The notes: generated from the sequence alone by a model not told the origin. Numbered from the stretch's first letter, positions 1 through 64,000 are shown. The stretch: 64,000 nucleotides of DNA from Gaiellales bacterium (GCA_964203045.1 CAXNKU010000005.1:34117-98116), one strand, 5' to 3'. Made by a program: numbers and translations.

Positions 1-680
1 CGCGAGGGACGCGCAGTTTGCCGCCGCTCTTGCAAGCCGGTTGGACAGAGATCGAACAAGACGCAACCATCGCAGTACGCCTTGCGCGAGGTGCAGACCG
101 CTCGTCCGTGAGCAATCAACAGGTGCGTCCAGTCGGTCCACTCTCTGCGCGGCACAATCTTCATCAGTTCGCGCTCTGCCTTGACGGGCTCGACCGTGTC
201 GGTCAACCCGAGGCGGAGCGACAGGCGCGAAGCATGCGTGTCGACCGCAATGCCCTCAGCCAGACCGTAGGCATTACCGAGCACGACGTTGGCGGTCTTG
301 CGACCCGCGCCAGGTACCTCTTTGAGTTCGCGCATGGTGCGCGGGACCTCGCCCCCATGCTCGTGCAGGATGCAGCGCGCAGCGCCAATCAGCGACTTGG
401 CCTTATTGCGAAAGAAGCCTGTTGAGTGGATCGCGTCCTCGACGTCGCCAAGGTCGGCGCCCGCAAAGGCCTCGGGCGTTGGAAAACGCTCGAAGAGTGG
501 CGGCGTGACGAGATTGACGCGATCGTCCGTGCACTGCGCCGAGAGAATCGTCGCAACGAGCAATTCCCACGGTGTCCGAAAGGTCAGCGAACACTTGGCG
601 TCGGGATACTCCGCCCGCAGGCGCCGAACGATCGCCCGCGCACGCGCGGAAGGATCGCTGGTCCGCGTGACCCTAGGCAT
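1..680 (-). CDS. nth: endonuclease III (Nth), 3' end cut by window edge
   Basis: Absent from the ORF track because it runs off the left edge. Manual minus-strand translation from ATG 680-678 gives MPRVTRTSDPSARARAIVRRLRAEYPDAKCSLTFRTPWELLVATILSAQCTD..FFRNKAKSL..VPGAGRKTANVVLGNAYG..GIAVDTH.. (HhH-GPD). It ends with the Fe-S motif CTSRKAYCDGCVLFDLC (C-x6-C-x2-C-x5-C). No stop occurs before position 1. The ATG overlaps the addA-like stop by 8 nt. Confidence 0.9.
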   Translation of the reverse strand, partial: MPRVTRTSDPSARARAIVRRLRAEYPDAKCSLTFRTPWELLVATILSAQCTDDRVNLVTPPLFERFPTPEAFAGADLGDVEDAIHSTGFFRNKAKSLIGAARCILHEHGGEVPRTMRELKEVPGAGRKTANVVLGNAYGLAEGIAVDTHASRLSLRLGLTDTVEPVKAERELMKIVPRREWTDWTHLLIAHGRAVCTSRKAYCDGCVLFDLCPTGLQERRQTARPS

Positions 681-3600
681 GCTGCCCCGGCAAGTCGGTA
701 CCGGCACAGAGCAGACCCAACGCCGGACAGCTCTCGCACAGCAGCTTCGACGGCGTTGGCTGCCATGGGCCCGCCAAAGCCGCCTGCACGCGGGCTTCGA
801 GCCCCGCACGCAACTGGTCTCGCTGAGAAGCCTCAAAGACGCGTGTGGCTAGCTGTGACGCCGCTCCATCGTCGCCAATCCACTGGTAGGCAACCTCGAC
901 CGTCGCGTAGCCCGCTTCGAGTCCGGCCAATGCATACAGCTCTTCTTGAATCGTGTAGCCATGATCGCGCCGGTCGGCGGGCGTCTCGCCCTTGAGCCCA
1001 CCCACCTTGATATCGCCAATCACCAGACAATCGCCGTCGCGGGCACTCAGGTCGAAGGCTCCCGTAACGGTGGCACCGCCGAGCAGAAGCAAGAATGGCT
1101 GCTCGTGGCGGACGTCAGCGAGCGCGGCAAAGCGTGCCTGCAGCGGCGAGCTGTGCCAGCGCTCGACGGCTGCCCGCGCCTCGGTCTGCTCGGCAGCCGT
1201 GGCGGCAGGTTCGATTTCCAGCAGCAGCGCGCCTGCATCGCTGTCGGACCCCAACTCAATCGCCTCATGGACGGCCTTGCCAATCGGCGCAGTACCACCC
1301 GCCTGCACCGTTGGCAGGCCGAGCATCCGCTGGGTATGGAAGCGATAGCCACAGCGCTCGAAGAGGTCGAGCGACGAGTAGGAGAGCGACGGCACGACCC
1401 ACTCATCGGCCTGCCCCATAGTGCGAAGCGGTGGCAACTCACTGCCTGTCTCGCCGTTCATCATGCCGACGGCATCCACGTCGAAGGCCAACTGTGGACC
1501 ACCATCGTCGAGCACGTACTCGACCGTGTCATCACGAATTGCCGGCGGCAACGCGGGAGCCACCGAGACATCGCTGACCAGAATGCCGATCTGGGCCTCA
1601 TCAAGTTCGAGCACCCGCTCGCCAAGCGCGGCATCGTCATCGATCAATCCCAGCAACCACTCCAGCGTCGTGCCAGTCGACAACTTGGGCCCACGGGCAC
1701 CAGAGATAATCAGGTGGTCTCGCGCTCGCGTGCAGGCCACGTAGGCGATCCGATGCGACTCGCGCTCACCGGCGTCTGCAACCGTCACAAACGCCGCACT
1801 CAACGCTCGGGTCGAGCACATCTCGTTCGTCGAAGCCGGCACCTTGGCGGCCGGCACACCCTCCGACGGTACGATCGCCAGCCGCTTCTGCGCAGGAGTC
1901 TTCGATGCGGTGTCTGCGAAGACGACTATCGGAAACTCCAGGCCTTTTGCCTGATGAACGCTGAGGAGCCGAATCGCGGCGGCCCCCTCGGATGCGGTCA
2001 CTCCCTCGGTCTTCAGCTCGCCATCGAGCCGTCCCGACTCAATCGCCCGCACGAAGCCCGGAATGTCGCAGCCCTGCGCATCGTCAAAGGCGTGTGCCAC
2101 CCGCCGCAACTTCTCCAGATTGGCCATCCGCTCGGCCCCGTCAGGCATTGCGAGCATCGCTAGGTCGTAGCGCGTCTCAGCAATTATCGCAGCGACCAGA
2201 TCGCCAAGCCCTAACCGCCCGACCTCGCTCCGAAGACGCGCAATCGCATCGCGAAGCGTGACGGCACGCGCAAGATCATCTTCCTTGAGGCCAATCGGTC
2301 CGAGATTGTCGAGCGCATCGGCGAACTCCCATTCCACGGCCTCGCGCATCAGAGCAAGCCCATCGTTAGAGACACCAGCGAACGGCGAGGCGAGGCACGC
2401 CAACAGGGCGAGGTCGTCGTAGCGATTCCACAACACACGCAACATCGCCAACACGTCGCCAACCGGCTGGCGCTGCAGAAAGCCGCGACCTGTCGACGAG
2501 ACGGTAGAGAGCCCCTCGGCACGCAGCGCAGACTCGTAGACCGTAGCCCGCGTACCCGCACGGAAGACGACTGCAATGTCAGCCTCCTGGCAGACACCAC
2601 GATCGACCAGATCACGCAGCCGTCGAGCCACCAGCGTCGCCTCGACCTCGCGCCCGCTATCGAGATCGTCACCGACGCCGATCAGCAGCTCGACCGGCAG
2701 GCCCTGACCTGCGCTCTCGTACGTGCGAAACGGAGTCAGCGGACGGTGCGTAAAGCGCTCTTCGCGCGAGAAGATCGCATTGATGGCGGCGATCACGGGT
2801 GGCGTCGAACGGCGATTCTCGTGCAGCGACACCACTTCGATCGTCTGATCCGCCACAGCCGTCTCGCGCTCGCCTCGAAAGACCTCAACCTCTGCACCAC
2901 GAAATCCATAGATCGCCTGCTGCTCATCGCCGACCGCCAAGAGCGGCGTGCCAGGCGCTCGCACGAGGCGAATGATGGCGTTCTGCAGACTGTCGGTATC
3001 CTGAAACTCGTCGACCATCACCTCGCGAAAGCGCTCCTGCAGCGTGGCTCGCACATCTGCATGCGTCTCGAGTAGCTGCCGAACCCGTAGTTGGAGATCA
3101 TCGTTATCGACGGCACCGACCTCAGCTTTCGCCGCCGCATAGGCGTCTGAAAAACCATCGAGCAAGGCCTGTAGCGGCGCCTGAAATTCGCCGACCAGTA
3201 CGTCGCGCGCCTGCAACTCGACCTCCGCAATGAGTGCCTTGTAGGCGGCATCGCCGAGCGTGTAGAGCTTGAGATCTGCCAATTCGATCGGCTCTGGCTT
3301 TCGTTCGAGCAAGTCAAGCAGGTCAAGTGCTGCCTGCCGACGTTTGACAGCCTGGTCAGAATCGGTGCCTGCAGTCGAAACCACCAGAGCCTCGGGAACG
3401 AGTTCGGCGATCGCTGCCTCAAGCTCGTGGACCGTCGCGGTGCCACTCGGTGCGACGACTGGTCGACCACGCGTCCGTGCGCCGTTGAGTAATTCGCCGG
3501 CAATCTCGCGGAGCCGATCACGACCATGGAGCGCAACCAGTTGGAGCCCCGGATCGCCCAACTCGTGAAGCATCGACGCCAGCGCACGCTCGAAGGCTGC

Positions 3601-3993
3601 ATCGCGAAGCAGCACGGTCTCGACCTGATCGGCGACACGGAGGCCGCTCGCCAGACCGGCCTGCTCGGAAAACTCCGCCAGAATTCGCCGACACGTGGCA
3701 TGGATCGTCCCGATCCAACCGCTCTCGACGAGTGGAATCAGATCGTCACGTCCCTCAAAGCGCAAGCGCCCTCGAATGCGTTCGCGCATCTCGCCTGCGG
3801 CCCGCGTCGTAAAGGTGACCGCCAGCACCTGCGCAGGCAAATGGTTGCGCTCGGTCACGGACCGCACATAACGCTCGACCAGCACCGTGGTCTTGCCCGA
3901 GCCAGCTCCGGCATCGACGAAGACCCCACCGGGCGCCTCGACGGCAGCGAGTTGCGCCGGCGACAAATCGGGTCGTGGCAGGCGCAGAGTCAT
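673..3993 (-). CDS. addA: UvrD/PcrA-type helicase with C-terminal PD-(D/E)XK nuclease (AddA/AdnB-like helicase-nuclease subunit)
   Basis: 1106-aa ORF. Helicase motifs: Walker A GAGSGKTT, VDEFQDT, ENRRS, HQAKGLEFP. The C-terminal IGDIKV nuclease motif is flanked by Cys (ERCGY .. CESCPALGLLC). 4-nt overlap with the upstream partner gene. Confidence 0.85.
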   Translation of the reverse strand: MTLRLPRPDLSPAQLAAVEAPGGVFVDAGAGSGKTTVLVERYVRSVTERNHLPAQVLAVTFTTRAAGEMRERIRGRLRFEGRDDLIPLVESGWIGTIHATCRRILAEFSEQAGLASGLRVADQVETVLLRDAAFERALASMLHELGDPGLQLVALHGRDRLREIAGELLNGARTRGRPVVAPSGTATVHELEAAIAELVPEALVVSTAGTDSDQAVKRRQAALDLLDLLERKPEPIELADLKLYTLGDAAYKALIAEVELQARDVLVGEFQAPLQALLDGFSDAYAAAKAEVGAVDNDDLQLRVRQLLETHADVRATLQERFREVMVDEFQDTDSLQNAIIRLVRAPGTPLLAVGDEQQAIYGFRGAEVEVFRGERETAVADQTIEVVSLHENRRSTPPVIAAINAIFSREERFTHRPLTPFRTYESAGQGLPVELLIGVGDDLDSGREVEATLVARRLRDLVDRGVCQEADIAVVFRAGTRATVYESALRAEGLSTVSSTGRGFLQRQPVGDVLAMLRVLWNRYDDLALLACLASPFAGVSNDGLALMREAVEWEFADALDNLGPIGLKEDDLARAVTLRDAIARLRSEVGRLGLGDLVAAIIAETRYDLAMLAMPDGAERMANLEKLRRVAHAFDDAQGCDIPGFVRAIESGRLDGELKTEGVTASEGAAAIRLLSVHQAKGLEFPIVVFADTASKTPAQKRLAIVPSEGVPAAKVPASTNEMCSTRALSAAFVTVADAGERESHRIAYVACTRARDHLIISGARGPKLSTGTTLEWLLGLIDDDAALGERVLELDEAQIGILVSDVSVAPALPPAIRDDTVEYVLDDGGPQLAFDVDAVGMMNGETGSELPPLRTMGQADEWVVPSLSYSSLDLFERCGYRFHTQRMLGLPTVQAGGTAPIGKAVHEAIELGSDSDAGALLLEIEPAATAAEQTEARAAVERWHSSPLQARFAALADVRHEQPFLLLLGGATVTGAFDLSARDGDCLVIGDIKVGGLKGETPADRRDHGYTIQEELYALAGLEAGYATVEVAYQWIGDDGAASQLATRVFEASQRDQLRAGLEARVQAALAGPWQPTPSKLLCESCPALGLLCAGTDLPGQHA

Positions 3994-6845
3994 TTCTCCA
4001 CCCGACAGATCCCACGGTAGTCGCAGAACCGCTCACAGAGCATCTGCGTCTGCGGATCGTGGCGCACATCGCCATCGCGAATCCGCAAGACGCGCGCCGC
4101 GGCCTCGCTGCGGGCAGCCTCGAGTGCCGCCTCGAACTCGTCGTGGCTGAGGCGGTCTTCGCGGGAAATGTTGGCTGGCAGGACGTCGAGCTCGTCGACG
4201 TCGACAATGCCTCGCACGTGGCCCTTGCGGATCGAGACGAGGAGGCCACCAACTGGCTCTCGCCCAAGCACCTCACGCAACGCAAGCAGGTAGAGCGGAA
4301 TCTGTAGCTTTCCGTCACGCATGATCTGAGCACCTGTGCTGATCGTGCTGGTCTTGTAGTCGACGACCATCGCCCGGGCGGTAAAGGCCGGATCTGCATC
4401 GATCCGATCGATCTTGCCCGACACGTGTGCGGGACCGACATTGAGTCCCTCCTTACGGCCAGGCTGTGCGCCACGCCCACCGAAGGCGACCTCGAACTCC
4501 GTCGGCACGAGCGGTGCCGCATTGCGTGCCGCCTGTTGGATCAACCGCGCAAGGTCGCGGCGAAGACCCCAGCCGAGCAACTCGAGCGTGAGAGGATCGC
4601 CTGCCACGATCGGCTGCAGCTTGATCATCTCCTCGTCGACGATTCGCACCATCTCGACCATCGCACGATCGGCGTCGTCGGGTCCGATCACGGTCGTCTG
4701 CAAGAGCGCCGGCACCTCTTTGTAGAAGCGGCCGAGCACCGTATGCGCGAGCGTGCCCACGCGCAGGCGATTGTCGATCGGCTGATCGATCACGTTTGGC
4801 CTCAGACGGCGCTCGATAAACCAGATCTGCGAGCAATCGCCAAAGCGGTCGATCTCGGTTACGCCAAACATCTCACGCGCTCGCAACACGTCGACGACAC
4901 GCGGATCGACGAGGCGCGTGTTGCGACGGGGCGCTGCGACAGCGCGGCGGATTGCGCCACTGACGCCCGCGACACCCGCCAGGCGCAGGGCCTCGGGTCG
5001 ATCGGTCGCCGCTAGATACGCGATGCTGCGAGCGCGCTCGCGCACGGTCGGTGCCTCCAGCAGCGGCAAGACGGCGTCGGAGAAGCGACGACGATAGGTC
5101 GGCGGCGGCTCGCCAGCAGCGATCATCAGGTCTTCCCAGATCGCCGTGGCGGCTAACGGGCTGCCTTCATCATCGGACACACGACGAACCAATACAAGCC
5201 TCCGCCGCGGTCGTGTGACGGCGCTGTAGACCAGATGGCGTGCGACCTCGTTCTGATCGGGAGCCTCGACGAGCGGATCCTGCGCGGCCGAAGTCCCGAC
5301 ACCAAACATCGGCTCTTCCAACCCAAGCACAATCGCCACGTCGACGTCAATCGTGCGAGCATCGCGCGGATCGAGAATGCAGATTGCATCAGCACGGGTC
5401 TGCCGCATCGAGATCGTCAACTCGGCGAGCAGTTCGCGTACCTCGGAGCGGGAAGGAGCCGGCTTGACGACGTCCACCGTCTGCAGATACGACAACACAG
5501 CGGCAGCGACAGCCACGTCCTCACGCACCGTCGTTGTGGCGACTGGGGCTCGATCGCCGTGAGCACGCTGCACCATGCCCCGCACGGCCGCGGCAACCTC
5601 GCCTGCCGCCGTCTCTCCCCCACGCGATCCCGGCGGCAGCGCCAGCGCCCGCAAGAGCGGCTCGCCCGCCTTCTCGATGGCGTTCTCGAGCGTATCGAGC
5701 GAGCGGCGCATCGGCCGTTCGCTTCGCTCGACGAGGTGTGCCGGCGCCCCGCTCCAGGCCGACCGAAGCCACGTCAGGCGATCGGAATCGGTCGGCTCAG
5801 GCGCCCAGGCGAGACTGAGGAGCGCATTCAGCACCCGCCCGAACGGCGTCTTGACGAGCGCGCGTTGATCCTTGCCGACGGCCTCGATGCCGGCCTCCCG
5901 CAGCTGACGCACAAGCCGTGTGCGGTCCGCGGCACCGCGCGGACCAATAATCGCAATGCGCTGCCCGACAATCCCCGAACGCAGGGCCTCCGCGACGCAA
6001 CCGACGACGACTTCGGCCTCGCCGCGCTCGCCCTCAACCTCGGCCGTGGCGATACCCGCCAGCGAGGGACGCTCGGCGCGTCGGTCCGGCTCTGCCTCAC
6101 CGAGCCGGCGTTCCAGCGCCGCAAGGCCTGGGTCGCGATCAAACGCGCCCGCAGGCAACTCGACGATGCCGCCACTACCGGCCAAGTCGGCCAGCCGACC
6201 GACGACCGGCGTCAAGACCGCAAAGGGGCTCCGCCCAGCCTCGTACGGCAGACTCACAACGGCACGAGCGCGCTGAGCAATCAACGTCAACAGCGTCTCC
6301 TGCGCCAAGCTGAGGTCGTCGAAGCCCTGAGCAAAGAGCGCCTCACCTGCAGGCCAAGCAGCCACGTCTCGTCGCAGTGCAGCGATTGCCTCAATCCGCA
6401 GCCGTGCGCGGTCAACGAACTGTTGCTCATCAAGCGCCGACCACCAGAGTGCATAGCTCTCCGCCAACGAGGCATCGCCTGCGGCACGCACATCGTCCGG
6501 TCCGAGCAAAGCCGAACCAAGCCGGTCGAACCGCGCCGCGAGCGTCGCGGGAGCGTCTGGCAAGGCGCGCCGCAGCACGACCTGCCGCGCCGCACCGTGC
6601 AGCACCGTTCTTCGATCACCGGTAGCGCGTGCAATGCGCTCAAACAGCGTGTCGAACGTGACGACGTCCGCACCCACCACGCCCGTGGCGCGCGCCAGAA
6701 GTTCTCGCTCCGTCACCGCCTTGGCTGTCTGATCGGGCACGACCAGCGCAGCCGTGCGCCCAGCAGCAAGTTCGGCAAGGTAGCGCTCGTAGAGCGCCGC
6801 AATCTTGCCGGCGTGGGCCGGACCGATGATCAGTTCAAGGGCCAC
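3990..6845 (-). CDS. addB: AddB-type helicase-nuclease subunit (degenerate ATPase plus PD-(D/E)XK nuclease with Cys cluster)
   Basis: 951-aa ORF. Degenerate P-loop GPAHAGKI at the N-terminus. C-terminal nuclease GKIDRIDAD..VVDYKTS, with Cys at FGDCSQIW and CERFCDYRGIC. Start of a two-gene operon with the addA-like gene. Confidence 0.8.
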   Translation of the reverse strand: MALELIIGPAHAGKIAALYERYLAELAAGRTAALVVPDQTAKAVTERELLARATGVVGADVVTFDTLFERIARATGDRRTVLHGAARQVVLRRALPDAPATLAARFDRLGSALLGPDDVRAAGDASLAESYALWWSALDEQQFVDRARLRIEAIAALRRDVAAWPAGEALFAQGFDDLSLAQETLLTLIAQRARAVVSLPYEAGRSPFAVLTPVVGRLADLAGSGGIVELPAGAFDRDPGLAALERRLGEAEPDRRAERPSLAGIATAEVEGERGEAEVVVGCVAEALRSGIVGQRIAIIGPRGAADRTRLVRQLREAGIEAVGKDQRALVKTPFGRVLNALLSLAWAPEPTDSDRLTWLRSAWSGAPAHLVERSERPMRRSLDTLENAIEKAGEPLLRALALPPGSRGGETAAGEVAAAVRGMVQRAHGDRAPVATTTVREDVAVAAAVLSYLQTVDVVKPAPSRSEVRELLAELTISMRQTRADAICILDPRDARTIDVDVAIVLGLEEPMFGVGTSAAQDPLVEAPDQNEVARHLVYSAVTRPRRRLVLVRRVSDDEGSPLAATAIWEDLMIAAGEPPPTYRRRFSDAVLPLLEAPTVRERARSIAYLAATDRPEALRLAGVAGVSGAIRRAVAAPRRNTRLVDPRVVDVLRAREMFGVTEIDRFGDCSQIWFIERRLRPNVIDQPIDNRLRVGTLAHTVLGRFYKEVPALLQTTVIGPDDADRAMVEMVRIVDEEMIKLQPIVAGDPLTLELLGWGLRRDLARLIQQAARNAAPLVPTEFEVAFGGRGAQPGRKEGLNVGPAHVSGKIDRIDADPAFTARAMVVDYKTSTISTGAQIMRDGKLQIPLYLLALREVLGREPVGGLLVSIRKGHVRGIVDVDELDVLPANISREDRLSHDEFEAALEAARSEAAARVLRIRDGDVRHDPQTQMLCERFCDYRGICRVEK

Positions 6846-6875
6846 GGCGATTCGTCGCGCCCGAAGGGCAAACCC

Positions 6876-7175
6876 TTACGAGGTCTGCTCGGGCGGCGAC
6901 GCCTCGATGCGCTCAGCCACCAACGTGTTGACGCTCTCCATGCCATCGGAGTAGGCGTAGTTGATCTTGACGAAGGGCTCCCACTTGACCGGGACCGCAT
7001 CCTCCGGAAAGATCGCCTCAACGGGGCACTCAGGCTCGCAGGCACCGCAGTCAATGCACTCCTCCGGATCGATCACCAACATGCGATCAGATTCGTGGAT
7101 GCAATCGACAGGACAGACGTCCACACAGGACCGGTCTTTCGTGTCAATACATGGCTCGGCGATGACGTACGTCAC
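6876..7175 (-). CDS. fdxA: 7Fe-type ferredoxin ([3Fe-4S][4Fe-4S])
   Basis: 99 aa. [27 protein letters not shown]...[12 protein letters not shown] cysteine pattern typical of actinobacterial/Azotobacter-type FdxA. Confidence 0.9.
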
Positions 7176-7311
7176 AAGATCCTCCGCGTCGATTTGCGCG
7201 TTGGCAGCATACCTCAGAGTGATCCTTGATCTGTACGGTGGATCACGTATTTGCTCCGGGTACAGGTGTAGGCTCTAAACGGCATTTACTGCCTACAGAC
7301 TGGAGTATTGA

Positions 7312-7815
7312 ATGTTCGAACCCGACCAGCCCGACGCGAAATCGCGTCGGGGATTCCTGACCGGGGCGGCTGGCGTCGCGATCAGCGCAGGTGTGCTCGG
7401 CACTGCGGGCAGCGCTGCTGCTGCCCAAGCGCCCCGCACCACCACGCCGTCAAACCACCCAGCGCCACACGCACCACTTCCGGCCCACCCACACCACAAC
7501 CGCAACCGGTTCGAAAATGCGAAGGGCGGTCGGATGACGATCCGTCTCGCCGACGGTCCCGTCACGCTCGACATCGACAGCATTGAACCGCTTGGCGTTG
7601 CTGCCGAAGCCAAGGCTGGATCGCCGCTGTGGCGCGACGCCTTCCGTGTCAACCTCAAAGGCCCGAAGGGTGTTGATATTCCTCAGGGAACGCACCGAGT
7701 AAGCATTGGCAACAAATCGTTTGACCTGTTTGTCGTCCCCGTCCTGAGCACCGGTGGCGGCCGGCGTTTCGAGGCGATCATCCACCGCGCCTACCACCGG
7801 AGAGCACATGCCTAG
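7312..7815 (+). CDS. hypothetical exported protein with twin-arginine (Tat) signal
   Basis: 167 aa. N-terminus ..AKSRRGFLTGAAGVAISAGVLGTAGSAAAAQA carries the Tat motif SRRxFL plus an AxA cleavage site. His/Pro-rich linker, then a ~90-aa C-terminal domain of unknown function. The stop overlaps the next gene's start by 8 nt. Confidence 0.7.
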   Translation: MFEPDQPDAKSRRGFLTGAAGVAISAGVLGTAGSAAAAQAPRTTTPSNHPAPHAPLPAHPHHNRNRFENAKGGRMTIRLADGPVTLDIDSIEPLGVAAEAKAGSPLWRDAFRVNLKGPKGVDIPQGTHRVSIGNKSFDLFVVPVLSTGGGRRFEAIIHRAYHRRAHA

Positions 7816-8296
7816 CCCCGAATCGTACCTAGGCTCGATCGACATCGCAGGGTTTAACTATCCCCCCCCGGACTTTGCCATCGCCGACGGATCAACCATA
7901 CCGATCTCCCAGAACTCGGCACTCTATTCGATCTTCAATACCATCTACGGTGGAAACGGATCCTCGAATTTCCAGCTGCCCGATCTTCAAAGCCGGCTGC
8001 CGATCGGTACCGGCACGGGAGCTGGATTGTCGTCGTATGAAATCGGCGAAACGACGGGCCGCGAGTCGACGACTCTGCTGAATACGAACCTGCCACCCCA
8101 CACGCATCAGGTATCACTCGGTGGCACTGTTGGAGCGGGTGGCTGGGCCACCGCCGGCGGCAGCACAGCCACGCCGGACGGCACGTCGGCGGCAGTCATT
8201 CCTGCGGGCGACGGGATGCCGTTCTCGATCCTCCCCCCAGTACTCGCCCTGACATACCTCGTCGCGCTCAACGGGCCGTACCCCGTTCGCTACTAG
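7808..8296 (+). CDS. phage tail collar domain protein (MdpB/COG4675-like)
   Basis: Internal ATG of track ORF 7754..8296. MPSPESYLGSIDIAGFNYPPPDFAIADGSTIPISQNSALYSIFNTIYGGNGSSNFQLPDLQSRLPIGTG..LPPHTH..LALTYLVALNGPYP matches the tail-collar consensus (G.I..f.g...P.gw..cdGq.l.i..n.aLfsl.G..YGG.g...F.LPDLrgR.P). Many A/T-ending codons, atypical for this window. Confidence 0.85.
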   Translation: MPSPESYLGSIDIAGFNYPPPDFAIADGSTIPISQNSALYSIFNTIYGGNGSSNFQLPDLQSRLPIGTGTGAGLSSYEIGETTGRESTTLLNTNLPPHTHQVSLGGTVGAGGWATAGGSTATPDGTSAAVIPAGDGMPFSILPPVLALTYLVALNGPYPVRY

Positions 8297-8748
8297 AGCA
8301 CGTCGTCAAACGAGCGTAACGCCGCGTCGACCCGCGCCTCGAGCGCGGTGTCGGCCGGCGTCTGCGCGCGTCCCGCATGTCGCCTTCGGCGCCAGGCAAA
8401 CACGATTGCGACGACCACGGCAAGACCACCAGCGACGATCGCGATCGGAGCGACCCAGGCAACAAGCCCGATCCCGGATGCGGGCGGCGCCGCTAGCACC
8501 GAGGGGCCGAAATCCGCCACGAGCGCATCCTTGACCTGCTGCGAGGTCCACCCTTCGAGGCGCTTCTTCTCGACGAAGGCGCGGATGCGGTCGGCTGCTG
8601 GACTATGCGAGAGGTCGAGCCGGCTCTGACACGTCGGGCACATCAGCTGGCTCTCGATCTCCGACATCGTGAACTGTGGCTGTGCTGCGGAGGCGATCGG
8701 CACGAGCACCAGCATCACGGCGAGCACGAGAAGGAGTCGGCGAATCAC
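8293..8748 (-). CDS. ccmH: cytochrome c-type biogenesis protein CcmH/NrfF family
   Basis: 151 aa. Signal peptide, LMCPTCQ (LRCxxC-type) motif, C-terminal TM segment. 4-nt overlap with the upstream thioredoxin-like gene. Confidence 0.8.
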   Translation of the reverse strand: MIRRLLLVLAVMLVLVPIASAAQPQFTMSEIESQLMCPTCQSRLDLSHSPAADRIRAFVEKKRLEGWTSQQVKDALVADFGPSVLAAPPASGIGLVAWVAPIAIVAGGLAVVVAIVFAWRRRRHAGRAQTPADTALEARVDAALRSFDDVL

Positions 8749-9290
8749 GATGAGGCCTTTGCCATTGCGATCGCATCGCGCAGTCCATCAGCCGTGACCT
8801 CGCCCGGAAACCACGCCACGGCCCTGCCCTGCGGATCGATGATAAACGTCTCGGGAAACGCGCCGACACCCCAATCTCGCCCCACTGCGCCGCCAACGTC
8901 GTGGACGAGTGGGTACGTCAAGCCGTACGTGACGGCAAAGGCGCGGGCATCGTCGCGTAGATCCTGCGTGTCGATCCCCACGAACGCGACTCCCTGCGGC
9001 TGCGCTTCCGTGACCCAAAGATCTTGCAAAATCGGCGCCTCATCCTTACAGGGATCGCACCACGATGCCCAGAAGTTGACCACCACTACCTGGCCCCGCA
9101 GCGACGCCAGGGTAACCTCACCGTCGCCTGTCAGCAGTGGCAGCGCAAAGTCGGGTGCCGGTGGCTTGGCACCGGATGCGACCTCGGCTGGAAAAGCGCG
9201 TGCGCCCGACGACTGCATGACGGCTCGCGCCAGCACGATGCCCAAGCCAAGCAAGAGGACGGCGACGACGACTACAACGACACGCTTCAC
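8745..9290 (-). CDS. thioredoxin-like thiol:disulfide oxidoreductase (TlpA/ResA/CcmG family)
   Basis: 181 aa. N-terminal TM anchor. VVVNFWASWCDPCKDEAP with a WCxxC active site. Confidence 0.85.
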   Translation of the reverse strand: MKRVVVVVVAVLLLGLGIVLARAVMQSSGARAFPAEVASGAKPPAPDFALPLLTGDGEVTLASLRGQVVVVNFWASWCDPCKDEAPILQDLWVTEAQPQGVAFVGIDTQDLRDDARAFAVTYGLTYPLVHDVGGAVGRDWGVGAFPETFIIDPQGRAVAWFPGEVTADGLRDAIAMAKASS

Positions 9291-9320
9291 TGATCCGCAG
9301 TCTACGCGCGACCGAGCGCG

Positions 9321-10313
9321 CTAGAAAATGACAACGGGAGTGCCGACATCAACCAGGCTGTAGAGCTTCTCCGCCGATGGGATAAACATGCGTATACATC
9401 CGTGGGAGGCGTAGCCACCAAGCGAGCTCGAGTCCGGTGTGCCGTGAAGGCCGATGTCTTGACGATCGAGGCCCATCCAACGAGTACCCAGTGGGTTGCT
9501 CGGACCTGGCGGCACCGGCTCCGAGTCCTTCGCCCAATCCGAAGCGGGCGGATACCACCACGGATCTTTCTGCATGTTGACGATCGTAAACTTGCCCGAT
9601 GGTGTCGGAAACGACGGCGCACCGACAGCAACCTTGAACTTCAGTACCGCCTTCGACTTGCCAGCGACTGGCGCATAGAGCCGCACGAGACGCTCGCCCT
9701 TCGAGACGGCAATCACATAGCCGAGCTGCTCGAGGGTGGCCGACGGGTTGATTGCGACGAGTGGTATCGCTTCCTGTTGTGCACGCAACAGAGGCTGGCC
9801 AATCGCAGCGCGAATCTGGCTCTCAACAAGCTTGCCGTTCGGCGCCGAGCCAGCCTTGCCGGGCTTGATCATCGGCTTTGCCTTAACCACCCAAGCCGAG
9901 ACACTGCCCTTGTCACTCGAGAGGCGCAAAATTCGCTTGACCTGATCCTTCAGTTTCGTCTCGCTGTACGTGGGTGTCACGGGCGTATTGCCAGCCGCGG
10001 TCCGCGCTACGGCGTCGGTGACCGCCGTCTGCGTGTCATAGACAGCTCCGAGTTGACTACTTCGCACCTTGAACACTCGAGTGTCGATGGTGATCACGAT
10101 CTGCTGCGCAAACGCCGCATTGACTGTTACGAGCGCCGTCGCTGCATCCATGCCGGAGATGTCGACGCCGGCGACGAGCGAGCCCGCAACGGCAATGCCA
10201 GGGGTCGGGGCGGGCGCAGGAACCGTTGTCGTGTCTTGCGCGGAGGCACTGGCGGCGCCTACGAAGAGTGCGAGCGTCAGGGCAAGTATGGAGGCGGGGT
10301 GACACAGTTGCAT
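9321..10313 (-). CDS. L,D-transpeptidase (YkuD domain)
   Basis: 330 aa. Signal peptide. C-terminal ..LGTRWMGLDRQDIGLHGTPDSSSLGGYASHGCIRM catalytic motif. Confidence 0.9.
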   Translation of the reverse strand: MQLCHPASILALTLALFVGAASASAQDTTTVPAPAPTPGIAVAGSLVAGVDISGMDAATALVTVNAAFAQQIVITIDTRVFKVRSSQLGAVYDTQTAVTDAVARTAAGNTPVTPTYSETKLKDQVKRILRLSSDKGSVSAWVVKAKPMIKPGKAGSAPNGKLVESQIRAAIGQPLLRAQQEAIPLVAINPSATLEQLGYVIAVSKGERLVRLYAPVAGKSKAVLKFKVAVGAPSFPTPSGKFTIVNMQKDPWWYPPASDWAKDSEPVPPGPSNPLGTRWMGLDRQDIGLHGTPDSSSLGGYASHGCIRMFIPSAEKLYSLVDVGTPVVIF

Positions 10314-10386
10314 CGTAAGTAACCGGTTTCAACTCTATCCCACGTTTTCCTTTGCCGATGCCGGTTGTGAGCCCGATCGCTACCGT

Positions 10387-10620
10387 ATGGACGTGTCGCA
10401 ACCACCGCTCAGTCCGGATGCCGCCGACCGCGAGCTCGAGGTTCAGCTTCAGACCGAGCTCGCCCTCGCTAAGGCAGAGCGTGAGGCCACGACGGTGCGT
10501 ACATCCGAGCGCCGCAGAGCCCGCTTCCGCTTCTTGCTGATCGTGCTGGTTTTGCTGGCAATCGCCGCGACCTTCGCGTACCTATCGCTGCAAACGCTGC
10601 GTTCTGCCTTCGGGGCCTGA
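10387..10620 (+). CDS. small hypothetical membrane protein
   Basis: 77 aa. Coiled-coil-like N-terminus and a single C-terminal TM (FRFLLIVLVLLAIAATFAYLSL). GC3-rich codons. No recognisable family. Confidence 0.5.
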   Translation: MDVSQPPLSPDAADRELEVQLQTELALAKAEREATTVRTSERRRARFRFLLIVLVLLAIAATFAYLSLQTLRSAFGA

Positions 10621-10654
10621 CGGGTCAAACCGCCGGGCGGTATACCCTGCCCGG

Positions 10655-11269
10655 ATGGCTCGCCGCAATTCGTCGCTCAAACCACAGCTCAATCAGGTCC
10701 GTACGTGGGTTGCCGAGGGCGTCACCGATATCTGGATCGCCCATCAGCTCGAGACCACGCCTGCCGAGGTCTCGGCGTTTCGCCGCCAGCAAGGGCTGCT
10801 GCGTCCCGATGAGGCGGCAGCTGCACCAGCCGCCCCGAAGCCGCGCCGAGCGCGCGCCAGCACGGCTGCAACTCCGCGCACACGCGCTCCGAAGGTCGCT
10901 GCCGAGGAGGCCTCGCTCGTCGAGTCCAGCGCGGACGACGCGCCAGACGAGGCGACAGCGGATGGCGAAGCCCCTGCCAAGCGCCGCCGTCGTGGCCGTC
11001 GTGGCGGCCGTGGTCGTGGTCGCTCCAAGGTCGAGACGATCGCCGCCACCCTCGAGCGCGACGATCAGGGCGTCACGATTCGGATCGATGCGGCTGTCCT
11101 CGAGCTGAACGTCTTCCGCGAGCACTGGCTCGAGTTGACGAGTGGCGTCATCACAGTCACCGCCGACGGCATCACGCTCGCAGTCGCGCCGCCCGAGAGC
11201 GACGAAGAGCCCGCAGACGACGTCGAGCAGGCTGTCACCGAGGACGAGTCGGAGCCGGCAACCAGCTAG
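10655..11269 (+). CDS. hypothetical protein (N-terminal HTH-like segment, Arg/Gly-rich centre, acidic tail)
   Basis: 204 aa. GC3-rich codon usage. RRRRGRRGGRGRGRS basic block. No family recognised. Confidence 0.6.
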   Translation: MARRNSSLKPQLNQVRTWVAEGVTDIWIAHQLETTPAEVSAFRRQQGLLRPDEAAAAPAAPKPRRARASTAATPRTRAPKVAAEEASLVESSADDAPDEATADGEAPAKRRRRGRRGGRGRGRSKVETIAATLERDDQGVTIRIDAAVLELNVFREHWLELTSGVITVTADGITLAVAPPESDEEPADDVEQAVTEDESEPATS

Positions 11270-11322
11270 TCGGTCGCCGTTCGCGCCTCGACAGCGCAAT
11301 CAGCTATGTGGCCGTGCTCCAA

Positions 11323-11441
11323 GGAGGATGCGACGAAGGGGTCAGACCCTTTTGTCGCATGCCCGCCCCATTCAGCAGAGGAGCCAGAGACCTCACTATG
11401 GGAATGCGACAAAAGGGTCTGACCCCTTCGTCGCATCCTCC
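11323..11441. repeat. perfect 38-bp inverted repeat (arms 11323-11360 and 11404-11441, 43-nt spacer); each arm is itself a hairpin
   Basis: Left arm ggaggATGCGACgaaggggtcagaccctttt GTCGCAT; the right arm is its exact reverse complement. Coordinates anchored on track ORF 11308..11553. Loop carries GGGGTCAGACCC. Confidence 0.9.
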
Positions 11442-11812
11442 CTGCCGTACGAGCGGACCTGGATTGCGCGTGGTGGGTGACGCGCTACTTGCGTGCGTCG
11501 CGCGCGCTGCGCTGCAGACGAGCGCAGGCGAGGTCGACGAGCAGCGGCGTTGAGCGTGGCGGCGGCGTTTGGGCTCGCGGCATCGAGCGCGACGTCTGGA
11601 GCCCAACGGTCCGCTTCGCGCCACACGTCAGCGAGTTGGTCCAGGGAGTACGACTGTCCCACTTTGCGGACGAGCTCGCTGTAGATCGCCGCGTAAGCCC
11701 GCTCGAACGCGCCGAGGCCCCGGACGTCGAGCCCCGCACGCACACGGCGAGCAGTGCCGGGCGCCTCGCCCCAGGCCTGGATCGCCACTTCCGTCTTGGG
11801 ATTCGGGTTCAC
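11399..11812 (-). CDS. hypothetical protein (C-terminus uncertain, runs into the inverted repeat)
   Basis: GTG at 11812 overlaps the DUF501 stop (GTGA). VNPNPKTEVAIQAWGEAPG...LDQLADVWREADRWAPDV looks coding. The last ~45 codons are Arg-rich, and the final 16 aa are encoded by the repeat arm. Confidence 0.4.
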
Positions 11813-12312
11813 GTCAGCTGCTCCATGCAACACCGCGTCGGCAGGCCACCGGCCTCGGCCAGCAGCGCCTCGCCAATGGGGTACGGTGGCGCTGCGAGGG
11901 CAAAGGCCACGTGGGCATGAAGGCACTTGACGCCACGCTCCGAATGCACGCCGCCAATGCCGAGCCCAAACTCAGGCCGTAACGCTCGGTGCCGCTCCAT
12001 CGCCTCGTCGAAGCCAGCCGCGAGCTCGGGATCGAGCGCAAGGCGCGCCTCGAGTGCCTTGACGCCTCCCTCCCCCTCCAATACGCCAACCGCGTGGACG
12101 AGCCCGGGACAGGAAAGCCAATACGCCGTCGGGAACGGCGTGCCATCTGGTGTGACCGGCGGCTGCTCCACCACGACGGGCCACCCAGCAACACAGCGGC
12201 ACGCCACGCGCAGTGGCGGATACGGCGTTCGCCCTAGCTGTTGCTCGAGGCGAGCCAGGTCTGTCGCATCAATCACGGGCACAGCGTACGCGGGAGGAGC
12301 CTCTGCACGCAC
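11809..12312 (-). CDS. DUF501 domain protein
   Basis: 167 aa. ..PFPTAYWLSCPGLVHAVGVLEGEGGVKALE.. matches the conserved DUF501 core (FPT.YWLTCP...LE..GG). In actinobacteria this family sits next to eno/ftsB. Confidence 0.75.
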   Translation of the reverse strand: MRAEAPPAYAVPVIDATDLARLEQQLGRTPYPPLRVACRCVAGWPVVVEQPPVTPDGTPFPTAYWLSCPGLVHAVGVLEGEGGVKALEARLALDPELAAGFDEAMERHRALRPEFGLGIGGVHSERGVKCLHAHVAFALAAPPYPIGEALLAEAGGLPTRCCMEQLT

Positions 12313-12327
12313 GGCGAATCGGTCAGC

Positions 12328-12579
12328 GTGCGCAAGCTGATCATCATTGGTGTCGTGGTGTTACTGGGTGTGTTGTTCGTGCAGCCGATCCGCGCCTACC
12401 GCGCTGCGCAGTCCGAATTGACGACCGCGCGTGAGCAGCTCGACAGCGCCCGTGCGATCAAGGAACGCGCCGTCAAGGAACGCGATGCCCTCGGCACACG
12501 CGAAATGCTGGTGCGCGAGGCGCGCCGACGCGGCTACATCTTTCCCGGCGAGACACCGTTCTCCGTCGGTAACCGCTAG
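12328..12579 (+). CDS. ftsB: septum formation initiator family protein (FtsB/DivIC-like)
   Basis: Taken from an in-frame GTG of track ORF 12241..12579, because the longer form would overlap the divergent DUF501 start. One TM (KLIIIGVVVLLGVLFV), then a coiled coil, then ..VREARRRGYIFPGETPFSV. Confidence 0.7.
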   Translation: MRKLIIIGVVVLLGVLFVQPIRAYRAAQSELTTAREQLDSARAIKERAVKERDALGTREMLVREARRRGYIFPGETPFSVGNR

Positions 12580-12803
12580 GCGGACACCACATCCGCGCGG
12601 TTGTGATGTCCGCAGGTGGAGTAGCGGCAACTGCTGGGAGGACATGACAAACCGGGGTTTGTGGTGTCCCCCTGCACTAACGACACAGGGCTGCTCGACG
12701 TAACGTTCGAGGGGGACACCACAAACCCCGGTTTGTCATGTCCCCTCAGCCCCAGCGAAGATCCCACCTGCGGACATCACAACCGCGCGGATGTGGTGTC
12801 CGC
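12580..12803. repeat. composite nested inverted repeat made of four hairpin units (family A)
   Basis: 12580-12619 gcggacaccacatccgcgcggttgtgatgtccgcaggtgg is the exact reverse complement of 12764-12803. The inner units 12636-12672 and 12711-12745 (ggacatgacaaaccggggtttgtggtgtccccc) are also mutual reverse complements. Lies between convergent ftsB and the deacetylase gene. Confidence 0.9.
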
Positions 12804-12829
12804 CTCGTACGCAAACGCGAACGGTTGCG

Positions 12830-14050
12830 CTACGACTGCTTAAAGGTGCCGGCGTTCCACTTCGCCAGCTGCGCCGGCGTCTGCTCGTCGAGCCAGCGGG
12901 CGAGGGTGATGAAGTTGACGCAGGCGGTCTCGGGACGCGTGCAGGCGTCGCGTAGGGTCCGCTCGAGAGCATTCATGTACGCACCCTTGTTCCAGTTCGC
13001 GAAATGCGAACCCGTGATGTAGGGCGCACGGTTGCCGCGGTACAGCGAGTTGATCGCATTCATGTAGCTCTGGTAGGTCGTCTGTTCAAACTCGTCGGCC
13101 TGAGCCTGCGTCTCAGCCTGGCCATGGTTGACATAAAAGTTGTAGTCCATCGCCATGGTGTCGTACTTCGATCCGACACGTTTGATCGACGGCAACGCAA
13201 AGTTCCAGAGTCCCTGCTGCTTCGTCGGCCACGCCCCGAGGATGCCGGCCTGGCTCGCGTCGTACTCGAACCCAACCTGCTTCATCGCGTCATACAGCAG
13301 TGGCTTGTTGCCCGACAGGCACGGCGTGCGTCCACCATGAAAGTCCTGCTTCGTGTAGATCGGTGTGGGAATGTTGCTGAGACCATTGACGCCCACAGGA
13401 TCGAGCATGAATTGCTCCCACTGAGACTGCTCACTCACCCACTCTGCCGACGACCAAGCATCCGACTGTTCGCAGAGATGCGAGACGTAGTGCGAACCAA
13501 TCTCGTGCCCCAACGCGCGGGCAGTGTTGAAGTCGGTGACGTTATCGACGAGATTTTCGGCAGCCGACTTCGGCCCGGCGAGTTCGGCATAGCCACCAAG
13601 ATTCGAGAAGCCTCGTGGTTCCTGGGGCGGCTGATACGCGTCTTTCTTCTCCGGTAACAACATGTAGATGCCGCTCACGAAGAAGGTGAAACGCGCGCCA
13701 ACGTCATCGGCCACCTTGAGCCAGCGCTGATACATGCGATAGTCGGCTGCGCCGTCGAACGACGAAACGATGAACTGCGGCGGACGCCCATTCGCAAGCG
13801 CCGTTGCGATAGCGGCTTTCGCCTGCGGCGAAGGCTCCCAATCGGGCAGGATCTGGCTCGGATCGACCGGAACGCCACCACCGTCTGCTCCGTCACCCGC
13901 AGCTGCAGCCTGCTGCTGCTGTCGTCTGTGCCTGCTCAGCCGGCTGCTGTGCATCGGCGTTGGCTTTGTCGTTTGCCTTCGCCTTGGCCGGAACCACCGC
14001 AACCTGCGAGCTGGTTGGATCCTCGCCGCGCGGCCACGCCATCGCGCCAC
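12830..14050 (-). CDS. polysaccharide deacetylase-like (NodB-type) protein; N-terminal signal-anchor appears to lie in another frame
   Basis: 406-aa ORF. ..FIVSSFDGAADYRMY..ARFTFFVSG..GHEIGSHYVSH.. The ORF's own N-terminus (MARWRGRAARIQPARRLRW..) is implausible. Overlapping ORF 13893..14159 encodes a proper membrane anchor (RRRRIVLLLVLATALVVVGGAMAW). Confidence 0.7.
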   Translation of the reverse strand: MARWRGRAARIQPARRLRWFRPRRRQTTKPTPMHSSRLSRHRRQQQQAAAAGDGADGGGVPVDPSQILPDWEPSPQAKAAIATALANGRPPQFIVSSFDGAADYRMYQRWLKVADDVGARFTFFVSGIYMLLPEKKDAYQPPQEPRGFSNLGGYAELAGPKSAAENLVDNVTDFNTARALGHEIGSHYVSHLCEQSDAWSSAEWVSEQSQWEQFMLDPVGVNGLSNIPTPIYTKQDFHGGRTPCLSGNKPLLYDAMKQVGFEYDASQAGILGAWPTKQQGLWNFALPSIKRVGSKYDTMAMDYNFYVNHGQAETQAQADEFEQTTYQSYMNAINSLYRGNRAPYITGSHFANWNKGAYMNALERTLRDACTRPETACVNFITLARWLDEQTPAQLAKWNAGTFKQS

Positions 14051-14273
14051 CCACCACGACGAGCGCCGTCGCGAGCACGAGCAGGAGCACGATCCGTCGA
14101 CGGCGCACGGCCGCCCGCTGACGGTGCTTGGTGTAACGGGCTGTGGAGCGAGTGGCCATCAGGAGTTCTCGCGCGAATCGGGAGATTCAGCGCTCTGCCC
14201 TGACTGTACGACCGGTTGACGGCTATCTCCTGCCCTAAACGGGGGGCCCGCACACGTTGTTACAGATTCGAGA

Positions 14274-16630
<2,357 letters not shown>

Positions 16631-16633
16631 CCG

Positions 16634-17710
16634 TTAGCCCGTAGTCGTTTCCGTCGAAGTGGTCTGCGCCGGCGGCATCGAGTAGCCCTTGGCGAAGGCC
16701 GTCTTGCTCTCGTACGACTTCTGCACGCCCTCGAACCACTTCGTCGCGACCTCATTCTTCTTGGCCTGCGTCAGCTCGTCGATGATCTGCTGCTTGACCT
16801 CGTCGAACGCCTTGACCGTAGCGGGCGTGATCGGGCCGAGCGCCTTGATGATGTGGCACCCGAACTGCGACTGGACCGGCGGATCGGTGATGTCACCCGT
16901 GTTGGCGAGACCGAAAGCACCCTTACGGAAATCGGCATCCCAGTTCTCGTCATCGGTGATCGTGTACTCGCCACCCGTGTCCTTCGAGCCAGGGTCGGCC
17001 GAGTACTTCTTGACAAGCGCCTTCCAATCCTTGGGGTTGGCCTCGACTTCCTTGAGCACCTCAGCAGCCTTGACACAATCGGCGTCCGTGCCCTTCCCCT
17101 TGGGAGCGACGTCGAGCAGAATGTGTGCGACCTTGCGCGACTGCGCCGTCGTGTACTTCTCTTTTTTGTCCTTGTCGAACTGCTTCTGCGCCTCTTCGGC
17201 CGTCACTTTGACACCCTTGGTGACATCGTCGTAGAGCCCCTGAGCCTGCTGACGCAACTCGAACTGTGCCATCAGCTGGGCTTCCGTCAAGCCCTGATCC
17301 TTGAGGTACTTCTGGTACTTGGCTGGCTTGTTCTCGCAGCACTGCAGCTTGAACGCCTCGAGATCGGCGTCGACCTTCTTGGGATCGACCTTGATCTTCT
17401 TCGCCGTGGCTTCCTGCGCGATCTCTGCGTTCTGGACGAGACTCTGCAGCACCTGCTGCTTCAGCGTCGTCTCCTCGGCAGAGCCCTTCTTGGGCGCCGT
17501 CTGCCCATTGGCAACGCCTTGCTTGACGGCGGAGTCGTAGAGCGAATCAAACTCGGCCTGCGTCAGCTGCTGCGACCCGACTGCAGCCACGCTGCCCGCT
17601 GCAACCGTCGGCTTCTCACCCGAGCTCGAGCCCGAATCGGAGCCGCCACAGGCTGCAACGAAGAGCGCCAGGGCGACGAGCAGGATAACGAGCGAAGTGA
17701 CTTTACGCAT
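16634..17710 (-). CDS. parvulin-type peptidyl-prolyl isomerase lipoprotein (PrsA/SurA-like)
   Basis: 358 aa. Lipobox LFVAACGGS. Parvulin core VAHILL..SADPGSKDTGGEY..FGCHIIKAL. Confidence 0.85.
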   Translation of the reverse strand: MRKVTSLVILLVALALFVAACGGSDSGSSSGEKPTVAAGSVAAVGSQQLTQAEFDSLYDSAVKQGVANGQTAPKKGSAEETTLKQQVLQSLVQNAEIAQEATAKKIKVDPKKVDADLEAFKLQCCENKPAKYQKYLKDQGLTEAQLMAQFELRQQAQGLYDDVTKGVKVTAEEAQKQFDKDKKEKYTTAQSRKVAHILLDVAPKGKGTDADCVKAAEVLKEVEANPKDWKALVKKYSADPGSKDTGGEYTITDDENWDADFRKGAFGLANTGDITDPPVQSQFGCHIIKALGPITPATVKAFDEVKQQIIDELTQAKKNEVATKWFEGVQKSYESKTAFAKGYSMPPAQTTSTETTTG

Positions 17711-17759
17711 AGGAAGGTCTCCAGAAAGGAAGTTGGTTCGAACTCACGCGGCTGGGAAA

Positions 17760-20700
17760 CTATGCCCCGATGGGCGCTTCCGAACGCAGCCCGATCATAG
17801 CATCGGCTAGTTCGCCAGCCCGCTCGAGCAGTGAGCCGGATTCCCGTGGCGGCAACCCAATGTCGTCCTTCGTCATGGCAGCACGCAGGTCCGGGAATTG
17901 CTCGCGCAGTGCTCGTACCTCATCGAGCGTGATGCGCGCACCACGAATCTGCACGCCATCCTTCCGCACCTGGATTGCGACAGCTCCAAGCGGAGCGACT
18001 GACAGGCGGAGTTCCTGCATGCCGATCAGGTTGGCAACCGGCTCGGGCACAGGGCCAAAGCGATCGGCGAGCTCGAGTTCGAGGTCGCGCAACTGGTCAA
18101 TCTCCGTGGCCAGAGCAATGCGGCGATGGACATCCATCTTGACCGCTTCGAGCCCCACGTAGTCGGCCGGCACGTAGGCATCGAGAGCGACGTCGATGCG
18201 GGGGCCAGCAGCGAGCGTCTCAGGTGCCACGCCCTGCAGATCTGCGACGGCTTCGGCCAGCAGGTCGCAGTAGAGCTCGAAACCGATCGCAGCGACATGG
18301 CCCGACTGCTCGTCACCGAGCAGATTGCCAGCACCTCGCAGCTCGAGATCGCGCATCGCGACACGAAAACCCGAGCCGAGCTCGGTGTAGTCGGCGAGCG
18401 CGGCGAGGCGTGCACGCGCCTCCTCACTCAAATCGGTGGCATCGGGATAGAGCAGATACGCGTGGGCGGTCACGTCGGACCGGCCGACACGACCACGGAT
18501 CTGGTACAGCTGGGAGAGGCCGAGCAGGTCGGCACGCTCGACAATCAACGTATTGGCCGTCGGAATGTCGAGTCCCGACTCGATGATCGTTGTCGCCACG
18601 AGCACGTCTTGATCGCCCCGGAGGAACGACGCCATTGCCTCCTCGAGCTCGCGCTCCGACATCTGGCCATGACCAATTCCGAAACGCAGTTCGGGACACA
18701 GCTGCCGCAGGTGCGCGGTGGCCTCCTCGATCGTCTCGACTCGGTTGTGGAGGTAAAAAGCCTGCCCGCCACGCTCGATCTCGCGCCGCAACGCGCCCGC
18801 TATCTGCTCGTCGTCGTACTCACCAACGTGCGTGTGAATGGGACGACGTCCACGTGGTGGCGTCGCAATCACCGAGATATCGCGCAGTCCCGCAAGCGAC
18901 ATGTGCAGCGTGCGTGGAATCGGTGTGGCCGACAGCGCGAGCACATCGACCTCGGTACGCATCTGCCGCAGCAGCTCTTTCTGAGCCACACCAAAACGCT
19001 GCTCCTCATCGACGATCACGAGCCCAAGATCGGCCGGGACCACATCGCGCGAGAGCACGCGGTGAGTGCCAAGCAGCAGGTCGACCTCACCAGCACGGAA
19101 GCCATCGACAGCCGCCTTGGCCTCCTTGGCGCTGCGCATGCGGGAAACGACCTCGATTCGGATCGGCAGGTCGAGCATGCGGTTACGGAACGTTGCGCCG
19201 TGCTGCTGCGCGAGGATCGTGGTCGGTGCGAGCATCAACACCTGTTTGCCCGATTCGATCACGCGCACCGCGGCGCGCAACGCGACCTCGGTCTTGCCAA
19301 AGCCAACGTCACCGCAGATCAGTCGATCCATCGGGCGATCCTGGGAGAGATCGTCCATTACCTCCTCGATCGCGCGGGCCTGGTCGTCGGTCTCGCTGTA
19401 GGGGAAGCCCTCCTCGACGCGTTGCAGCAGTTCGCCCGGTTCGCTGTGCGCGACACCCGGCACGGCCTGGCGCTGGGCATACAGCACGAGCAGCTCGCCG
19501 GCCATCTCGCGCACGGCCGTGCGCGCACGCGTCTTCAGCTGCAGCCACGACTTGCCACCGAGCTTCGAGAGCGCTGGCTCTCGCCCATCGGCGCCGACGT
19601 AGCGCGTCAGCTTGCTGATCTGCTCGTGGGGCAGGTAGAGCCGGTCCTCGCCACGGAATGCAAGATCGAGGTAGTCGCGCGTGACGCCACCGACGGTGCG
19701 TGTCTCGAAGCGCTCGAACCGCCCAACGCCATGGTCTTCGTGGACGACGACATCGCCGGGACGCAGGTCGCCGAACGACGAAATCGCGCGACTCCCGCGG
19801 GTCGGCGCACTGCGTCGCGAGCGGAACAGGCCGCCGCCGGCGATCACCGCAATCCGAGCCGTTGAGGCAACCATGCCGCGACGGAGGGCTGACGTGACGG
19901 CATAGACGCCAGCGGCCTTTGGCAACTGCTCGCCTTCCTCCAGCCATTGGACATCGACACGCTTGAGTTGACGCACGGCGCGATCGGCATCGCCCGTGTG
20001 AGCGAACGAGAGCACCACACGCAGGTCGCGTCGCACGAGTCCCTGCAAGGCGCGCTCGATCTCCGCCAGACCACGCGCTGCCAGCGCCGGTGGGTGTCCT
20101 TCAAAGACGACAGCCTGTCCGCTCGGCAGCAGGTCGAGCCGATGAGCACCCTCAAGGGTCTCGGCGAGCACCTCGTGTGTCAGGTACGCGCGGCGCGCAG
20201 AGCCGAGGATCTCCTCGATGCGTTCGCGACCGGCCGCCAAGATCTCGGGGGCATCCCAGAGGACCAGCGGACCGGCAGCCAATAGTTCGGGAGCCAGTGC
20301 GACGAGACCTTCGGGGAGGTGCGGACCCTCATCGCCCAACCGCTCAGGCACGTCGCCTGCGTCGCCGTCGACGGCCGGGTGGACCGTGATCGCCTCAAGC
20401 ACACCCAACGAGCGCTGCGTGAGCGTCGAGAATGACGAGAGCCGCTCGATCTCATCGCCATAGAGCTCGACACGAGCCGGCTCGCGGCCCGTCGTCGGAA
20501 AGATGTCAACGACGTCGCCGCGAACGGAGACTTGCCCGCGCTCGTCGACTGCACCATCAACACGCTCGTAGCCCATCGTCACGAGCCGGCCGACGAGGAC
20601 GTCCCGATCGTGCGTGTCGCCGCGGCGGATCGTAAAGCCCTGTGGACGGGTCGCGCGGCCCGGCAGCTTCTCGACCAGCGCCTCGACCGAGACGGCGACG

Positions 20701-21107
20701 ATGCCGCCTTCTGCCAAGACCGCAAGCGCGTGCGCGCGCTCGCCCACGAGGTGCGGCGACGGATCGAGCCCAGAGCCCCAGTCGACACCGCGGTGCGGCA
20801 GAAAGGCAACGGCAGCCGTTGGTGCAAAGGCGGCAATCGCGTCGGCTAACTCGCGTGCCCGATCATCGTCGGCCACGACGATCGACAGCGCAGCGCGATC
20901 CGTGTCGCGCCGCCATTGATGCAACGACGCCACGACGAGCGGCAAGATCGCCTCGGCACAGCGTGCGGCCACCGGTGAGGTCGAGCCGAGCCGATTAGCG
21001 ACCTGCTCGACTCCATCGGTCTCGGCAAACGCGGCAGTAATCGCCTCGAGGCCAGCGATCGCCTCCGGCGGCGGTGTCGGTTGCGGAGTAGTGTTCTCTT
21101 CGTCCAT
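17760..21107 (-). CDS. mfd: transcription-repair coupling factor
   Basis: Track ORF runs to 21167; the ATG at 21107 (MDEENTTPQP) is preferred. Superfamily-2 helicase motifs GDVGFGKTEVA, DEEQRFG, plus CarD-like and TRG regions. Confidence 0.93.
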   Translation of the reverse strand: MDEENTTPQPTPPPEAIAGLEAITAAFAETDGVEQVANRLGSTSPVAARCAEAILPLVVASLHQWRRDTDRAALSIVVADDDRARELADAIAAFAPTAAVAFLPHRGVDWGSGLDPSPHLVGERAHALAVLAEGGIVAVSVEALVEKLPGRATRPQGFTIRRGDTHDRDVLVGRLVTMGYERVDGAVDERGQVSVRGDVVDIFPTTGREPARVELYGDEIERLSSFSTLTQRSLGVLEAITVHPAVDGDAGDVPERLGDEGPHLPEGLVALAPELLAAGPLVLWDAPEILAAGRERIEEILGSARRAYLTHEVLAETLEGAHRLDLLPSGQAVVFEGHPPALAARGLAEIERALQGLVRRDLRVVLSFAHTGDADRAVRQLKRVDVQWLEEGEQLPKAAGVYAVTSALRRGMVASTARIAVIAGGGLFRSRRSAPTRGSRAISSFGDLRPGDVVVHEDHGVGRFERFETRTVGGVTRDYLDLAFRGEDRLYLPHEQISKLTRYVGADGREPALSKLGGKSWLQLKTRARTAVREMAGELLVLYAQRQAVPGVAHSEPGELLQRVEEGFPYSETDDQARAIEEVMDDLSQDRPMDRLICGDVGFGKTEVALRAAVRVIESGKQVLMLAPTTILAQQHGATFRNRMLDLPIRIEVVSRMRSAKEAKAAVDGFRAGEVDLLLGTHRVLSRDVVPADLGLVIVDEEQRFGVAQKELLRQMRTEVDVLALSATPIPRTLHMSLAGLRDISVIATPPRGRRPIHTHVGEYDDEQIAGALRREIERGGQAFYLHNRVETIEEATAHLRQLCPELRFGIGHGQMSERELEEAMASFLRGDQDVLVATTIIESGLDIPTANTLIVERADLLGLSQLYQIRGRVGRSDVTAHAYLLYPDATDLSEEARARLAALADYTELGSGFRVAMRDLELRGAGNLLGDEQSGHVAAIGFELYCDLLAEAVADLQGVAPETLAAGPRIDVALDAYVPADYVGLEAVKMDVHRRIALATEIDQLRDLELELADRFGPVPEPVANLIGMQELRLSVAPLGAVAIQVRKDGVQIRGARITLDEVRALREQFPDLRAAMTKDDIGLPPRESGSLLERAGELADAMIGLRSEAPIGA

Positions 21108-21170
21108 AGGATTCACGCGCCGGAGCGGCCGTCGAAGCCTACGTCCATACCGCCCACCGGGAGTCAACGC

Positions 21171-22502
21171 ATGGCCCGCACCACCGACGAGTTGATCGCC
21201 GAGCTGTCCGAATTCCTTCGCATTCCCTCGATCTCTTCAGGCGATGGCACGGTTGAGGACCTCGCCGCCGCCGCCCAGTGGGTCTGCGACCGCATCGTCG
21301 CGGCGGGCGGCACCGCTGAGGTACTCCCAACCCAGGTCAACCCACTCGTCGTTGGCCACCTGCCCTCGTCGACCGGCGATGGACCACAGGTCTTGCTCTA
21401 TGGCCATTACGACGTGCAGACGGTTGCGCCGTTGGCAGACTGGACGACACCCCCGTTCGAGCCAACGATCCGCGATGGCGCGATCTATGCCCGTGGTGCG
21501 AGCGACGACAAGGGCAACTTTCATTCCCTGCTCGCGGGCGCAGCGGGACTGGCAGAGGAAGGCGCCCTGCCGGTCAACCTGACGATCGTGCTCGATGGTG
21601 AGGAAGAGATCGGCGGCCATTCGGTGATCGACTGGATCGAGCAGCAGCCAGCCGGCCAGTACGACGCAGCGCTCGTCTTTGACGCGGGCTTCGTCGAGCC
21701 AGGCCACCTCGCGATCGAAGCCGGTGTCCGTGGCGTCATCACCGCCACGATCAGCGTCCGCACGGGAGATCGCGATGCCCATTCCGGCCTCTATGGCGGC
21801 GCGGCACTCAATGCGGCGCACGTGCTCAGTCGCCTGATCGCCGACCTCTCGGCTGGTCCAGACGGGCACCTGCACGAATCGCTGATGGTCGGCGTTGCTC
21901 CTGCCTCACCGATTGAGGAGGAGGCCTGGACAACCCTGCCCGATCCTGCGGGCGAACTCGCGATTGCTGGCATCAATGCGGCCAATCCAGAGGCCCTAGC
22001 CGACTACTACCGGCGCACCACGGCGATGCCGACGTTCGACGTCAATGCCATCACCTGTCGCGATGCCGGCCAGAACCGCACGATCGTGCCGAGCGAGGCA
22101 ACGGCCGCAATCTCGTTCCGTCTCGTCGGCGGCCAAGATTGCAAGCAGTTCTGGCAGGCAGCCCAAGACCTGCTGCGCGAGCGCGCACCTGCGGGCGCGA
22201 CACTCGAGTTCGCCGTTCGCGGCATGGCTGATGGTGCGACCTTCGATCCCGAGTTGCCGGCCATCCGTCTGGCCCGTGAGGCCTTCGAGCAGGCAACGGG
22301 TATGCCCTGCGCGATCGTCCGCTCCGGCGGCGCGATCCCGCTCGTCTCGGCACTCGCCAAACAGGGTGTGCCGACCATCCTCAGCGGCTGCGCGCTGCCA
22401 AACGACCGTATCCACGCCCCCGACGAGCACCTCCGAATCGACCAGTACGAGCTCGGCGTCAAGATGGCGCGCGCGGTCCTGACGGCGTTCGGCAGCCTCT
22501 AA
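21171..22502 (+). CDS. M20 family metallopeptidase (dipeptidase-like)
   Basis: Internal ATG (MARTTDELIAELSEFLRIPSIS) of ORF 21081..22502. YGHYDVQ, ARGASDDKG and LDGEEEIGG motifs. Confidence 0.85.
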   Translation: MARTTDELIAELSEFLRIPSISSGDGTVEDLAAAAQWVCDRIVAAGGTAEVLPTQVNPLVVGHLPSSTGDGPQVLLYGHYDVQTVAPLADWTTPPFEPTIRDGAIYARGASDDKGNFHSLLAGAAGLAEEGALPVNLTIVLDGEEEIGGHSVIDWIEQQPAGQYDAALVFDAGFVEPGHLAIEAGVRGVITATISVRTGDRDAHSGLYGGAALNAAHVLSRLIADLSAGPDGHLHESLMVGVAPASPIEEEAWTTLPDPAGELAIAGINAANPEALADYYRRTTAMPTFDVNAITCRDAGQNRTIVPSEATAAISFRLVGGQDCKQFWQAAQDLLRERAPAGATLEFAVRGMADGATFDPELPAIRLAREAFEQATGMPCAIVRSGGAIPLVSALAKQGVPTILSGCALPNDRIHAPDEHLRIDQYELGVKMARAVLTAFGSL

Positions 22503-22526
22503 GCGCCATCAGGGTCCGCTCGCGTT

Positions 22527-22638
22527 CCAGGGAGGACACCACAACCGCGCGGATGTGATGTCCTCCCTGGAACACGCATGCAAAGCCCCACACCAAATGC
22601 AGGGAGGACATCACATCCGCGCGGTTGTGGTGTCCTCC
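22527..22638. repeat. family A hairpin doublet in inverted orientation (REPIN-like)
   Basis: 22527-22570 ccagggaggacaccacaaccgcgcggatgtgatgtcctccctgg (17-bp stem). 22600-22638 is its reverse complement over 39 nt. Lies between convergent M20 and nitrilase-family genes. Same core as 12580-12803. Confidence 0.9.
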
Positions 22639-22661
22639 TAGAAATCCCTTACGCCCTTGAA

Positions 22662-23483
22662 CTACTCCGCGAAGCGGTAGGCGTCGGGGCGGCGGGCGCT
22701 GAAGATCGGGATCAGCCGACGCACTTCGGCGACGCGCTGGCGGTCGATGGCGGCGACGCAGATCGCTTCGCCATCGCCCGCATTGGCGAGCACGACGCCC
22801 CACGGATCGATGATCATCGAGCGTGCGTAGCGCGCACTGCCAGCCCAGAAGCCATGCTGGTTCGCGGCAATCACGTAGGCGGCGTTCTCAATCGCTCGCG
22901 CGCGCAAGAGGATCTCCCAATGGTCACGCCCGGTCGCCATCGTAAAGCCCGCCGGAACCATGAAGGCCTCGGCACCAGCGAGCGCGAGCTCGCGGTACTG
23001 CTCAGGGAATCGTAGGTCGTAACAGATCGTCAGCCCGACCGGCCAGCCAGCGATCTCACTCAAGACGAGTTGGTCGCCAGGCTTGTTCGCCGCCGACTCA
23101 CGCGCCTCCGCACCCTCCACATCGATATCGAACATGTGGATCTTGCGGTACGTCGAGACGCGATTGCCTTGCGGATCGAAGACGAGCGTCGTGTTGCTGG
23201 CACGGACTCCTGGCTCGGTGTCCTCGCCGATCGAGCCGCCGTGCAGCCAGATGCCGTGCTGCCTCGCCCACGCGGCCATCGCCTGTGCGGACTCGCCCTC
23301 AAGCGCCTCGGCCGCGGCCACCATCACATCATCGGAGCCAGTGCCGTTCCAGCGCTCCGGCAACGAAATTACTTCGGCACCGCGTGCTACCGCCTTCGCA
23401 ACTAGGCGTTCGGCAACAGCGATGTTGTCGGCGAGTGGTCGATCCGCATGCATCTGCACGCAGGCGACAATGGTTTCGCTCAC
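22662..23483 (-). CDS. carbon-nitrogen hydrolase (nitrilase superfamily)
   Basis: 273 aa. E-K-C triad context: ..VISLPERW.., ..YRKIHMFD.., ..LTICYDLRFPE... Confidence 0.88.
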   Translation of the reverse strand: MSETIVACVQMHADRPLADNIAVAERLVAKAVARGAEVISLPERWNGTGSDDVMVAAAEALEGESAQAMAAWARQHGIWLHGGSIGEDTEPGVRASNTTLVFDPQGNRVSTYRKIHMFDIDVEGAEARESAANKPGDQLVLSEIAGWPVGLTICYDLRFPEQYRELALAGAEAFMVPAGFTMATGRDHWEILLRARAIENAAYVIAANQHGFWAGSARYARSMIIDPWGVVLANAGDGEAICVAAIDRQRVAEVRRLIPIFSARRPDAYRFAE

Positions 23484-24403
23484 GCACTCGCTCCGGTGAG
23501 CGCGCCACCGAGCTCTCCGAGATCGAGGCCACCGAGGCCACCACCCAGCAGATCGCCGAGGTCAATACCGCCAACTCCACCACCGAGCAACGCTCCCAAG
23601 AGGTCGCTAATCGGCTTGGCATCAGCTGGCGCCGTCACCTCAACCGCATCGGCCGGGACGACCGTCAGATCGACCAGCAGGCCACCGGCCGCGGCAGTAT
23701 CGCCCGAACCAACCGTGTTGATTTGAATGCGACGAATCACGCGATCTTCTTGCCCAACCCAGACGCTCACCTCGGCCTTGCCTGCCGCGAGAGCCGACAG
23801 GTCGAGCGGGAGATTTTCTAGTAGCGTGCCGAGTGCATCAGTGGCCGAGGCCTCCGGATCGATCGTGCCGCTAATGCGATCGCACGCGACGCCGTCAACG
23901 TCTTCCACTGCGGTCGCCTTGGGATCCCTAATCAACGCGGGTAGCTCGCCGAGCAGACCACCAACGGAACCAAAATCGATCCCGAGCGGCGAGCCGAGCT
24001 CGTACCACTGGCCGTTGATCTGCACCCAAGCGTTGTCCTTGTTGGCACGGGCCGTCAATGGCAGCTCGATTGGCCCAGCGGTGATCTTTGCATCTACCGT
24101 CACGCCCGTCGCGGCGTCGCCCTGCGTCGTTGACTCGATCGTGATCGGTCCGCCGAGGAGGCCCCCGAGTTGACCGAGCGGACCATCGTCCTGCGTTGTC
24201 GTCGTACCTCCGTTATCGGCTGCATCTGCCGTCGGCGTGAAGGTCGCCGTGAGTGTCGAGGCATTCGGACCAGCCGGTGGCAGCTTGGCCTCCTGCAAGA
24301 CTTTGCCCGGATCGGAGGCGAGCGAGCTGCCACCGCAGGCGGCAAGCGCTGTCGCAATAGCAATCAAGGCGAGGAACGAAGCGATTCGAGGTAGACGCTG
24401 CAT
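23480..24403 (-). CDS. putative lipoprotein, function unknown
   Basis: Internal ATG (MQRLPRIASFLALIAIATALAACGGS, lipobox) of ORF 23480..24442. Gly/Leu-rich C-terminal tail GGLGGLDLGELGG. LolA/LprG-like fold is only a guess. Confidence 0.7.
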   Translation of the reverse strand: MQRLPRIASFLALIAIATALAACGGSSLASDPGKVLQEAKLPPAGPNASTLTATFTPTADAADNGGTTTTQDDGPLGQLGGLLGGPITIESTTQGDAATGVTVDAKITAGPIELPLTARANKDNAWVQINGQWYELGSPLGIDFGSVGGLLGELPALIRDPKATAVEDVDGVACDRISGTIDPEASATDALGTLLENLPLDLSALAAGKAEVSVWVGQEDRVIRRIQINTVGSGDTAAAGGLLVDLTVVPADAVEVTAPADAKPISDLLGALLGGGVGGIDLGDLLGGGLGGLDLGELGGALTGASA

Positions 24404-24442
24404 GTCCTCATTGTGACCGACGTCGGACAACACCGCGCGCAA

Positions 24443-24573
24443 TAGCTACCGACGGCTTACATTTCAAACAGTCAAATAGCGGACATGATCTTACGTAATA
24501 GTCCTGTTCTTGTTGTATTTGACAGTACTTTTTGTATGCCTCGAGGGCTTGTGAGATATGACAATCTTTTCCT
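24443..24573. promoter_or_regulatory. AT-rich divergent intergenic region (probable promoter region)
   Basis: About 130 bp, clearly AT-rich relative to the flanks (..catttcaaacagtcaaatagcggacatgatcttacgtaatagtcctgttcttgttgtatttgacagtactttttgtatgcc..). Contains a TTGACA hexamer. No confident -10/-35 pair assigned. Confidence 0.35.
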
Positions 24574-24978
24574 ATGTCTGAATTCCGCTCTGAAGGCGCC
24601 CCTCAATCGGCCCGTGGCTCGATTGGCCCAGAAACCTACGCGCAGGTACGGCGTCTGATCGACCGCGGCATGAACAAGACCGAGGCGTTCGCCCAGGTTG
24701 CCCGTGAGACCGGGCGCTCCGCGGCCACCGTCACCACCACCTACTACCGGATCGCCAAGCGGCAGCCAGGTGGCGGCGGCGTACGACAATCCGCTCGCAG
24801 CACGACCCACGCAGCCAAGAAAGTGGGTGGAGCACAGGCCGAGCGACTGGCGCACGATGCGCGTGCCGCCATCGATGCACTGCACAAGCACGTCGCGGCG
24901 CTTGAGGCTCAACTCGAAGAGTTGACCGCAAAGTCGCGGGAACTTGATCGCCTCAAGAAGGCAATCGGCAAGATCTAA
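24574..24978 (+). CDS. hypothetical small protein (HTH-like N-terminus, C-terminal coiled coil)
   Basis: 134 aa. ..ETYAQVRRLIDRGMNKTEAFAQVARETGRSAATVTTTYYRIAK.. then ..ALHKHVAALEAQLEELTAKSRELDRLKKAI. Confidence 0.6.
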   Translation: MSEFRSEGAPQSARGSIGPETYAQVRRLIDRGMNKTEAFAQVARETGRSAATVTTTYYRIAKRQPGGGGVRQSARSTTHAAKKVGGAQAERLAHDARAAIDALHKHVAALEAQLEELTAKSRELDRLKKAIGKI

Positions 24979-25000
24979 TTGTGCTTCCTAGCGGTACGAG

Positions 25001-25903
25001 TTAGCCGCGCTCGAGCTCTTCAAGCAGTTTGCGATAGCTGGCTAAGCGCGCCGGCTCGACCGTGCTCTCGACCGCACAACCGGCCTCACCGACGTGGCGG
25101 CAGTCGCTAAAGCGACACTTGGTCGCGCTGTCGGCGATGTCTCCAAAGGCATCGGCCAGGTCGTGTGGCGTAATCCCCGCCAGCGAGAAACTCCGAATGC
25201 CCGGCAGGTCGATCAGCCCTCCCCCACCCGGTAAGTCAAGCCACGTCGCAGTCGTCGTCGTGTGTCGACCACGACCCGACAGCTCGTGGATCGCACCAAT
25301 CGTCAGCGTGCCGCCCGTCAATGCATTGACCAACGTCGACTTGCCGACACCCGAATGTCCGATCACCGCTGCCGTGCGTCCAGCAATCAGCTCGCGCACC
25401 GCATCGGCACCCGCGTCGGTGCGCACGTCGATCAGGACGCCTGGCACACCAATCGCCGCATAGTCCGCAAGCACAGCCTCGGGCGACTCGTCAGCACGGT
25501 CCGAGAGATCCTCTTTAGTGATTGCCAGCAGCGGCTCCATCCCCCCACGCCACGCTGCGACCAAGATACGGTCGATCAGGCCACGCCGCAGTGGCGGGTC
25601 GGTGACCGAAGCGACGATCAGCACGCACTCCGCATTGGCCGCGAGCACCTGCTCCTTCATCGCCCGCTCGCCTTCGGAACGCATCCGTTGTTGGCGTCGT
25701 AACTCGGTGGTGCGCGGTTCGATCACATCGATGCGTGCGCCCTCCTCGTCCTCCATGAAGAGCCGCACCCGATCGCCGGCGACGGGTCGCTCATCGAGAC
25801 GACCTGCGAACTTGGCGATGCGCTCCACGCCCAGTTCGGTACGCACGGCCGCAAGTCCACCACCAACTGCGAGGACGATCCCGGGGACATCGTGGGTGCT
25901 CAT
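25001..25903 (-). CDS. rsgA: ribosome small-subunit-dependent GTPase A
   Basis: 300 aa. Circularly permuted GTPase (..ITKEDL.. before GHSGVGKSTLVNAL) and a C-terminal zinc knuckle CRFSDCRHVGEAGC. Confidence 0.9.
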   Translation of the reverse strand: MSTHDVPGIVLAVGGGLAAVRTELGVERIAKFAGRLDERPVAGDRVRLFMEDEEGARIDVIEPRTTELRRQQRMRSEGERAMKEQVLAANAECVLIVASVTDPPLRRGLIDRILVAAWRGGMEPLLAITKEDLSDRADESPEAVLADYAAIGVPGVLIDVRTDAGADAVRELIAGRTAAVIGHSGVGKSTLVNALTGGTLTIGAIHELSGRGRHTTTTATWLDLPGGGGLIDLPGIRSFSLAGITPHDLADAFGDIADSATKCRFSDCRHVGEAGCAVESTVEPARLASYRKLLEELERG

Positions 25904-25917
25904 GCGATCATCATCGT

Positions 25918-26313
25918 ATGCCGTGGCTCCTCCTTGATGTCGCGTGGATCTGTCTTTTCGCGATTTTGGGACGCGAAAACCACGCCAACGCTCTCACACC
26001 ATTGACCGTCTTCGCCGTCGCCTGGCCGTTCTTAGTCGGCTACGTCATCAGCGCAATTGTCGTCAATCTCCCTCGGTCACCCCGCGGCATTCGACGCGGC
26101 GCAATCGTCTGGATCGGCATGGTCATAATCGCCATGGCAATCCGCACGGTCGAGCTCGGCCGGCTGCCGGAGCAGGCCTTCGTGATTGTTGCGCTCGTGT
26201 TTCTCGGCGCCGGGATGCTCGGAATTCGCCTGCTCGCAATGTTTGTCGTCTGGCGACGGCGCCGCAAGCGCAACGCGCGGATCGCGGCTCTGACCGAGCC
26301 CGAGGAGCTCTAG
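25918..26313 (+). CDS. DUF3054-like integral membrane protein
   Basis: 131 aa, four predicted TM segments. N-terminal ..AWICLFAILGRENH.. resembles the DUF3054 signature. Confidence 0.6.
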   Translation: MPWLLLDVAWICLFAILGRENHANALTPLTVFAVAWPFLVGYVISAIVVNLPRSPRGIRRGAIVWIGMVIIAMAIRTVELGRLPEQAFVIVALVFLGAGMLGIRLLAMFVVWRRRRKRNARIAALTEPEEL

Positions 26314-27250
26314 GGCTTCAGCAGCAGCTTGCCACCAACGCTGTTCTCGCGAATACGCGAGATGGCGATGTTGGCATCGTCGAGCGAAAGCTCGTCGGCG
26401 ATCACAACCTCGAGCGTCCCGGCTGCGACCAGAGCGAACAACGCCTCTTGACTGCGGGCCGTCGCCGCGGGCGCTACGGGCAGTCCGCTGTAGCCGATCA
26501 CCCGAGCGTTCTTGCGGTACATCTCCTGAGGAGCAAACGAGAACTCGGAGCCGGCGCTGGCGCCGTAGAGCACGAGTCGTCCACCTGCTGCCAACAGACG
26601 CACGCACGGCGCCGCAAATGCTCCAGCGAGCGGATCGACGATCACGTCGACGCCCTCGGGTGCGAGGAGCCGCACTTCCTCTTCAAGCGTCGCAGCGTCG
26701 GCAACGACGACCTCGTGCGCATAACGCGAGATCTGGCCAACGCGCTCGGAAGAGCCGGTCTGTGCGATCACCCGCGCTCCACGCGTCTTCGCCAATTGCA
26801 TGGCGATCGTCGAGACCCCGCCCGATGCGCCGAGTTCACCAACACGGTGGTGCCCGCACCGACCTCTGTCAGGTCGAGACAATCAAGCGCCGTCACGCCC
26901 GGAATGCCAAGCGCAGCAGCCTCCTGATCGGAACAGCCTTCAGGAATCGCCGCCAGCGCCACATCGGGCACGGCAACCTGCTCGGCCCACGCGCCGTCGC
27001 GCACGATGCCCAGACCGGCGCCGCGAAACGCCACGCGCTGACCATCGCCGGTCGTGCCAACGCCTTCACAGCCTGGCGTTCGTGGGAGCGGTCCAGCCGC
27101 ACCAACGCTGCCAAGCGAGATCCAGACGTCGAGTGGATTGACCGCGCCATAGGTGATCGAGATCAGCGATTCGCCAGCCGCGACTACCGGCGTCGCGACC
27201 TCCTCGACAACGAGCGGTGCGTCGTAGGCATGTTGACGGACGGCGCGCAT
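26310..27250 (-). pseudogene. zinc-type alcohol dehydrogenase / quinone oxidoreductase (MDR family), frameshifted as sequenced
   Basis: Two overlapping ORFs in different frames. 26768..27250 gives the N-terminal GroES-like half, up to ..GAGTTVLV. 26310..26882 gives the Rossmann half, ..GASGGVSTIAMQLAKTRGARV.. One missing base near 26828-26833 (tcggcg versus expected tcgggcg) would join them. Confidence 0.8.
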
Positions 27251-27253
27251 CGT

Positions 27254-28726
27254 CTAGACCGTTCCCACTGCGCCGATCAAGACGTACTTGACGTCGAGAT
27301 ATTCATCGATTCCGACCGAGCCACCCTCGCGACCGTAGCCCGACTCCTTGACACCACCAAACGGCGCGTTAGCCGCCGAGATGATGCCCGCGTTGGCGCC
27401 AACGATGCCGTACTCGAGACGCTCGGCGACACGCAAGAGTCGCGCATAGTCCTTGGTGTGGAAGTACGAGGCGAGGCCGTACTCGGAAGAGTTCGCGAGC
27501 TCGATCACTTCGTCTTCGGTATCAAACGCCGTCAGGCCGGCCACGGGACCAAAGGTCTCCTCGTAGTGGATCAGCATGTCGGGTGTGACGCCGTCGATGA
27601 TGGTCGGCTCATAGAACGCACCGTTGGCGTACTCGCCCTCCGTCAGGCGGTGGCCGCCGTAGGCCAGATTGGCACCCTTGGCGAGTGCGTCCTGGACGTG
27701 CTCGTCGGCCTTCTCAACTGCGGCCTCGTTGATCATCGGGCCGATCACCGTGCCCTCGGTCAGACCATGACCAACAGGCATCTCGCTGACACGCTTGACG
27801 AGCCGGGCGAGGAAGTCGTCATAGACGCTTCGCTGCACGTAGGCGCGGTTGGCGCAGACGCAGGTCTGGCCGGCATTGCGGTATTTGGAGGCGATCAGAC
27901 CCTCGATTGCCTCGTCGAGATCGGCGTCCTCGAAGATGATGTACGGCGCATGGCCGCCCAGCTCGAGGCTGAGGCGCTTGACCTGGTGTGCGGAGGCACG
28001 GATCAGGTCTTTGCCGATCTCCGTGGAGCCGGTAAACGAGATCTTCTTGACGCGGGCGTCGGTAAAGATCGTGTTGGCAACCATGGCGGCGTCGCGCGAC
28101 GTGACGAGGTTAACCACGCCGGCAGGTGCACCAGCATCCTCGATGCAACGGAGCACGAGCGCAGCCGTCAGCGGTGTGGCACTGGCGGGCTTGACGATAC
28201 TGGTGCAGCCGGCAGCCATCGCGGGGCCGAGCTTGCGCGTCATCATGGCGGCCGGGAAGTTCCACGGCGTGATCGCTGCGACGACGCCAACAGGCTGGCG
28301 CAGCACGAGCACACGGTTGTTCGTGTTCATCGGCGAGACGACCTGGCCGTAGACGCGCTCGGCTTCGCCGGCGAACCACTCAAAGAAGGAGGCGGCGTAC
28401 TCGACCTCGCCCTTCGCCTCGGCAAGCGGTTTGCCCTGCTCGGAGGTCATGCATGTCGCGATGTCGAGCGCACGCTCGCGCATCAAATCGGCGGCCTTGC
28501 GGAGAATGCGCGCACGCTGCAGTGCTGGCGTCGAGCGCCAGCCTGGCAGTGCCGCAGCAGCGGCGTCGATCGCAGCCTTGACATCGCCCTCGGTCGCATT
28601 CGGCACGGAGCCGACCGTCGCACCGCTGCCCGGGTCGGTCACGTCAAAGCGTGCGCCACCGGTCGCATCGGTCCACGTTCCACCGATCAAAAGTTGTTCA
28701 TCGAGCTTGGGCATCGTCGTCGCCAT
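27254..28726 (-). CDS. gabD: NAD(P)-dependent aldehyde dehydrogenase, succinate-semialdehyde dehydrogenase-like
   Basis: 490 aa. ..ITPWNFP.., ..FTGSTEIG.., ..LELGGHAP.., ..NAGQTCVCANR.. ALDH catalytic motifs. Substrate assignment is by resemblance only. Confidence 0.8.
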   Translation of the reverse strand: MATTMPKLDEQLLIGGTWTDATGGARFDVTDPGSGATVGSVPNATEGDVKAAIDAAAAALPGWRSTPALQRARILRKAADLMRERALDIATCMTSEQGKPLAEAKGEVEYAASFFEWFAGEAERVYGQVVSPMNTNNRVLVLRQPVGVVAAITPWNFPAAMMTRKLGPAMAAGCTSIVKPASATPLTAALVLRCIEDAGAPAGVVNLVTSRDAAMVANTIFTDARVKKISFTGSTEIGKDLIRASAHQVKRLSLELGGHAPYIIFEDADLDEAIEGLIASKYRNAGQTCVCANRAYVQRSVYDDFLARLVKRVSEMPVGHGLTEGTVIGPMINEAAVEKADEHVQDALAKGANLAYGGHRLTEGEYANGAFYEPTIIDGVTPDMLIHYEETFGPVAGLTAFDTEDEVIELANSSEYGLASYFHTKDYARLLRVAERLEYGIVGANAGIISAANAPFGGVKESGYGREGGSVGIDEYLDVKYVLIGAVGTV

Positions 28727-28732
28727 GGCTGG

Positions 28733-29554
28733 TCAAGCCTCCTTGTCTATGGGCATCCTAGGGCGTTTGCGGCGTTCGCTTGCCGCTTGTGCCCACGCGC
28801 GCACCGCACGGTGTTCGACACAGCCTGCGGCGATCAATCCAACTGCCACAGGAACCGTGGCGGGGAGCAGGTCGAGCACGTTAAAGAGCAGCCCGAGCGA
28901 AAGGCCCGCGATCGCCGTGGCGACCGTGGCCACAACCGTCGCGCGCACGCGTACCGCCACGATCGCCCCAACGAGTGCAGCAAGGTAGGCGTCGCCCCAG
29001 CCCATCGAGGCCCCGAGCATCTCGAACTGCTGCAACGCCGGCAGTCCGCGCGCTGGCACCGCCGTCGCTAGCGCCGTGGCGACCGGCTGAACTTGGACCG
29101 TCAACACCTGCCAAATGTCGACCGCCGTCGCGACGAGGACACCAACGACCAAGGCTGCACGCGGCGCAATCCACCCTGTCAGTCGTCCCAGCGAGACGGC
29201 CGCGAGCACAATCAACAGGTCGCCTGCCAGCTGCGTCCAGCCCGTCGTTGGCAGACGCCAGACGATCAGCCACAGGATCGGCGAGACGATCGCGAGAGGG
29301 AGTGCGGCGCGGCGCACATGCCAGGCGGCCAACAGCGCAAGCGGCGGGACCGCGAAGGCAGCGAGCGTCGTGACAAACCCAACCGCACTCGGCACAGCAC
29401 CCAGAAAGATCACGCCCCCACCAATCGCAACCAGCGGCAAGAGGCCCAGCAGTGAGTGCCGCGGAATGCGTGGCAGGAGCGCAGGGTCGCGGACCAGCGG
29501 GATGATCGAGGCCTGCAAAAGCACGATCACGAGGTAGGGCCAGCCGTAGGGCAC
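28733..29554 (-). CDS. polytopic membrane protein with GxGD motif (possible A24/A22-type intramembrane aspartyl peptidase)
   Basis: 273 aa, about 8 TM segments. ..TAVDIWQV.. (first Asp), ..SMGWGDAYLAALVG.. (GxGD, compare GGGDVKLLAALG of prepilin peptidases) and ..LLPATVP.. (PAL-like). Confidence 0.45.
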   Translation of the reverse strand: MPYGWPYLVIVLLQASIIPLVRDPALLPRIPRHSLLGLLPLVAIGGGVIFLGAVPSAVGFVTTLAAFAVPPLALLAAWHVRRAALPLAIVSPILWLIVWRLPTTGWTQLAGDLLIVLAAVSLGRLTGWIAPRAALVVGVLVATAVDIWQVLTVQVQPVATALATAVPARGLPALQQFEMLGASMGWGDAYLAALVGAIVAVRVRATVVATVATAIAGLSLGLLFNVLDLLPATVPVAVGLIAAGCVEHRAVRAWAQAASERRKRPRMPIDKEA

Positions 29555-29604
29555 CGCCTAAGACTACGGGCGGGACGGCTCGGGAGGCCGCCCTTGTCTG
29601 CTCA

Positions 29605-29678
29605 TCGGGGTACGCAGATTCGAACTGCGGACCTCTCCGTCCCGAACGGAGCGCGCTACCAGGCTGCGCCATACCCCG
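29605..29678 (-). tRNA. tRNA-Pro (anticodon CGG)
   Basis: 74 nt: CGGGGTA TG GCGC AGCCTGGTA GCGC G CTCCG TTCGGGA CGGAG AGGTC CGCAG TTCGAAT CTGCG TACCCCG A. The cloverleaf folds completely. CCA is not encoded. Coordinates anchored on track ORF 29456..29689. Confidence 0.93.
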
Positions 29679-29752
29679 AGCGGGCATGAGTATGCCAGAA
29701 ATTCGACCTCCGCCCCGTCGCCCGGCGCGGGCAACCCGCACTTCGCGTTACC

Positions 29753-31117
29753 GTGTCGGGCGTGACGGACCCGATTCGCATTACGCCAATTGGCGGTCTC
29801 GGCGAAGTCGGGCGCAATATGATGGTCATCGAGCACGACGATGTCCGCCTCGTGATCGACTGTGGCATCGGCTTTCCGCATGGCGATGATCGCGGCCTTG
29901 GCGTCGACATCTACCTGCCCGACGTGCGCGCCCTCAAGGGTCGCCCTGTCGATGCTGTGCTGATTACGCACGCGCACGACGACCATGTCGCTGCGCTTGC
30001 CCACCTGATCCGCTCGGGCACCCCCATCGGCCGCATGATCTCGCTGCCGTTTACGACCGCAATGGTCGAGGCCAAGCTCTCCGAGCACGACCTGCCACTG
30101 CCGCCGCTGCAGACCGTGGCGCCGGGTGATCAAATTCAGATCGGTTCGATCACCGTGGAGTTCATCCGCGTCTCGCACTCGATCCCAGATCCCGCAGCGA
30201 TCGCATTGACGACGAACCTCGGCACGATCGTGCTCACCGGCGACTACAAAATGGATGCGACCGGACAGGACATCAAGCGCCAGGTCGACCGCAAGCGCCT
30301 CACGGCTTTTGGCGATGCCGGCGTGATTGCCATGCTCGGCGATTCGACGAACGCCCAGCTGCCAGGCCGCACGCCCTCTGAGGCAACGACGATTGATCCC
30401 ATCAACGACGTCATCGACGAGGCCCAGGGCCGCGTTGTCCTGACCAGCTTCTCGTCCCAGATCGACCGCATCGACCATGCCGTTCGCGCCGCGGACCGCA
30501 CGGGTCGCCAGGTCATGCTGCTGGGCCGTTCCGTCCGCCGCAACGTCAAGATCGCTGAGCGCCTGAAAGAGATGGCGCCTCCGAACCTGCCGACCCTTGG
30601 CCGCCGCGATATCGCAGGCGTCAAAGCGCTCGTCATTTGCACTGGCTCGCAGGCCGAAGAATTCGCCGTGCTCGGGCGCGCCTCGCGCGGCGAGCATCCC
30701 GACCTCAACCTCGGCAATGGCGACACGATCGTCTTCGCATCGCGCCCCGTGCCAGGCAACGAGGGTCCGGTGGAAGAGATGCAGAACATGCTGCGCATGC
30801 GCGGCGCGCGCGTCGTCACGCACCACGACGCTGCGATCCACGTCTCGGGCCATGCCCGTGCCGACGAGATCGTCGACATGATCCGCATGCTGCGCCCGAC
30901 CAGTGTGATTCCGGTCCACGGTGAACCCCAGATGCTTGAGGCACAGGCCGAGCTGGCAATCCAGAATGGCGTGGCTGCAGACAACGTGCACGTCGGCTCG
31001 AACGGCGATGTCATCGAGGTCGACCAGAACGGTCTCCGCCTCGTGGATCAGATCAATGCGATTGCGATTCCCGCTGGCTCGGACGGCCTGCCGCTAGAAG
31101 CCGGGGAGCCGGGATGA
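29753..31117 (+). CDS. rnj: ribonuclease J (metallo-beta-lactamase / beta-CASP), short form
   Basis: 454 aa. ..ITPIGGLGEVGRNMMVIE.., ITHAHDDHVAAL (HxHxDH), beta-CASP region. About 100 aa shorter than typical RNase J, so the C-terminal domain appears reduced. Confidence 0.85.
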   Translation: MSGVTDPIRITPIGGLGEVGRNMMVIEHDDVRLVIDCGIGFPHGDDRGLGVDIYLPDVRALKGRPVDAVLITHAHDDHVAALAHLIRSGTPIGRMISLPFTTAMVEAKLSEHDLPLPPLQTVAPGDQIQIGSITVEFIRVSHSIPDPAAIALTTNLGTIVLTGDYKMDATGQDIKRQVDRKRLTAFGDAGVIAMLGDSTNAQLPGRTPSEATTIDPINDVIDEAQGRVVLTSFSSQIDRIDHAVRAADRTGRQVMLLGRSVRRNVKIAERLKEMAPPNLPTLGRRDIAGVKALVICTGSQAEEFAVLGRASRGEHPDLNLGNGDTIVFASRPVPGNEGPVEEMQNMLRMRGARVVTHHDAAIHVSGHARADEIVDMIRMLRPTSVIPVHGEPQMLEAQAELAIQNGVAADNVHVGSNGDVIEVDQNGLRLVDQINAIAIPAGSDGLPLEAGEPG

Positions 31118-31878
31118 GCCCGGTGCGGCTCGCGGATCTTGTCGGCTGGTTCGACGAGACGCTCGCTGCCCAGTCGTTCCGCGACTACGGCCCGAATGGG
31201 CTGCAGGTCGTGGGCGCCGATCAGGTTGCGCACGTCGCCACCGCTGTCTCCGTTTCGCTCGAGGTGATCGAGCGCGCCGCGGCCGACAATGCGCAGGTCT
31301 TGCTGGTGCACCACGGCCTGTTTTGGGATGGCGCCGATGCGCGGATCGGCCCACTGGAGCGCCGACGTCTCGAGGCGTTGTTTGCCGCCAACCTCTCGCT
31401 TGTGGCCTATCACCTACCGCTCGACGCACACGCGACGCTTGGCAACAATGCGCGCCTAGCTGACCTCCTCGGAGTCACGCAGCGCGTGCCGTTCGGCGAG
31501 CACCAGGGCGTCATGATCGGCTGTCGCGGCACACTCCCCACGCCAACCACAGCAGCCGCGCTCGCCACCACGCTGGGCGGCCTGATCGGATCCACGCCAT
31601 TGGTCTTGCCAGGCGGCGACCACCCCGTGCAGACGGTTGGCATTGTCTCGGGCGGCGCAGCACGAGATATTCGCCAGGCTGCCGCTGCTGGTCTCGATGC
31701 GTTCATTACGGGCGAGCCCAGCGAGGATGCCGCGTACCTGGCGGCCGAGCTCGGTGTGCACTTCATCGCCGCTGGACACAACGCCACGGAGACAGTGGGT
31801 GTCCAGGCCTTGGCCGAGGCAGCCGCGACACAATTTGGCCTCTCGACGTCGTTTCTCGCCGTCGACAATCCTGTCTAG
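31114..31878 (+). CDS. Nif3-like dinuclear metal centre protein (YbgI/GTP cyclohydrolase 1 type 2 family)
   Basis: 254 aa. ..DYGPNGLQV.., ..LLVHHGLFW.., ..AYHLPLDAH.. ATGA overlap with rnj. Confidence 0.85.
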   Translation: MSPVRLADLVGWFDETLAAQSFRDYGPNGLQVVGADQVAHVATAVSVSLEVIERAAADNAQVLLVHHGLFWDGADARIGPLERRRLEALFAANLSLVAYHLPLDAHATLGNNARLADLLGVTQRVPFGEHQGVMIGCRGTLPTPTTAAALATTLGGLIGSTPLVLPGGDHPVQTVGIVSGGAARDIRQAAAAGLDAFITGEPSEDAAYLAAELGVHFIAAGHNATETVGVQALAEAAATQFGLSTSFLAVDNPV

Positions 31879-31910
31879 CAGCAGCCCCGAGCGCTAGTCT
31901 CGGCTGCACG

Positions 31911-32822
31911 ATGCACGACGCTGCCACACCACCCGCGATCTGGGTTCGCCACGGAACGCTCTGGCGCCCATTCGACCGTGCGCTCGTCGCCTCACGCGTG
32001 CATGAATACGCCGGTGGGCTGCTGGAGGTTGGCTGCGCCTCCGAGAGCATTTTCGCCCTCGAGCACAACACGGACAGCGAGTCGCTACTGCTCCTGATCG
32101 CCGCACTCGAGATTGGTGTGACGATTCGGCTCGGTACCGCCGATACCCCTTTTGCGGCCGGTTTCGCAACGACACCGATTCGTGCCGCACATCTCGCGTC
32201 ACTCGCCCGGCTCGACTCGGTCTGTGTCCCCGTCGCCCCACGCGAAGACTCGGGTCGCAGCCTCGAACGCCTGGCCGCCCACGGCGTGCTCCATACGGCC
32301 CTGAGGACCGATGCGGTACGTGAGCGCACGCGCGAACGCCACGGCCATCAACGGGCGCTGATCACGTCCACCAACGTGGACTGCACGCTTGGACAACTCC
32401 ACACCGACATCACCGCCTTCCGCGCAGCCGGCGACCTCCTGCGCCCCGACGAGACCATCTTGATCACGGTCCCTTTGGACACGCCGTGGGTTGTCACCGT
32501 CGCCCTCGCCGCGGTCGAGCAAGGCATCCCGGTCGCAATCGGCAGGCTCGAAGACATTCCCCTTCTGAAACCGAGTGTCGTCGTCGGCACGGCGGCGGAT
32601 GCCGACGCCCTGGCCGAGACCACAGCAGGCGGACCAACGCTGTTGACGACGCTCTCTCGCCACCTCGGTCGCAGCCGCACTGCGCCACCGCCGCGCTGCC
32701 TGATCGTCGGCGACCATGAGGTGCCAACGAGCGTCTGCTCCCAGCTGCATCTCGGTGGCACAACGGTGCAGCAGCTCGCAGCAGACGCCGATGGCTTTCT
32801 GCTGCCGCCTGGAGTCGAATAG
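31911..32822 (+). CDS. hypothetical protein, distantly ANL (adenylate-forming enzyme) N-domain-like but lacking the P-loop
   Basis: 303 aa, GC3-rich. ..ALITSTNVDCTLGQLHTDITAF..DETILITVPLDTPWVVTVALAAVEQGIPVAIG.. resembles the layout around the T[ST]G[ST]TGxPKG motif, but the motif itself is absent. Confidence 0.55.
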   Translation: MHDAATPPAIWVRHGTLWRPFDRALVASRVHEYAGGLLEVGCASESIFALEHNTDSESLLLLIAALEIGVTIRLGTADTPFAAGFATTPIRAAHLASLARLDSVCVPVAPREDSGRSLERLAAHGVLHTALRTDAVRERTRERHGHQRALITSTNVDCTLGQLHTDITAFRAAGDLLRPDETILITVPLDTPWVVTVALAAVEQGIPVAIGRLEDIPLLKPSVVVGTAADADALAETTAGGPTLLTTLSRHLGRSRTAPPPRCLIVGDHEVPTSVCSQLHLGGTTVQQLAADADGFLLPPGVE

Positions 32823-32823
32823 C

Positions 32824-32870
32824 TGGATCAACTTTGCTTTGGGGTCTGACCCCTAAGCAAAGTTGATCCA
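32824..32870. repeat. 47-bp near-perfect palindrome (16-bp arms, GGGGTCTGACCCC centre)
   Basis: tggatcaactttgctt tggggtctgacccct aagcaaagttgatcca. Begins 1 nt after the stop of the upstream gene. Anchored on stop 32820-32822. Confidence 0.9.
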
Positions 32871-32894
32871 CCAACCGTCGGGTAATCTGAGCCC

Positions 32895-35904
<3,010 letters not shown>

Positions 35905-35980
35905 AGGCGAAACGGTATCGCGCCCGTCCGTGGGCGCGCCTGCCGCGAAAAACGTCTGTAGTTCTCTCTACGCTTCTCTG

Positions 35981-36535
35981 ATGCCCTCTTCGTCGCTTAC
36001 TTCGCTGCAGCGCCAGATCTATTGGTCTGCCCCATCGCCACTGATCGAGCGCGGGCGTCGCCGAACAGCGTTCGGGCTTCTGCTGATCCTGGGGTGCGAG
36101 CGCCTGCTGCGCGAGGGACGCCTCCATGGCCCCCAGGCGCGTCTGGCCGCCGCTCAGATCCAGGCGGCCCGCCTGCTCGCCGTGCCCGTCACGGGCGCGC
36201 GCTGGAAGACGCGACGTGGAGACGTCTTGCGCCGAGACGGTGACGACCTCGCCGCAGCACTCGCCACGAAGGCCGCTGGCCTCGAGGCCTCCCCAGCCGG
36301 CTCACTAATTGCCGCCTGCGACCTGCTCGAAGAGGTGATCGAATGGCTCGCCGCCGGCGAGTTGCGTGGTGCCGCTGCCCCCGCCGCGATCGACCGACTA
36401 CGCGTAGCCCAGGTCTTGCTTCGCGAGCACCAGTTCGATGAAACGGACCACGACGACCCCGAACTACCCGCTCACCACGAACTCGTCCTCGAAGAACAGT
36501 CGTCGACGCCGACTGCGTGGGTCGACGAGGACTAG
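35981..36535 (+). CDS. hypothetical protein
   Basis: 184 aa from an internal ATG of ORF 35714..36535; the upstream part overlaps the HAD gene antisense. GC3-rich. No family recognised. Confidence 0.45.
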   Translation: MPSSSLTSLQRQIYWSAPSPLIERGRRRTAFGLLLILGCERLLREGRLHGPQARLAAAQIQAARLLAVPVTGARWKTRRGDVLRRDGDDLAAALATKAAGLEASPAGSLIAACDLLEEVIEWLAAGELRGAAAPAAIDRLRVAQVLLREHQFDETDHDDPELPAHHELVLEEQSSTPTAWVDED

Positions 36536-37311
36536 TCGAGCAGACCTTCGAGGCCCGTCACGAGCGTCGCGCTCGCGGGGTGCTCCCAGTCGACGTGGAG
36601 CGCCGTGATTGCGACGTAACCATCCGCAATCGCCTCAAAATCTGTCCCCGGCGCGCGGTGATAGTCCGCATCGCCTGCGTAGAGACGAAAGCGCTGCTTG
36701 CCGCCACGTTCCTCGGCGAGTTCGATCTGGTCGGCCCAGATTCGACGGCCAAGCTTGCAGACGCGTAGGCCCTGCGGTGGGCCGGTCGGACAGTTGAGAT
36801 TGACGAGCATGTCCTTGCCAAACGTGCCTGCAGCAAGCAGCGTGGCAAGGCGAGGCACGATCCGCTCGGCCGTCGCAAACTCGTAGTCGCCATCGCGCGT
36901 GTGATGCAGCTCGCCACCGGTCGATTGTTGCGAAATCGCGAGCCCCGGGTAGCCGAGTAGGATTCCCTCCATCGCTGCGGCGACGGTACCCGAGTAGGTG
37001 ACGTCATCGCCGAGGTTGAGTCCAAGGTTGGCACCCGCAACGACGAGATCGAACGACGCGCCAGGCTCGCGCGCCTCGGCAAAGCGCACGCAGTCGACCG
37101 GTGTACCGCTAACGGCAAAGGCCTGGGCCGCACCCGGCACCTCGCGCTCCTCGACCTCGAGCGTGCCGCGGATCGTGATGCCACGAGCAACTGCGCTCTG
37201 ATTCGTCGCGGGCGCAACGACCAGCACCTCCACGACCGTACTCAGCGCGCGTGCGATCGCGTGGAGCCCCGGCGAGTCGATGCCGTCGTCGTTCGTCAGG
37301 AGCACACGCAT
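36532..37311 (-). CDS. surE: 5'/3'-nucleotidase SurE
   Basis: 259 aa. MRVLLTNDDGIDSPGL.. signature. Confidence 0.93.
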   Translation of the reverse strand: MRVLLTNDDGIDSPGLHAIARALSTVVEVLVVAPATNQSAVARGITIRGTLEVEEREVPGAAQAFAVSGTPVDCVRFAEAREPGASFDLVVAGANLGLNLGDDVTYSGTVAAAMEGILLGYPGLAISQQSTGGELHHTRDGDYEFATAERIVPRLATLLAAGTFGKDMLVNLNCPTGPPQGLRVCKLGRRIWADQIELAEERGGKQRFRLYAGDADYHRAPGTDFEAIADGYVAITALHVDWEHPASATLVTGLEGLLD

Positions 37312-37366
37312 GCGACATGCAGGTTACCCGTCCCCCTATGCCGCCCGCGTGAGTGCAGGAGAAACT

Positions 37367-38425
37367 ATGAGTGGTTTCACTCGCTCTGAGCGCGTGCAGT
37401 TCAGCCTGATTGGCCTGGTCGCGGTGGCGGCAATTGGGCTCGAGGTTACGCATGCCAACTCGGTGCTGATCTTTGTCGTGGCGGGCCTTGCCGTCGCGGG
37501 CATGGCGCACATCCTCGGCGTCGCGACGGAGCAAGCCGGTGAGGCATCCGGCCCGCGGATCTCCGCCCTGCTCAACGCGACCTTCGGCAATGCCGCCGAA
37601 CTGATCATCGTCGTGCTCGCGATTCGCCAAGGCGGCGAACTCATCGACGTCGCGCGCTACTCAATTATCGGTTCGGTGATGGGCAACATCCTGCTGATCC
37701 TCGGCGCCTCGCTGCTCGTCTCTGGCATTCGCCATGGCCGCCAGAGCTTTAACGCCGTGATCAGCGGCGTCAACGGCACGATGCTGCTCTTGGCGACTGC
37801 TGCACTCGCCTTGCCGACGCTGTTTACGATCGTCTTGCCCGCCGAGACGAGCGGCGCGATCAGCATCTCACACGGGGTGGCAATCGTGATGGCCGTGTTG
37901 TACGGCCTGTACCTCCTGCACGCCTTCCGTTCCCCCGACGAATCGGCCGCCGCTCACGGGACCGCACACTGGTCTCCACGCTTATCGATCATCGTGCTGG
38001 TCGCATCCGCCGCGGTCACCGGCCTCTTATCCGAATTTCTCGTCACAGCGATCGAGCCAACGATCAAGGCCACGGGTATCTCGGCAGTGTTCGTCGGCCT
38101 GATCATCGTGCCACTCGTCGGCAATATCGCTGAGCATTTTGCCGCCATCAAGATTGCCGCCAAGGGCGACCTTGACTTCGCGATGGGCATCGCCTTCAAC
38201 TCGGCGCTCCAGGTCGCGCTAGCCGTGACGGCCGTCGCCGTTGCCGCGGGCTTCATCTTTGGTCACGAGTTGACGCTGTCGTCTGGTGCACTCGAGATGG
38301 CGGTGCTGATTGCCGCGGCAATCCTCGCCGCCTTTATCGCCACCAACGGCAATGCGACGTGGCTTGAGGGTGCCGAGCTGATCGCGATCTACGTGATCGC
38401 AGCGCTCGCCTTCTCGTACGTCTAG
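37367..38425 (+). CDS. Ca2+/H+ antiporter (CaCA family)
   Basis: Internal ATG (MSGFTRSERVQFSLIGLV) of ORF 37280..38425. The two alpha-repeat signatures GNAAELI and GNIAEH. About 11 TM segments. Confidence 0.85.
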   Translation: MSGFTRSERVQFSLIGLVAVAAIGLEVTHANSVLIFVVAGLAVAGMAHILGVATEQAGEASGPRISALLNATFGNAAELIIVVLAIRQGGELIDVARYSIIGSVMGNILLILGASLLVSGIRHGRQSFNAVISGVNGTMLLLATAALALPTLFTIVLPAETSGAISISHGVAIVMAVLYGLYLLHAFRSPDESAAAHGTAHWSPRLSIIVLVASAAVTGLLSEFLVTAIEPTIKATGISAVFVGLIIVPLVGNIAEHFAAIKIAAKGDLDFAMGIAFNSALQVALAVTAVAVAAGFIFGHELTLSSGALEMAVLIAAAILAAFIATNGNATWLEGAELIAIYVIAALAFSYV

Positions 38426-38432
38426 CCGCTCG

Positions 38433-39203
38433 CTAGCGCCGGGGATCTGATCCCGTGCCGCTGACGTAGTCGACATGCACAAGGCAGAGCGCGTGGGCGG
38501 GTGCCGTCCAGCCCGCCTCCGACCGCAGCGCGCCCGTCAGAAGCGAGGGAAACAGCTCTGGGGCGTTGCCTCGGTCACCGCGGGCCGTCACGATCATCGT
38601 GCCGACGAGCGTGCGGACCATGTGGCGTAGAAACGCGTTGGCCGTAATCTCAAAGCGAATCCCGGTCTCCGTGTCGAGCCACCGCGCCGTCTGCACCGTT
38701 CGCGTAAACGTCTTGTGCTCGGTCTCCGCGGGTGTGAAGGCACGAAAGTCGTGCTCGCCAACGATCGTCGCCGCCAACGTGTCGAGGACCGAGCGGTCCA
38801 ACTCGCGAGGCTCGTGCAATTCGCGGCGACACTGCAGCGGGTCGCGCAGTTGCCCGAGGCGTACGTCGTACGTGTACGAGCGGCTACGCGCAGAGAAACG
38901 GGCGCTAAAGTCGGCCGGCACCTCGTCGGCAGCAGCGACCACGATGTCGGTGGGCAAGATGTCGTTGAGCGCACGCGGCAGCGCAGCCGTCGGCGGACCG
39001 CCCTGCCGCAAGACACTGACAACCTGCCCCGTCGCGTGCACCCCCGCATCGGTGCGTCCAGCCACCACGACGTCGCCCCGAGCATCGTGGAGGCGGTCGA
39101 TCGCGCGTGTCAGCTCGCGTTCGATCGTACGGGCGTGTGGCTGCTGCGCCCAGCCATTGAACCCCGTGCCGTCGTAGGCCACCTGCAGGCGCGTATTGAT
39201 CAC
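38433..39203 (-). CDS. truA: tRNA pseudouridine(38-40) synthase
   Basis: GTG 39203 (GTGA overlap with the upstream stop) within ORF 38433..39467. ..LQVAYDGTGFNGWAQQP.., catalytic ..AGRTDAGVHATGQV... Confidence 0.88.
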   Translation of the reverse strand: MINTRLQVAYDGTGFNGWAQQPHARTIERELTRAIDRLHDARGDVVVAGRTDAGVHATGQVVSVLRQGGPPTAALPRALNDILPTDIVVAAADEVPADFSARFSARSRSYTYDVRLGQLRDPLQCRRELHEPRELDRSVLDTLAATIVGEHDFRAFTPAETEHKTFTRTVQTARWLDTETGIRFEITANAFLRHMVRTLVGTMIVTARGDRGNAPELFPSLLTGALRSEAGWTAPAHALCLVHVDYVSGTGSDPRR

Positions 39204-39649
39204 AGGATGGGATCGATGCGGTCCAGGAGCTGGGCCGCACCACCGCCCCGCGCCACGATGATCAGACAGCCAACGGCCAGCAAGGCACCACCGATCAGTG
39301 GCGCACCACCGTCGACGCGACCAGCAGTCGCCACAATCACGAGTGCCACCACGAGCACAACGAATGCCGACAGGCGACTCGCCACGCCGAGCATCAGCAT
39401 CAGTCCAAACAGCACGAGCAGCACTACGCCGATCCAGGTCAGCAGCGACGGCGCAGGCAGACCCCACTCCTCGGCGTGCAGCGCCACCACCGCATGCCCA
39501 CGCAGGTTGAGGACGCCGACAACCAATGCCGCCACACCAACGAGCACCCGCACAAACATCAGCACCACGACATTGAGCCCGCGCGAACGCGGAGTCCTCT
39601 CGGGAATACCAAGGTCGATCAGGCTGCGCTGACTCTGTGGGTCAAGCAC
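39200..39649 (-). CDS. small polytopic membrane protein (DoxX-like)
   Basis: 149 aa, 4 TM segments. The DoxX assignment is tentative. Confidence 0.6.
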   Translation of the reverse strand: MLDPQSQRSLIDLGIPERTPRSRGLNVVVLMFVRVLVGVAALVVGVLNLRGHAVVALHAEEWGLPAPSLLTWIGVVLLVLFGLMLMLGVASRLSAFVVLVVALVIVATAGRVDGGAPLIGGALLAVGCLIIVARGGGAAQLLDRIDPIL

Positions 39650-39659
39650 GGCTATGCCT

Positions 39660-40115
39660 CTACGACTCGGTCGACGCGCCAGCGTCGATCTGCGTACCCT
39701 CGATCACTGCGCGTAGCTGCGGCTCAAGCGCTTCGAAGGCCACCGACGGCACGGTGCAGACGATCGCATACCCCGACCCACCAATCGTCGTCAGCCCAAC
39801 GAGCTGCCGCAGACGCAAGCCGGCTGCCTCCCACTCGACCGTGCGTAGATGGCCAGGCGCACCACTAATCTCGATGTGCTCGACGGGTCGCGACTCTTGA
39901 ACGGGAATCTGGTCCGCCAACTTCTGCACCCAGCCGCTCGAGAACCCTCCAAGACCCATGCTGTTGCAGAGCGTCTCGCGCGTCACCACGACGTTCGGTT
40001 GCGCACCCTCCGTCAACGGTCCAACGATCGTCAGGACAGTCCGATCCTGCCAGCCCTCAGGCTGCGGAATCGTGACGGTACCGGACGTGATGTGGGTGGT
40101 ATCGCTCATGCCCAC
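39660..40115 (-). CDS. hypothetical protein
   Basis: 151 aa. Sits between rplQ and the membrane protein in the same transcriptional direction. No motif recognised. Confidence 0.6.
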   Translation of the reverse strand: MGMSDTTHITSGTVTIPQPEGWQDRTVLTIVGPLTEGAQPNVVVTRETLCNSMGLGGFSSGWVQKLADQIPVQESRPVEHIEISGAPGHLRTVEWEAAGLRLRQLVGLTTIGGSGYAIVCTVPSVAFEALEPQLRAVIEGTQIDAGASTES

Positions 40116-40133
40116 CGCCCACGCACGGTTAGA

Positions 40134-40487
40134 TCACTCGACCCACTCGAGGATCGCCATCTCGGCGTTATCCCCGGAGCGAGGTCCAAGCTTGACGATC
40201 CGGGTGTAGCCACCCGGGCGCTCGGCGAACTTCGGTGCGACTTCGGCAAACAACGCGTGCACGACGTCGCCGCTGCGCAGATAGGCCTTGGCCTGACGGC
40301 GAGCGTGCAAGTCGCCACGCTTACCGAGCGTGACCATCTTCTCAGCGATCGGCCGCACTTCCTTGGCCTTGGCGAGCGTCGTCGTAATCCGACCGTGCTC
40401 GACAAGCGAGCCAGTCAGATTCGAAAACAGCGCCTTGCGGTGCGCGGAATCGCGCCCGAGGACGCGGCCTTTGCGTGCGTGTCGCAT
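40134..40487 (-). CDS. rplQ: 50S ribosomal protein L17
   Basis: 117 aa. [24 protein letters not shown]... Confidence 0.97.
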
Positions 40488-40489
40488 GG

Positions 40490-41455
40490 TTAGCCCTCGT
40501 CCCCGCGCAGCCGCAGACCATGAGCACCGAGTGCAGCACGAATCTCGTCGATCGACTTACGACCGAAGTTCGGGATCGAGGCGAGGTCACGATCCGACTT
40601 GGCAACGAGGTCGCCAACCGTCTCGATGCCAACGCGCTTGAGGCAGTTGTACGAGCGGACGCCAAGCTCGAGCTCTTCGATCAGGATGTGCTCCATCCCG
40701 TTCGTCGGAGCAACGTCGTACTCGGGCATGCTCACCTCGAGGCTACGGGCCAACTCGGCCGTATCCATGTTGGCGAAGATGTTGAGCTGACGGATCAGAA
40801 TTTCGGCAGCCTTCGTGACTGCGTCCTTCGGATCAATCGCACCGTTCGTCTTGACGTGCAGCGTGAGCTTGTCGAAGTCCGTGTCCGAACCAACGCGCGC
40901 CGGCTCGACCGTGTACGTGACACGGCGGACGGGCGAGAAGATCGAGTCGACGGGGATAACACCGATCGTCGTCTCGAAGTCCTTGTTCTCGGAGGCGGGC
41001 ACGTAGCCACGGCCGCGACCAATGGTCAGCGACATCTCGAGCTTCGACTTGGCGGCGAGGTTGCAGATCACAAGATCCTTGTTGAGGATCTCAACGGGAC
41101 CAGCAATTGCAATATCGGCAGCCGTCACGACGCCAGGGCCGGACTTGACGATGTCAGCCTCGACCTCGGGAGCATCACCCTCAATGTTGAGGATTAGGCC
41201 CTTGAGGTTCAGGATGATGTCGGTGACGTCCTCGCGGACACCCGGCACCGTCGTGAACTCGTGCTGCGCGCCCTCGATGCGGACGCTCGTGACAGCAGCG
41301 CCCTCCAACGAGGAGAGCAACACGCGACGAAGCGAGTTGCCGAACGTGTAGCCGAAGCCACGCTCGAGGGGCTCCACAACGAAGACTCCCTCAGTAGCGG
41401 AGACCTCTTCATGGACGATCTGTGGCATCTGGAATTCAAGCATGCGGGTGCTCAC
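40490..41455 (-). CDS. rpoA: DNA-directed RNA polymerase subunit alpha
   Basis: 321 aa. ..[30 protein letters not shown].. and C-terminal domain ..[13 protein letters not shown]... Confidence 0.97.
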
Positions 41456-42072
41456 TTCGAGTACAGCTCCACGATCAGCTGCTCTTGGACAGGGGTATCG
41501 ATCTCCTCACGGTCAGGCATACGAACGACCTTGCCCGTGAGGTTGTCATGGTCGGCCTGCAGCCAGTTGGCTACAGACGCCGTGAGGTCTGTCGCGTTGC
41601 GGACCGCGACCTCGCCTGCTGCACCGGGGCGCAACGAAACGATGTCGTCTGTCCGAACTTGGTACGAAGGGATGTTGACCCGACGACCGTTGACATGGAA
41701 GTGGCCGTGGCGCACGAGCTGACGAGCCTGCGCACGCGACGCGGCGAAACCGAGGCGATAGACGACGTTGTCGAGGCGCAGCTCGAGGAGGCGCAAAAGC
41801 TCCTCACCCGTGATGCCCTGACGACGCGAAGCCTTCGCGTAGTAGTTGCGGAACTGCTTCTCCAGCACGCCGTAGTAGCGGCGGGCCTTCTGCTTCTCGC
41901 GCAACTGCAGCAAGTACTCAGACTGCTTGATGCGTCCGCGGCCGTGCTGGCCTGGCGGATAGGAGCGGCGCTCAACGGCGCACTTCTCGGTCAGACAACG
42001 CTCGCCCTTGAGGAACAGCTTGACGCCCTCACGGCGGCACTGACGACACTTAGGATCGGTAACTCGAGCCAT
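41452..42072 (-). CDS. rpsD: 30S ribosomal protein S4
   Basis: 206 aa. [26 protein letters not shown]... Confidence 0.97.
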
Positions 42073-42086
42073 CTTCTACAGTCTCC

Positions 42087-42494
42087 TTAGACCCGGCGCC
42101 GTTTGCGGGCACGACAGCCGTTGTGGGCCTGCGGGGATACGTCGCGAACACCGATGATCTCGAGTCCAGCGGCCTGAAGGGAGCGCATCGCGGTCTCACG
42201 ACCGGAGCCGGGACCCTTCAGAAACACTTCGATCTTCTGGAGACCATGCTCCATGCCCTCACGCGCACACAGGTCGGCGGTCACCTGAGCGGCGAACGGC
42301 GTCGACTTGCGCGAACCCTTGAATCCAGCGGCTCCAGCACTCTTCCACGCGAGGACGTTGCCTTCGCGGTCGGTCAGAGCGACGATCGTATTGTTGAACG
42401 ACGTCTTGATGTGGGCCTGGCCAATTGCGATATTCTTGCGCACCTTGCGACGCGTGCGACCGCGAGTACCACCGGGTTTTCGAGGAGGAGCCAT
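42087..42494 (-). CDS. rpsK: 30S ribosomal protein S11
   Basis: 135 aa. ..[32 protein letters not shown]... Confidence 0.97.
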
Positions 42495-42514
42495 GAAGCG
42501 GGTCGATCCTTTCC

Positions 42515-42886
42515 TTAAGCCTTACGGCTGCGCCCGACGGTCTTCTTCGGGCCTTTCCGGGTACGTGCGTTGGTCTTGGTGCGCTGACCGTGAACGGGCA
42601 GGCCACGACGGTGACGAACACCGCGGTAGCAGCCAATCTCCATCAGGCGCTTGATGTTTGCGGAGCGCTCGCGGCGCAGGTCGCCTTCGACCTGGACGTT
42701 GGAGTCGATGTACGCACGAATGCGGGCGACCTCTTCGTCGGTCAGATCGCGAACCTTCTGCTCGGAGCCGATACCGAGTTCTTTGCAGACGGACTGCGCG
42801 GTCGAGCGACCGATGCCGTAGATGTACGTCAGCCCAATCTCAACGCGCTTTTCCCGGGGGATGTTGACTCCAGCGATACGTGCCAT
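42515..42886 (-). CDS. rpsM: 30S ribosomal protein S13
   Basis: 123 aa. [26 protein letters not shown]... Confidence 0.97.
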
Positions 42887-42888
42887 GA

Positions 42889-43002
42889 CTACCCCTGACG
42901 CTGCTTATGACGAGGATTCGGGCAAATTACGTGCACCACGCCGGAACGCCGAATCACTCGGCATTTATCACACATCGGCTTAACGCTGGGACGCACCTTC
43001 AT
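42889..43002 (-). CDS. rpmJ: 50S ribosomal protein L36 (Zn-ribbon form)
   Basis: Last 37 codons of track ORF 42889..43215: [37 protein letters not shown]. Confidence 0.95.
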
Positions 43003-43117
43003 GGAACCCTCGGGTGATCTAGATCGGTAAATGGACTGCGCAGGGCGTGTCGCGAGACACTCTCCGAGCGCGGAAGCGCACGGTAGCAGAACCCTGAAAG
43101 CTGATGCGTCAGGCACA

Positions 43118-43897
43118 TTAGATCTCGGCGTCCACAATTGAGGTTCCTTGAGCCAAAGTGAGGACCCGCGGGCCGTCGTCGGTAATCGCCACCGTGTGCT
43201 CAAAATGGGCTGCAAGCGACTGATCTGTCGTAAAAATCGACCAACCGTCCTCAGCCACGACGATGTCGTACGCTCCGGCCGTGATCATTGGCTCAATCGC
43301 GAGTGTCATGCCCGTTTTAAGTTCGGGCCCCGTGCCAGCATCGCCGTAATTGCGCACCTGCGGGTCTTCGTGCATCGAACGACCAACACCATGCCCAACG
43401 AGGTCGCGCACCACGGCAAAGCCAGCCGCCTCCACCACGCCCTGCACGGCATGCCCAATGTCGCCGACACGCCCGCCAACCTGGCAGACCTCGACCGCCG
43501 CCGCGAGCGATGCCTGGCAGGTCCGGAGCAGCGCTTTGGTTGCCGCGGGCACCTCACCGATCATGATCGTCACGGCGGAATCGCCAACGAAGCCCTGGCG
43601 CGTCACACCGACGTCGATCGACAGAATGTCGCCCTCCACGAGCACAACCGCATCGCTCGGAATGCCGTGCACAATCATGTCGTTCGGCGAGGCACAGATC
43701 GAACCGGGAAAACCGTGATAGCCCTTGAACGTTGGCACACCACCGGCAGCGCGGATATGGCGTTCGGCGATCTCGTCCAGATCAAGTGTCGACATGCCCG
43801 GCCGCGCGCTCTCAGCGAGCAACCCAAGCGTCTCTGCGACGATCGCGCCAGCCGCCGCCATCCGGTCGAGGTCGTTGGGCGACTTGCGGTGAATCAC
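43118..43897 (-). CDS. map: type I methionine aminopeptidase
   Basis: 259 aa. ..HGIPS..DIGV..GHGVG..EPM.. metal-ligand pattern. Confidence 0.95.
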
Positions 43898-44547
43898 GCA
43901 GGCAGAGCCGCGTCGAGCCGTGCGGCGACGTCGTCGGTGGTACCCATGCCGTCGATCAGGACCTCGCGCACGCCGACCTGCTGGTAGTGCCCGCGAACGG
44001 GCAGCGTCTGCGCGAGGTAGACGTTGCGATAGCGATTGCGCACGACGTCGGCCTCATCGTCGGGGCGGCGCTCAAGCGGCAGCCCCTCGTCGTCATCGAC
44101 ACCTGGCACCTTCGGCGGGTCGTAGAGCTCGTGGTAGATGCGCCCGTTCTTGGCGACGAGACGGCCAGAGATGCGCCGCACGACCTCCTCCTCGGAGACA
44201 TCGAGCACGAGCACACAGTCGAGTGCTCGTCCACGCTCGACCAGCATCTCGTCAAGCGAGACGGCCTGTGGCACGGTGCGTGGAAATCCGTCGAGCAAGA
44301 ACCCACCCGCGGCATCCGGTTCGGCGATGCGCTCACCAAGCATCCGCACGACGAGATCGTCGGGGACGAGCTCGCCCGCATCCATGTAGCCCTTGGCTTC
44401 GATGCCGAGGGCCGTGTTGCCCTTGACGTGCGCGCGCAGCATGTCGCCGGTCGCGATGTGAGGCACCGCGAGCCGCGCAGCGAGACGTGGGGCTTGCGTG
44501 CCCTTGCCCGCTCCGGGCGGGCCGAAGATGAGATACGCGCCGGGCAC
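43894..44547 (-). CDS. adk: adenylate kinase
   Basis: 217 aa. P-loop GPPGAGKGTQ and ..ISTGDMLR..-type motif (HIATGDMLR). Confidence 0.95.
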   Translation of the reverse strand: MPGAYLIFGPPGAGKGTQAPRLAARLAVPHIATGDMLRAHVKGNTALGIEAKGYMDAGELVPDDLVVRMLGERIAEPDAAGGFLLDGFPRTVPQAVSLDEMLVERGRALDCVLVLDVSEEEVVRRISGRLVAKNGRIYHELYDPPKVPGVDDDEGLPLERRPDDEADVVRNRYRNVYLAQTLPVRGHYQQVGVREVLIDGMGTTDDVAARLDAALPA

Positions 44548-44549
44548 TG

Positions 44550-45824
44550 CTACTTCAGGAAGCCGTCGTAGTGGCGCATCATGACCTGCGATTCCATCTG
44601 CCGCATGGTGTCAAGCGCGACGCCAACGATGATCAGGATTGATGTACCACCGAGCGCCTGCCCCACGGCCTGCGAGAACCCACCGTACTTAATGAAGATC
44701 GTTGGCAGGACCGCGATCGAGCCGAGGAACAGCGAACCAGGCAACGTCAGGCGCGTCATCACGCGATCGAGGTACTGCGCCGTCGGTCGACCTGGCCGCA
44801 CGCCCGGGATGAAGCCGCCGTACTTCTTCAAGTTCTCGGCCTGCTCAACCGGGTTGAACTGCACGGCCGTGTAGAAGAACGAGAACATCACGATCAGCAG
44901 GAACTCGAAGATGATCGCAGCCCAACTTGACGGCTGGAACCAATCCGCGAGAAAGCTGAGCGACGGCACGAGCTGACCGATCGTCGGCGGCAGGAACATC
45001 ACCGCGACGGCAAAGATGACTGGGATCACGCCCGCCATGTTGACGCGCAGCGGCATATAGGTGGATCCGCCTTGGGTCATGCGGCGGCCAACCATGCGTT
45101 TGGCGTACTGGATCGGGATCCGGCGCTGCCCCTCGTTGACGTAGACGACCGCGACCACAACCGCGAGGATGATGATTGGCAAGGACAGCTTCTGGAAGGT
45201 CCCCGAGCTGGCCCAGGCCCGCACACCGACAGGCAGCGAGACGAGGATCGAGGCGAAGATCAGCAGTGATTGGCCGTTGCCGATACCGCGCTGCGTGATC
45301 AACTCGCCCATCCACATCAGAATGGTCGTACCCGCGGTCAGCGTCACGACGATCAGGATGAAGGAGCGTGGCGTGAGGCTCGTCAGCGAGTTTGAGCCGC
45401 CGATCACCGAGCCGTTGTGGAACAAAATCACGTAGCCGATCGACTGCAAGAAGGCCAGGATGACGGTGAGGTAGCGCGTGTACTGCGTGATGCGCTTCTG
45501 ACCGGCCTCGCCCTCTTTCTGCAACGCCTCCAATTGCGGGAGGACGACCGTCATCAACTGCATGATGATCGACGCCGTGATGTACGGCATGATGCCGAGC
45601 GCGAAGAACGAGAGGTTCTGTAGCGCCTGGCCCGAGAACATGTTCAGGTAGCCGAGAATCGTCGAACCGGCACCACCGCTAAAGAGATTCTGGATCTCAG
45701 CGGTGTTGACACCGGGCGTTGGCAGCCACGAACCCAAGCGGTAGAGCAACAGCATCGCCGCTGTAAACAAGAGGCGATTACGAAGCTCCGGAACCCGGAA
45801 CGAGTTGAGAACTGCGGTCAGCAT
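44550..45824 (-). CDS. secY: preprotein translocase subunit SecY
   Basis: 424 aa, 10 TM. ..FALGIMPYITASII.., ..GTSILI... Confidence 0.97.
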   Translation of the reverse strand: MLTAVLNSFRVPELRNRLLFTAAMLLLYRLGSWLPTPGVNTAEIQNLFSGGAGSTILGYLNMFSGQALQNLSFFALGIMPYITASIIMQLMTVVLPQLEALQKEGEAGQKRITQYTRYLTVILAFLQSIGYVILFHNGSVIGGSNSLTSLTPRSFILIVVTLTAGTTILMWMGELITQRGIGNGQSLLIFASILVSLPVGVRAWASSGTFQKLSLPIIILAVVVAVVYVNEGQRRIPIQYAKRMVGRRMTQGGSTYMPLRVNMAGVIPVIFAVAVMFLPPTIGQLVPSLSFLADWFQPSSWAAIIFEFLLIVMFSFFYTAVQFNPVEQAENLKKYGGFIPGVRPGRPTAQYLDRVMTRLTLPGSLFLGSIAVLPTIFIKYGGFSQAVGQALGGTSILIIVGVALDTMRQMESQVMMRHYDGFLK

Positions 45825-45833
45825 CCTCGCTGG

Positions 45834-46346
45834 CTACGCGTCAGATCCGTCCGCTGGGGCGCGCTCGATGACAGCAGCGGTACCGCCAGCAGCCTCGATC
45901 TTGGCCTTGGCAGAGGCGGAAAAACCGTGAGCATGGATCGTCAGAGCGTGCGTGATATCGCCCTCGCCCAAAACTTTCAGCGGATGCTTGATGCGACTCA
46001 GGAGTCCACAGGCAACCAACATCTCAGGCGTAACCACGGTGCCAGCCGGGAACTTCTCGGCCACATCACCGATGTTGACAATCTCGGTCTGCGTGCGGAA
46101 GGGACCCATCGGCATCGACTTCTTCATGTGCGGTCCGCGGAGCTTGCCGGTGCGCATGTAGAGCGGCATCTGCCCGCCCTCGAAGCCAGGCCGCATGCTG
46201 TGGGAGCCGGAACGCGATTTCTGACCCTTCTGGCCACGGCCAGAGGTCTTGCCCGTGCCGCTACCGTTGCCGCGACCGACGCGCTTGCGCGCCTTCGTGG
46301 AACCCGGTGCAGGGCTCAGATTGCTGAGTGTAATGAGTTCGGTCAT
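45834..46346 (-). CDS. rplO: 50S ribosomal protein L15
   Basis: 170 aa. ..[25 protein letters not shown]... Confidence 0.95.
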
Positions 46347-46528
46347 TTGGCATCTACCTCTTCGACCTTCACAAGATACGACACCTGATGCAGCATGCCC
46401 TGCAACGACGCGGAGTCCGTATGGACGCGCGACATGCCAATGCGGCGCAGACCGAGCGCGCGCAACGTGCCGCGATGCTCCTGCTGAACGCCGATCGTCG
46501 ACTTAACTTGGGTGACCTTCAAGCTCAC
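46343..46528 (-). CDS. rpmD: 50S ribosomal protein L30
   Basis: 61 aa. [31 protein letters not shown]... Confidence 0.95.
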
Positions 46529-47103
46529 GCCGATACCTCTTCCGATGCAGCAGCGACAACAGGCGCAGCATTCGTTTCGGGCTTCTTAGCGCGCTGCGGA
46601 AGGATCTCGTGCACCGACTTGCCACGCAGCGCCGCGACGTCTTCTGGACGACGAAGGCTACGCAGACCATTCTCGGCCGCACGGCAGAGATTGATCGGCG
46701 TCGACGTGCCCAGCGACTTAGCGAGCACATCCTTGATCCCAGCGAGCTCGAGCACTGCGCGCACGCCGGCACCGGCGATCACGCCCGTACCCTGCGAGGC
46801 AGGCTTGAGCAGCACGCGACCGGCGCCATAGACGCCTGTGATCTGGTGAGTGATTGTGGTGTGGTGGCGCGGCACCGTGAAGAGATTCTTCTTGGCATCC
46901 TCGATCGCCTTCTGGATCGCCATTGGCACCTCGTTCGCCTTACCATAGCCAACGCCGACCTGCTCGATCTCGTCCCCGACCACGACCAGCGCGGTGAAGG
47001 AGAAGCGGCGGCCACCCTTGACGACCTTAGCGACGCGATTGATCTCGACGACGCGCTCGTGGAGCTCTCGCCCGTGTGCATCCGTACCGACGCGACTTGC
47101 CAT
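46525..47103 (-). CDS. rpsE: 30S ribosomal protein S5
   Basis: 192 aa. ..[24 protein letters not shown]... Confidence 0.97.
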
Positions 47104-47450
47104 CAGAACTCGAGACCTCCCTCGCGCGCACCTTCGGCGAGCGCCTTGACACGACCGTGATAGAGAAACCCGCCGCGGTCGAAGACGACGTTGCTGATGC
47201 CTGCTGCCTTGGCGCGCTCAGCAATGAGTGCACCCGTGGCCTTGGCCTTGGCCGACTTATCGCCGTCCTTGAGTGTGCGCGAATCGGCGGCCGCGAGGGT
47301 GGTACCCGTCACGTCGTCGATCACCTGCACGTAGATATCGGAGTTGGACCGGAAGACGGCCAGGCGCGGACGCGCGGCGGTACCGGTAATCGTGCCGCGC
47401 ACCCGACGGTGGCGACGCTGTCGTGCTTGGACTGGAGTCATCTTGCTCAT
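47103..47450 (-). CDS. rplR: 50S ribosomal protein L18
   Basis: 115 aa. ..[46 protein letters not shown]. Confidence 0.97.
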
Positions 47451-47465
47451 GTTGTATCCCGCACG

Positions 47466-47999
47466 CTATGCGCGCTTGCCGACCTTTCGGACCACGTGCT
47501 CGCCGACGTAACGAATGCCCTTGCCCTTGTAGGGCTCTGGCGGTCGGAGCTTTCGGATTTCCGCGGCGACTTGGCCGACGCGCTGCTTGTCGATGCCGCG
47601 CACGATGATCTGCGTGGGCTGCGGCACCTCGAACTCGATTCCCTCAGGCGCGATGTACTTGACGGCGTGCGAGTACCCGAGCGCGAGCTCGAGGTTCTTG
47701 CCCTGTGCCTGACAACGGTAGCCGACGCCCTGAATCTCGAGCTGCTTCTCGTACCCATTGGCAACACCCTCAACCATGTTGGCAACGAGGGAGCGCGTGA
47801 GTCCGTGGAGCGCACGGTGGTTCGGACGATCGGTCGGGCGCTCGATTGTGATGACACCCTCGTCGACAACGATCTTCATGTCGGCGTTGATGTTCTGCTC
47901 GAGCGTGCCCTTCGGGCCCGTCACGGTGACGCGCCCAGGGGCGACCTCAATCGTGACTCCGGATGGAACGTTGATGATGCGGCGGCCAATTCGACTCAT
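47466..47999 (-). CDS. rplF: 50S ribosomal protein L6
   Basis: Internal ATG (MSRIGRRIINVPSGVTIE..) of ORF 47466..48167. The upstream part of the ORF overlaps rpsH. Confidence 0.95.
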   Translation of the reverse strand: MSRIGRRIINVPSGVTIEVAPGRVTVTGPKGTLEQNINADMKIVVDEGVITIERPTDRPNHRALHGLTRSLVANMVEGVANGYEKQLEIQGVGYRCQAQGKNLELALGYSHAVKYIAPEGIEFEVPQPTQIIVRGIDKQRVGQVAAEIRKLRPPEPYKGKGIRYVGEHVVRKVGKRA

Positions 48000-48003
48000 G
48001 AGA

Positions 48004-48399
48004 TCACCAGATGAAGCACAGCACTTCGCCACCGACGCCGCGCTTAGCGGCCTCGGACGCGGTGCAGACGCCAGTAGAGGTGGACATGATGGCCGTTCCG
48101 AGGCCACCAAGGACGCGGGGCAACCGGTCCTTCGGCGCGTACATGCGGCGACCAGGCTTCGAAACACGCTTGAGGCCGTAGATCACGCGTTCACGGTTGC
48201 GGCCGTACTTCAGCTCGACCACGAGCAGTGGCTGCGGCTTCGCGGCCTCTTCGGACCACGAAACGATGTAGCCCTCCTCGAGGAGGATGCGGGCGATCTC
48301 GCGCTTGTTACGCGAGGACGGCATGATGACCTTGTCGTGCAGCGCCGTATTGGCGTTGCGGATGCGGGTCAGCATGTCTGCAATGGGATCGTTGACCAT
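48004..48399 (-). CDS. rpsH: 30S ribosomal protein S8
   Basis: 131 aa. [17 protein letters not shown]... Confidence 0.97.
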
Positions 48400-48403
48400 G
48401 GTG

Positions 48404-48589
48404 CTACCAGCTCGACTTTGTCATTCCGGGGATTACGCCCTCATGCGCAAGCTGCCGAAGGCAGATGCGGCACAGGCCGAACTTCTTGTAGACGGCACGC
48501 GGCCGGCCACACTTTTGGCAGCGCGAGTACGCGCGAACCTTGTACTTGGCCGGGCGAGCGGCCTTCATGCGCAGGGCAGTCTTTGCCAT
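48404..48589 (-). CDS. rpsN: 30S ribosomal protein S14, type Z (zinc-binding short form)
   Basis: 61 aa. ..[20 protein letters not shown].. CxxC..CxxC. Confidence 0.95.
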
Positions 48590-48597
48590 ATCCTGAC

Positions 48598-49161
48598 TCA
48601 GGCCTCTCGGAACGGCATGCCGAGTTCGCGAAGCAGTTCTCGTGCCTCGTCGTCGGTTGCCGCGGTCGTAGTGATGGTGATATCCATGCCACGGATCTGA
48701 TCGATCCGGTCGTAATCAATTTCCGGGAAGATGATCTGCTCCCGGATGCCGAGCGAGAAGTTGCCGCGACCGTCGAACGACTTGGGGCTGATGCCCCGGA
48801 AGTCGCGGATACGCGGAAGGGCGATCGCGATGAGGCGATCGTAGAACTCCCACATCGACTCGCCACGCAACGTGACTTTGCAGCCAATTGGCATACCTTC
48901 GCGCAACTTGAAGCCGGCGATCGACTTGCGGGCGATCGTCACGATCGGCTTCTGACCCGCGATCTGGGTCATCTGCGCGACTGCATGCTCAAGCGCCTTG
49001 GAGTCGGTCTTCGCGTCGGACACGCCCATGTTCAGCGTGATCTTCATCATCTTGGGTGCCTGCATCGAGGAGGTGTATTCGAACTTCTCGATCAGACGTG
49101 GCTTGATTTCGCGCTCGTAGCGCTCTTTCAGCCGAGGAATGTGTGTAGCAGTGTCGGTCAT
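48598..49161 (-). CDS. rplE: 50S ribosomal protein L5
   Basis: 187 aa. ..[34 protein letters not shown]... Confidence 0.97.
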
Positions 49162-49499
49162 TTATCGATGTCGTTTCCGCACTTCTTGCAGACACGGACA
49201 TTACGTCCGTCGCCCACCTTTTTACCGATGCGTGTTGCCTTGTCACAGGACGGGCAGACGAGCATCACGTTCGAACGGCGCAGCGGTGCCTCTAGATCCA
49301 GCACGCCACCTGGCGCCATCTGCTGACCACCCGAACCCGGCACGGGGCGCGGCTTCGTGTGGCGCTTGGCAATGTTGCGACCTTCAACGATCACGCGGGC
49401 GGTTGCGGGGTCGGCAGCGAGCACCTTGCCGCGCTTGCCGCGATCCTTACCGGTCACGACCTCGATCGTGTCACCCGTCTTGATGCCGATGCTACTCAT
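49158..49499 (-). CDS. rplX: 50S ribosomal protein L24 (with CxxC...CxxC)
   Basis: 113 aa. KOW motif ..[18 protein letters not shown].. C-terminal ..[19 protein letters not shown]... Confidence 0.95.
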
Positions 49500-49867
49500 C
49501 AGAGCACCTCCGGTGCCAGCGAGACAATGCGCATGAAGTTGCGCTCGCGCAGCTCACGTGCGACGGGTCCAAAGATACGCGTTCCACGCGGGTTGCCGGC
49601 GGGATCAATGATCACGGCAGCATTGTCGTCGAAGCGAATGTTCGTACCGTCATCACGGTGGTGCGCCTTCGTGGTGCGGACGACCACAGCGTGGACGACC
49701 TCACCCTTCTTGACGGCGCCATGCGGCGTTGCCTGCTTGACGGTGGCGATGATGATGTCCCCCACGCGTGCGTAACGACGGTGCGAACCGCCGCGAACAC
49801 GGATGCAGAGGATCTCGCGAGCACCGGTGTTATCGGCCACGCGGAGTCGGGATTCCTGCTGGATCAC
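49499..49867 (-). CDS. rplN: 50S ribosomal protein L14
   Basis: 122 aa. [24 protein letters not shown]... Confidence 0.97.
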
Positions 49868-50484
49868 TTGGCCACCTCAACGATCTCGATCAGGCGCCAA
49901 TGCTTCGTGCGCGACAGCGGGCGTGTCTCGACGACGCGAACCGTGTCGCCAATGTTGGCGGCATTCTTCTCGTCGTGCGCGTGCAACGTCATCGAGCGGC
50001 GCATGATCTTCTTGTACTTCGGGTGTGCCTTGAGGACGTCGACGCGAACCGTGATGGTCTGCTCCGACTTGTTCGACGTGACAACGCCACGACGCTCTCG
50101 GCGACGGCCCTCTTCGGTCTCCTCCGCAGGCGTGCGCACGTAGGCGCCGCCCTTGGACTCGCCGCGACGACGCTTGCGCGCCTCGGCCGACTTCTTGCGG
50201 AGCTCGGCGCGCTCGGCAGCCGTCGTGCGCACGCGGCGCGGACGGGGCGAGCGCGGACCGCGCTTCTTCTTCTCTTTGACAGGAGCAGCCTCTTCAGCAG
50301 GTGCCTCTTCAGCAACAGCCTCTTCAGCAGGTGCCTCTTCAGCAACAGCCTCAGGAGCAGCCTCTTCGGCAGCGGCCTCGGGAGCAGTCTCCTCGACAGG
50401 AGTCTCCTCGACGACAGCTTCCACAGGAGCGGCTTCCTCGACGGGAGTCTCCTCCACGTCTGGGGTCTCGTTCTCGTCGCTCAC
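49864..50484 (-). CDS. rpsQ: 30S ribosomal protein S17 with ~120-aa low-complexity N-terminal extension (start uncertain)
   Basis: The canonical S17 core (..[68 protein letters not shown]) occupies only the last ~80 aa of a 206-aa ORF. The ORF's GTG (50484) overlaps the rpmC stop (GTGA). Alternative internal GTGs lie at 50232 and 50139. Confidence 0.85.
50287..50346. repeat. in-frame 30-bp tandem duplication inside the S17 extension
   Basis: agcctcttcagcaggtgcctcttcagcaac x2, encoding (V)AEEAPAEEA twice. Coordinates are approximate to within a few nt. Confidence 0.7.
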
Positions 50485-50690
50485 CGTGCTCCACCTTCCT
50501 GCTGTTCTGCCTGCTCACCCTGGATCGTCAGCAGCCGCGCGAGTTCGCGCTTGACCAACGTCAACTGGGACGTATTTTCGAGCGCTCCCGTGGCGTGCTG
50601 GAAGCGCAGATTGAACAGCTCTTGTCGAGCCTCCTGCATTCGCTTCGTGACGTCGTCAGGACTCAACTCTCGGATTTCCTTAGCCTTCAA
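50481..50690 (-). CDS. rpmC: 50S ribosomal protein L29
   Basis: TTG at 50690 preceded by GAGAGG, giving (M)[42 protein letters not shown]... The upstream part of track ORF 50481..50804 is the displaced C-terminal half of L16. Confidence 0.9.
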
Positions 50691-50695
50691 AGAGA

Positions 50696-51109
50696 TCACC
50701 TCTCTCGAGTCACGAACGAGCAGCGTGATCGGCAATTTTTGGGCAGCGAGTCGGAGCGCGTCGCGCGCCAACGGCTCAGGCACACCAGCGAGCTCGAACA
50801 TCACGCGGCCGGGGCGCGACGACGGCGACCCAGAACTCCGGGCGAGCCCTTACCCGAACCCATGCGGGTCTCGGCAGGCTTCTTCGTGACGGGCTTGTCC
50901 GGGAAGATTGTGATCCAGACCTTGCCACCGCGCTTGATCTTGCGGGTCATGGCAATACGTGCAGCCTCGATCTGGCGGGCCGTGACCCAGCCCTCTTCCA
51001 TCGCCTTGAGACCGTACTCGCCGAAGTTGACGCGAGCGCCACCCTTCGTCTCACCGGTGCGGCGGCCGCGATGAACGCGACGATGCTTGACACGACGTGG
51101 CATCAACAT
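50696..51109 (-). pseudogene. rplP: 50S ribosomal protein L16 gene, reading frame broken three times as sequenced (probably sequence error)
   Basis: Frame A (ORF 50801..51109) reads [29 protein letters not shown], then nonsense and a stop. Conserved EFWVAVVAP lies in frame +1. [29 protein letters not shown] lies in frame +2. The canonical end FVTRER-TGA (50698-50696) is back in frame A. Confidence 0.85.
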
Positions 51110-52269
51110 CAGGAACCAGCCTCCTCGTCGGCAGGCGCCTCAGCGGCGGGTGCCTCGTCGGCGGGAGCCTCGTCGGCGGGAGCCTCTTCGGCAACAGCCT
51201 CGACGACGACCTCTTCGGCAACAGCCTCAGCGGGCGTCTCGACGACAGCCTCTTCAATGACAGCCTCGACTGCGGCCTCAGCGACAGGCGCCTCGTTGAC
51301 CGGAGTCTCGATGATCTCCTCGACGATGGTCTCTTCGACCACTGCGGGTGTCTCGGGCTTGGGACGTGCACGACGACCGGCCGGAACGGACGGACCGCTG
51401 AGACGCGGCTGGTTCGGTCCACCTGGACCACCAGCGCCACCACCGCCGCGTGGACGACGATCGCCGCCGCGGTCGTTGCGGTCGCCACCACCAGGACCAC
51501 CAGCGCCACCACCCGGCGCGCCACGACGACCCTTGGGCCGTGCAGGTCCGAGCTCTTCGATGGCACCCTTGGCGCCACCCTTGCGGCGTCGAGCGTCGAC
51601 CTCGCCGAGGCGCGTTGCGCCGACGTCAGCCGACTCGTAGCCCTCAGGCATGATCTCGCCCTTATTGATCCAGACCTTCACGCCAATGCGGCCGTAGGTC
51701 GTCTTGGCCTCAGCGAAGCCATAATCGATGTCGGCGCGCAGCGTCTGAAGCGGCACGCGACCCTCCGAGTACTGCTCGGTGCGCGACATTTCGCCGCCAC
51801 CAAGGCGGCCGCCGCACTTGATGCGGACACCCTGGGCGCCGGAACGCACAGCCGACTGCATCGAGCGCTTCATGGCGCGGCGGAAGGCCACACGATTCTG
51901 CAGCTGCTCTGCGACGGACTGCGCCATCAGGCGCGCGTCCAACTCGGGGCGCTTGATCTCGTTGATGTTGATCTGCACGGCACGACCGGTGATCGCATGC
52001 ACTTCCTTGCGGAGAGCGTCAACTTCGATACCAGACTTGCCGATCACGATGCCCGGACGGGCCGTGTAGATGTCGATCGTGATCTTCTGTGAGTCCTTGC
52101 GGATATGAATATCCGACAAGCCCGCATGGCTCAACTTGTTGTGAATGTGCTCGCGAATCTTGATGTCTTCGCCGAGATAACGAGCGAACTCGCGATCCGA
52201 GCACCAATTGGATTTCCAGTCGTGGATGATCCCGACGCGCAGGCCACCTGGATGTACTTTCTGGCCCAT
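51109..52269 (-). CDS. rpsC: 30S ribosomal protein S3 with ~160-aa Gly/Arg-rich then acidic C-terminal extension
   Basis: 386 aa. Canonical [24 protein letters not shown] and S3-C domains fill the first ~225 aa. Then comes [32 protein letters not shown], then a (E/A/V/P)-rich tail. The stop overlaps the rplP ATG by 1 nt. Confidence 0.93.
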
Positions 52270-52271
52270 GG

Positions 52272-53066
52272 TCAGTCCTTCTCCCCGTCGGGGGTATCCG
52301 TCTTCGGCGGTGCAGCTTTCGGAGCGCGCTTACGCGGCGCAGCCGGCTTCTTCTCAGCGGTACCGTCAGCAGCCGCAGCCTTTGGCTTAGCGGGTGCCTT
52401 TGGCTTGGCGGGTGCCTTTGGCTTCGCAGCGGCCTTTGGCTTCGCAGCGGCCTTCGGCTTCGCAGCAGCGGCCTCAGTCGGCTCGGCCTTCGGCTTCGCA
52501 GGCGCCTTCGGCTTCGCAGCGGCCTTCGGCTTGGCTGCGGCCTTCGGCTTCTCAGCGACCTCAGCAGCGTCGGTAGCAACCTCTGCCCCATCGGCCTTCT
52601 GCGAGGCAGCAACACGCTTCGAGCGGGCGGAATCGCCAGCCTTCTTCGGCGCAACAGTCTCCGTCGTGCCATCGACCGTGGACTCGATCACTGTGCCGCC
52701 CGAAAGCGAGCGAAGCAGGATCGTGATGTGGGCCGTGCGCTTACGGATCTTGCTGGCGCGACCACGAGCACGTGGCTTAAAGCGCTTGATCGTGACGCCC
52801 TCGTTGGCGAACGCCTCGTGAATCACGAGATCGTCCGGCGAGAGGCCATGATTGACTTCGGCATTCGTGACGGCAGAGCGCAGCACGAGCTCGATGTCTT
52901 TGGCCACAGCACGTGGCGAGAACAGGAGCTGCTTGCGCGCGTCGATCACAGAACGACCGCGAATGTCCTCGAGCACGAGGCGAACCTTGCGGGCGGACGA
53001 GCGGACGTGACGCGCCTCGGCGCGGACCAGTCCGGTGTTCGCAAAGCTGAAGCGCTTATCAGCCAT
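52272..53066 (-). CDS. rplV: 50S ribosomal protein L22 with ~145-aa Ala/Lys/Pro-repeat C-terminal extension
   Basis: Internal ATG ([40 protein letters not shown]..) of ORF 52272..53213. The core ends near ..RTAHITILL. The tail contains (AKPKAA)n repeats. Confidence 0.92.
52375..52555. repeat. 18-bp in-frame tandem repeats inside the L22 tail
   Basis: gcctttggcttNgcNgNg repeated about 9-10 times on the plus strand, giving (A)AKPKA(A/P) units on the minus strand. Boundaries are approximate. Confidence 0.7.
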
Positions 53067-53067
53067 C

Positions 53068-53346
53068 TCAGCCGCGCCTCGACTGCTTGTCGGCCACGTG
53101 GCCACGGTAGGTTCGCGTAGGAGCGAACTCGCCGAGCTTGTGACCGACCATGGACTCGGAAATGAAGACCGGCACATGCTTGCGGCCATCGTGAACCGCG
53201 ATCGTGTGACCAACCATCTCCGGGAAGATGGTCGACGCGCGCGACCAGGTCTTCAACATCTTGCGTTCCTTGGTGGCGTTCTGCTCTTCGATGCGCTTGA
53301 AGAGACGTTCGTCCACGTACGGACCCTTTTTCGACGATCGCGACAT
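53068..53346 (-). CDS. rpsS: 30S ribosomal protein S19
   Basis: 92 aa. [36 protein letters not shown]. Confidence 0.97.
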
Positions 53347-54185
53347 TACTTGCGGCCCTTCCCTCGGCGCCGACCACGAACGATGTCAGCGGACGATGCC
53401 TTCTTCGGATCGCGGGTACGACGACCAAGCGTCGGCTTGCCCCACGGGGTGACGGGATGCGATCCCTTGCCCTTGCCCTCGCCACCACCATGTGGATGGT
53501 CGACAGGGTTCATTGCGGTACCACGAACGCCTGGGCGCTTGCCGGCCCAACGGGCGCGACCAGCCTTGCCACCGACTTCGTTCTCGTGCGTTGTGTTGCC
53601 GACCTGGCCGATCGTGGCGCGACACGTGGCCGGCACGCGGCGAAGCTCGCCGGACGGCAGACGCAGCAGAGCACTATCGCCTTCTTTGGCGACGAGCTGA
53701 GCGCTCGTGCCAGCGGAACGGCACATGCGGGCACCCTGGCCAGGACGCAACTCGACGCAATGCACCGTGGTGCCGGTCGGGATGTTGGCGAGTGGCAGAG
53801 CGTTGCCCGGCTTGATGTCAGCCTCGGGACCCGACGACACCATCGAGCCAACCTCAAGGTTGACCGGAGCGACGATGTAGGCCTTGGCGCCGTCCACGTA
53901 GTGGAGCAGAGCGATGCGGGCGGAACGATTCGGGTCGTACTCGATCGCGGCGACCTTTGCGGGCACGCCGTCCTTGAGTCGCTTGAAATCGATGATGCGA
54001 TAGCGGCGCTTATGGCCACCACCCTGATGACGCGTCGTGATGCGGCCGTTGTTGTTACGACCACCATGACGGTGAGTCGGAGCGAGCAGGCTCTTCTCCG
54101 GGGTCGACTTCGTCACTTCGGCGAAGTCGGACACGGTCATGAAGCGGCGACCTGGCGAGGTCGGGCGGAAAGATCGAACGCCCAT
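53346..54185 (-). CDS. rplB: 50S ribosomal protein L2
   Basis: 279 aa. ..[32 protein letters not shown]... Confidence 0.97.
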
Positions 54186-54487
54186 TATGCAACTCCCTCA
54201 AAGATCGGAATGGACTGGCCCTCGGCGAGCTTGACGATCGCCTTCTTGCCACCAGGACGAATGCCCTGGAACTGGCCGCGGCGCTTCGGCTTGCTCGGCA
54301 CCTTGATGATGTGCACGTCGACCACGTTGACGTTGAAGATCTCCTCAACGGCCTGACGGATCTGCGTCTTATGCGCATCGGGATGCACGCGGAACGTGTA
54401 CTTGCCGTCCTCGGTCAACGAGTAGCTCTTCTCGCTCACGACGGGTGCGAGGAGCACGGCGTGCGCGTCGGGTGTGGTCGACTTCAT
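54185..54487 (-). CDS. rplW: 50S ribosomal protein L23
   Basis: 100 aa. ..[40 protein letters not shown]... Confidence 0.95.
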
Positions 54488-55125
54488 GCCGTCACCTCAT
54501 CCTTGGTCGGTGCGGACTCGAGAGACTGCACGATCTCTGCCAGGGCCTGCTTCGAAACGAGCAGCCGGCGGGCCCACAGGAGGTCGGTCAGACCAACCTC
54601 GACGGGCGTCAAAACGGACGAGCGCGGAATGTTGCGGAAGGACAGTGCTGCGGCCTCTTCCTCGGAGCCGACGACGACGACGAGCGACGCGTCGCTCCAA
54701 CCCTCGACGAGGCGCAAGGCGTCCTTGGTCTTAGGAGCGGAGAACTGGTCGGCCTCGAAGACGCCAATCGTGCCGGCGCCCGCGTGCTGACTAAAGCCCA
54801 TGCAGCGAGCCTTCTTATAGGCCTTCTTGTTGACCTTGACCGCGTAGGAACGCGGCTGCGGGCCGAAGACGACGCCACCACCGGTGAACTGGGCAGCACG
54901 TGTCGTACCCTGGCGGGCGCGGCCGGTGCCCTTCTGACGGAACGGCTTGGCACGTCCACCCTTGACCATTGCGCGGGTCTTGGTGGCGTGGGTGCCCTGA
55001 CGACGGCCAGCGGCCTCCGCCTTGGCGACCTCGTGCAGCAGGCCGGGAGCAACGTCAACAGCGAAGACGCTAGCGGGCAGCGGGACAGTGCCCTTGCCGC
55101 CAATGATGGGAGCAGTTAGCGCCAT
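54484..55125 (-). CDS. rplD: 50S ribosomal protein L4
   Basis: 213 aa. ..RQGTHATKTRAMVKGGRAKPFRQKGTGRARQGT... Confidence 0.97.
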   Translation of the reverse strand: MALTAPIIGGKGTVPLPASVFAVDVAPGLLHEVAKAEAAGRRQGTHATKTRAMVKGGRAKPFRQKGTGRARQGTTRAAQFTGGGVVFGPQPRSYAVKVNKKAYKKARCMGFSQHAGAGTIGVFEADQFSAPKTKDALRLVEGWSDASLVVVVGSEEEAAALSFRNIPRSSVLTPVEVGLTDLLWARRLLVSKQALAEIVQSLESAPTKDEVTA

Positions 55126-55126
55126 C

Positions 55127-55744
55127 TCAGTGCACGTCCTCTCGGATTTCGACGAGCGAACCCTTGGGCCCCGGAATCGCGCCCGAGACGAGCAGCACGT
55201 TGCGGGTCGGATCGACGTCGATGATGGTCAGGCCGCGCTGCGTGATGCGCTTGTTGCCCATCTGCCCAGCCATGCGCTTGCCCTTGAACACGCGGGACGG
55301 CCACGCCGACTGACCAATCGAGCCAGGGGCACGCACGTTGTGCGAGCCGTGGCTGACGGGGCCGCGGCTGAAGCCGTGGCGCTTAATCGTGCCTGCGAAA
55401 CCCTTACCGACGCTGGTGCCCGAAACCTTGACGTGATCGCCAGGGCCAAACACACCAACGGTCACGGCCTCGCCAACGGCGAGGTCGGTCGTACCGCGGA
55501 ACTCCGTCAGATGACGATGCGGTCCGACGCCGGCCTTCTTAAAATGGCCGGCTTCCGGCTTGGAAAGATCCGTCAGATCAACTGTGTGGTACGCGAGCTG
55601 AACACCGTCGTACCCATCGATGTCAAGCGTGCGCACACCGACGATCGGGCAGGGGCCCGCCTCAATCACGGTCACGGCCAAGCGCGCGCCATCCTCCGTG
55701 AAGAGCTGGGTCATACCCAGTTTGCGTCCGATGATTGCTTTCAT
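55127..55744 (-). CDS. rplC: 50S ribosomal protein L3
   Basis: 205 aa. MKAIIGRKLGMTQLFTEDG..GKGFAGTIKRHGFSRGPVSHGS... Confidence 0.97.
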   Translation of the reverse strand: MKAIIGRKLGMTQLFTEDGARLAVTVIEAGPCPIVGVRTLDIDGYDGVQLAYHTVDLTDLSKPEAGHFKKAGVGPHRHLTEFRGTTDLAVGEAVTVGVFGPGDHVKVSGTSVGKGFAGTIKRHGFSRGPVSHGSHNVRAPGSIGQSAWPSRVFKGKRMAGQMGNKRITQRGLTIIDVDPTRNVLLVSGAIPGPKGSLVEIREDVH

Positions 55745-55747
55745 GAT

Positions 55748-56056
55748 CTAGAGCTTGATCTCGATGTCGATGCCGGCTGGCAGATCAAGTCGCATCAGCG
55801 AGTCGACCGTCTTGGGCGTGGGGGAATGAATGTCAATCAACCGCTTGTGGGTGCGGATCTCGAAGTGTTCCCGCGAATCCTTGTCCTTGAACGGAGATCG
55901 GATCACGCAGTAGACGTTCTTCTCGGTCGGCAACGGCACAGGGCCGGAGACGGTCGCGCCGGAGCGCACCGCCGTCTCGACGATGTCCTTTGCCGACCGA
56001 TCCAGCGTCTGGTGGTCGTAGCCCTTAAGGCGGATGCGGATTTTCTGCTCAGCCAA
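55748..56056 (-). CDS. rpsJ: 30S ribosomal protein S10
   Basis: 102 aa. [43 protein letters not shown]. Starts only 5 nt after the tuf stop. Confidence 0.97.
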
Positions 56057-56061
56057 TTGAG

Positions 56062-57249
56062 TTACTTGATGATCTTCGTGACGACGCCGGCGCCGACGGT
56101 GCGGCCACCTTCGCGGATTGCGAAGCGGAGGCCCTCGTCCATGGCGATCGGCTGAATCAGCTCGACCTTGATCGACGTGCGGTCACCAGGCAGGCAGATG
56201 TCCGTGCCTTCAGGCAGGACAACGGAGCCGGTGACGTCCGTCGTGCGGAAGTAGAACTGTGGGCGGTAGCCCGAGAGGAAACGCGTGTGACGGCCACCCT
56301 CTTCCTTCGTGAGGACGTAGATGTCCGCCTCGAAGTCAGTGTGCGGGGTGATCGAACCGGGCTTCGACAGAACCTGACCGCGCTCGACGTCCTCGCGCTT
56401 GAGGCCACGAACGAGGCAGCCAGCGTTGTCGCCAGCTTCGCCACGATCAAGATCCTTGTTGAACATCTCGACGCCGGTAACGGTCGTCTTCTGCGTGTCG
56501 CGGAGGCCCACGATCTCGACTTCGTCACCGACAGTGACGACGCCCTTCTCGATGCGGCCCGTAACGACGGTGCCACGACCGGTGATCGTGAAGACGTCCT
56601 CGATTGCCATCAGGAGCGGCTTGTCCGTGTCACGGACGGGCTCCGGAATGTAGGAGTCGACGGCGTTCATCAATTCCACGATCGACTCGGTCCACTTCTC
56701 GTCGCCCTCGAGCGCCTTCAGAGCGGAAACCTGAATCACCGGAATGTCGTCACCCGGGAACTCGTACTTGGAGAGCAACTCGCGAACCTCGAGCTCGACG
56801 AGCTCGAGCATCTCGGGATCGTCCACCATGTCGGCCTTGTTGAGGGCGACAACGATGTACGGCACGCCGACCTGGCGGGCCAGGAGGATGTGCTCGCGCG
56901 TCTGCGGCATCGGGCCGTCAGCAGCGGACACGACCAGGATTGCGCCGTCCATCTGGGCGGCACCCGTGATCATGTTCTTGATGTAGTCGGCATGGCCCGG
57001 GCAATCGACGTGGGCGTAGTGACGCGCCTCGGTCTCATACTCAACGTGCGCGGTGTTAATCGTGATGCCGCGCTCGCGCTCCTCGGGAGCATTGTCAATC
57101 GATGCAAAGTCACGGACGGCGCCGGTGCCATTACGCTCGGCAAGGACCTTCGTGATTGCAGCGGTCAACGTCGTCTTGCCATGGTCGATGTGACCGATGG
57201 TGCCGACATTGAGATGGGGCTTGTTTCGCTCGAACTTCTGCTTGGACAT
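56062..57249 (-). CDS. tuf: elongation factor Tu
   Basis: 395 aa. [22 protein letters not shown] motifs. Confidence 0.99.
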
Positions 57250-57327
57250 TATCTTCTCCCGGGTTCCCTGGGCTGGTGCGGTTGGTCTGGTTCTGGTGGA
57301 CTGAGATAGTGGACTAGAGGTGGCCGG

Positions 57328-59439
57328 TTAGGCCTTCGCCGTAATCGTTTCGGCGATGTTCTTCGGCACTTCCTCGTAATGCAGGAACTGCATGGTGTAC
57401 GTTGCGCGGCCCTGCGAGAGGGAGCGCGAGTCGGTCGCGTAGCCGAACATTTCCGACAACGGGACGCGAGCGGTGATGACCTGGGCGTTGCCGCGGGGCT
57501 CCATGCCCTCAACGCGGCCACGACGACTGTTGAGGTCGCCGATCACGTCGCCCATGTACTCCTCGGGGGTCACAACTTCGACCGTGAAGATCGGCTCGAG
57601 CAGCGCGGAGTCACCGCGGCGCAGACCCTCCTTGAGGGCCATCGAGCCAGCAATCTTGAAGGCCATTTCCGAGGAGTCAACATCGTGGAAGGTGCCGTCG
57701 ATCAGCTGCACCTTGACGTCGACGACGGGGAAGCCTGCAATGACGCCCGTGTTGAGCGCCTCGCGGGCACCTTCGCCGACAGCCTTGTGGTACTCCTTCG
57801 GCACGACGCCGCCGACGATCTTGCTCTCGAACGAGAAGCCTGCACCCGGCTCGGCGCGCTCAACGCGCAACCAGACGTCGCCGTACTGGCCACGACCACC
57901 GGACTGGCGCACAAACTTGCCTTGGACCTTCTCGACGTTCTTGCGAATCGTCTCGCGGTACGCGACCTGCGGCTTACCAACGTTGGCGTCGACGGCGAAC
58001 TCGCGCATCAGACGGTCAACGATGATCTCGAGGTGAAGCTCGCCCATGCCAGCGATCAGCGTCTGGCCCGTCTCTTCGTCAGTCTTGACGCGGAACGTGG
58101 GGTCTTCTTCCGAAAGACGCTGCAGTGCGGTGGCGAGCTTGTCTTGGTCGGCCTTCGTCTTCGGCTCGACTGCGACCTCGATCACGGGCTCGGGGAAGAT
58201 GATCGACTCGAGCAAGACTGGCTGCTTCTCGTCGCACAGCGTGTCACCGGTCGTGGTCGACTTGAGGCCGACGGCTGCGGCGATCTCGCCGGCACCAACC
58301 TCGTCGCGCTCCTCGCGGTGGTTGGCGTGCATCTGGAGGATGCGGCCAACGCGCTCCTTCTTGTCCGTCGACGAGTTGTAGATCGGCGACCCGGCGCTGA
58401 GCCGGCCGGAATAGACGCGGAAGTAGGTCAGCTTGCCGACGAACGGATCGCTCATCACCTTGAAGGCGAGGGCGGCGAAGGGTGCATCGAGGGTGGCTTC
58501 GCGGATGACTTCTTCGTCCGAGCGCGGCTTTGTACCGGTGACGGGCGGAATGTCGAGCGGGCTCGGCAGGTAGGCGATAACGGCGTCGAGCATCTGCTGG
58601 ACACCCTTGTTCTTAAAGGCCGAGCCGCACAAGAGCGGCGTGATCGACAGGTCGAGCGTCGCAGCGCGAATCGCGCTGATCAGGTCGTTGTTGTCGACTG
58701 GCTGATCCTCAAGGAAGGCCATCATGATGTCTTCGTTGTGGTCGGCGACGGCTTCGATCAGCTCGTGGCGGGCAGCGGTAGCGGCGGCCAGCAGGTCGCC
58801 CTCTGGCTCGGACTCGGTCCAAGAAAGACCGCGGTCGTCGATATCGAAGTTGATCGCCACCATGCGCACGAGGTCGACCATGCCGGAAAAGCTGTCCTCG
58901 GCACCGATCGGGATCTGGATAGCAACCGGATTAGCTCCGAGGCGATCGATGATTGTGGACTTGACGTACGCGAAGTCGGCGCCAACGCGATCCATCTTGT
59001 TGACGAAGGCGATGCGCGGCACGCTGTACTTGTCGGCTTGGCGCCAGACGGTCTCGGACTGGGGCTGAACACCAGCAACAGAGTCGAAGACGGCGACAGC
59101 ACCATCGAGCACGCGCAACGAGCGCTCCACTTCAACGGTGAAGTCCACGTGCCCGGGTGTATCGATGATGTTGATGCGATGACTGCTCCACAGCGCCGTC
59201 GTGGCAGCCGAGGTAATCGTGATGCCGCGCTCTTGCTCCTGGACCATCCAGTCCATGGTTGCGCCACCCTCGTGCACCTCGCCCAACTTGTGGGTGCGGC
59301 CCGTGTAGAACAGGACGCGCTCGGTGACGGTGGTCTTGCCCGCATCGATGTGGGCCATGATGCCGATGTTGCGGTACAGGTCCAACTGGTCGGCGCGCGG
59401 GGCGGAGGACTCAGTCTGTGTCTCGATAACGGTAGTCAT
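57328..59439 (-). CDS. fusA: elongation factor G
   Basis: 703 aa. [21 protein letters not shown] motifs. Full five-domain length. Confidence 0.99.
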
Positions 59440-59444
59440 GTCAA

Positions 59445-59915
59445 TTACCAGCGGTAGTGCGCGAAGGCCTTATTGGCTTGCGCCATTCGGTAGATGTCGT
59501 CCTTGCGCTTGAACGCGCCACCCTGCTGATTCGTTGCCTCCAGAATCTCAGCGGCAAGGCGCTCATGCGAGCCGCGCTCACGGCGCTGACGGGCGAACGT
59601 GACAATCCAGCGGATTGCCAGCGTACGGGCGCGACGAACAGGGACCTCAACAGGAACCTGGTAGTTCGCACCACCGACGCGGCGGCTGCGGGTCTCCAAG
59701 ACGGGCGTGACGGACTTGATTGCCTGGTCGAGCACCTCAAGCGGATCGCGGCCGGACTTCTCACCAACGATGGTGAGGGCGCCGTACACGATGCTCTCAG
59801 CGGTCGAACGCTTGCCGTCAAGCATCACCTTGTTGATCACCTGGGTGACCAGCGTCGATCCGTAGACCGGATCGGGAATCAGCTCGCGGGGGACAATGTC
59901 TGCTCGGCGTGGCAT
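59445..59915 (-). CDS. rpsG: 30S ribosomal protein S7
   Basis: Internal ATG ([20 protein letters not shown]..) of ORF 59445..59984. Ends ..NKAFAHYRW. Confidence 0.97.
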
Positions 59916-59919
59916 AGCT

Positions 59920-60289
59920 CTACGACTTCTTTGCGCCGTACTTGGAGCGAGCCTGCTTGCGATCAGCAACGCCGGATGTATCAAGTGCTGCCCGTACGAC
60001 CTTGTAGCGGATGCCTGGGAGATCCTTCACACGACCACCGCGGACGAGCACAATCGGAGTGCTCCTGCAGGTTGTGGCCGATGCCGGGGATGTAGGCGGT
60101 GACTTCCATGCCGTTCGAGAGTCGGACGCGGGCAACCTTACGAAGCGCCGAGTTCGGCTTCTTCGGGGTTGTCGTGTAGACGCGCGTGCAGACGCCACGC
60201 TTCTGCGGGGCACCCTTCAACGCGGGTGTCTTCGACTTCGACTTCTCTGGCGTGCGCGGCTTGCGCACGAGCTGATTGATAGTGGGCAT
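59920..60289 (-). pseudogene. rpsL: 30S ribosomal protein S12 gene, one extra base breaks the frame as sequenced (probably sequence error)
   Basis: ORF 59981..60289 gives [78 protein letters not shown], then nonsense. ORF 59920..60213 ends with the rest, [44 protein letters not shown]. Junction cactccGattgtg lies near 60055. Confidence 0.9.
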
Positions 60290-60537
60290 GGACCTCGAAG
60301 TCCGGTTGGGGTTGGCGCCCGAAGACGCACGTGTACGAGTGCGACCAAAGTCGCAGCCCGAGAACCTTACGGCACCTCAGCAAAAGCGCCAAACGACAAC
60401 CGTCACCCACGACGGGCCGGATCCGTTCTGGACGTGTCTTACAGCCAAGACTCCGAGGATTCATGACTGTCTGTGTGTAAACGGAGGTATACGCGATACG
60501 TCGGACGGAATCTTCCCACCACCTGCGTTACTGATCG

Positions 60538-61488
60538 TCACGGCGTCAGCAATTGCAGTCCCAGCGACGTGCGTTGACCATTTCCGAGCACTTGGATTGC
60601 CTCGCCCGAGGTCTGAATCACAGCAATTCCGACGGAGTCGCCGGCAGACAATCTGAGTATCGTCGAGACATTCAGCTCTGACGGTTGGCCCCCGGCATTG
60701 ACCGCACTCTGTTGCTCACCGGCAAACGGGTTCGCCGGATCGCCCGCAGGAATGATCCAGATGCCACGCGTCCCCGAGCCATTGTTCTGGAACAAGACAC
60801 CGCCCGTGACGGCGTAGATACCGGTCACGGGCGCTCGCATCTGAGCCGGCTGACCGGTCGACCAAACACCGTCCCGGTTGTAGGCGGCATCGGTCAGAGC
60901 GATCTCGGTCACGACGCCGCTCGCAATGCTGATCGGAGCCGCCCGATAGGCACGGGCTCCCGGCAGCGGCGCTAGTTCAGAGACGCCGACCGCGCCGGCT
61001 GCAATCTCGCTCGACCCTACCCCACCCTTGGCAAGTTGATCCCGACCAATACTGTTCGCCGCGATCTTATTCGGCCCGATCGAGCCATCAGCGATGTCCG
61101 ATGCGCGCACCGCCCCCGCTGCGAGCTCGGCCGAGCCGACGGCACCAGCGGCAAGCTCCGCGCTACCAACCGCGCCTGTCGCAATTGCAGAGGCCTTAAC
61201 GCTGCCGACAGCAAGACCCGGCCGTGGATAGGTTCCAGTGAGGACACCCCCCGCTTTGATCCCTGCCAGATTCGCTCGGGCGACCTGGCCGCGCTTAAAC
61301 GCGGTGTAGAGCAGCGTTCCTTTGTGAATCTTGGCGTTCGTGACAGCGCCATTCTTGATATTGCCCGTACCAATCGTCGCCTTGACCGCCCGCGCACCGG
61401 CGTCAGTCAGCGCGGGCAGTGCGACGGCGCCGATCACCGCCGCCACTACGAGAGTCAGTACTCCACGCCGTCGTCCAGTGCACTTCAC
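60538..61488 (-). CDS. membrane-anchored repeat protein with C-terminal C1q/TNF-like jelly-roll domain (fibre-like surface protein)
   Basis: GTG 61488 within ORF 60538..61590; the first 34 codons of the ORF are translated repeat DNA. The product has an N-terminal TM (VLTLVVAAVIGAVALPAL) followed by ~10-aa periodic repeats (IATGAVGSAEL AAGAVGSAEL AAGAVRASDI ADGSIGPNKI AANSIGRDQL AKGGVGSSEI AAGAVGVSEL). Next comes ..APVTGIYAVTGGVLFQNN..ILRLSAGDSVGIAV..TSLGLQLL, which resembles the C1q head pattern. GC is lower than in the neighbouring genes. Confidence 0.65.
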   Translation of the reverse strand: MKCTGRRRGVLTLVVAAVIGAVALPALTDAGARAVKATIGTGNIKNGAVTNAKIHKGTLLYTAFKRGQVARANLAGIKAGGVLTGTYPRPGLAVGSVKASAIATGAVGSAELAAGAVGSAELAAGAVRASDIADGSIGPNKIAANSIGRDQLAKGGVGSSEIAAGAVGVSELAPLPGARAYRAAPISIASGVVTEIALTDAAYNRDGVWSTGQPAQMRAPVTGIYAVTGGVLFQNNGSGTRGIWIIPAGDPANPFAGEQQSAVNAGGQPSELNVSTILRLSAGDSVGIAVIQTSGEAIQVLGNGQRTSLGLQLLTP

Positions 61489-61554
61489 TGTGAGCCTCCC
61501 GATTGTGATGCCACCGAGTCTGACGATATTGGCGACCGCGAGCAAGCCCCGCCT

Positions 61555-61722
61555 CGATTGTCCAGAAGGGGTCAGGCACGATCTGGACATTTGATCGACG
61601 AGCTAGCTCGTCATCGAATGTCCAGATCGTGCCTGACCTTCTGGACAATCGACTCATATTCACGCTCGTCCGTAGTCGACAGCCAATGTCCAGATCGTGC
61701 CTGACCCCTTCTGGACAATCGA
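61555..61722. repeat. family B hairpin cluster: ~97-bp palindrome (two inverted units around a central GACGAGCTAGCTCGTC hairpin) plus a third unit
   Basis: Unit = (c)gaTTGTCCAGA aggggtcaggcacga TCTGGACAtt. Units lie at 61557-61591 (+), 61617-61650 (inverted, loop lacks GG) and 61685-61722 (inverted). Anchored on ORF starts 61590 and 61697. Lies in the divergent region between the fibre-like gene and the redoxin gene. Confidence 0.9.
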
Positions 61723-61791
61723 TACTCACAAACAGAAGGCCCTGTTGTCGCCTGCGCGGGCCAGCGGCACGAGCCCTGCGATAGTGGGGGC

Positions 61792-62310
61792 ATGGACTTC
61801 CCCGACATCACCCTCCCCCGCGCCGGTGGCGGCACCGTCGCTCGCGCAGACCTCGTCGGGCGGCCGTGGATTGTCTACCTCTCGCGCCACCTCGGCTGCT
61901 CGGTGTGTCAGCGTCACCTCCGCCGCTCGGTGGAGACCAAGACCGCGATTCGTGCGGCCGGTGCTGATCTACTCGTCGTGCTGCCAACGTCGCCAGGACG
62001 TGCGGAAGGCTGGCAGCAGTCGAACAATGCGCAGAATGTCACGGTGATCGGCGACGAGGACTGCGCGCTCTACCACGCACTCAACATCGGCCGTGGTACG
62101 CCGCGGAAACTCCTGCTCGACCCACGGTCGTGGCGCGAGGCAACCGGCGAGCTGCTGCACGGGCACTTCCCGTCGAAGCACCGTGGCGCCGACGGCTTCC
62201 AACTCGGCGCCGACCTGGTCCTCGATGCCGAGGGGCGCATCGTCTTCATTCACCGGCCGGCGACGGCAGCAGATCGCATCCCCGTTGAGCAACTGCTCAG
62301 GTACGTCTAA
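61792..62310 (+). CDS. AhpC/TSA-family redoxin-like protein
   Basis: 172 aa. ..FPDITLPRAGGGTVARADLVGRPWIVYLSRHLGCSVCQRHL.. (thioredoxin-fold N-terminus with CxxC) ..GADLVLDAEGRIVFIH... Confidence 0.7.
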   Translation: MDFPDITLPRAGGGTVARADLVGRPWIVYLSRHLGCSVCQRHLRRSVETKTAIRAAGADLLVVLPTSPGRAEGWQQSNNAQNVTVIGDEDCALYHALNIGRGTPRKLLLDPRSWREATGELLHGHFPSKHRGADGFQLGADLVLDAEGRIVFIHRPATAADRIPVEQLLRYV

Positions 62311-62320
62311 GACCTAAACG

Positions 62321-62363
62321 GGATCAGCTTTGCTTTGGGGTCAGGCCCTGATGCAAAGCGCGC
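62321..62363. repeat. hairpin related to the 32824 palindrome (shared ATCARCTTTGCTTTGGGGTC)
   Basis: ggatcaGCTTTGCtttggggtcaggccctgatGCAAAGCgcgc. 7-bp stem, loop carrying GGGGTCAGGCCC. Lies 11 nt after the redoxin stop. Confidence 0.8.
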
Positions 62364-62382
62364 GCGAAGTGGCCCCACGCCT

Positions 62383-62541
62383 CGAATGTCCAGAAGGGGT
62401 CAGGCACGATCTGGACATTCGATGACGAGTGAGCTCGTCTAACAAATGTCCAGATCGTGCCTGACCCCTTCTGGACATTCGATGACGAGTGAGCTCGTCT
62501 GACAAATGTCCAGATCGTGCCTGACCCCTTCTGGACATTCG
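62383..62541. repeat. family B tandem array: three 60-bp-period units (hairpin X plus hairpin Y), first X loop inverted
   Basis: X units at 62385-62419, 62445-62479 and 62505-62539 (AATGTCCAGA-15 nt-TCTGGACATT). Y hairpins GACGAGtgagCTCGTC at 62424-62439 and 62484-62499. Anchored on ORF start 62538. Confidence 0.9.
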
Positions 62542-62548
62542 TGACGTA

Positions 62549-62601
62549 GAAACAGAAAAGGCCCCGTGTCCTTCGGCTGTTGCCTAGGAACACGGGGCCT
62601 T
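62549..62601 (-). terminator. intrinsic terminator of rpoC
   Basis: On the minus strand, 12 nt after the rpoC stop: AAGGCCCCGUGU-(20-nt loop)-ACACGGGGCCUU followed by UUCUGUUUCU. GC-rich 12-bp stem plus a U-rich tract. Confidence 0.8.
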
Positions 62602-62612
62602 CGCTTGACGCT

Positions 62613-64000
62613 CTAGTTGAGACCGTTATCGCCCTCAAAGCGCTCTTCGAGACCAATCATTGGCTCGATTTCCTCGCCAGCGATACCAAGATCGTCGTCG
62701 AACTCGGGGATGCCGATGATCTCTGGCGTCCACGGCTCGCGCGGCTCAATCTCGATGTTGCGGTACTGCTTGAGACCTGTCGAAGCCGGGATCAACTTAC
62801 CGATGATCACGTTCTCCTTGAGGCCGAGCAGATGGTCGGTCTTGCCTTCGATCGAGGCATCCGTCAGCACCTTGGTGGTCTCCTGGAAGGAGGCCGCCGA
62901 GAGGAAGCTCTCAGTGGCGAGCGAGGCCTTGGTGATACCAAGCACCTGCTGCTCACCCGTTGGCACCTCGGTCTTCTTGACCTTGGCCGCCTTCTTCTCA
63001 AGTGCTGCGCGGTTCGCAACGAAGTCGGAGACCTCGACGAGCTGACCCGGCAGATAGTCCGTGTCGCCCGGGAAGTCCACGAGCACACGACGCGTCATCT
63101 GACGTGCGATGACCTCGATGTGCTTGTCGTTGATCTCCACGCCCTGGTCGCGGTACACGCGCTGGACCTCTTCGGTCAGGTAGCGCGTGGCACGATCGAG
63201 GCCGGTAGCCATCAGGTCGGGAGCGGCGAGCACGCCGTTGACGATCTGCTGACCACGCACCACGATCTGGCCATCCTCGACGATCTCCTCAGCGGAGCGC
63301 GAGTACGGAATGCCCTTCGTCAGCCACTCATGCAGCGTGCGCGTCATGCGCTCGCCACGGTAGAAGATGACGGTGCCTTCGCCCTTGACCTCACGTACCT
63401 CGATGTCGTCGCGCAGCGGCAAGACGAAGACGAACTGTCCCGTCAGCTTGGCGCGGCGAATCACACGACCGTCGACGTGGGAAACAGCGCCCGGCGTCTT
63501 TGGCGTGCGGGCCTCGAACAGCTCGACGACGCGCGGCAAGCCGTGCGTGATGTCGGAGCCGGCAACGCCGCCTGTATGGAACGTGCGCATGGTCAGCTGA
63601 GTACCCGGCTCGCCGATCGACTGCGCGGCGATAATGCCGACCGCGTCACCGACCTCCGAGCGACTACCCGTTGCTGGCATGACGCCGTAGCAGGCAGCAC
63701 AAACGCCGATCTCGGCGTTGCAGGTGAGCACGCTGCGCACCGGCACGGTGCACTCGGCATCGACCTTCTCATTGAGTGCCCACGTAAGTGTGCGGATCTG
63801 GAGGATGCGCACCTCTTCCGGCGTACGATCGGCATGCGGCTTGGAGGGATAGCCCTCCTCCTCGAGACGCCGGAGGAACTTCTCCGGGTTCTTCATGTCG
63901 TCGATTGCCTCGAGCGTGAAGTACGGATCCTCACCCTTGTTCTCGCGCTTGAAGACCTCAGCAAGGTCCGTCAGGCCGACAGCCTTGGCGAGCGCAATCG
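62613..64000 (-). CDS. rpoC: DNA-directed RNA polymerase subunit beta' (C-terminal part; 5' end beyond window)
   Basis: Track ORF 62613..63896 plus 104 further in-frame stop-free nt up to the window edge (..IALAKAVGLTDLAEVFKRENKGEDPYFTLEAIDDMKNPEK..). ..GEPGTQLTMRTFHTGGVAG.. trigger-loop region; ..ASFQETTKVLTDA... Confidence 0.95.
   Translation of the reverse strand, partial: IALAKAVGLTDLAEVFKRENKGEDPYFTLEAIDDMKNPEKFLRRLEEEGYPSKPHADRTPEEVRILQIRTLTWALNEKVDAECTVPVRSVLTCNAEIGVCAACYGVMPATGSRSEVGDAVGIIAAQSIGEPGTQLTMRTFHTGGVAGSDITHGLPRVVELFEARTPKTPGAVSHVDGRVIRRAKLTGQFVFVLPLRDDIEVREVKGEGTVIFYRGERMTRTLHEWLTKGIPYSRSAEEIVEDGQIVVRGQQIVNGVLAAPDLMATGLDRATRYLTEEVQRVYRDQGVEINDKHIEVIARQMTRRVLVDFPGDTDYLPGQLVEVSDFVANRAALEKKAAKVKKTEVPTGEQQVLGITKASLATESFLSAASFQETTKVLTDASIEGKTDHLLGLKENVIIGKLIPASTGLKQYRNIEIEPREPWTPEIIGIPEFDDDLGIAGEEIEPMIGLEERFEGDNGLN

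Follow-up and report, generated by a model that had tools for sequence, protein, structure and literature searches.

Intergenic hairpins with a conserved apex in Gaiellales DNA are likely flanking repeats of RAYT-like tyrosine transposases

The intergenic hairpins that carry GGGGTCAG in the window analysed here, a 64-kb stretch of Gaiellales DNA, are likely to be three related families of small, REP/REPIN-like extragenic palindromes, occurring as singlets, inverted doublets and short arrays, that act as the cognate flanking repeats of RAYT-like Y1 (HUH) transposases with a C-terminal HTH. The repeats form families, lie between genes, have a core in common, covary in their stems and flank seven transposase paralogues on either side. 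A conspicuous intergenic motif may be explained as marking a repeat system linked to transposases, and TIRYT/REPIN-like elements would be extended to uncultured Thermoleophilia/Gaiellales.

Distribution of the motif and hairpin units

The 10-mer GGGGTCAGRC has ten exact matches in 64 kb against 0.30 expected from shuffles, and GGGGTCAGRCMC has nine against 0.06. Nine of the ten exact 10-mers are intergenic, in a window of which 92.8% is coding according to the gene model, and all nine lie within hairpins; the remaining copy, at 15585, is inside a MazG-like ORF, is free of any hairpin and is compatible with chance. The enrichment is confined to the specific form GGGGTCAG, the generic 8-mer GGGGWSAS showing none, with 21 matches in the window against 17.3 expected. 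All motif coordinates given in the preliminary description were confirmed, as was its statement that the window contains no transposase (regular-expression and tblastn searches of the 64 kb). Its count of ten hairpin copies holds for nine, which are exact and intergenic, while the tenth unit, at 61627-61639, is degenerate, reading GGTCAGGCACGA with GG missing. A literature search for the 12-mer returned unrelated primer matches only.

Table 1. Hairpin units of the window, with fold energies (kcal/mol) and z-scores of single units
Feature	Coordinates	Strand	Description	Fold
Class-1 unit, left arm of inverted doublet	11313..11364	+	ATGCGAC-GAAGGGGTCAGACCCTTTT-GTCGCAT, motif at paired apex	-14.3; z = -5.1
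Class-1 unit, right arm of doublet, inverted copy	11400..11451	-		
Class-2 unit	32824..32870	.	Near-perfect palindrome, 23-bp arms, one T·T mispair: TGGATCAACTTTGCTTTGGGGTC-T-GACCCCTAAGCAAAGTTGATCCA	-23; z = -8.2
Class-3 unit	62323..62360	+	Decayed member of the class-2 family; GGATCAGCTTTGCTTTGGGGTC in common, 3' half diverged	Weak; z = -1.8
Class-4 unit, first of array upstream of AhpC-like gene	61554..61591	+	Loop AGGGGTCAGGCACGA	
Class-4 unit, degenerate	61614..61650	-	Loop TCGTGCCTGACCT, two C lost	
Class-4 unit, inverted	61685..61722	-		
Class-4 unit, first of array downstream of AhpC-like gene	62382..62419	+	13-bp stem, 15-nt loop	-13.5; z = -4.6
Doublet spacer	62420..62444	.	Own mini-palindrome GACGAG-TGAG-CTCGTC; consensus elsewhere GACGAGCTAGCTCGTC	
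Class-4 unit, inverted	62445..62482	-	Canonical inverted doublet of ~103 nt together with 62382-62419	
Class-4 unit	62505..62542	-	60-nt tandem duplicate of unit 62445-62482 plus spacer	

The two 52-nt arms of the class-1 doublet are 90% complementary, and the entire segment from 11313 to 11451 folds as one long hairpin (-58.1 kcal/mol, z = -13.0). Its right arm runs over the 3' end of an ORF that is called only weakly (11396-11812, score 9.2). The class-2 unit begins 2 nt past the stop codon of ORF 31911-32822 and has a non-orthologous copy at L003 1433-1463. Within the array upstream of the AhpC-like gene, the first and last units are 100% complementary, and the counterpart of the degenerate middle unit reads GACCCCC in the sister assembly L001. 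The first two units downstream of that gene are likewise 100% complementary and fold together at -55.3 kcal/mol (z = -15.5).

Stem kinship and structure

The stems had been taken for four unrelated sequences presenting one displayed, single-stranded loop, a picture that has to be revised on both counts. Two or three related families account for the stems. Classes 2 and 3 are identical at 21 of 22 bases and have GGATCA[A/G]CTTTGCTTTGGGGTC in common, while class 1 (ATGCGAC...GTCGCAT) and class 4 (ATGTCCAGA...TCTGGACAT) align as gapless, collinear 33-mers with 20 of 33 positions identical; a class-4 unit and the class-1-type hairpin of locus L079 agree at 23 of 33. All four stem pairs that differ are compensated. 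The motif itself is mostly base-paired. In classes 1-3 it makes up the self-complementary upper end of the stem, capped by a loop of 3-5 nt, and only the single GAATGTCCAGA units of class 4 show it in a 15-nt loop. In inverted class-4 doublets this "loop" pairs with that of the partner unit, giving one uninterrupted hairpin of ~38 bp (-55 kcal/mol, z = -15.5). The apex common to the families is GGGGTC-W-GRCCC(C), in place of which class 4 has the core CCAGAAGGGGTCAGGCAC.

The earlier view that this pattern is not the product of repeat decay is upheld, the apex being invariant and the outer stems covarying across families. Twenty-four apex hairpins were taken into the structure counts; their apex does not vary, 10 of 15 stem pairs are altered on both sides, and the proportion of paired cells is 88.9%, with shuffles giving 70.8%. 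Covariation scores 0.50 in the hairpins, 0.19 in shuffles and no more than 0.16 once the partners are slid; it rests on about eight independent stem families, since members of one family have a common descent.

Such covariation, together with hairpin energies far under those of shuffled controls and the strand asymmetry produced by G·T positions in some units, would also be expected of a structured RNA family, either a cis-regulatory element or a small RNA with a conserved apical sequence. We consider this extremely improbable: the neighbouring genes are functionally unrelated, the units point either way with respect to flanking genes and also form inverted doublets, and no Rfam family was matched. 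The searches covered gathering and permissive thresholds; tRNA-Pro alone passes in the window, the sub-threshold long-hairpin matches to microRNA precursor models being non-specific, and an Rfam search of the family-X loci found none.

Transposase genes bracketed by the hairpins

Y1 transposase/RAYT genes flanked by such hairpins, which the preliminary description had proposed to look for, are present in related contigs outside the window. Seven RAYT-like Y1 (HUH) paralogues, at loci L070, L079, L083, L092, L093, L094 and L097 and at 40-50% identity, are each bracketed by hairpins that have their own stem per paralogue and the same GGGGTC-W-G core, with GGGGTC[AT]G in the flanks. Three of the seven hairpin types match classes of the window: a 251-aa ORF at L070 lies between class-4 doublets, one on each side; RAYT P0005 at L079 lies between class-1-type hairpin doublets on both sides; and RAYT P0010 at L083 is flanked by the class-2/3-type palindrome, CTTTGC...GGGGTCTG. 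Further stems with the same apex accompany P0019, P0020, P0021 and P0004. P0020 and P0021 belong to one MAG, and the MAG with P0005 also holds class-4 units (L010, L016). Since the window has no transposase gene of its own, the link to its copies rests on these related MAGs and metagenome contigs.

A RAYT remnant beside the class-1 doublet (11452-11982) was considered and rejected, there being no HUH or Tyr motif in that segment. P0005 gives weak tblastn matches there (E = 0.09-0.4) because its ORF continues into its own hairpin; TKGSDPFV is a peptide translated from the repeat.

The L070 protein scores 39 bits against Pfam Y1_Tnp (cut-off 23), 74 bits against the NCBIfam model of the REP-associated tyrosine transposase, NF047646 (E = 1.1e-20, just under the equivalog cut-off of 80), and 15 bits against NCBIfam IS200. 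Among 30 sequences neither the HUH motif (N-H-x-H) nor Y119 varies; the Tyr lies in the segment RY[VI]xLNPVRAGL. A C-terminal HTH-like region, RPxLxEI...Y..IA..GV..TV.R, is also conserved; HTH_23 matches with E = 6.7e-4, below the gathering score, and PF13384 is precomputed on P0003, P0006, P0008 and others. The best PDB match of the transposase profile is 4ER8, E. coli TnpA-REP (E = 6e-7), small HTH proteins being matched weakly. The AF2 model (pLDDT 92, helices at 204-250) likewise has 4ER8 as its best fold match (target TM 0.72), with a Foldseek E of ~1e-6 against ~3e-4 for IS200/IS605 TnpA. The 4ER8 structure shows the E. coli enzyme with a folded REP hairpin bound to it.

The conserved HTH-like domain suggests another reading, as does the apex, whose 13 bp form a palindrome, perfect or nearly so, in classes 1-3 and in most of the hairpins beside transposase genes. 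In this reading GGGGTC-N-GACCCC would be an operator bound as a duplex by a dimeric HTH protein, possibly the transposase's own C-terminal HTH, and hairpin extrusion would be irrelevant. We hold this to be very unlikely. Class 4 retains only the half-site GGGGTCAGGCAC, which has no palindromic counterpart within the unit; the strong stem covariation outside the apex is more than a duplex operator would need; and the best match of the catalytic domain is an enzyme whose structure was solved with a folded REP hairpin (4ER8). Moreover, Quentin et al. (PMC6006769) remark that target recognition may not reside in the HTH.

Class-4 units in other genomes and at gene ends

All class-4 units in 20 sequences (the window and 19 genome loci) are intergenic, and the class is near-identical in six GTDB MAGs and ~20 metagenome contigs; no match to its pattern was found in viral contigs. 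The canonical form is a 103-nt inverted doublet whose spacer, 23-27 nt long, is near-identical from doublet to doublet and across genomes, being conserved in ~20 doublets from other contigs. A CRISPR array was rejected as an explanation, the short spacers being near-identical and the units alternating in orientation. The spacer contains CGTC/GACG, which raised the idea of a CGTC tag, but CGTC-type REPs, which have stems of 8-9 bp, loops of 4-5 nt and no associated transposase, do not match. Orthologous loci differ in holding a singlet or a doublet (L010 versus L017/L020; L013 versus L015), and at one orthologous locus compensatory change can be followed stepwise, from catg/catg through catg/cacg to cgtg/cacg.

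Hairpin repeats occupy each of the four intergenic gaps that lie between convergent genes in the window. Two of the four hold motif-bearing classes (class 1 in one, classes 3 and 4 in the other); the other two (12570-12805 and 22522-22639) hold a second hairpin family, GGACAYCACA..., which lacks the motif and for which no transposase partner was found, its translated-repeat peptides having been sought in 120 homologues. Many units begin 1-16 nt past a stop codon, and units are kept at orthologous loci across species where the flanks diverge and the outer stem changes in a compensatory manner. These observations are what would be expected if the hairpins served the host, with the motif read by a host protein, for example as 3' structures that stabilise or terminate transcripts or as binding sites of nucleoid or topology proteins of the kind reported for E. 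coli REP/BIME elements; the roles published for REPs include mRNA stabilisation and termination (Di Nocera et al., PMC3733652). As the primary explanation, host function nevertheless seems unlikely. Classes 1, 2 and 4 have no T-run and rpoC has its own classical terminator-like site, at 62558-62601, adjoining the class-4 array; units are also found in divergent and promoter-side gaps (e.g., 61447-61791); they occur in both orientations, so that no single RNA strand is favoured; and the same hairpins around seven transposase paralogues would be left unexplained. Intrinsic termination as the main role was rejected because T-runs are absent after 11360, 11440, 32870 and the class-4 units. A host role at gene ends, secondary and co-opted, would not conflict with the main explanation.

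Proposed mechanism and significance

The sequences suggest a model where the hairpins are probably moved by RAYT-like tyrosine transposases. Where DNA is exposed as a single strand, as on the lagging-strand template, the units would fold into hairpins; the transposase would bind these through the conserved core, the putative determinant of recognition or cleavage, and would cut and rejoin the DNA nearby, so that copies spread to intergenic sites. The singlet, doublet and triplet variants could then arise through slippage and recombination between palindromic stems.

In rolling-circle Rep origins a nonanucleotide lies at the hairpin tip, and in REPs GTAG lies at the foot. A broader joint reading, which we regard as doubtful, would place a shared recognition or cleavage module at the tip of these hairpins (GGGGTC-W-GRCCCC) and not at the foot, with paralogue specificity in the freely covarying stem, and would have the units at orthologous convergent gene ends and around variable cassettes (the AhpC-like gene of the window; L013 versus L015) co-opted by the host. 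If tip recognition were true, the many pairs of paralogue and repeat in single Thermoleophilia genomes would provide a natural matrix for hairpin reading by HUH enzymes. At least seven paralogues with one common apex and differing stems constitute a ready-made series on DNA recognition by a little-studied transposase subclass.

The repeats also have practical consequences. They break MAG assemblies, most transposase contigs being ~0.9-1 kb long and ending in repeats and several loci ending inside a unit. Since ATGTCCAGA stands at the beginning of every class-4 unit, they also give rise to spurious ATG starts.

Comparison with known systems

The transposases have the HUH/Y1 fold in common with IS200/IS605 TnpA (IS608, ISDra2), and recognition of imperfect hairpins on single-stranded DNA is established for the IS608 and ISDra2 enzymes. 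The matches to this group are, however, much weaker (NCBIfam IS200, 15 bits), and the repeats described here are dispersed without the gene, with no TnpB partner seen.

Closer likenesses exist to the REP/REPIN-RAYT systems of Proteobacteria (E. coli TnpA-REP, PDB 4ER8; Pseudomonas REPINs, PMC3116915). Both consist of short, multi-copy, extragenic imperfect palindromes, found as inverted doublets with a short spacer that fold as one long hairpin and as BIME-like arrays of alternating orientation; both include a REPtron arrangement, with the transposase gene between its own repeats and family-specific repeats for each paralogue; and 4ER8 is the best match of the transposase in sequence and in fold. 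The systems differ in that the conserved element here is apical (GGGGTC-W-GRCCCC), the GTAG/GTGG tag that REPs have at the hairpin foot, 0-2 nt on its 5' side, being absent from the flanks of all units, which are locus-specific, and in that the protein, at ~250 aa, carries an extra HTH domain, compared with 165 aa in E. coli.

The nearest counterpart is the TIRYT/TIRtron. According to Di Nocera et al. 2013 (PMC3733652), the TIRs flanking TIRYT genes carry a common GGGGWSAS, and Quentin et al. 2018 (PMC6006769) describe TnpA-REP subclass 2.1 as long proteins with HTH_23/HTH_28/Bac_DnaA_C domains, flanked by GGGG[AT][CG]A[CG]; the latter authors found no REP-like sequences beside subclass 2.1 genes. 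GGGGTCAG fits both consensus sequences. The motif is not a new one and matches the signature published for TIRYT-associated repeats (PMC3733652, PMC6006769). Further points of agreement are a RAYT-like Y1 transposase with HUH and catalytic Tyr; a long protein with a C-terminal, HTH_23-like HTH; a gene placed between inverted repeats with GGGGWSAS (here GGGGTCAG), a likeness at the level of the motif; a downstream repeat that may extend over the gene's 3' end; repeats that are also dispersed, moderately abundant, partly self-complementary and arranged in dimers or clusters; and several paralogues in one genome, each accompanied by a repeat of its own. Two features set the present elements apart. 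All the repeats are hairpins that carry the motif apically or close to the apex, and their units form REPIN-like doublets; and the lineage is that of uncultured Thermoleophilia/Gaiellales-like Actinomycetota, Actinobacteria being absent from the main text of both publications (PMC3733652, PMC6006769). Given the fit to published TIRYT/TIRtron elements, the original idea of a protein-recognised hairpin appears largely right, although the system is one already known. TIRYT/TIRtron elements are equivalent to TnpA-REP subclass 2.1, and the sequence features of these hairpins fit a new member of this known type in a new lineage.

Motif copies in the window

The window contains the decamer GGGGTCAGRC 10 times, whereas dinucleotide-preserving shuffles predict 0.30 copies; for the 12-mer GGGGTCAGRCMC the observed count is nine and the expected one 0.06. 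Nine of the decamer matches are intergenic, though 92.8% of the window is coding under a codon-usage gene model; the repeat families and their intergenic placement are direct observations. Every coordinate in the preliminary description was confirmed on reading the sites. Its ten non-coding hairpin copies became nine exact intergenic ones: the tenth exact match lies within an ORF, without a hairpin, and is compatible with chance, while the tenth hairpin is degenerate. L001, which belongs to a sister assembly for this population and is 97.5% identical, reads GACCCCC in the unit matching the degenerate one.

All class 4 units start with ATGTCCAGA, so that mechanical ORF calls can begin within a unit; one 350-aa ORF does so. 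Elsewhere in the window, ribosomal proteins S17, S3 and L22 carry long low-complexity extensions coded by 12/15/18-nt periodic repeats.

Hairpin repeats, flanked transposase genes and neighboring features (plain coordinates are those of the window)
Feature	Location	Description
Class 1 hairpins (I3)	11313-11364, 11400-11451	inverted pair
Class 2 hairpin	32824-32870	
Class 2, extra copy	L003 1433-1463	non-orthologous
Class 3 hairpin	62323-62360	
Region of the class 4 arrays	61447-62612	+ - - triplets, 60-nt period, on both sides of the AhpC/TSA-like gene
AhpC/TSA-like gene	61792-62310	bracketed by the two class 4 arrays
Degenerate hairpin unit	61627-61639	two G gone
Motif without hairpin	15585	within MazG-like ORF
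350-aa ORF, minus strand	60538-61590	begins within unit 61554-61591; codon usage prefers start 61446
Second family	12570-12805	nested inverted pairs: outer 12578-12619/12764-12805 (100% complementary), inner 12633-12673/12710-12750
Second family	22522-22639	inverted pair 22531-22569/22600-22638
Ribosomal protein S17, minus strand	49864-50484	206 aa
Ribosomal protein S3, minus strand	51109-52269	386 aa
Ribosomal protein L22, minus strand	52272-53066	264 aa
L070 transposase	444-1199 of L070 (1,342 nt)	251-aa ORF bracketed by class 4 doublets 207-301 and 1217-1311
P0005	L079, MAG SupBloom_Metag_035	GGATGTCACAAAGGGGTCAGACCCTTTTGTGACATCC doublets on both sides, class 1 type; ORF terminates within downstream repeat
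P0010	L083	CTTTGCAGAGGGGTCTGGCCCCTTTGCT palindromes, class 2/3 type
Tandem array downstream of P0010	L083 2600-2900	~48-nt units (…acgacggtagtagc…caacgcccacggaaca…)
Apparent tRNA gene past this array, minus strand	L083 ~2960-3070	
P0019	L092	TGAACAAAGGGGTCAGACCCCTTTGTTCA; stop codon within GGGGTCTGA
P0021	L093	CCTTAATGAAACAAAGGGGTCTGGCCCCTTTGTTTCATTAAGG
P0020	L094, same MAG as P0021	TGAATGAAAGGGGYCWGRCCCCTTTCATTCA
P0004	L097	several further stems

Hairpin anatomy and stem covariation

The stems had been described as four unrelated sequences displaying one motif in their loops, and neither half of this picture survived comparison of the hairpins. The stems are related by shared or collinear sequence and diverged through compensatory change. 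The class 2 and class 3 hairpins have GGATCA[A/G]CTTTGCTTTGGGGTC in common and are a single family, of which class 3 is the decayed copy (fold z = -1.8 versus -8.2). The class 1 and GAATGTCCAGA hairpins align without gaps as collinear 33-mers built on the pattern ATG-NNNN-GAAGGGGTCAG...NNNN-CAT, identical at 20 of 33 positions and compensated in all four differing stem pairs, and a class 1-type hairpin in L079 forms a bridge (28/33 identical to class 1, 23/33 to class 4). As single-stranded DNA, classes 1 to 3 hold the motif within the stem, with a loop of just 3-5 nt; only isolated class 4 units place it in a loop, of 15 nt. When two class 4 units form an inverted doublet, these 'loops' pair together within one long hairpin (-55.3 kcal/mol, z = -15.5). 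The motif is mostly paired.

To score conservation of the hairpin tip, or apex, 24 hairpins from the window and the transposase flanks were aligned on their centers over a 15-pair stem. GGGGTC.G.CCC is invariant, a directly observed conservation, and covariation of the stem is likewise direct: 88.9% of stem cells are paired versus 70.8% after shuffling (0 of 500 shuffles reached the observed value), both sides have changed in 10 of the 15 pairs, and the covariation score of 0.50 exceeds both the shuffled value (0.19) and those obtained with slid partners (up to 0.16). Copies of one family descend from a common ancestor, so the independent evidence comes from ~8 stem families. The idea of one motif on replaceable stems thus stands at the superfamily level, as one apex with stems that are diverged relatives rather than unrelated scaffolds.

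A second hairpin family without GGGGTCAG, GG[AG]GGACAYCACA-N10-TGTGRTGTCC[CT]CC, occupies convergent gaps past a DivIC-like gene and an M20 peptidase gene. Its orientation is marked by a C/T versus G/A asymmetry, and the foot of its inner pair, GGGGACAC, also matches GGGGWSAS. A search of 120 homologues for peptides translated from the repeat found no transposase partner of this family.

Distribution and variation at orthologous loci

Scanning the genome collection with the class 4 pattern yielded 19 loci from six MAGs, whose labels are Thermoleophilia, Gaiellales, Actinomycetota or 'Acidimicrobiaceae', and a metagenome scan with CCAGAAGGGGTCAGGCAC added ~20 class 4 contigs. Proteins of the window share 90%-identity clusters with MAG proteins labelled Thermoleophilia bacterium or Gaiellales bacterium. 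In their canonical form, class 4 units make up an inverted doublet of 103 nt, unit(+) - T[GT]GAT[AG]GACGAGCTAGCTCGTC..ATC - unit(-). No predicted gene of the window or of the 19 genome loci contains a class 4 unit; the units sit between genes of every orientation, often 1-16 nt past a stop codon. Hairpin repeats are borne by 4/4 convergent gaps of the window. Where genes converge, the repeats may have been co-opted by the host.

The exact 18-mer CCAGAAGGGGTCAGGCAC also occurs within another two-hairpin element of ~100 nt, in other high-GC metagenome lineages: GGGACAGGCACCGTTTG..CAAACGGTGCCTGTCCC, then CCAGAAGGGGTCAGGCAC-GTTTTC..GAAAAC-GAGCCAGACCCC. This element occupies a conserved intergenic site, is tandemly duplicated in L032, and had no Rfam match at its loci. 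The loci concerned are L022, L024, L026, L027, L032, L037, L040, L041, L046, L053, L059, L061, L063, L069 and L073; in L035 the same core makes up the stem of a hairpin that resembles a terminator, with T6 after it.

Copy-number change is directly observed at orthologous sites: a singlet in L010 corresponds to doublets in L017 and L020, and the singlet of L013 to a doublet in L015. The inner segments of L002 and L003 differ. The palindromic stem makes direct ATGTCCAGA/TCTGGACAT repeats, and slippage or recombination between these adequately explains the singlet, doublet and triplet forms. The 3-4 nt directly outside AATG...CATT vary by locus with complementarity kept, and at one orthologous locus the compensatory change is stepwise, from catg/catg (L017) through catg/cacg (L020) to cgtg/cacg (L066). 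In L001 (760-1000, compared with window 62377-62560), one-unit and three-unit versions of the downstream array are joined across an N gap, reflecting either population copy-number heterogeneity or a repeat-caused assembly artefact. Two MAGs share an orthologous site at which conserved class 4 units enclose either one 105-aa gene (L013 2017-2465) or a 4.5-kb four-gene segment (L015 721-5779), and so mark boundaries of variable gene content.

Transposase genes flanked by the hairpins

A crude six-frame search for the RAYT motif Y...NPVRAG matched one contig, L070. Its protein passes Pfam Y1_Tnp (39 bits, cut-off 23) and scores 74 bits on NCBIfam 'REP-associated tyrosine transposase' (E = 1e-20, cut-off 80) and 15 bits on NCBIfam IS200. 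L070's left flank and the end of L011, a Gaiellales MAG contig that breaks within the doublet, are orthologous. Many homologues bear the JGI name 'REP element-mobilizing transposase RayT', and most lie on 0.9-1 kb contigs, a size to be expected where flanking repeats break assemblies. Genomic context was read for six further paralogues (40-50% identity). A Y1/RAYT gene flanked by such hairpins, which the preliminary description had suggested seeking, thus exists on related contigs in seven paralogues, each with repeats directly observed on both sides. The MAG carrying P0005 also has class 4 units (L010, L016), and AAAAAGGTGTCAGGAACCTTTTT flanks the more distantly related RAYT-like gene of L046. 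The P0019 ORF, like that of P0005, terminates within its downstream repeat.

The HUH motif (N-H-x-H) and the Tyr of RY[VI]xLNPVRAGL do not vary across 30 homologues, which also share a conserved C-terminal HTH-like segment. The top profile match in the PDB was 4ER8, E. coli TnpA-REP (E = 6e-7), with IS200/IS605 enzymes at ~E = 0.01, and 4ER8 was also the best structural match (target TM 0.72) of an AlphaFold model (pLDDT 92.3), with IS608 and ISDra2 TnpA ranking lower.

Proposed mechanism

The biochemistry of IS608 and ISDra2 TnpA and of E. coli TnpA-REP is established and forms the basis of the mechanism proposed here. Units would fold in single-stranded DNA, and an HUH/Y1 enzyme would bind the hairpin, cutting and rejoining close by. 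By analogy, the conserved core may serve as the common recognition element, while the stem would set paralogue specificity.

Relation to known systems

Di Nocera et al. 2013 (PMC3733652) described RAYT-like genes with terminal inverted repeats in place of GTAG REPs, naming them TIRYTs and TIRtrons; many of the repeats contain GGGGWSAS, and self-complementary sequences occur among them, as do dispersed families arranged in dimers or clusters. Quentin et al. 2018 (PMC6006769) assigned the majority of TIRYTs to TnpA-REP subclass 2.1, whose proteins are long, bear an HTH_23, HTH_28 or Bac_DnaA_C domain at the C-terminus and have GGGG[AT][CG]A[CG] flanks; the authors reported no REP-like hairpins adjoining the genes. 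GGGGTCAG matches both consensus sequences, and the proteins found here match the description. The canonical GTAG tag was not found at the flanks of the units or transposase loci, so the repeats are not filed as GTAG REPs; they would work like REPINs and belong with the TIRYT kind. Since the main text of neither survey mentions Actinobacteria and Quentin et al. reported no REP-like hairpins beside subclass 2.1 genes, the lineage and the clean hairpin/doublet form are the new elements. The hairpin system is real, and is of an already-known kind in a new lineage.
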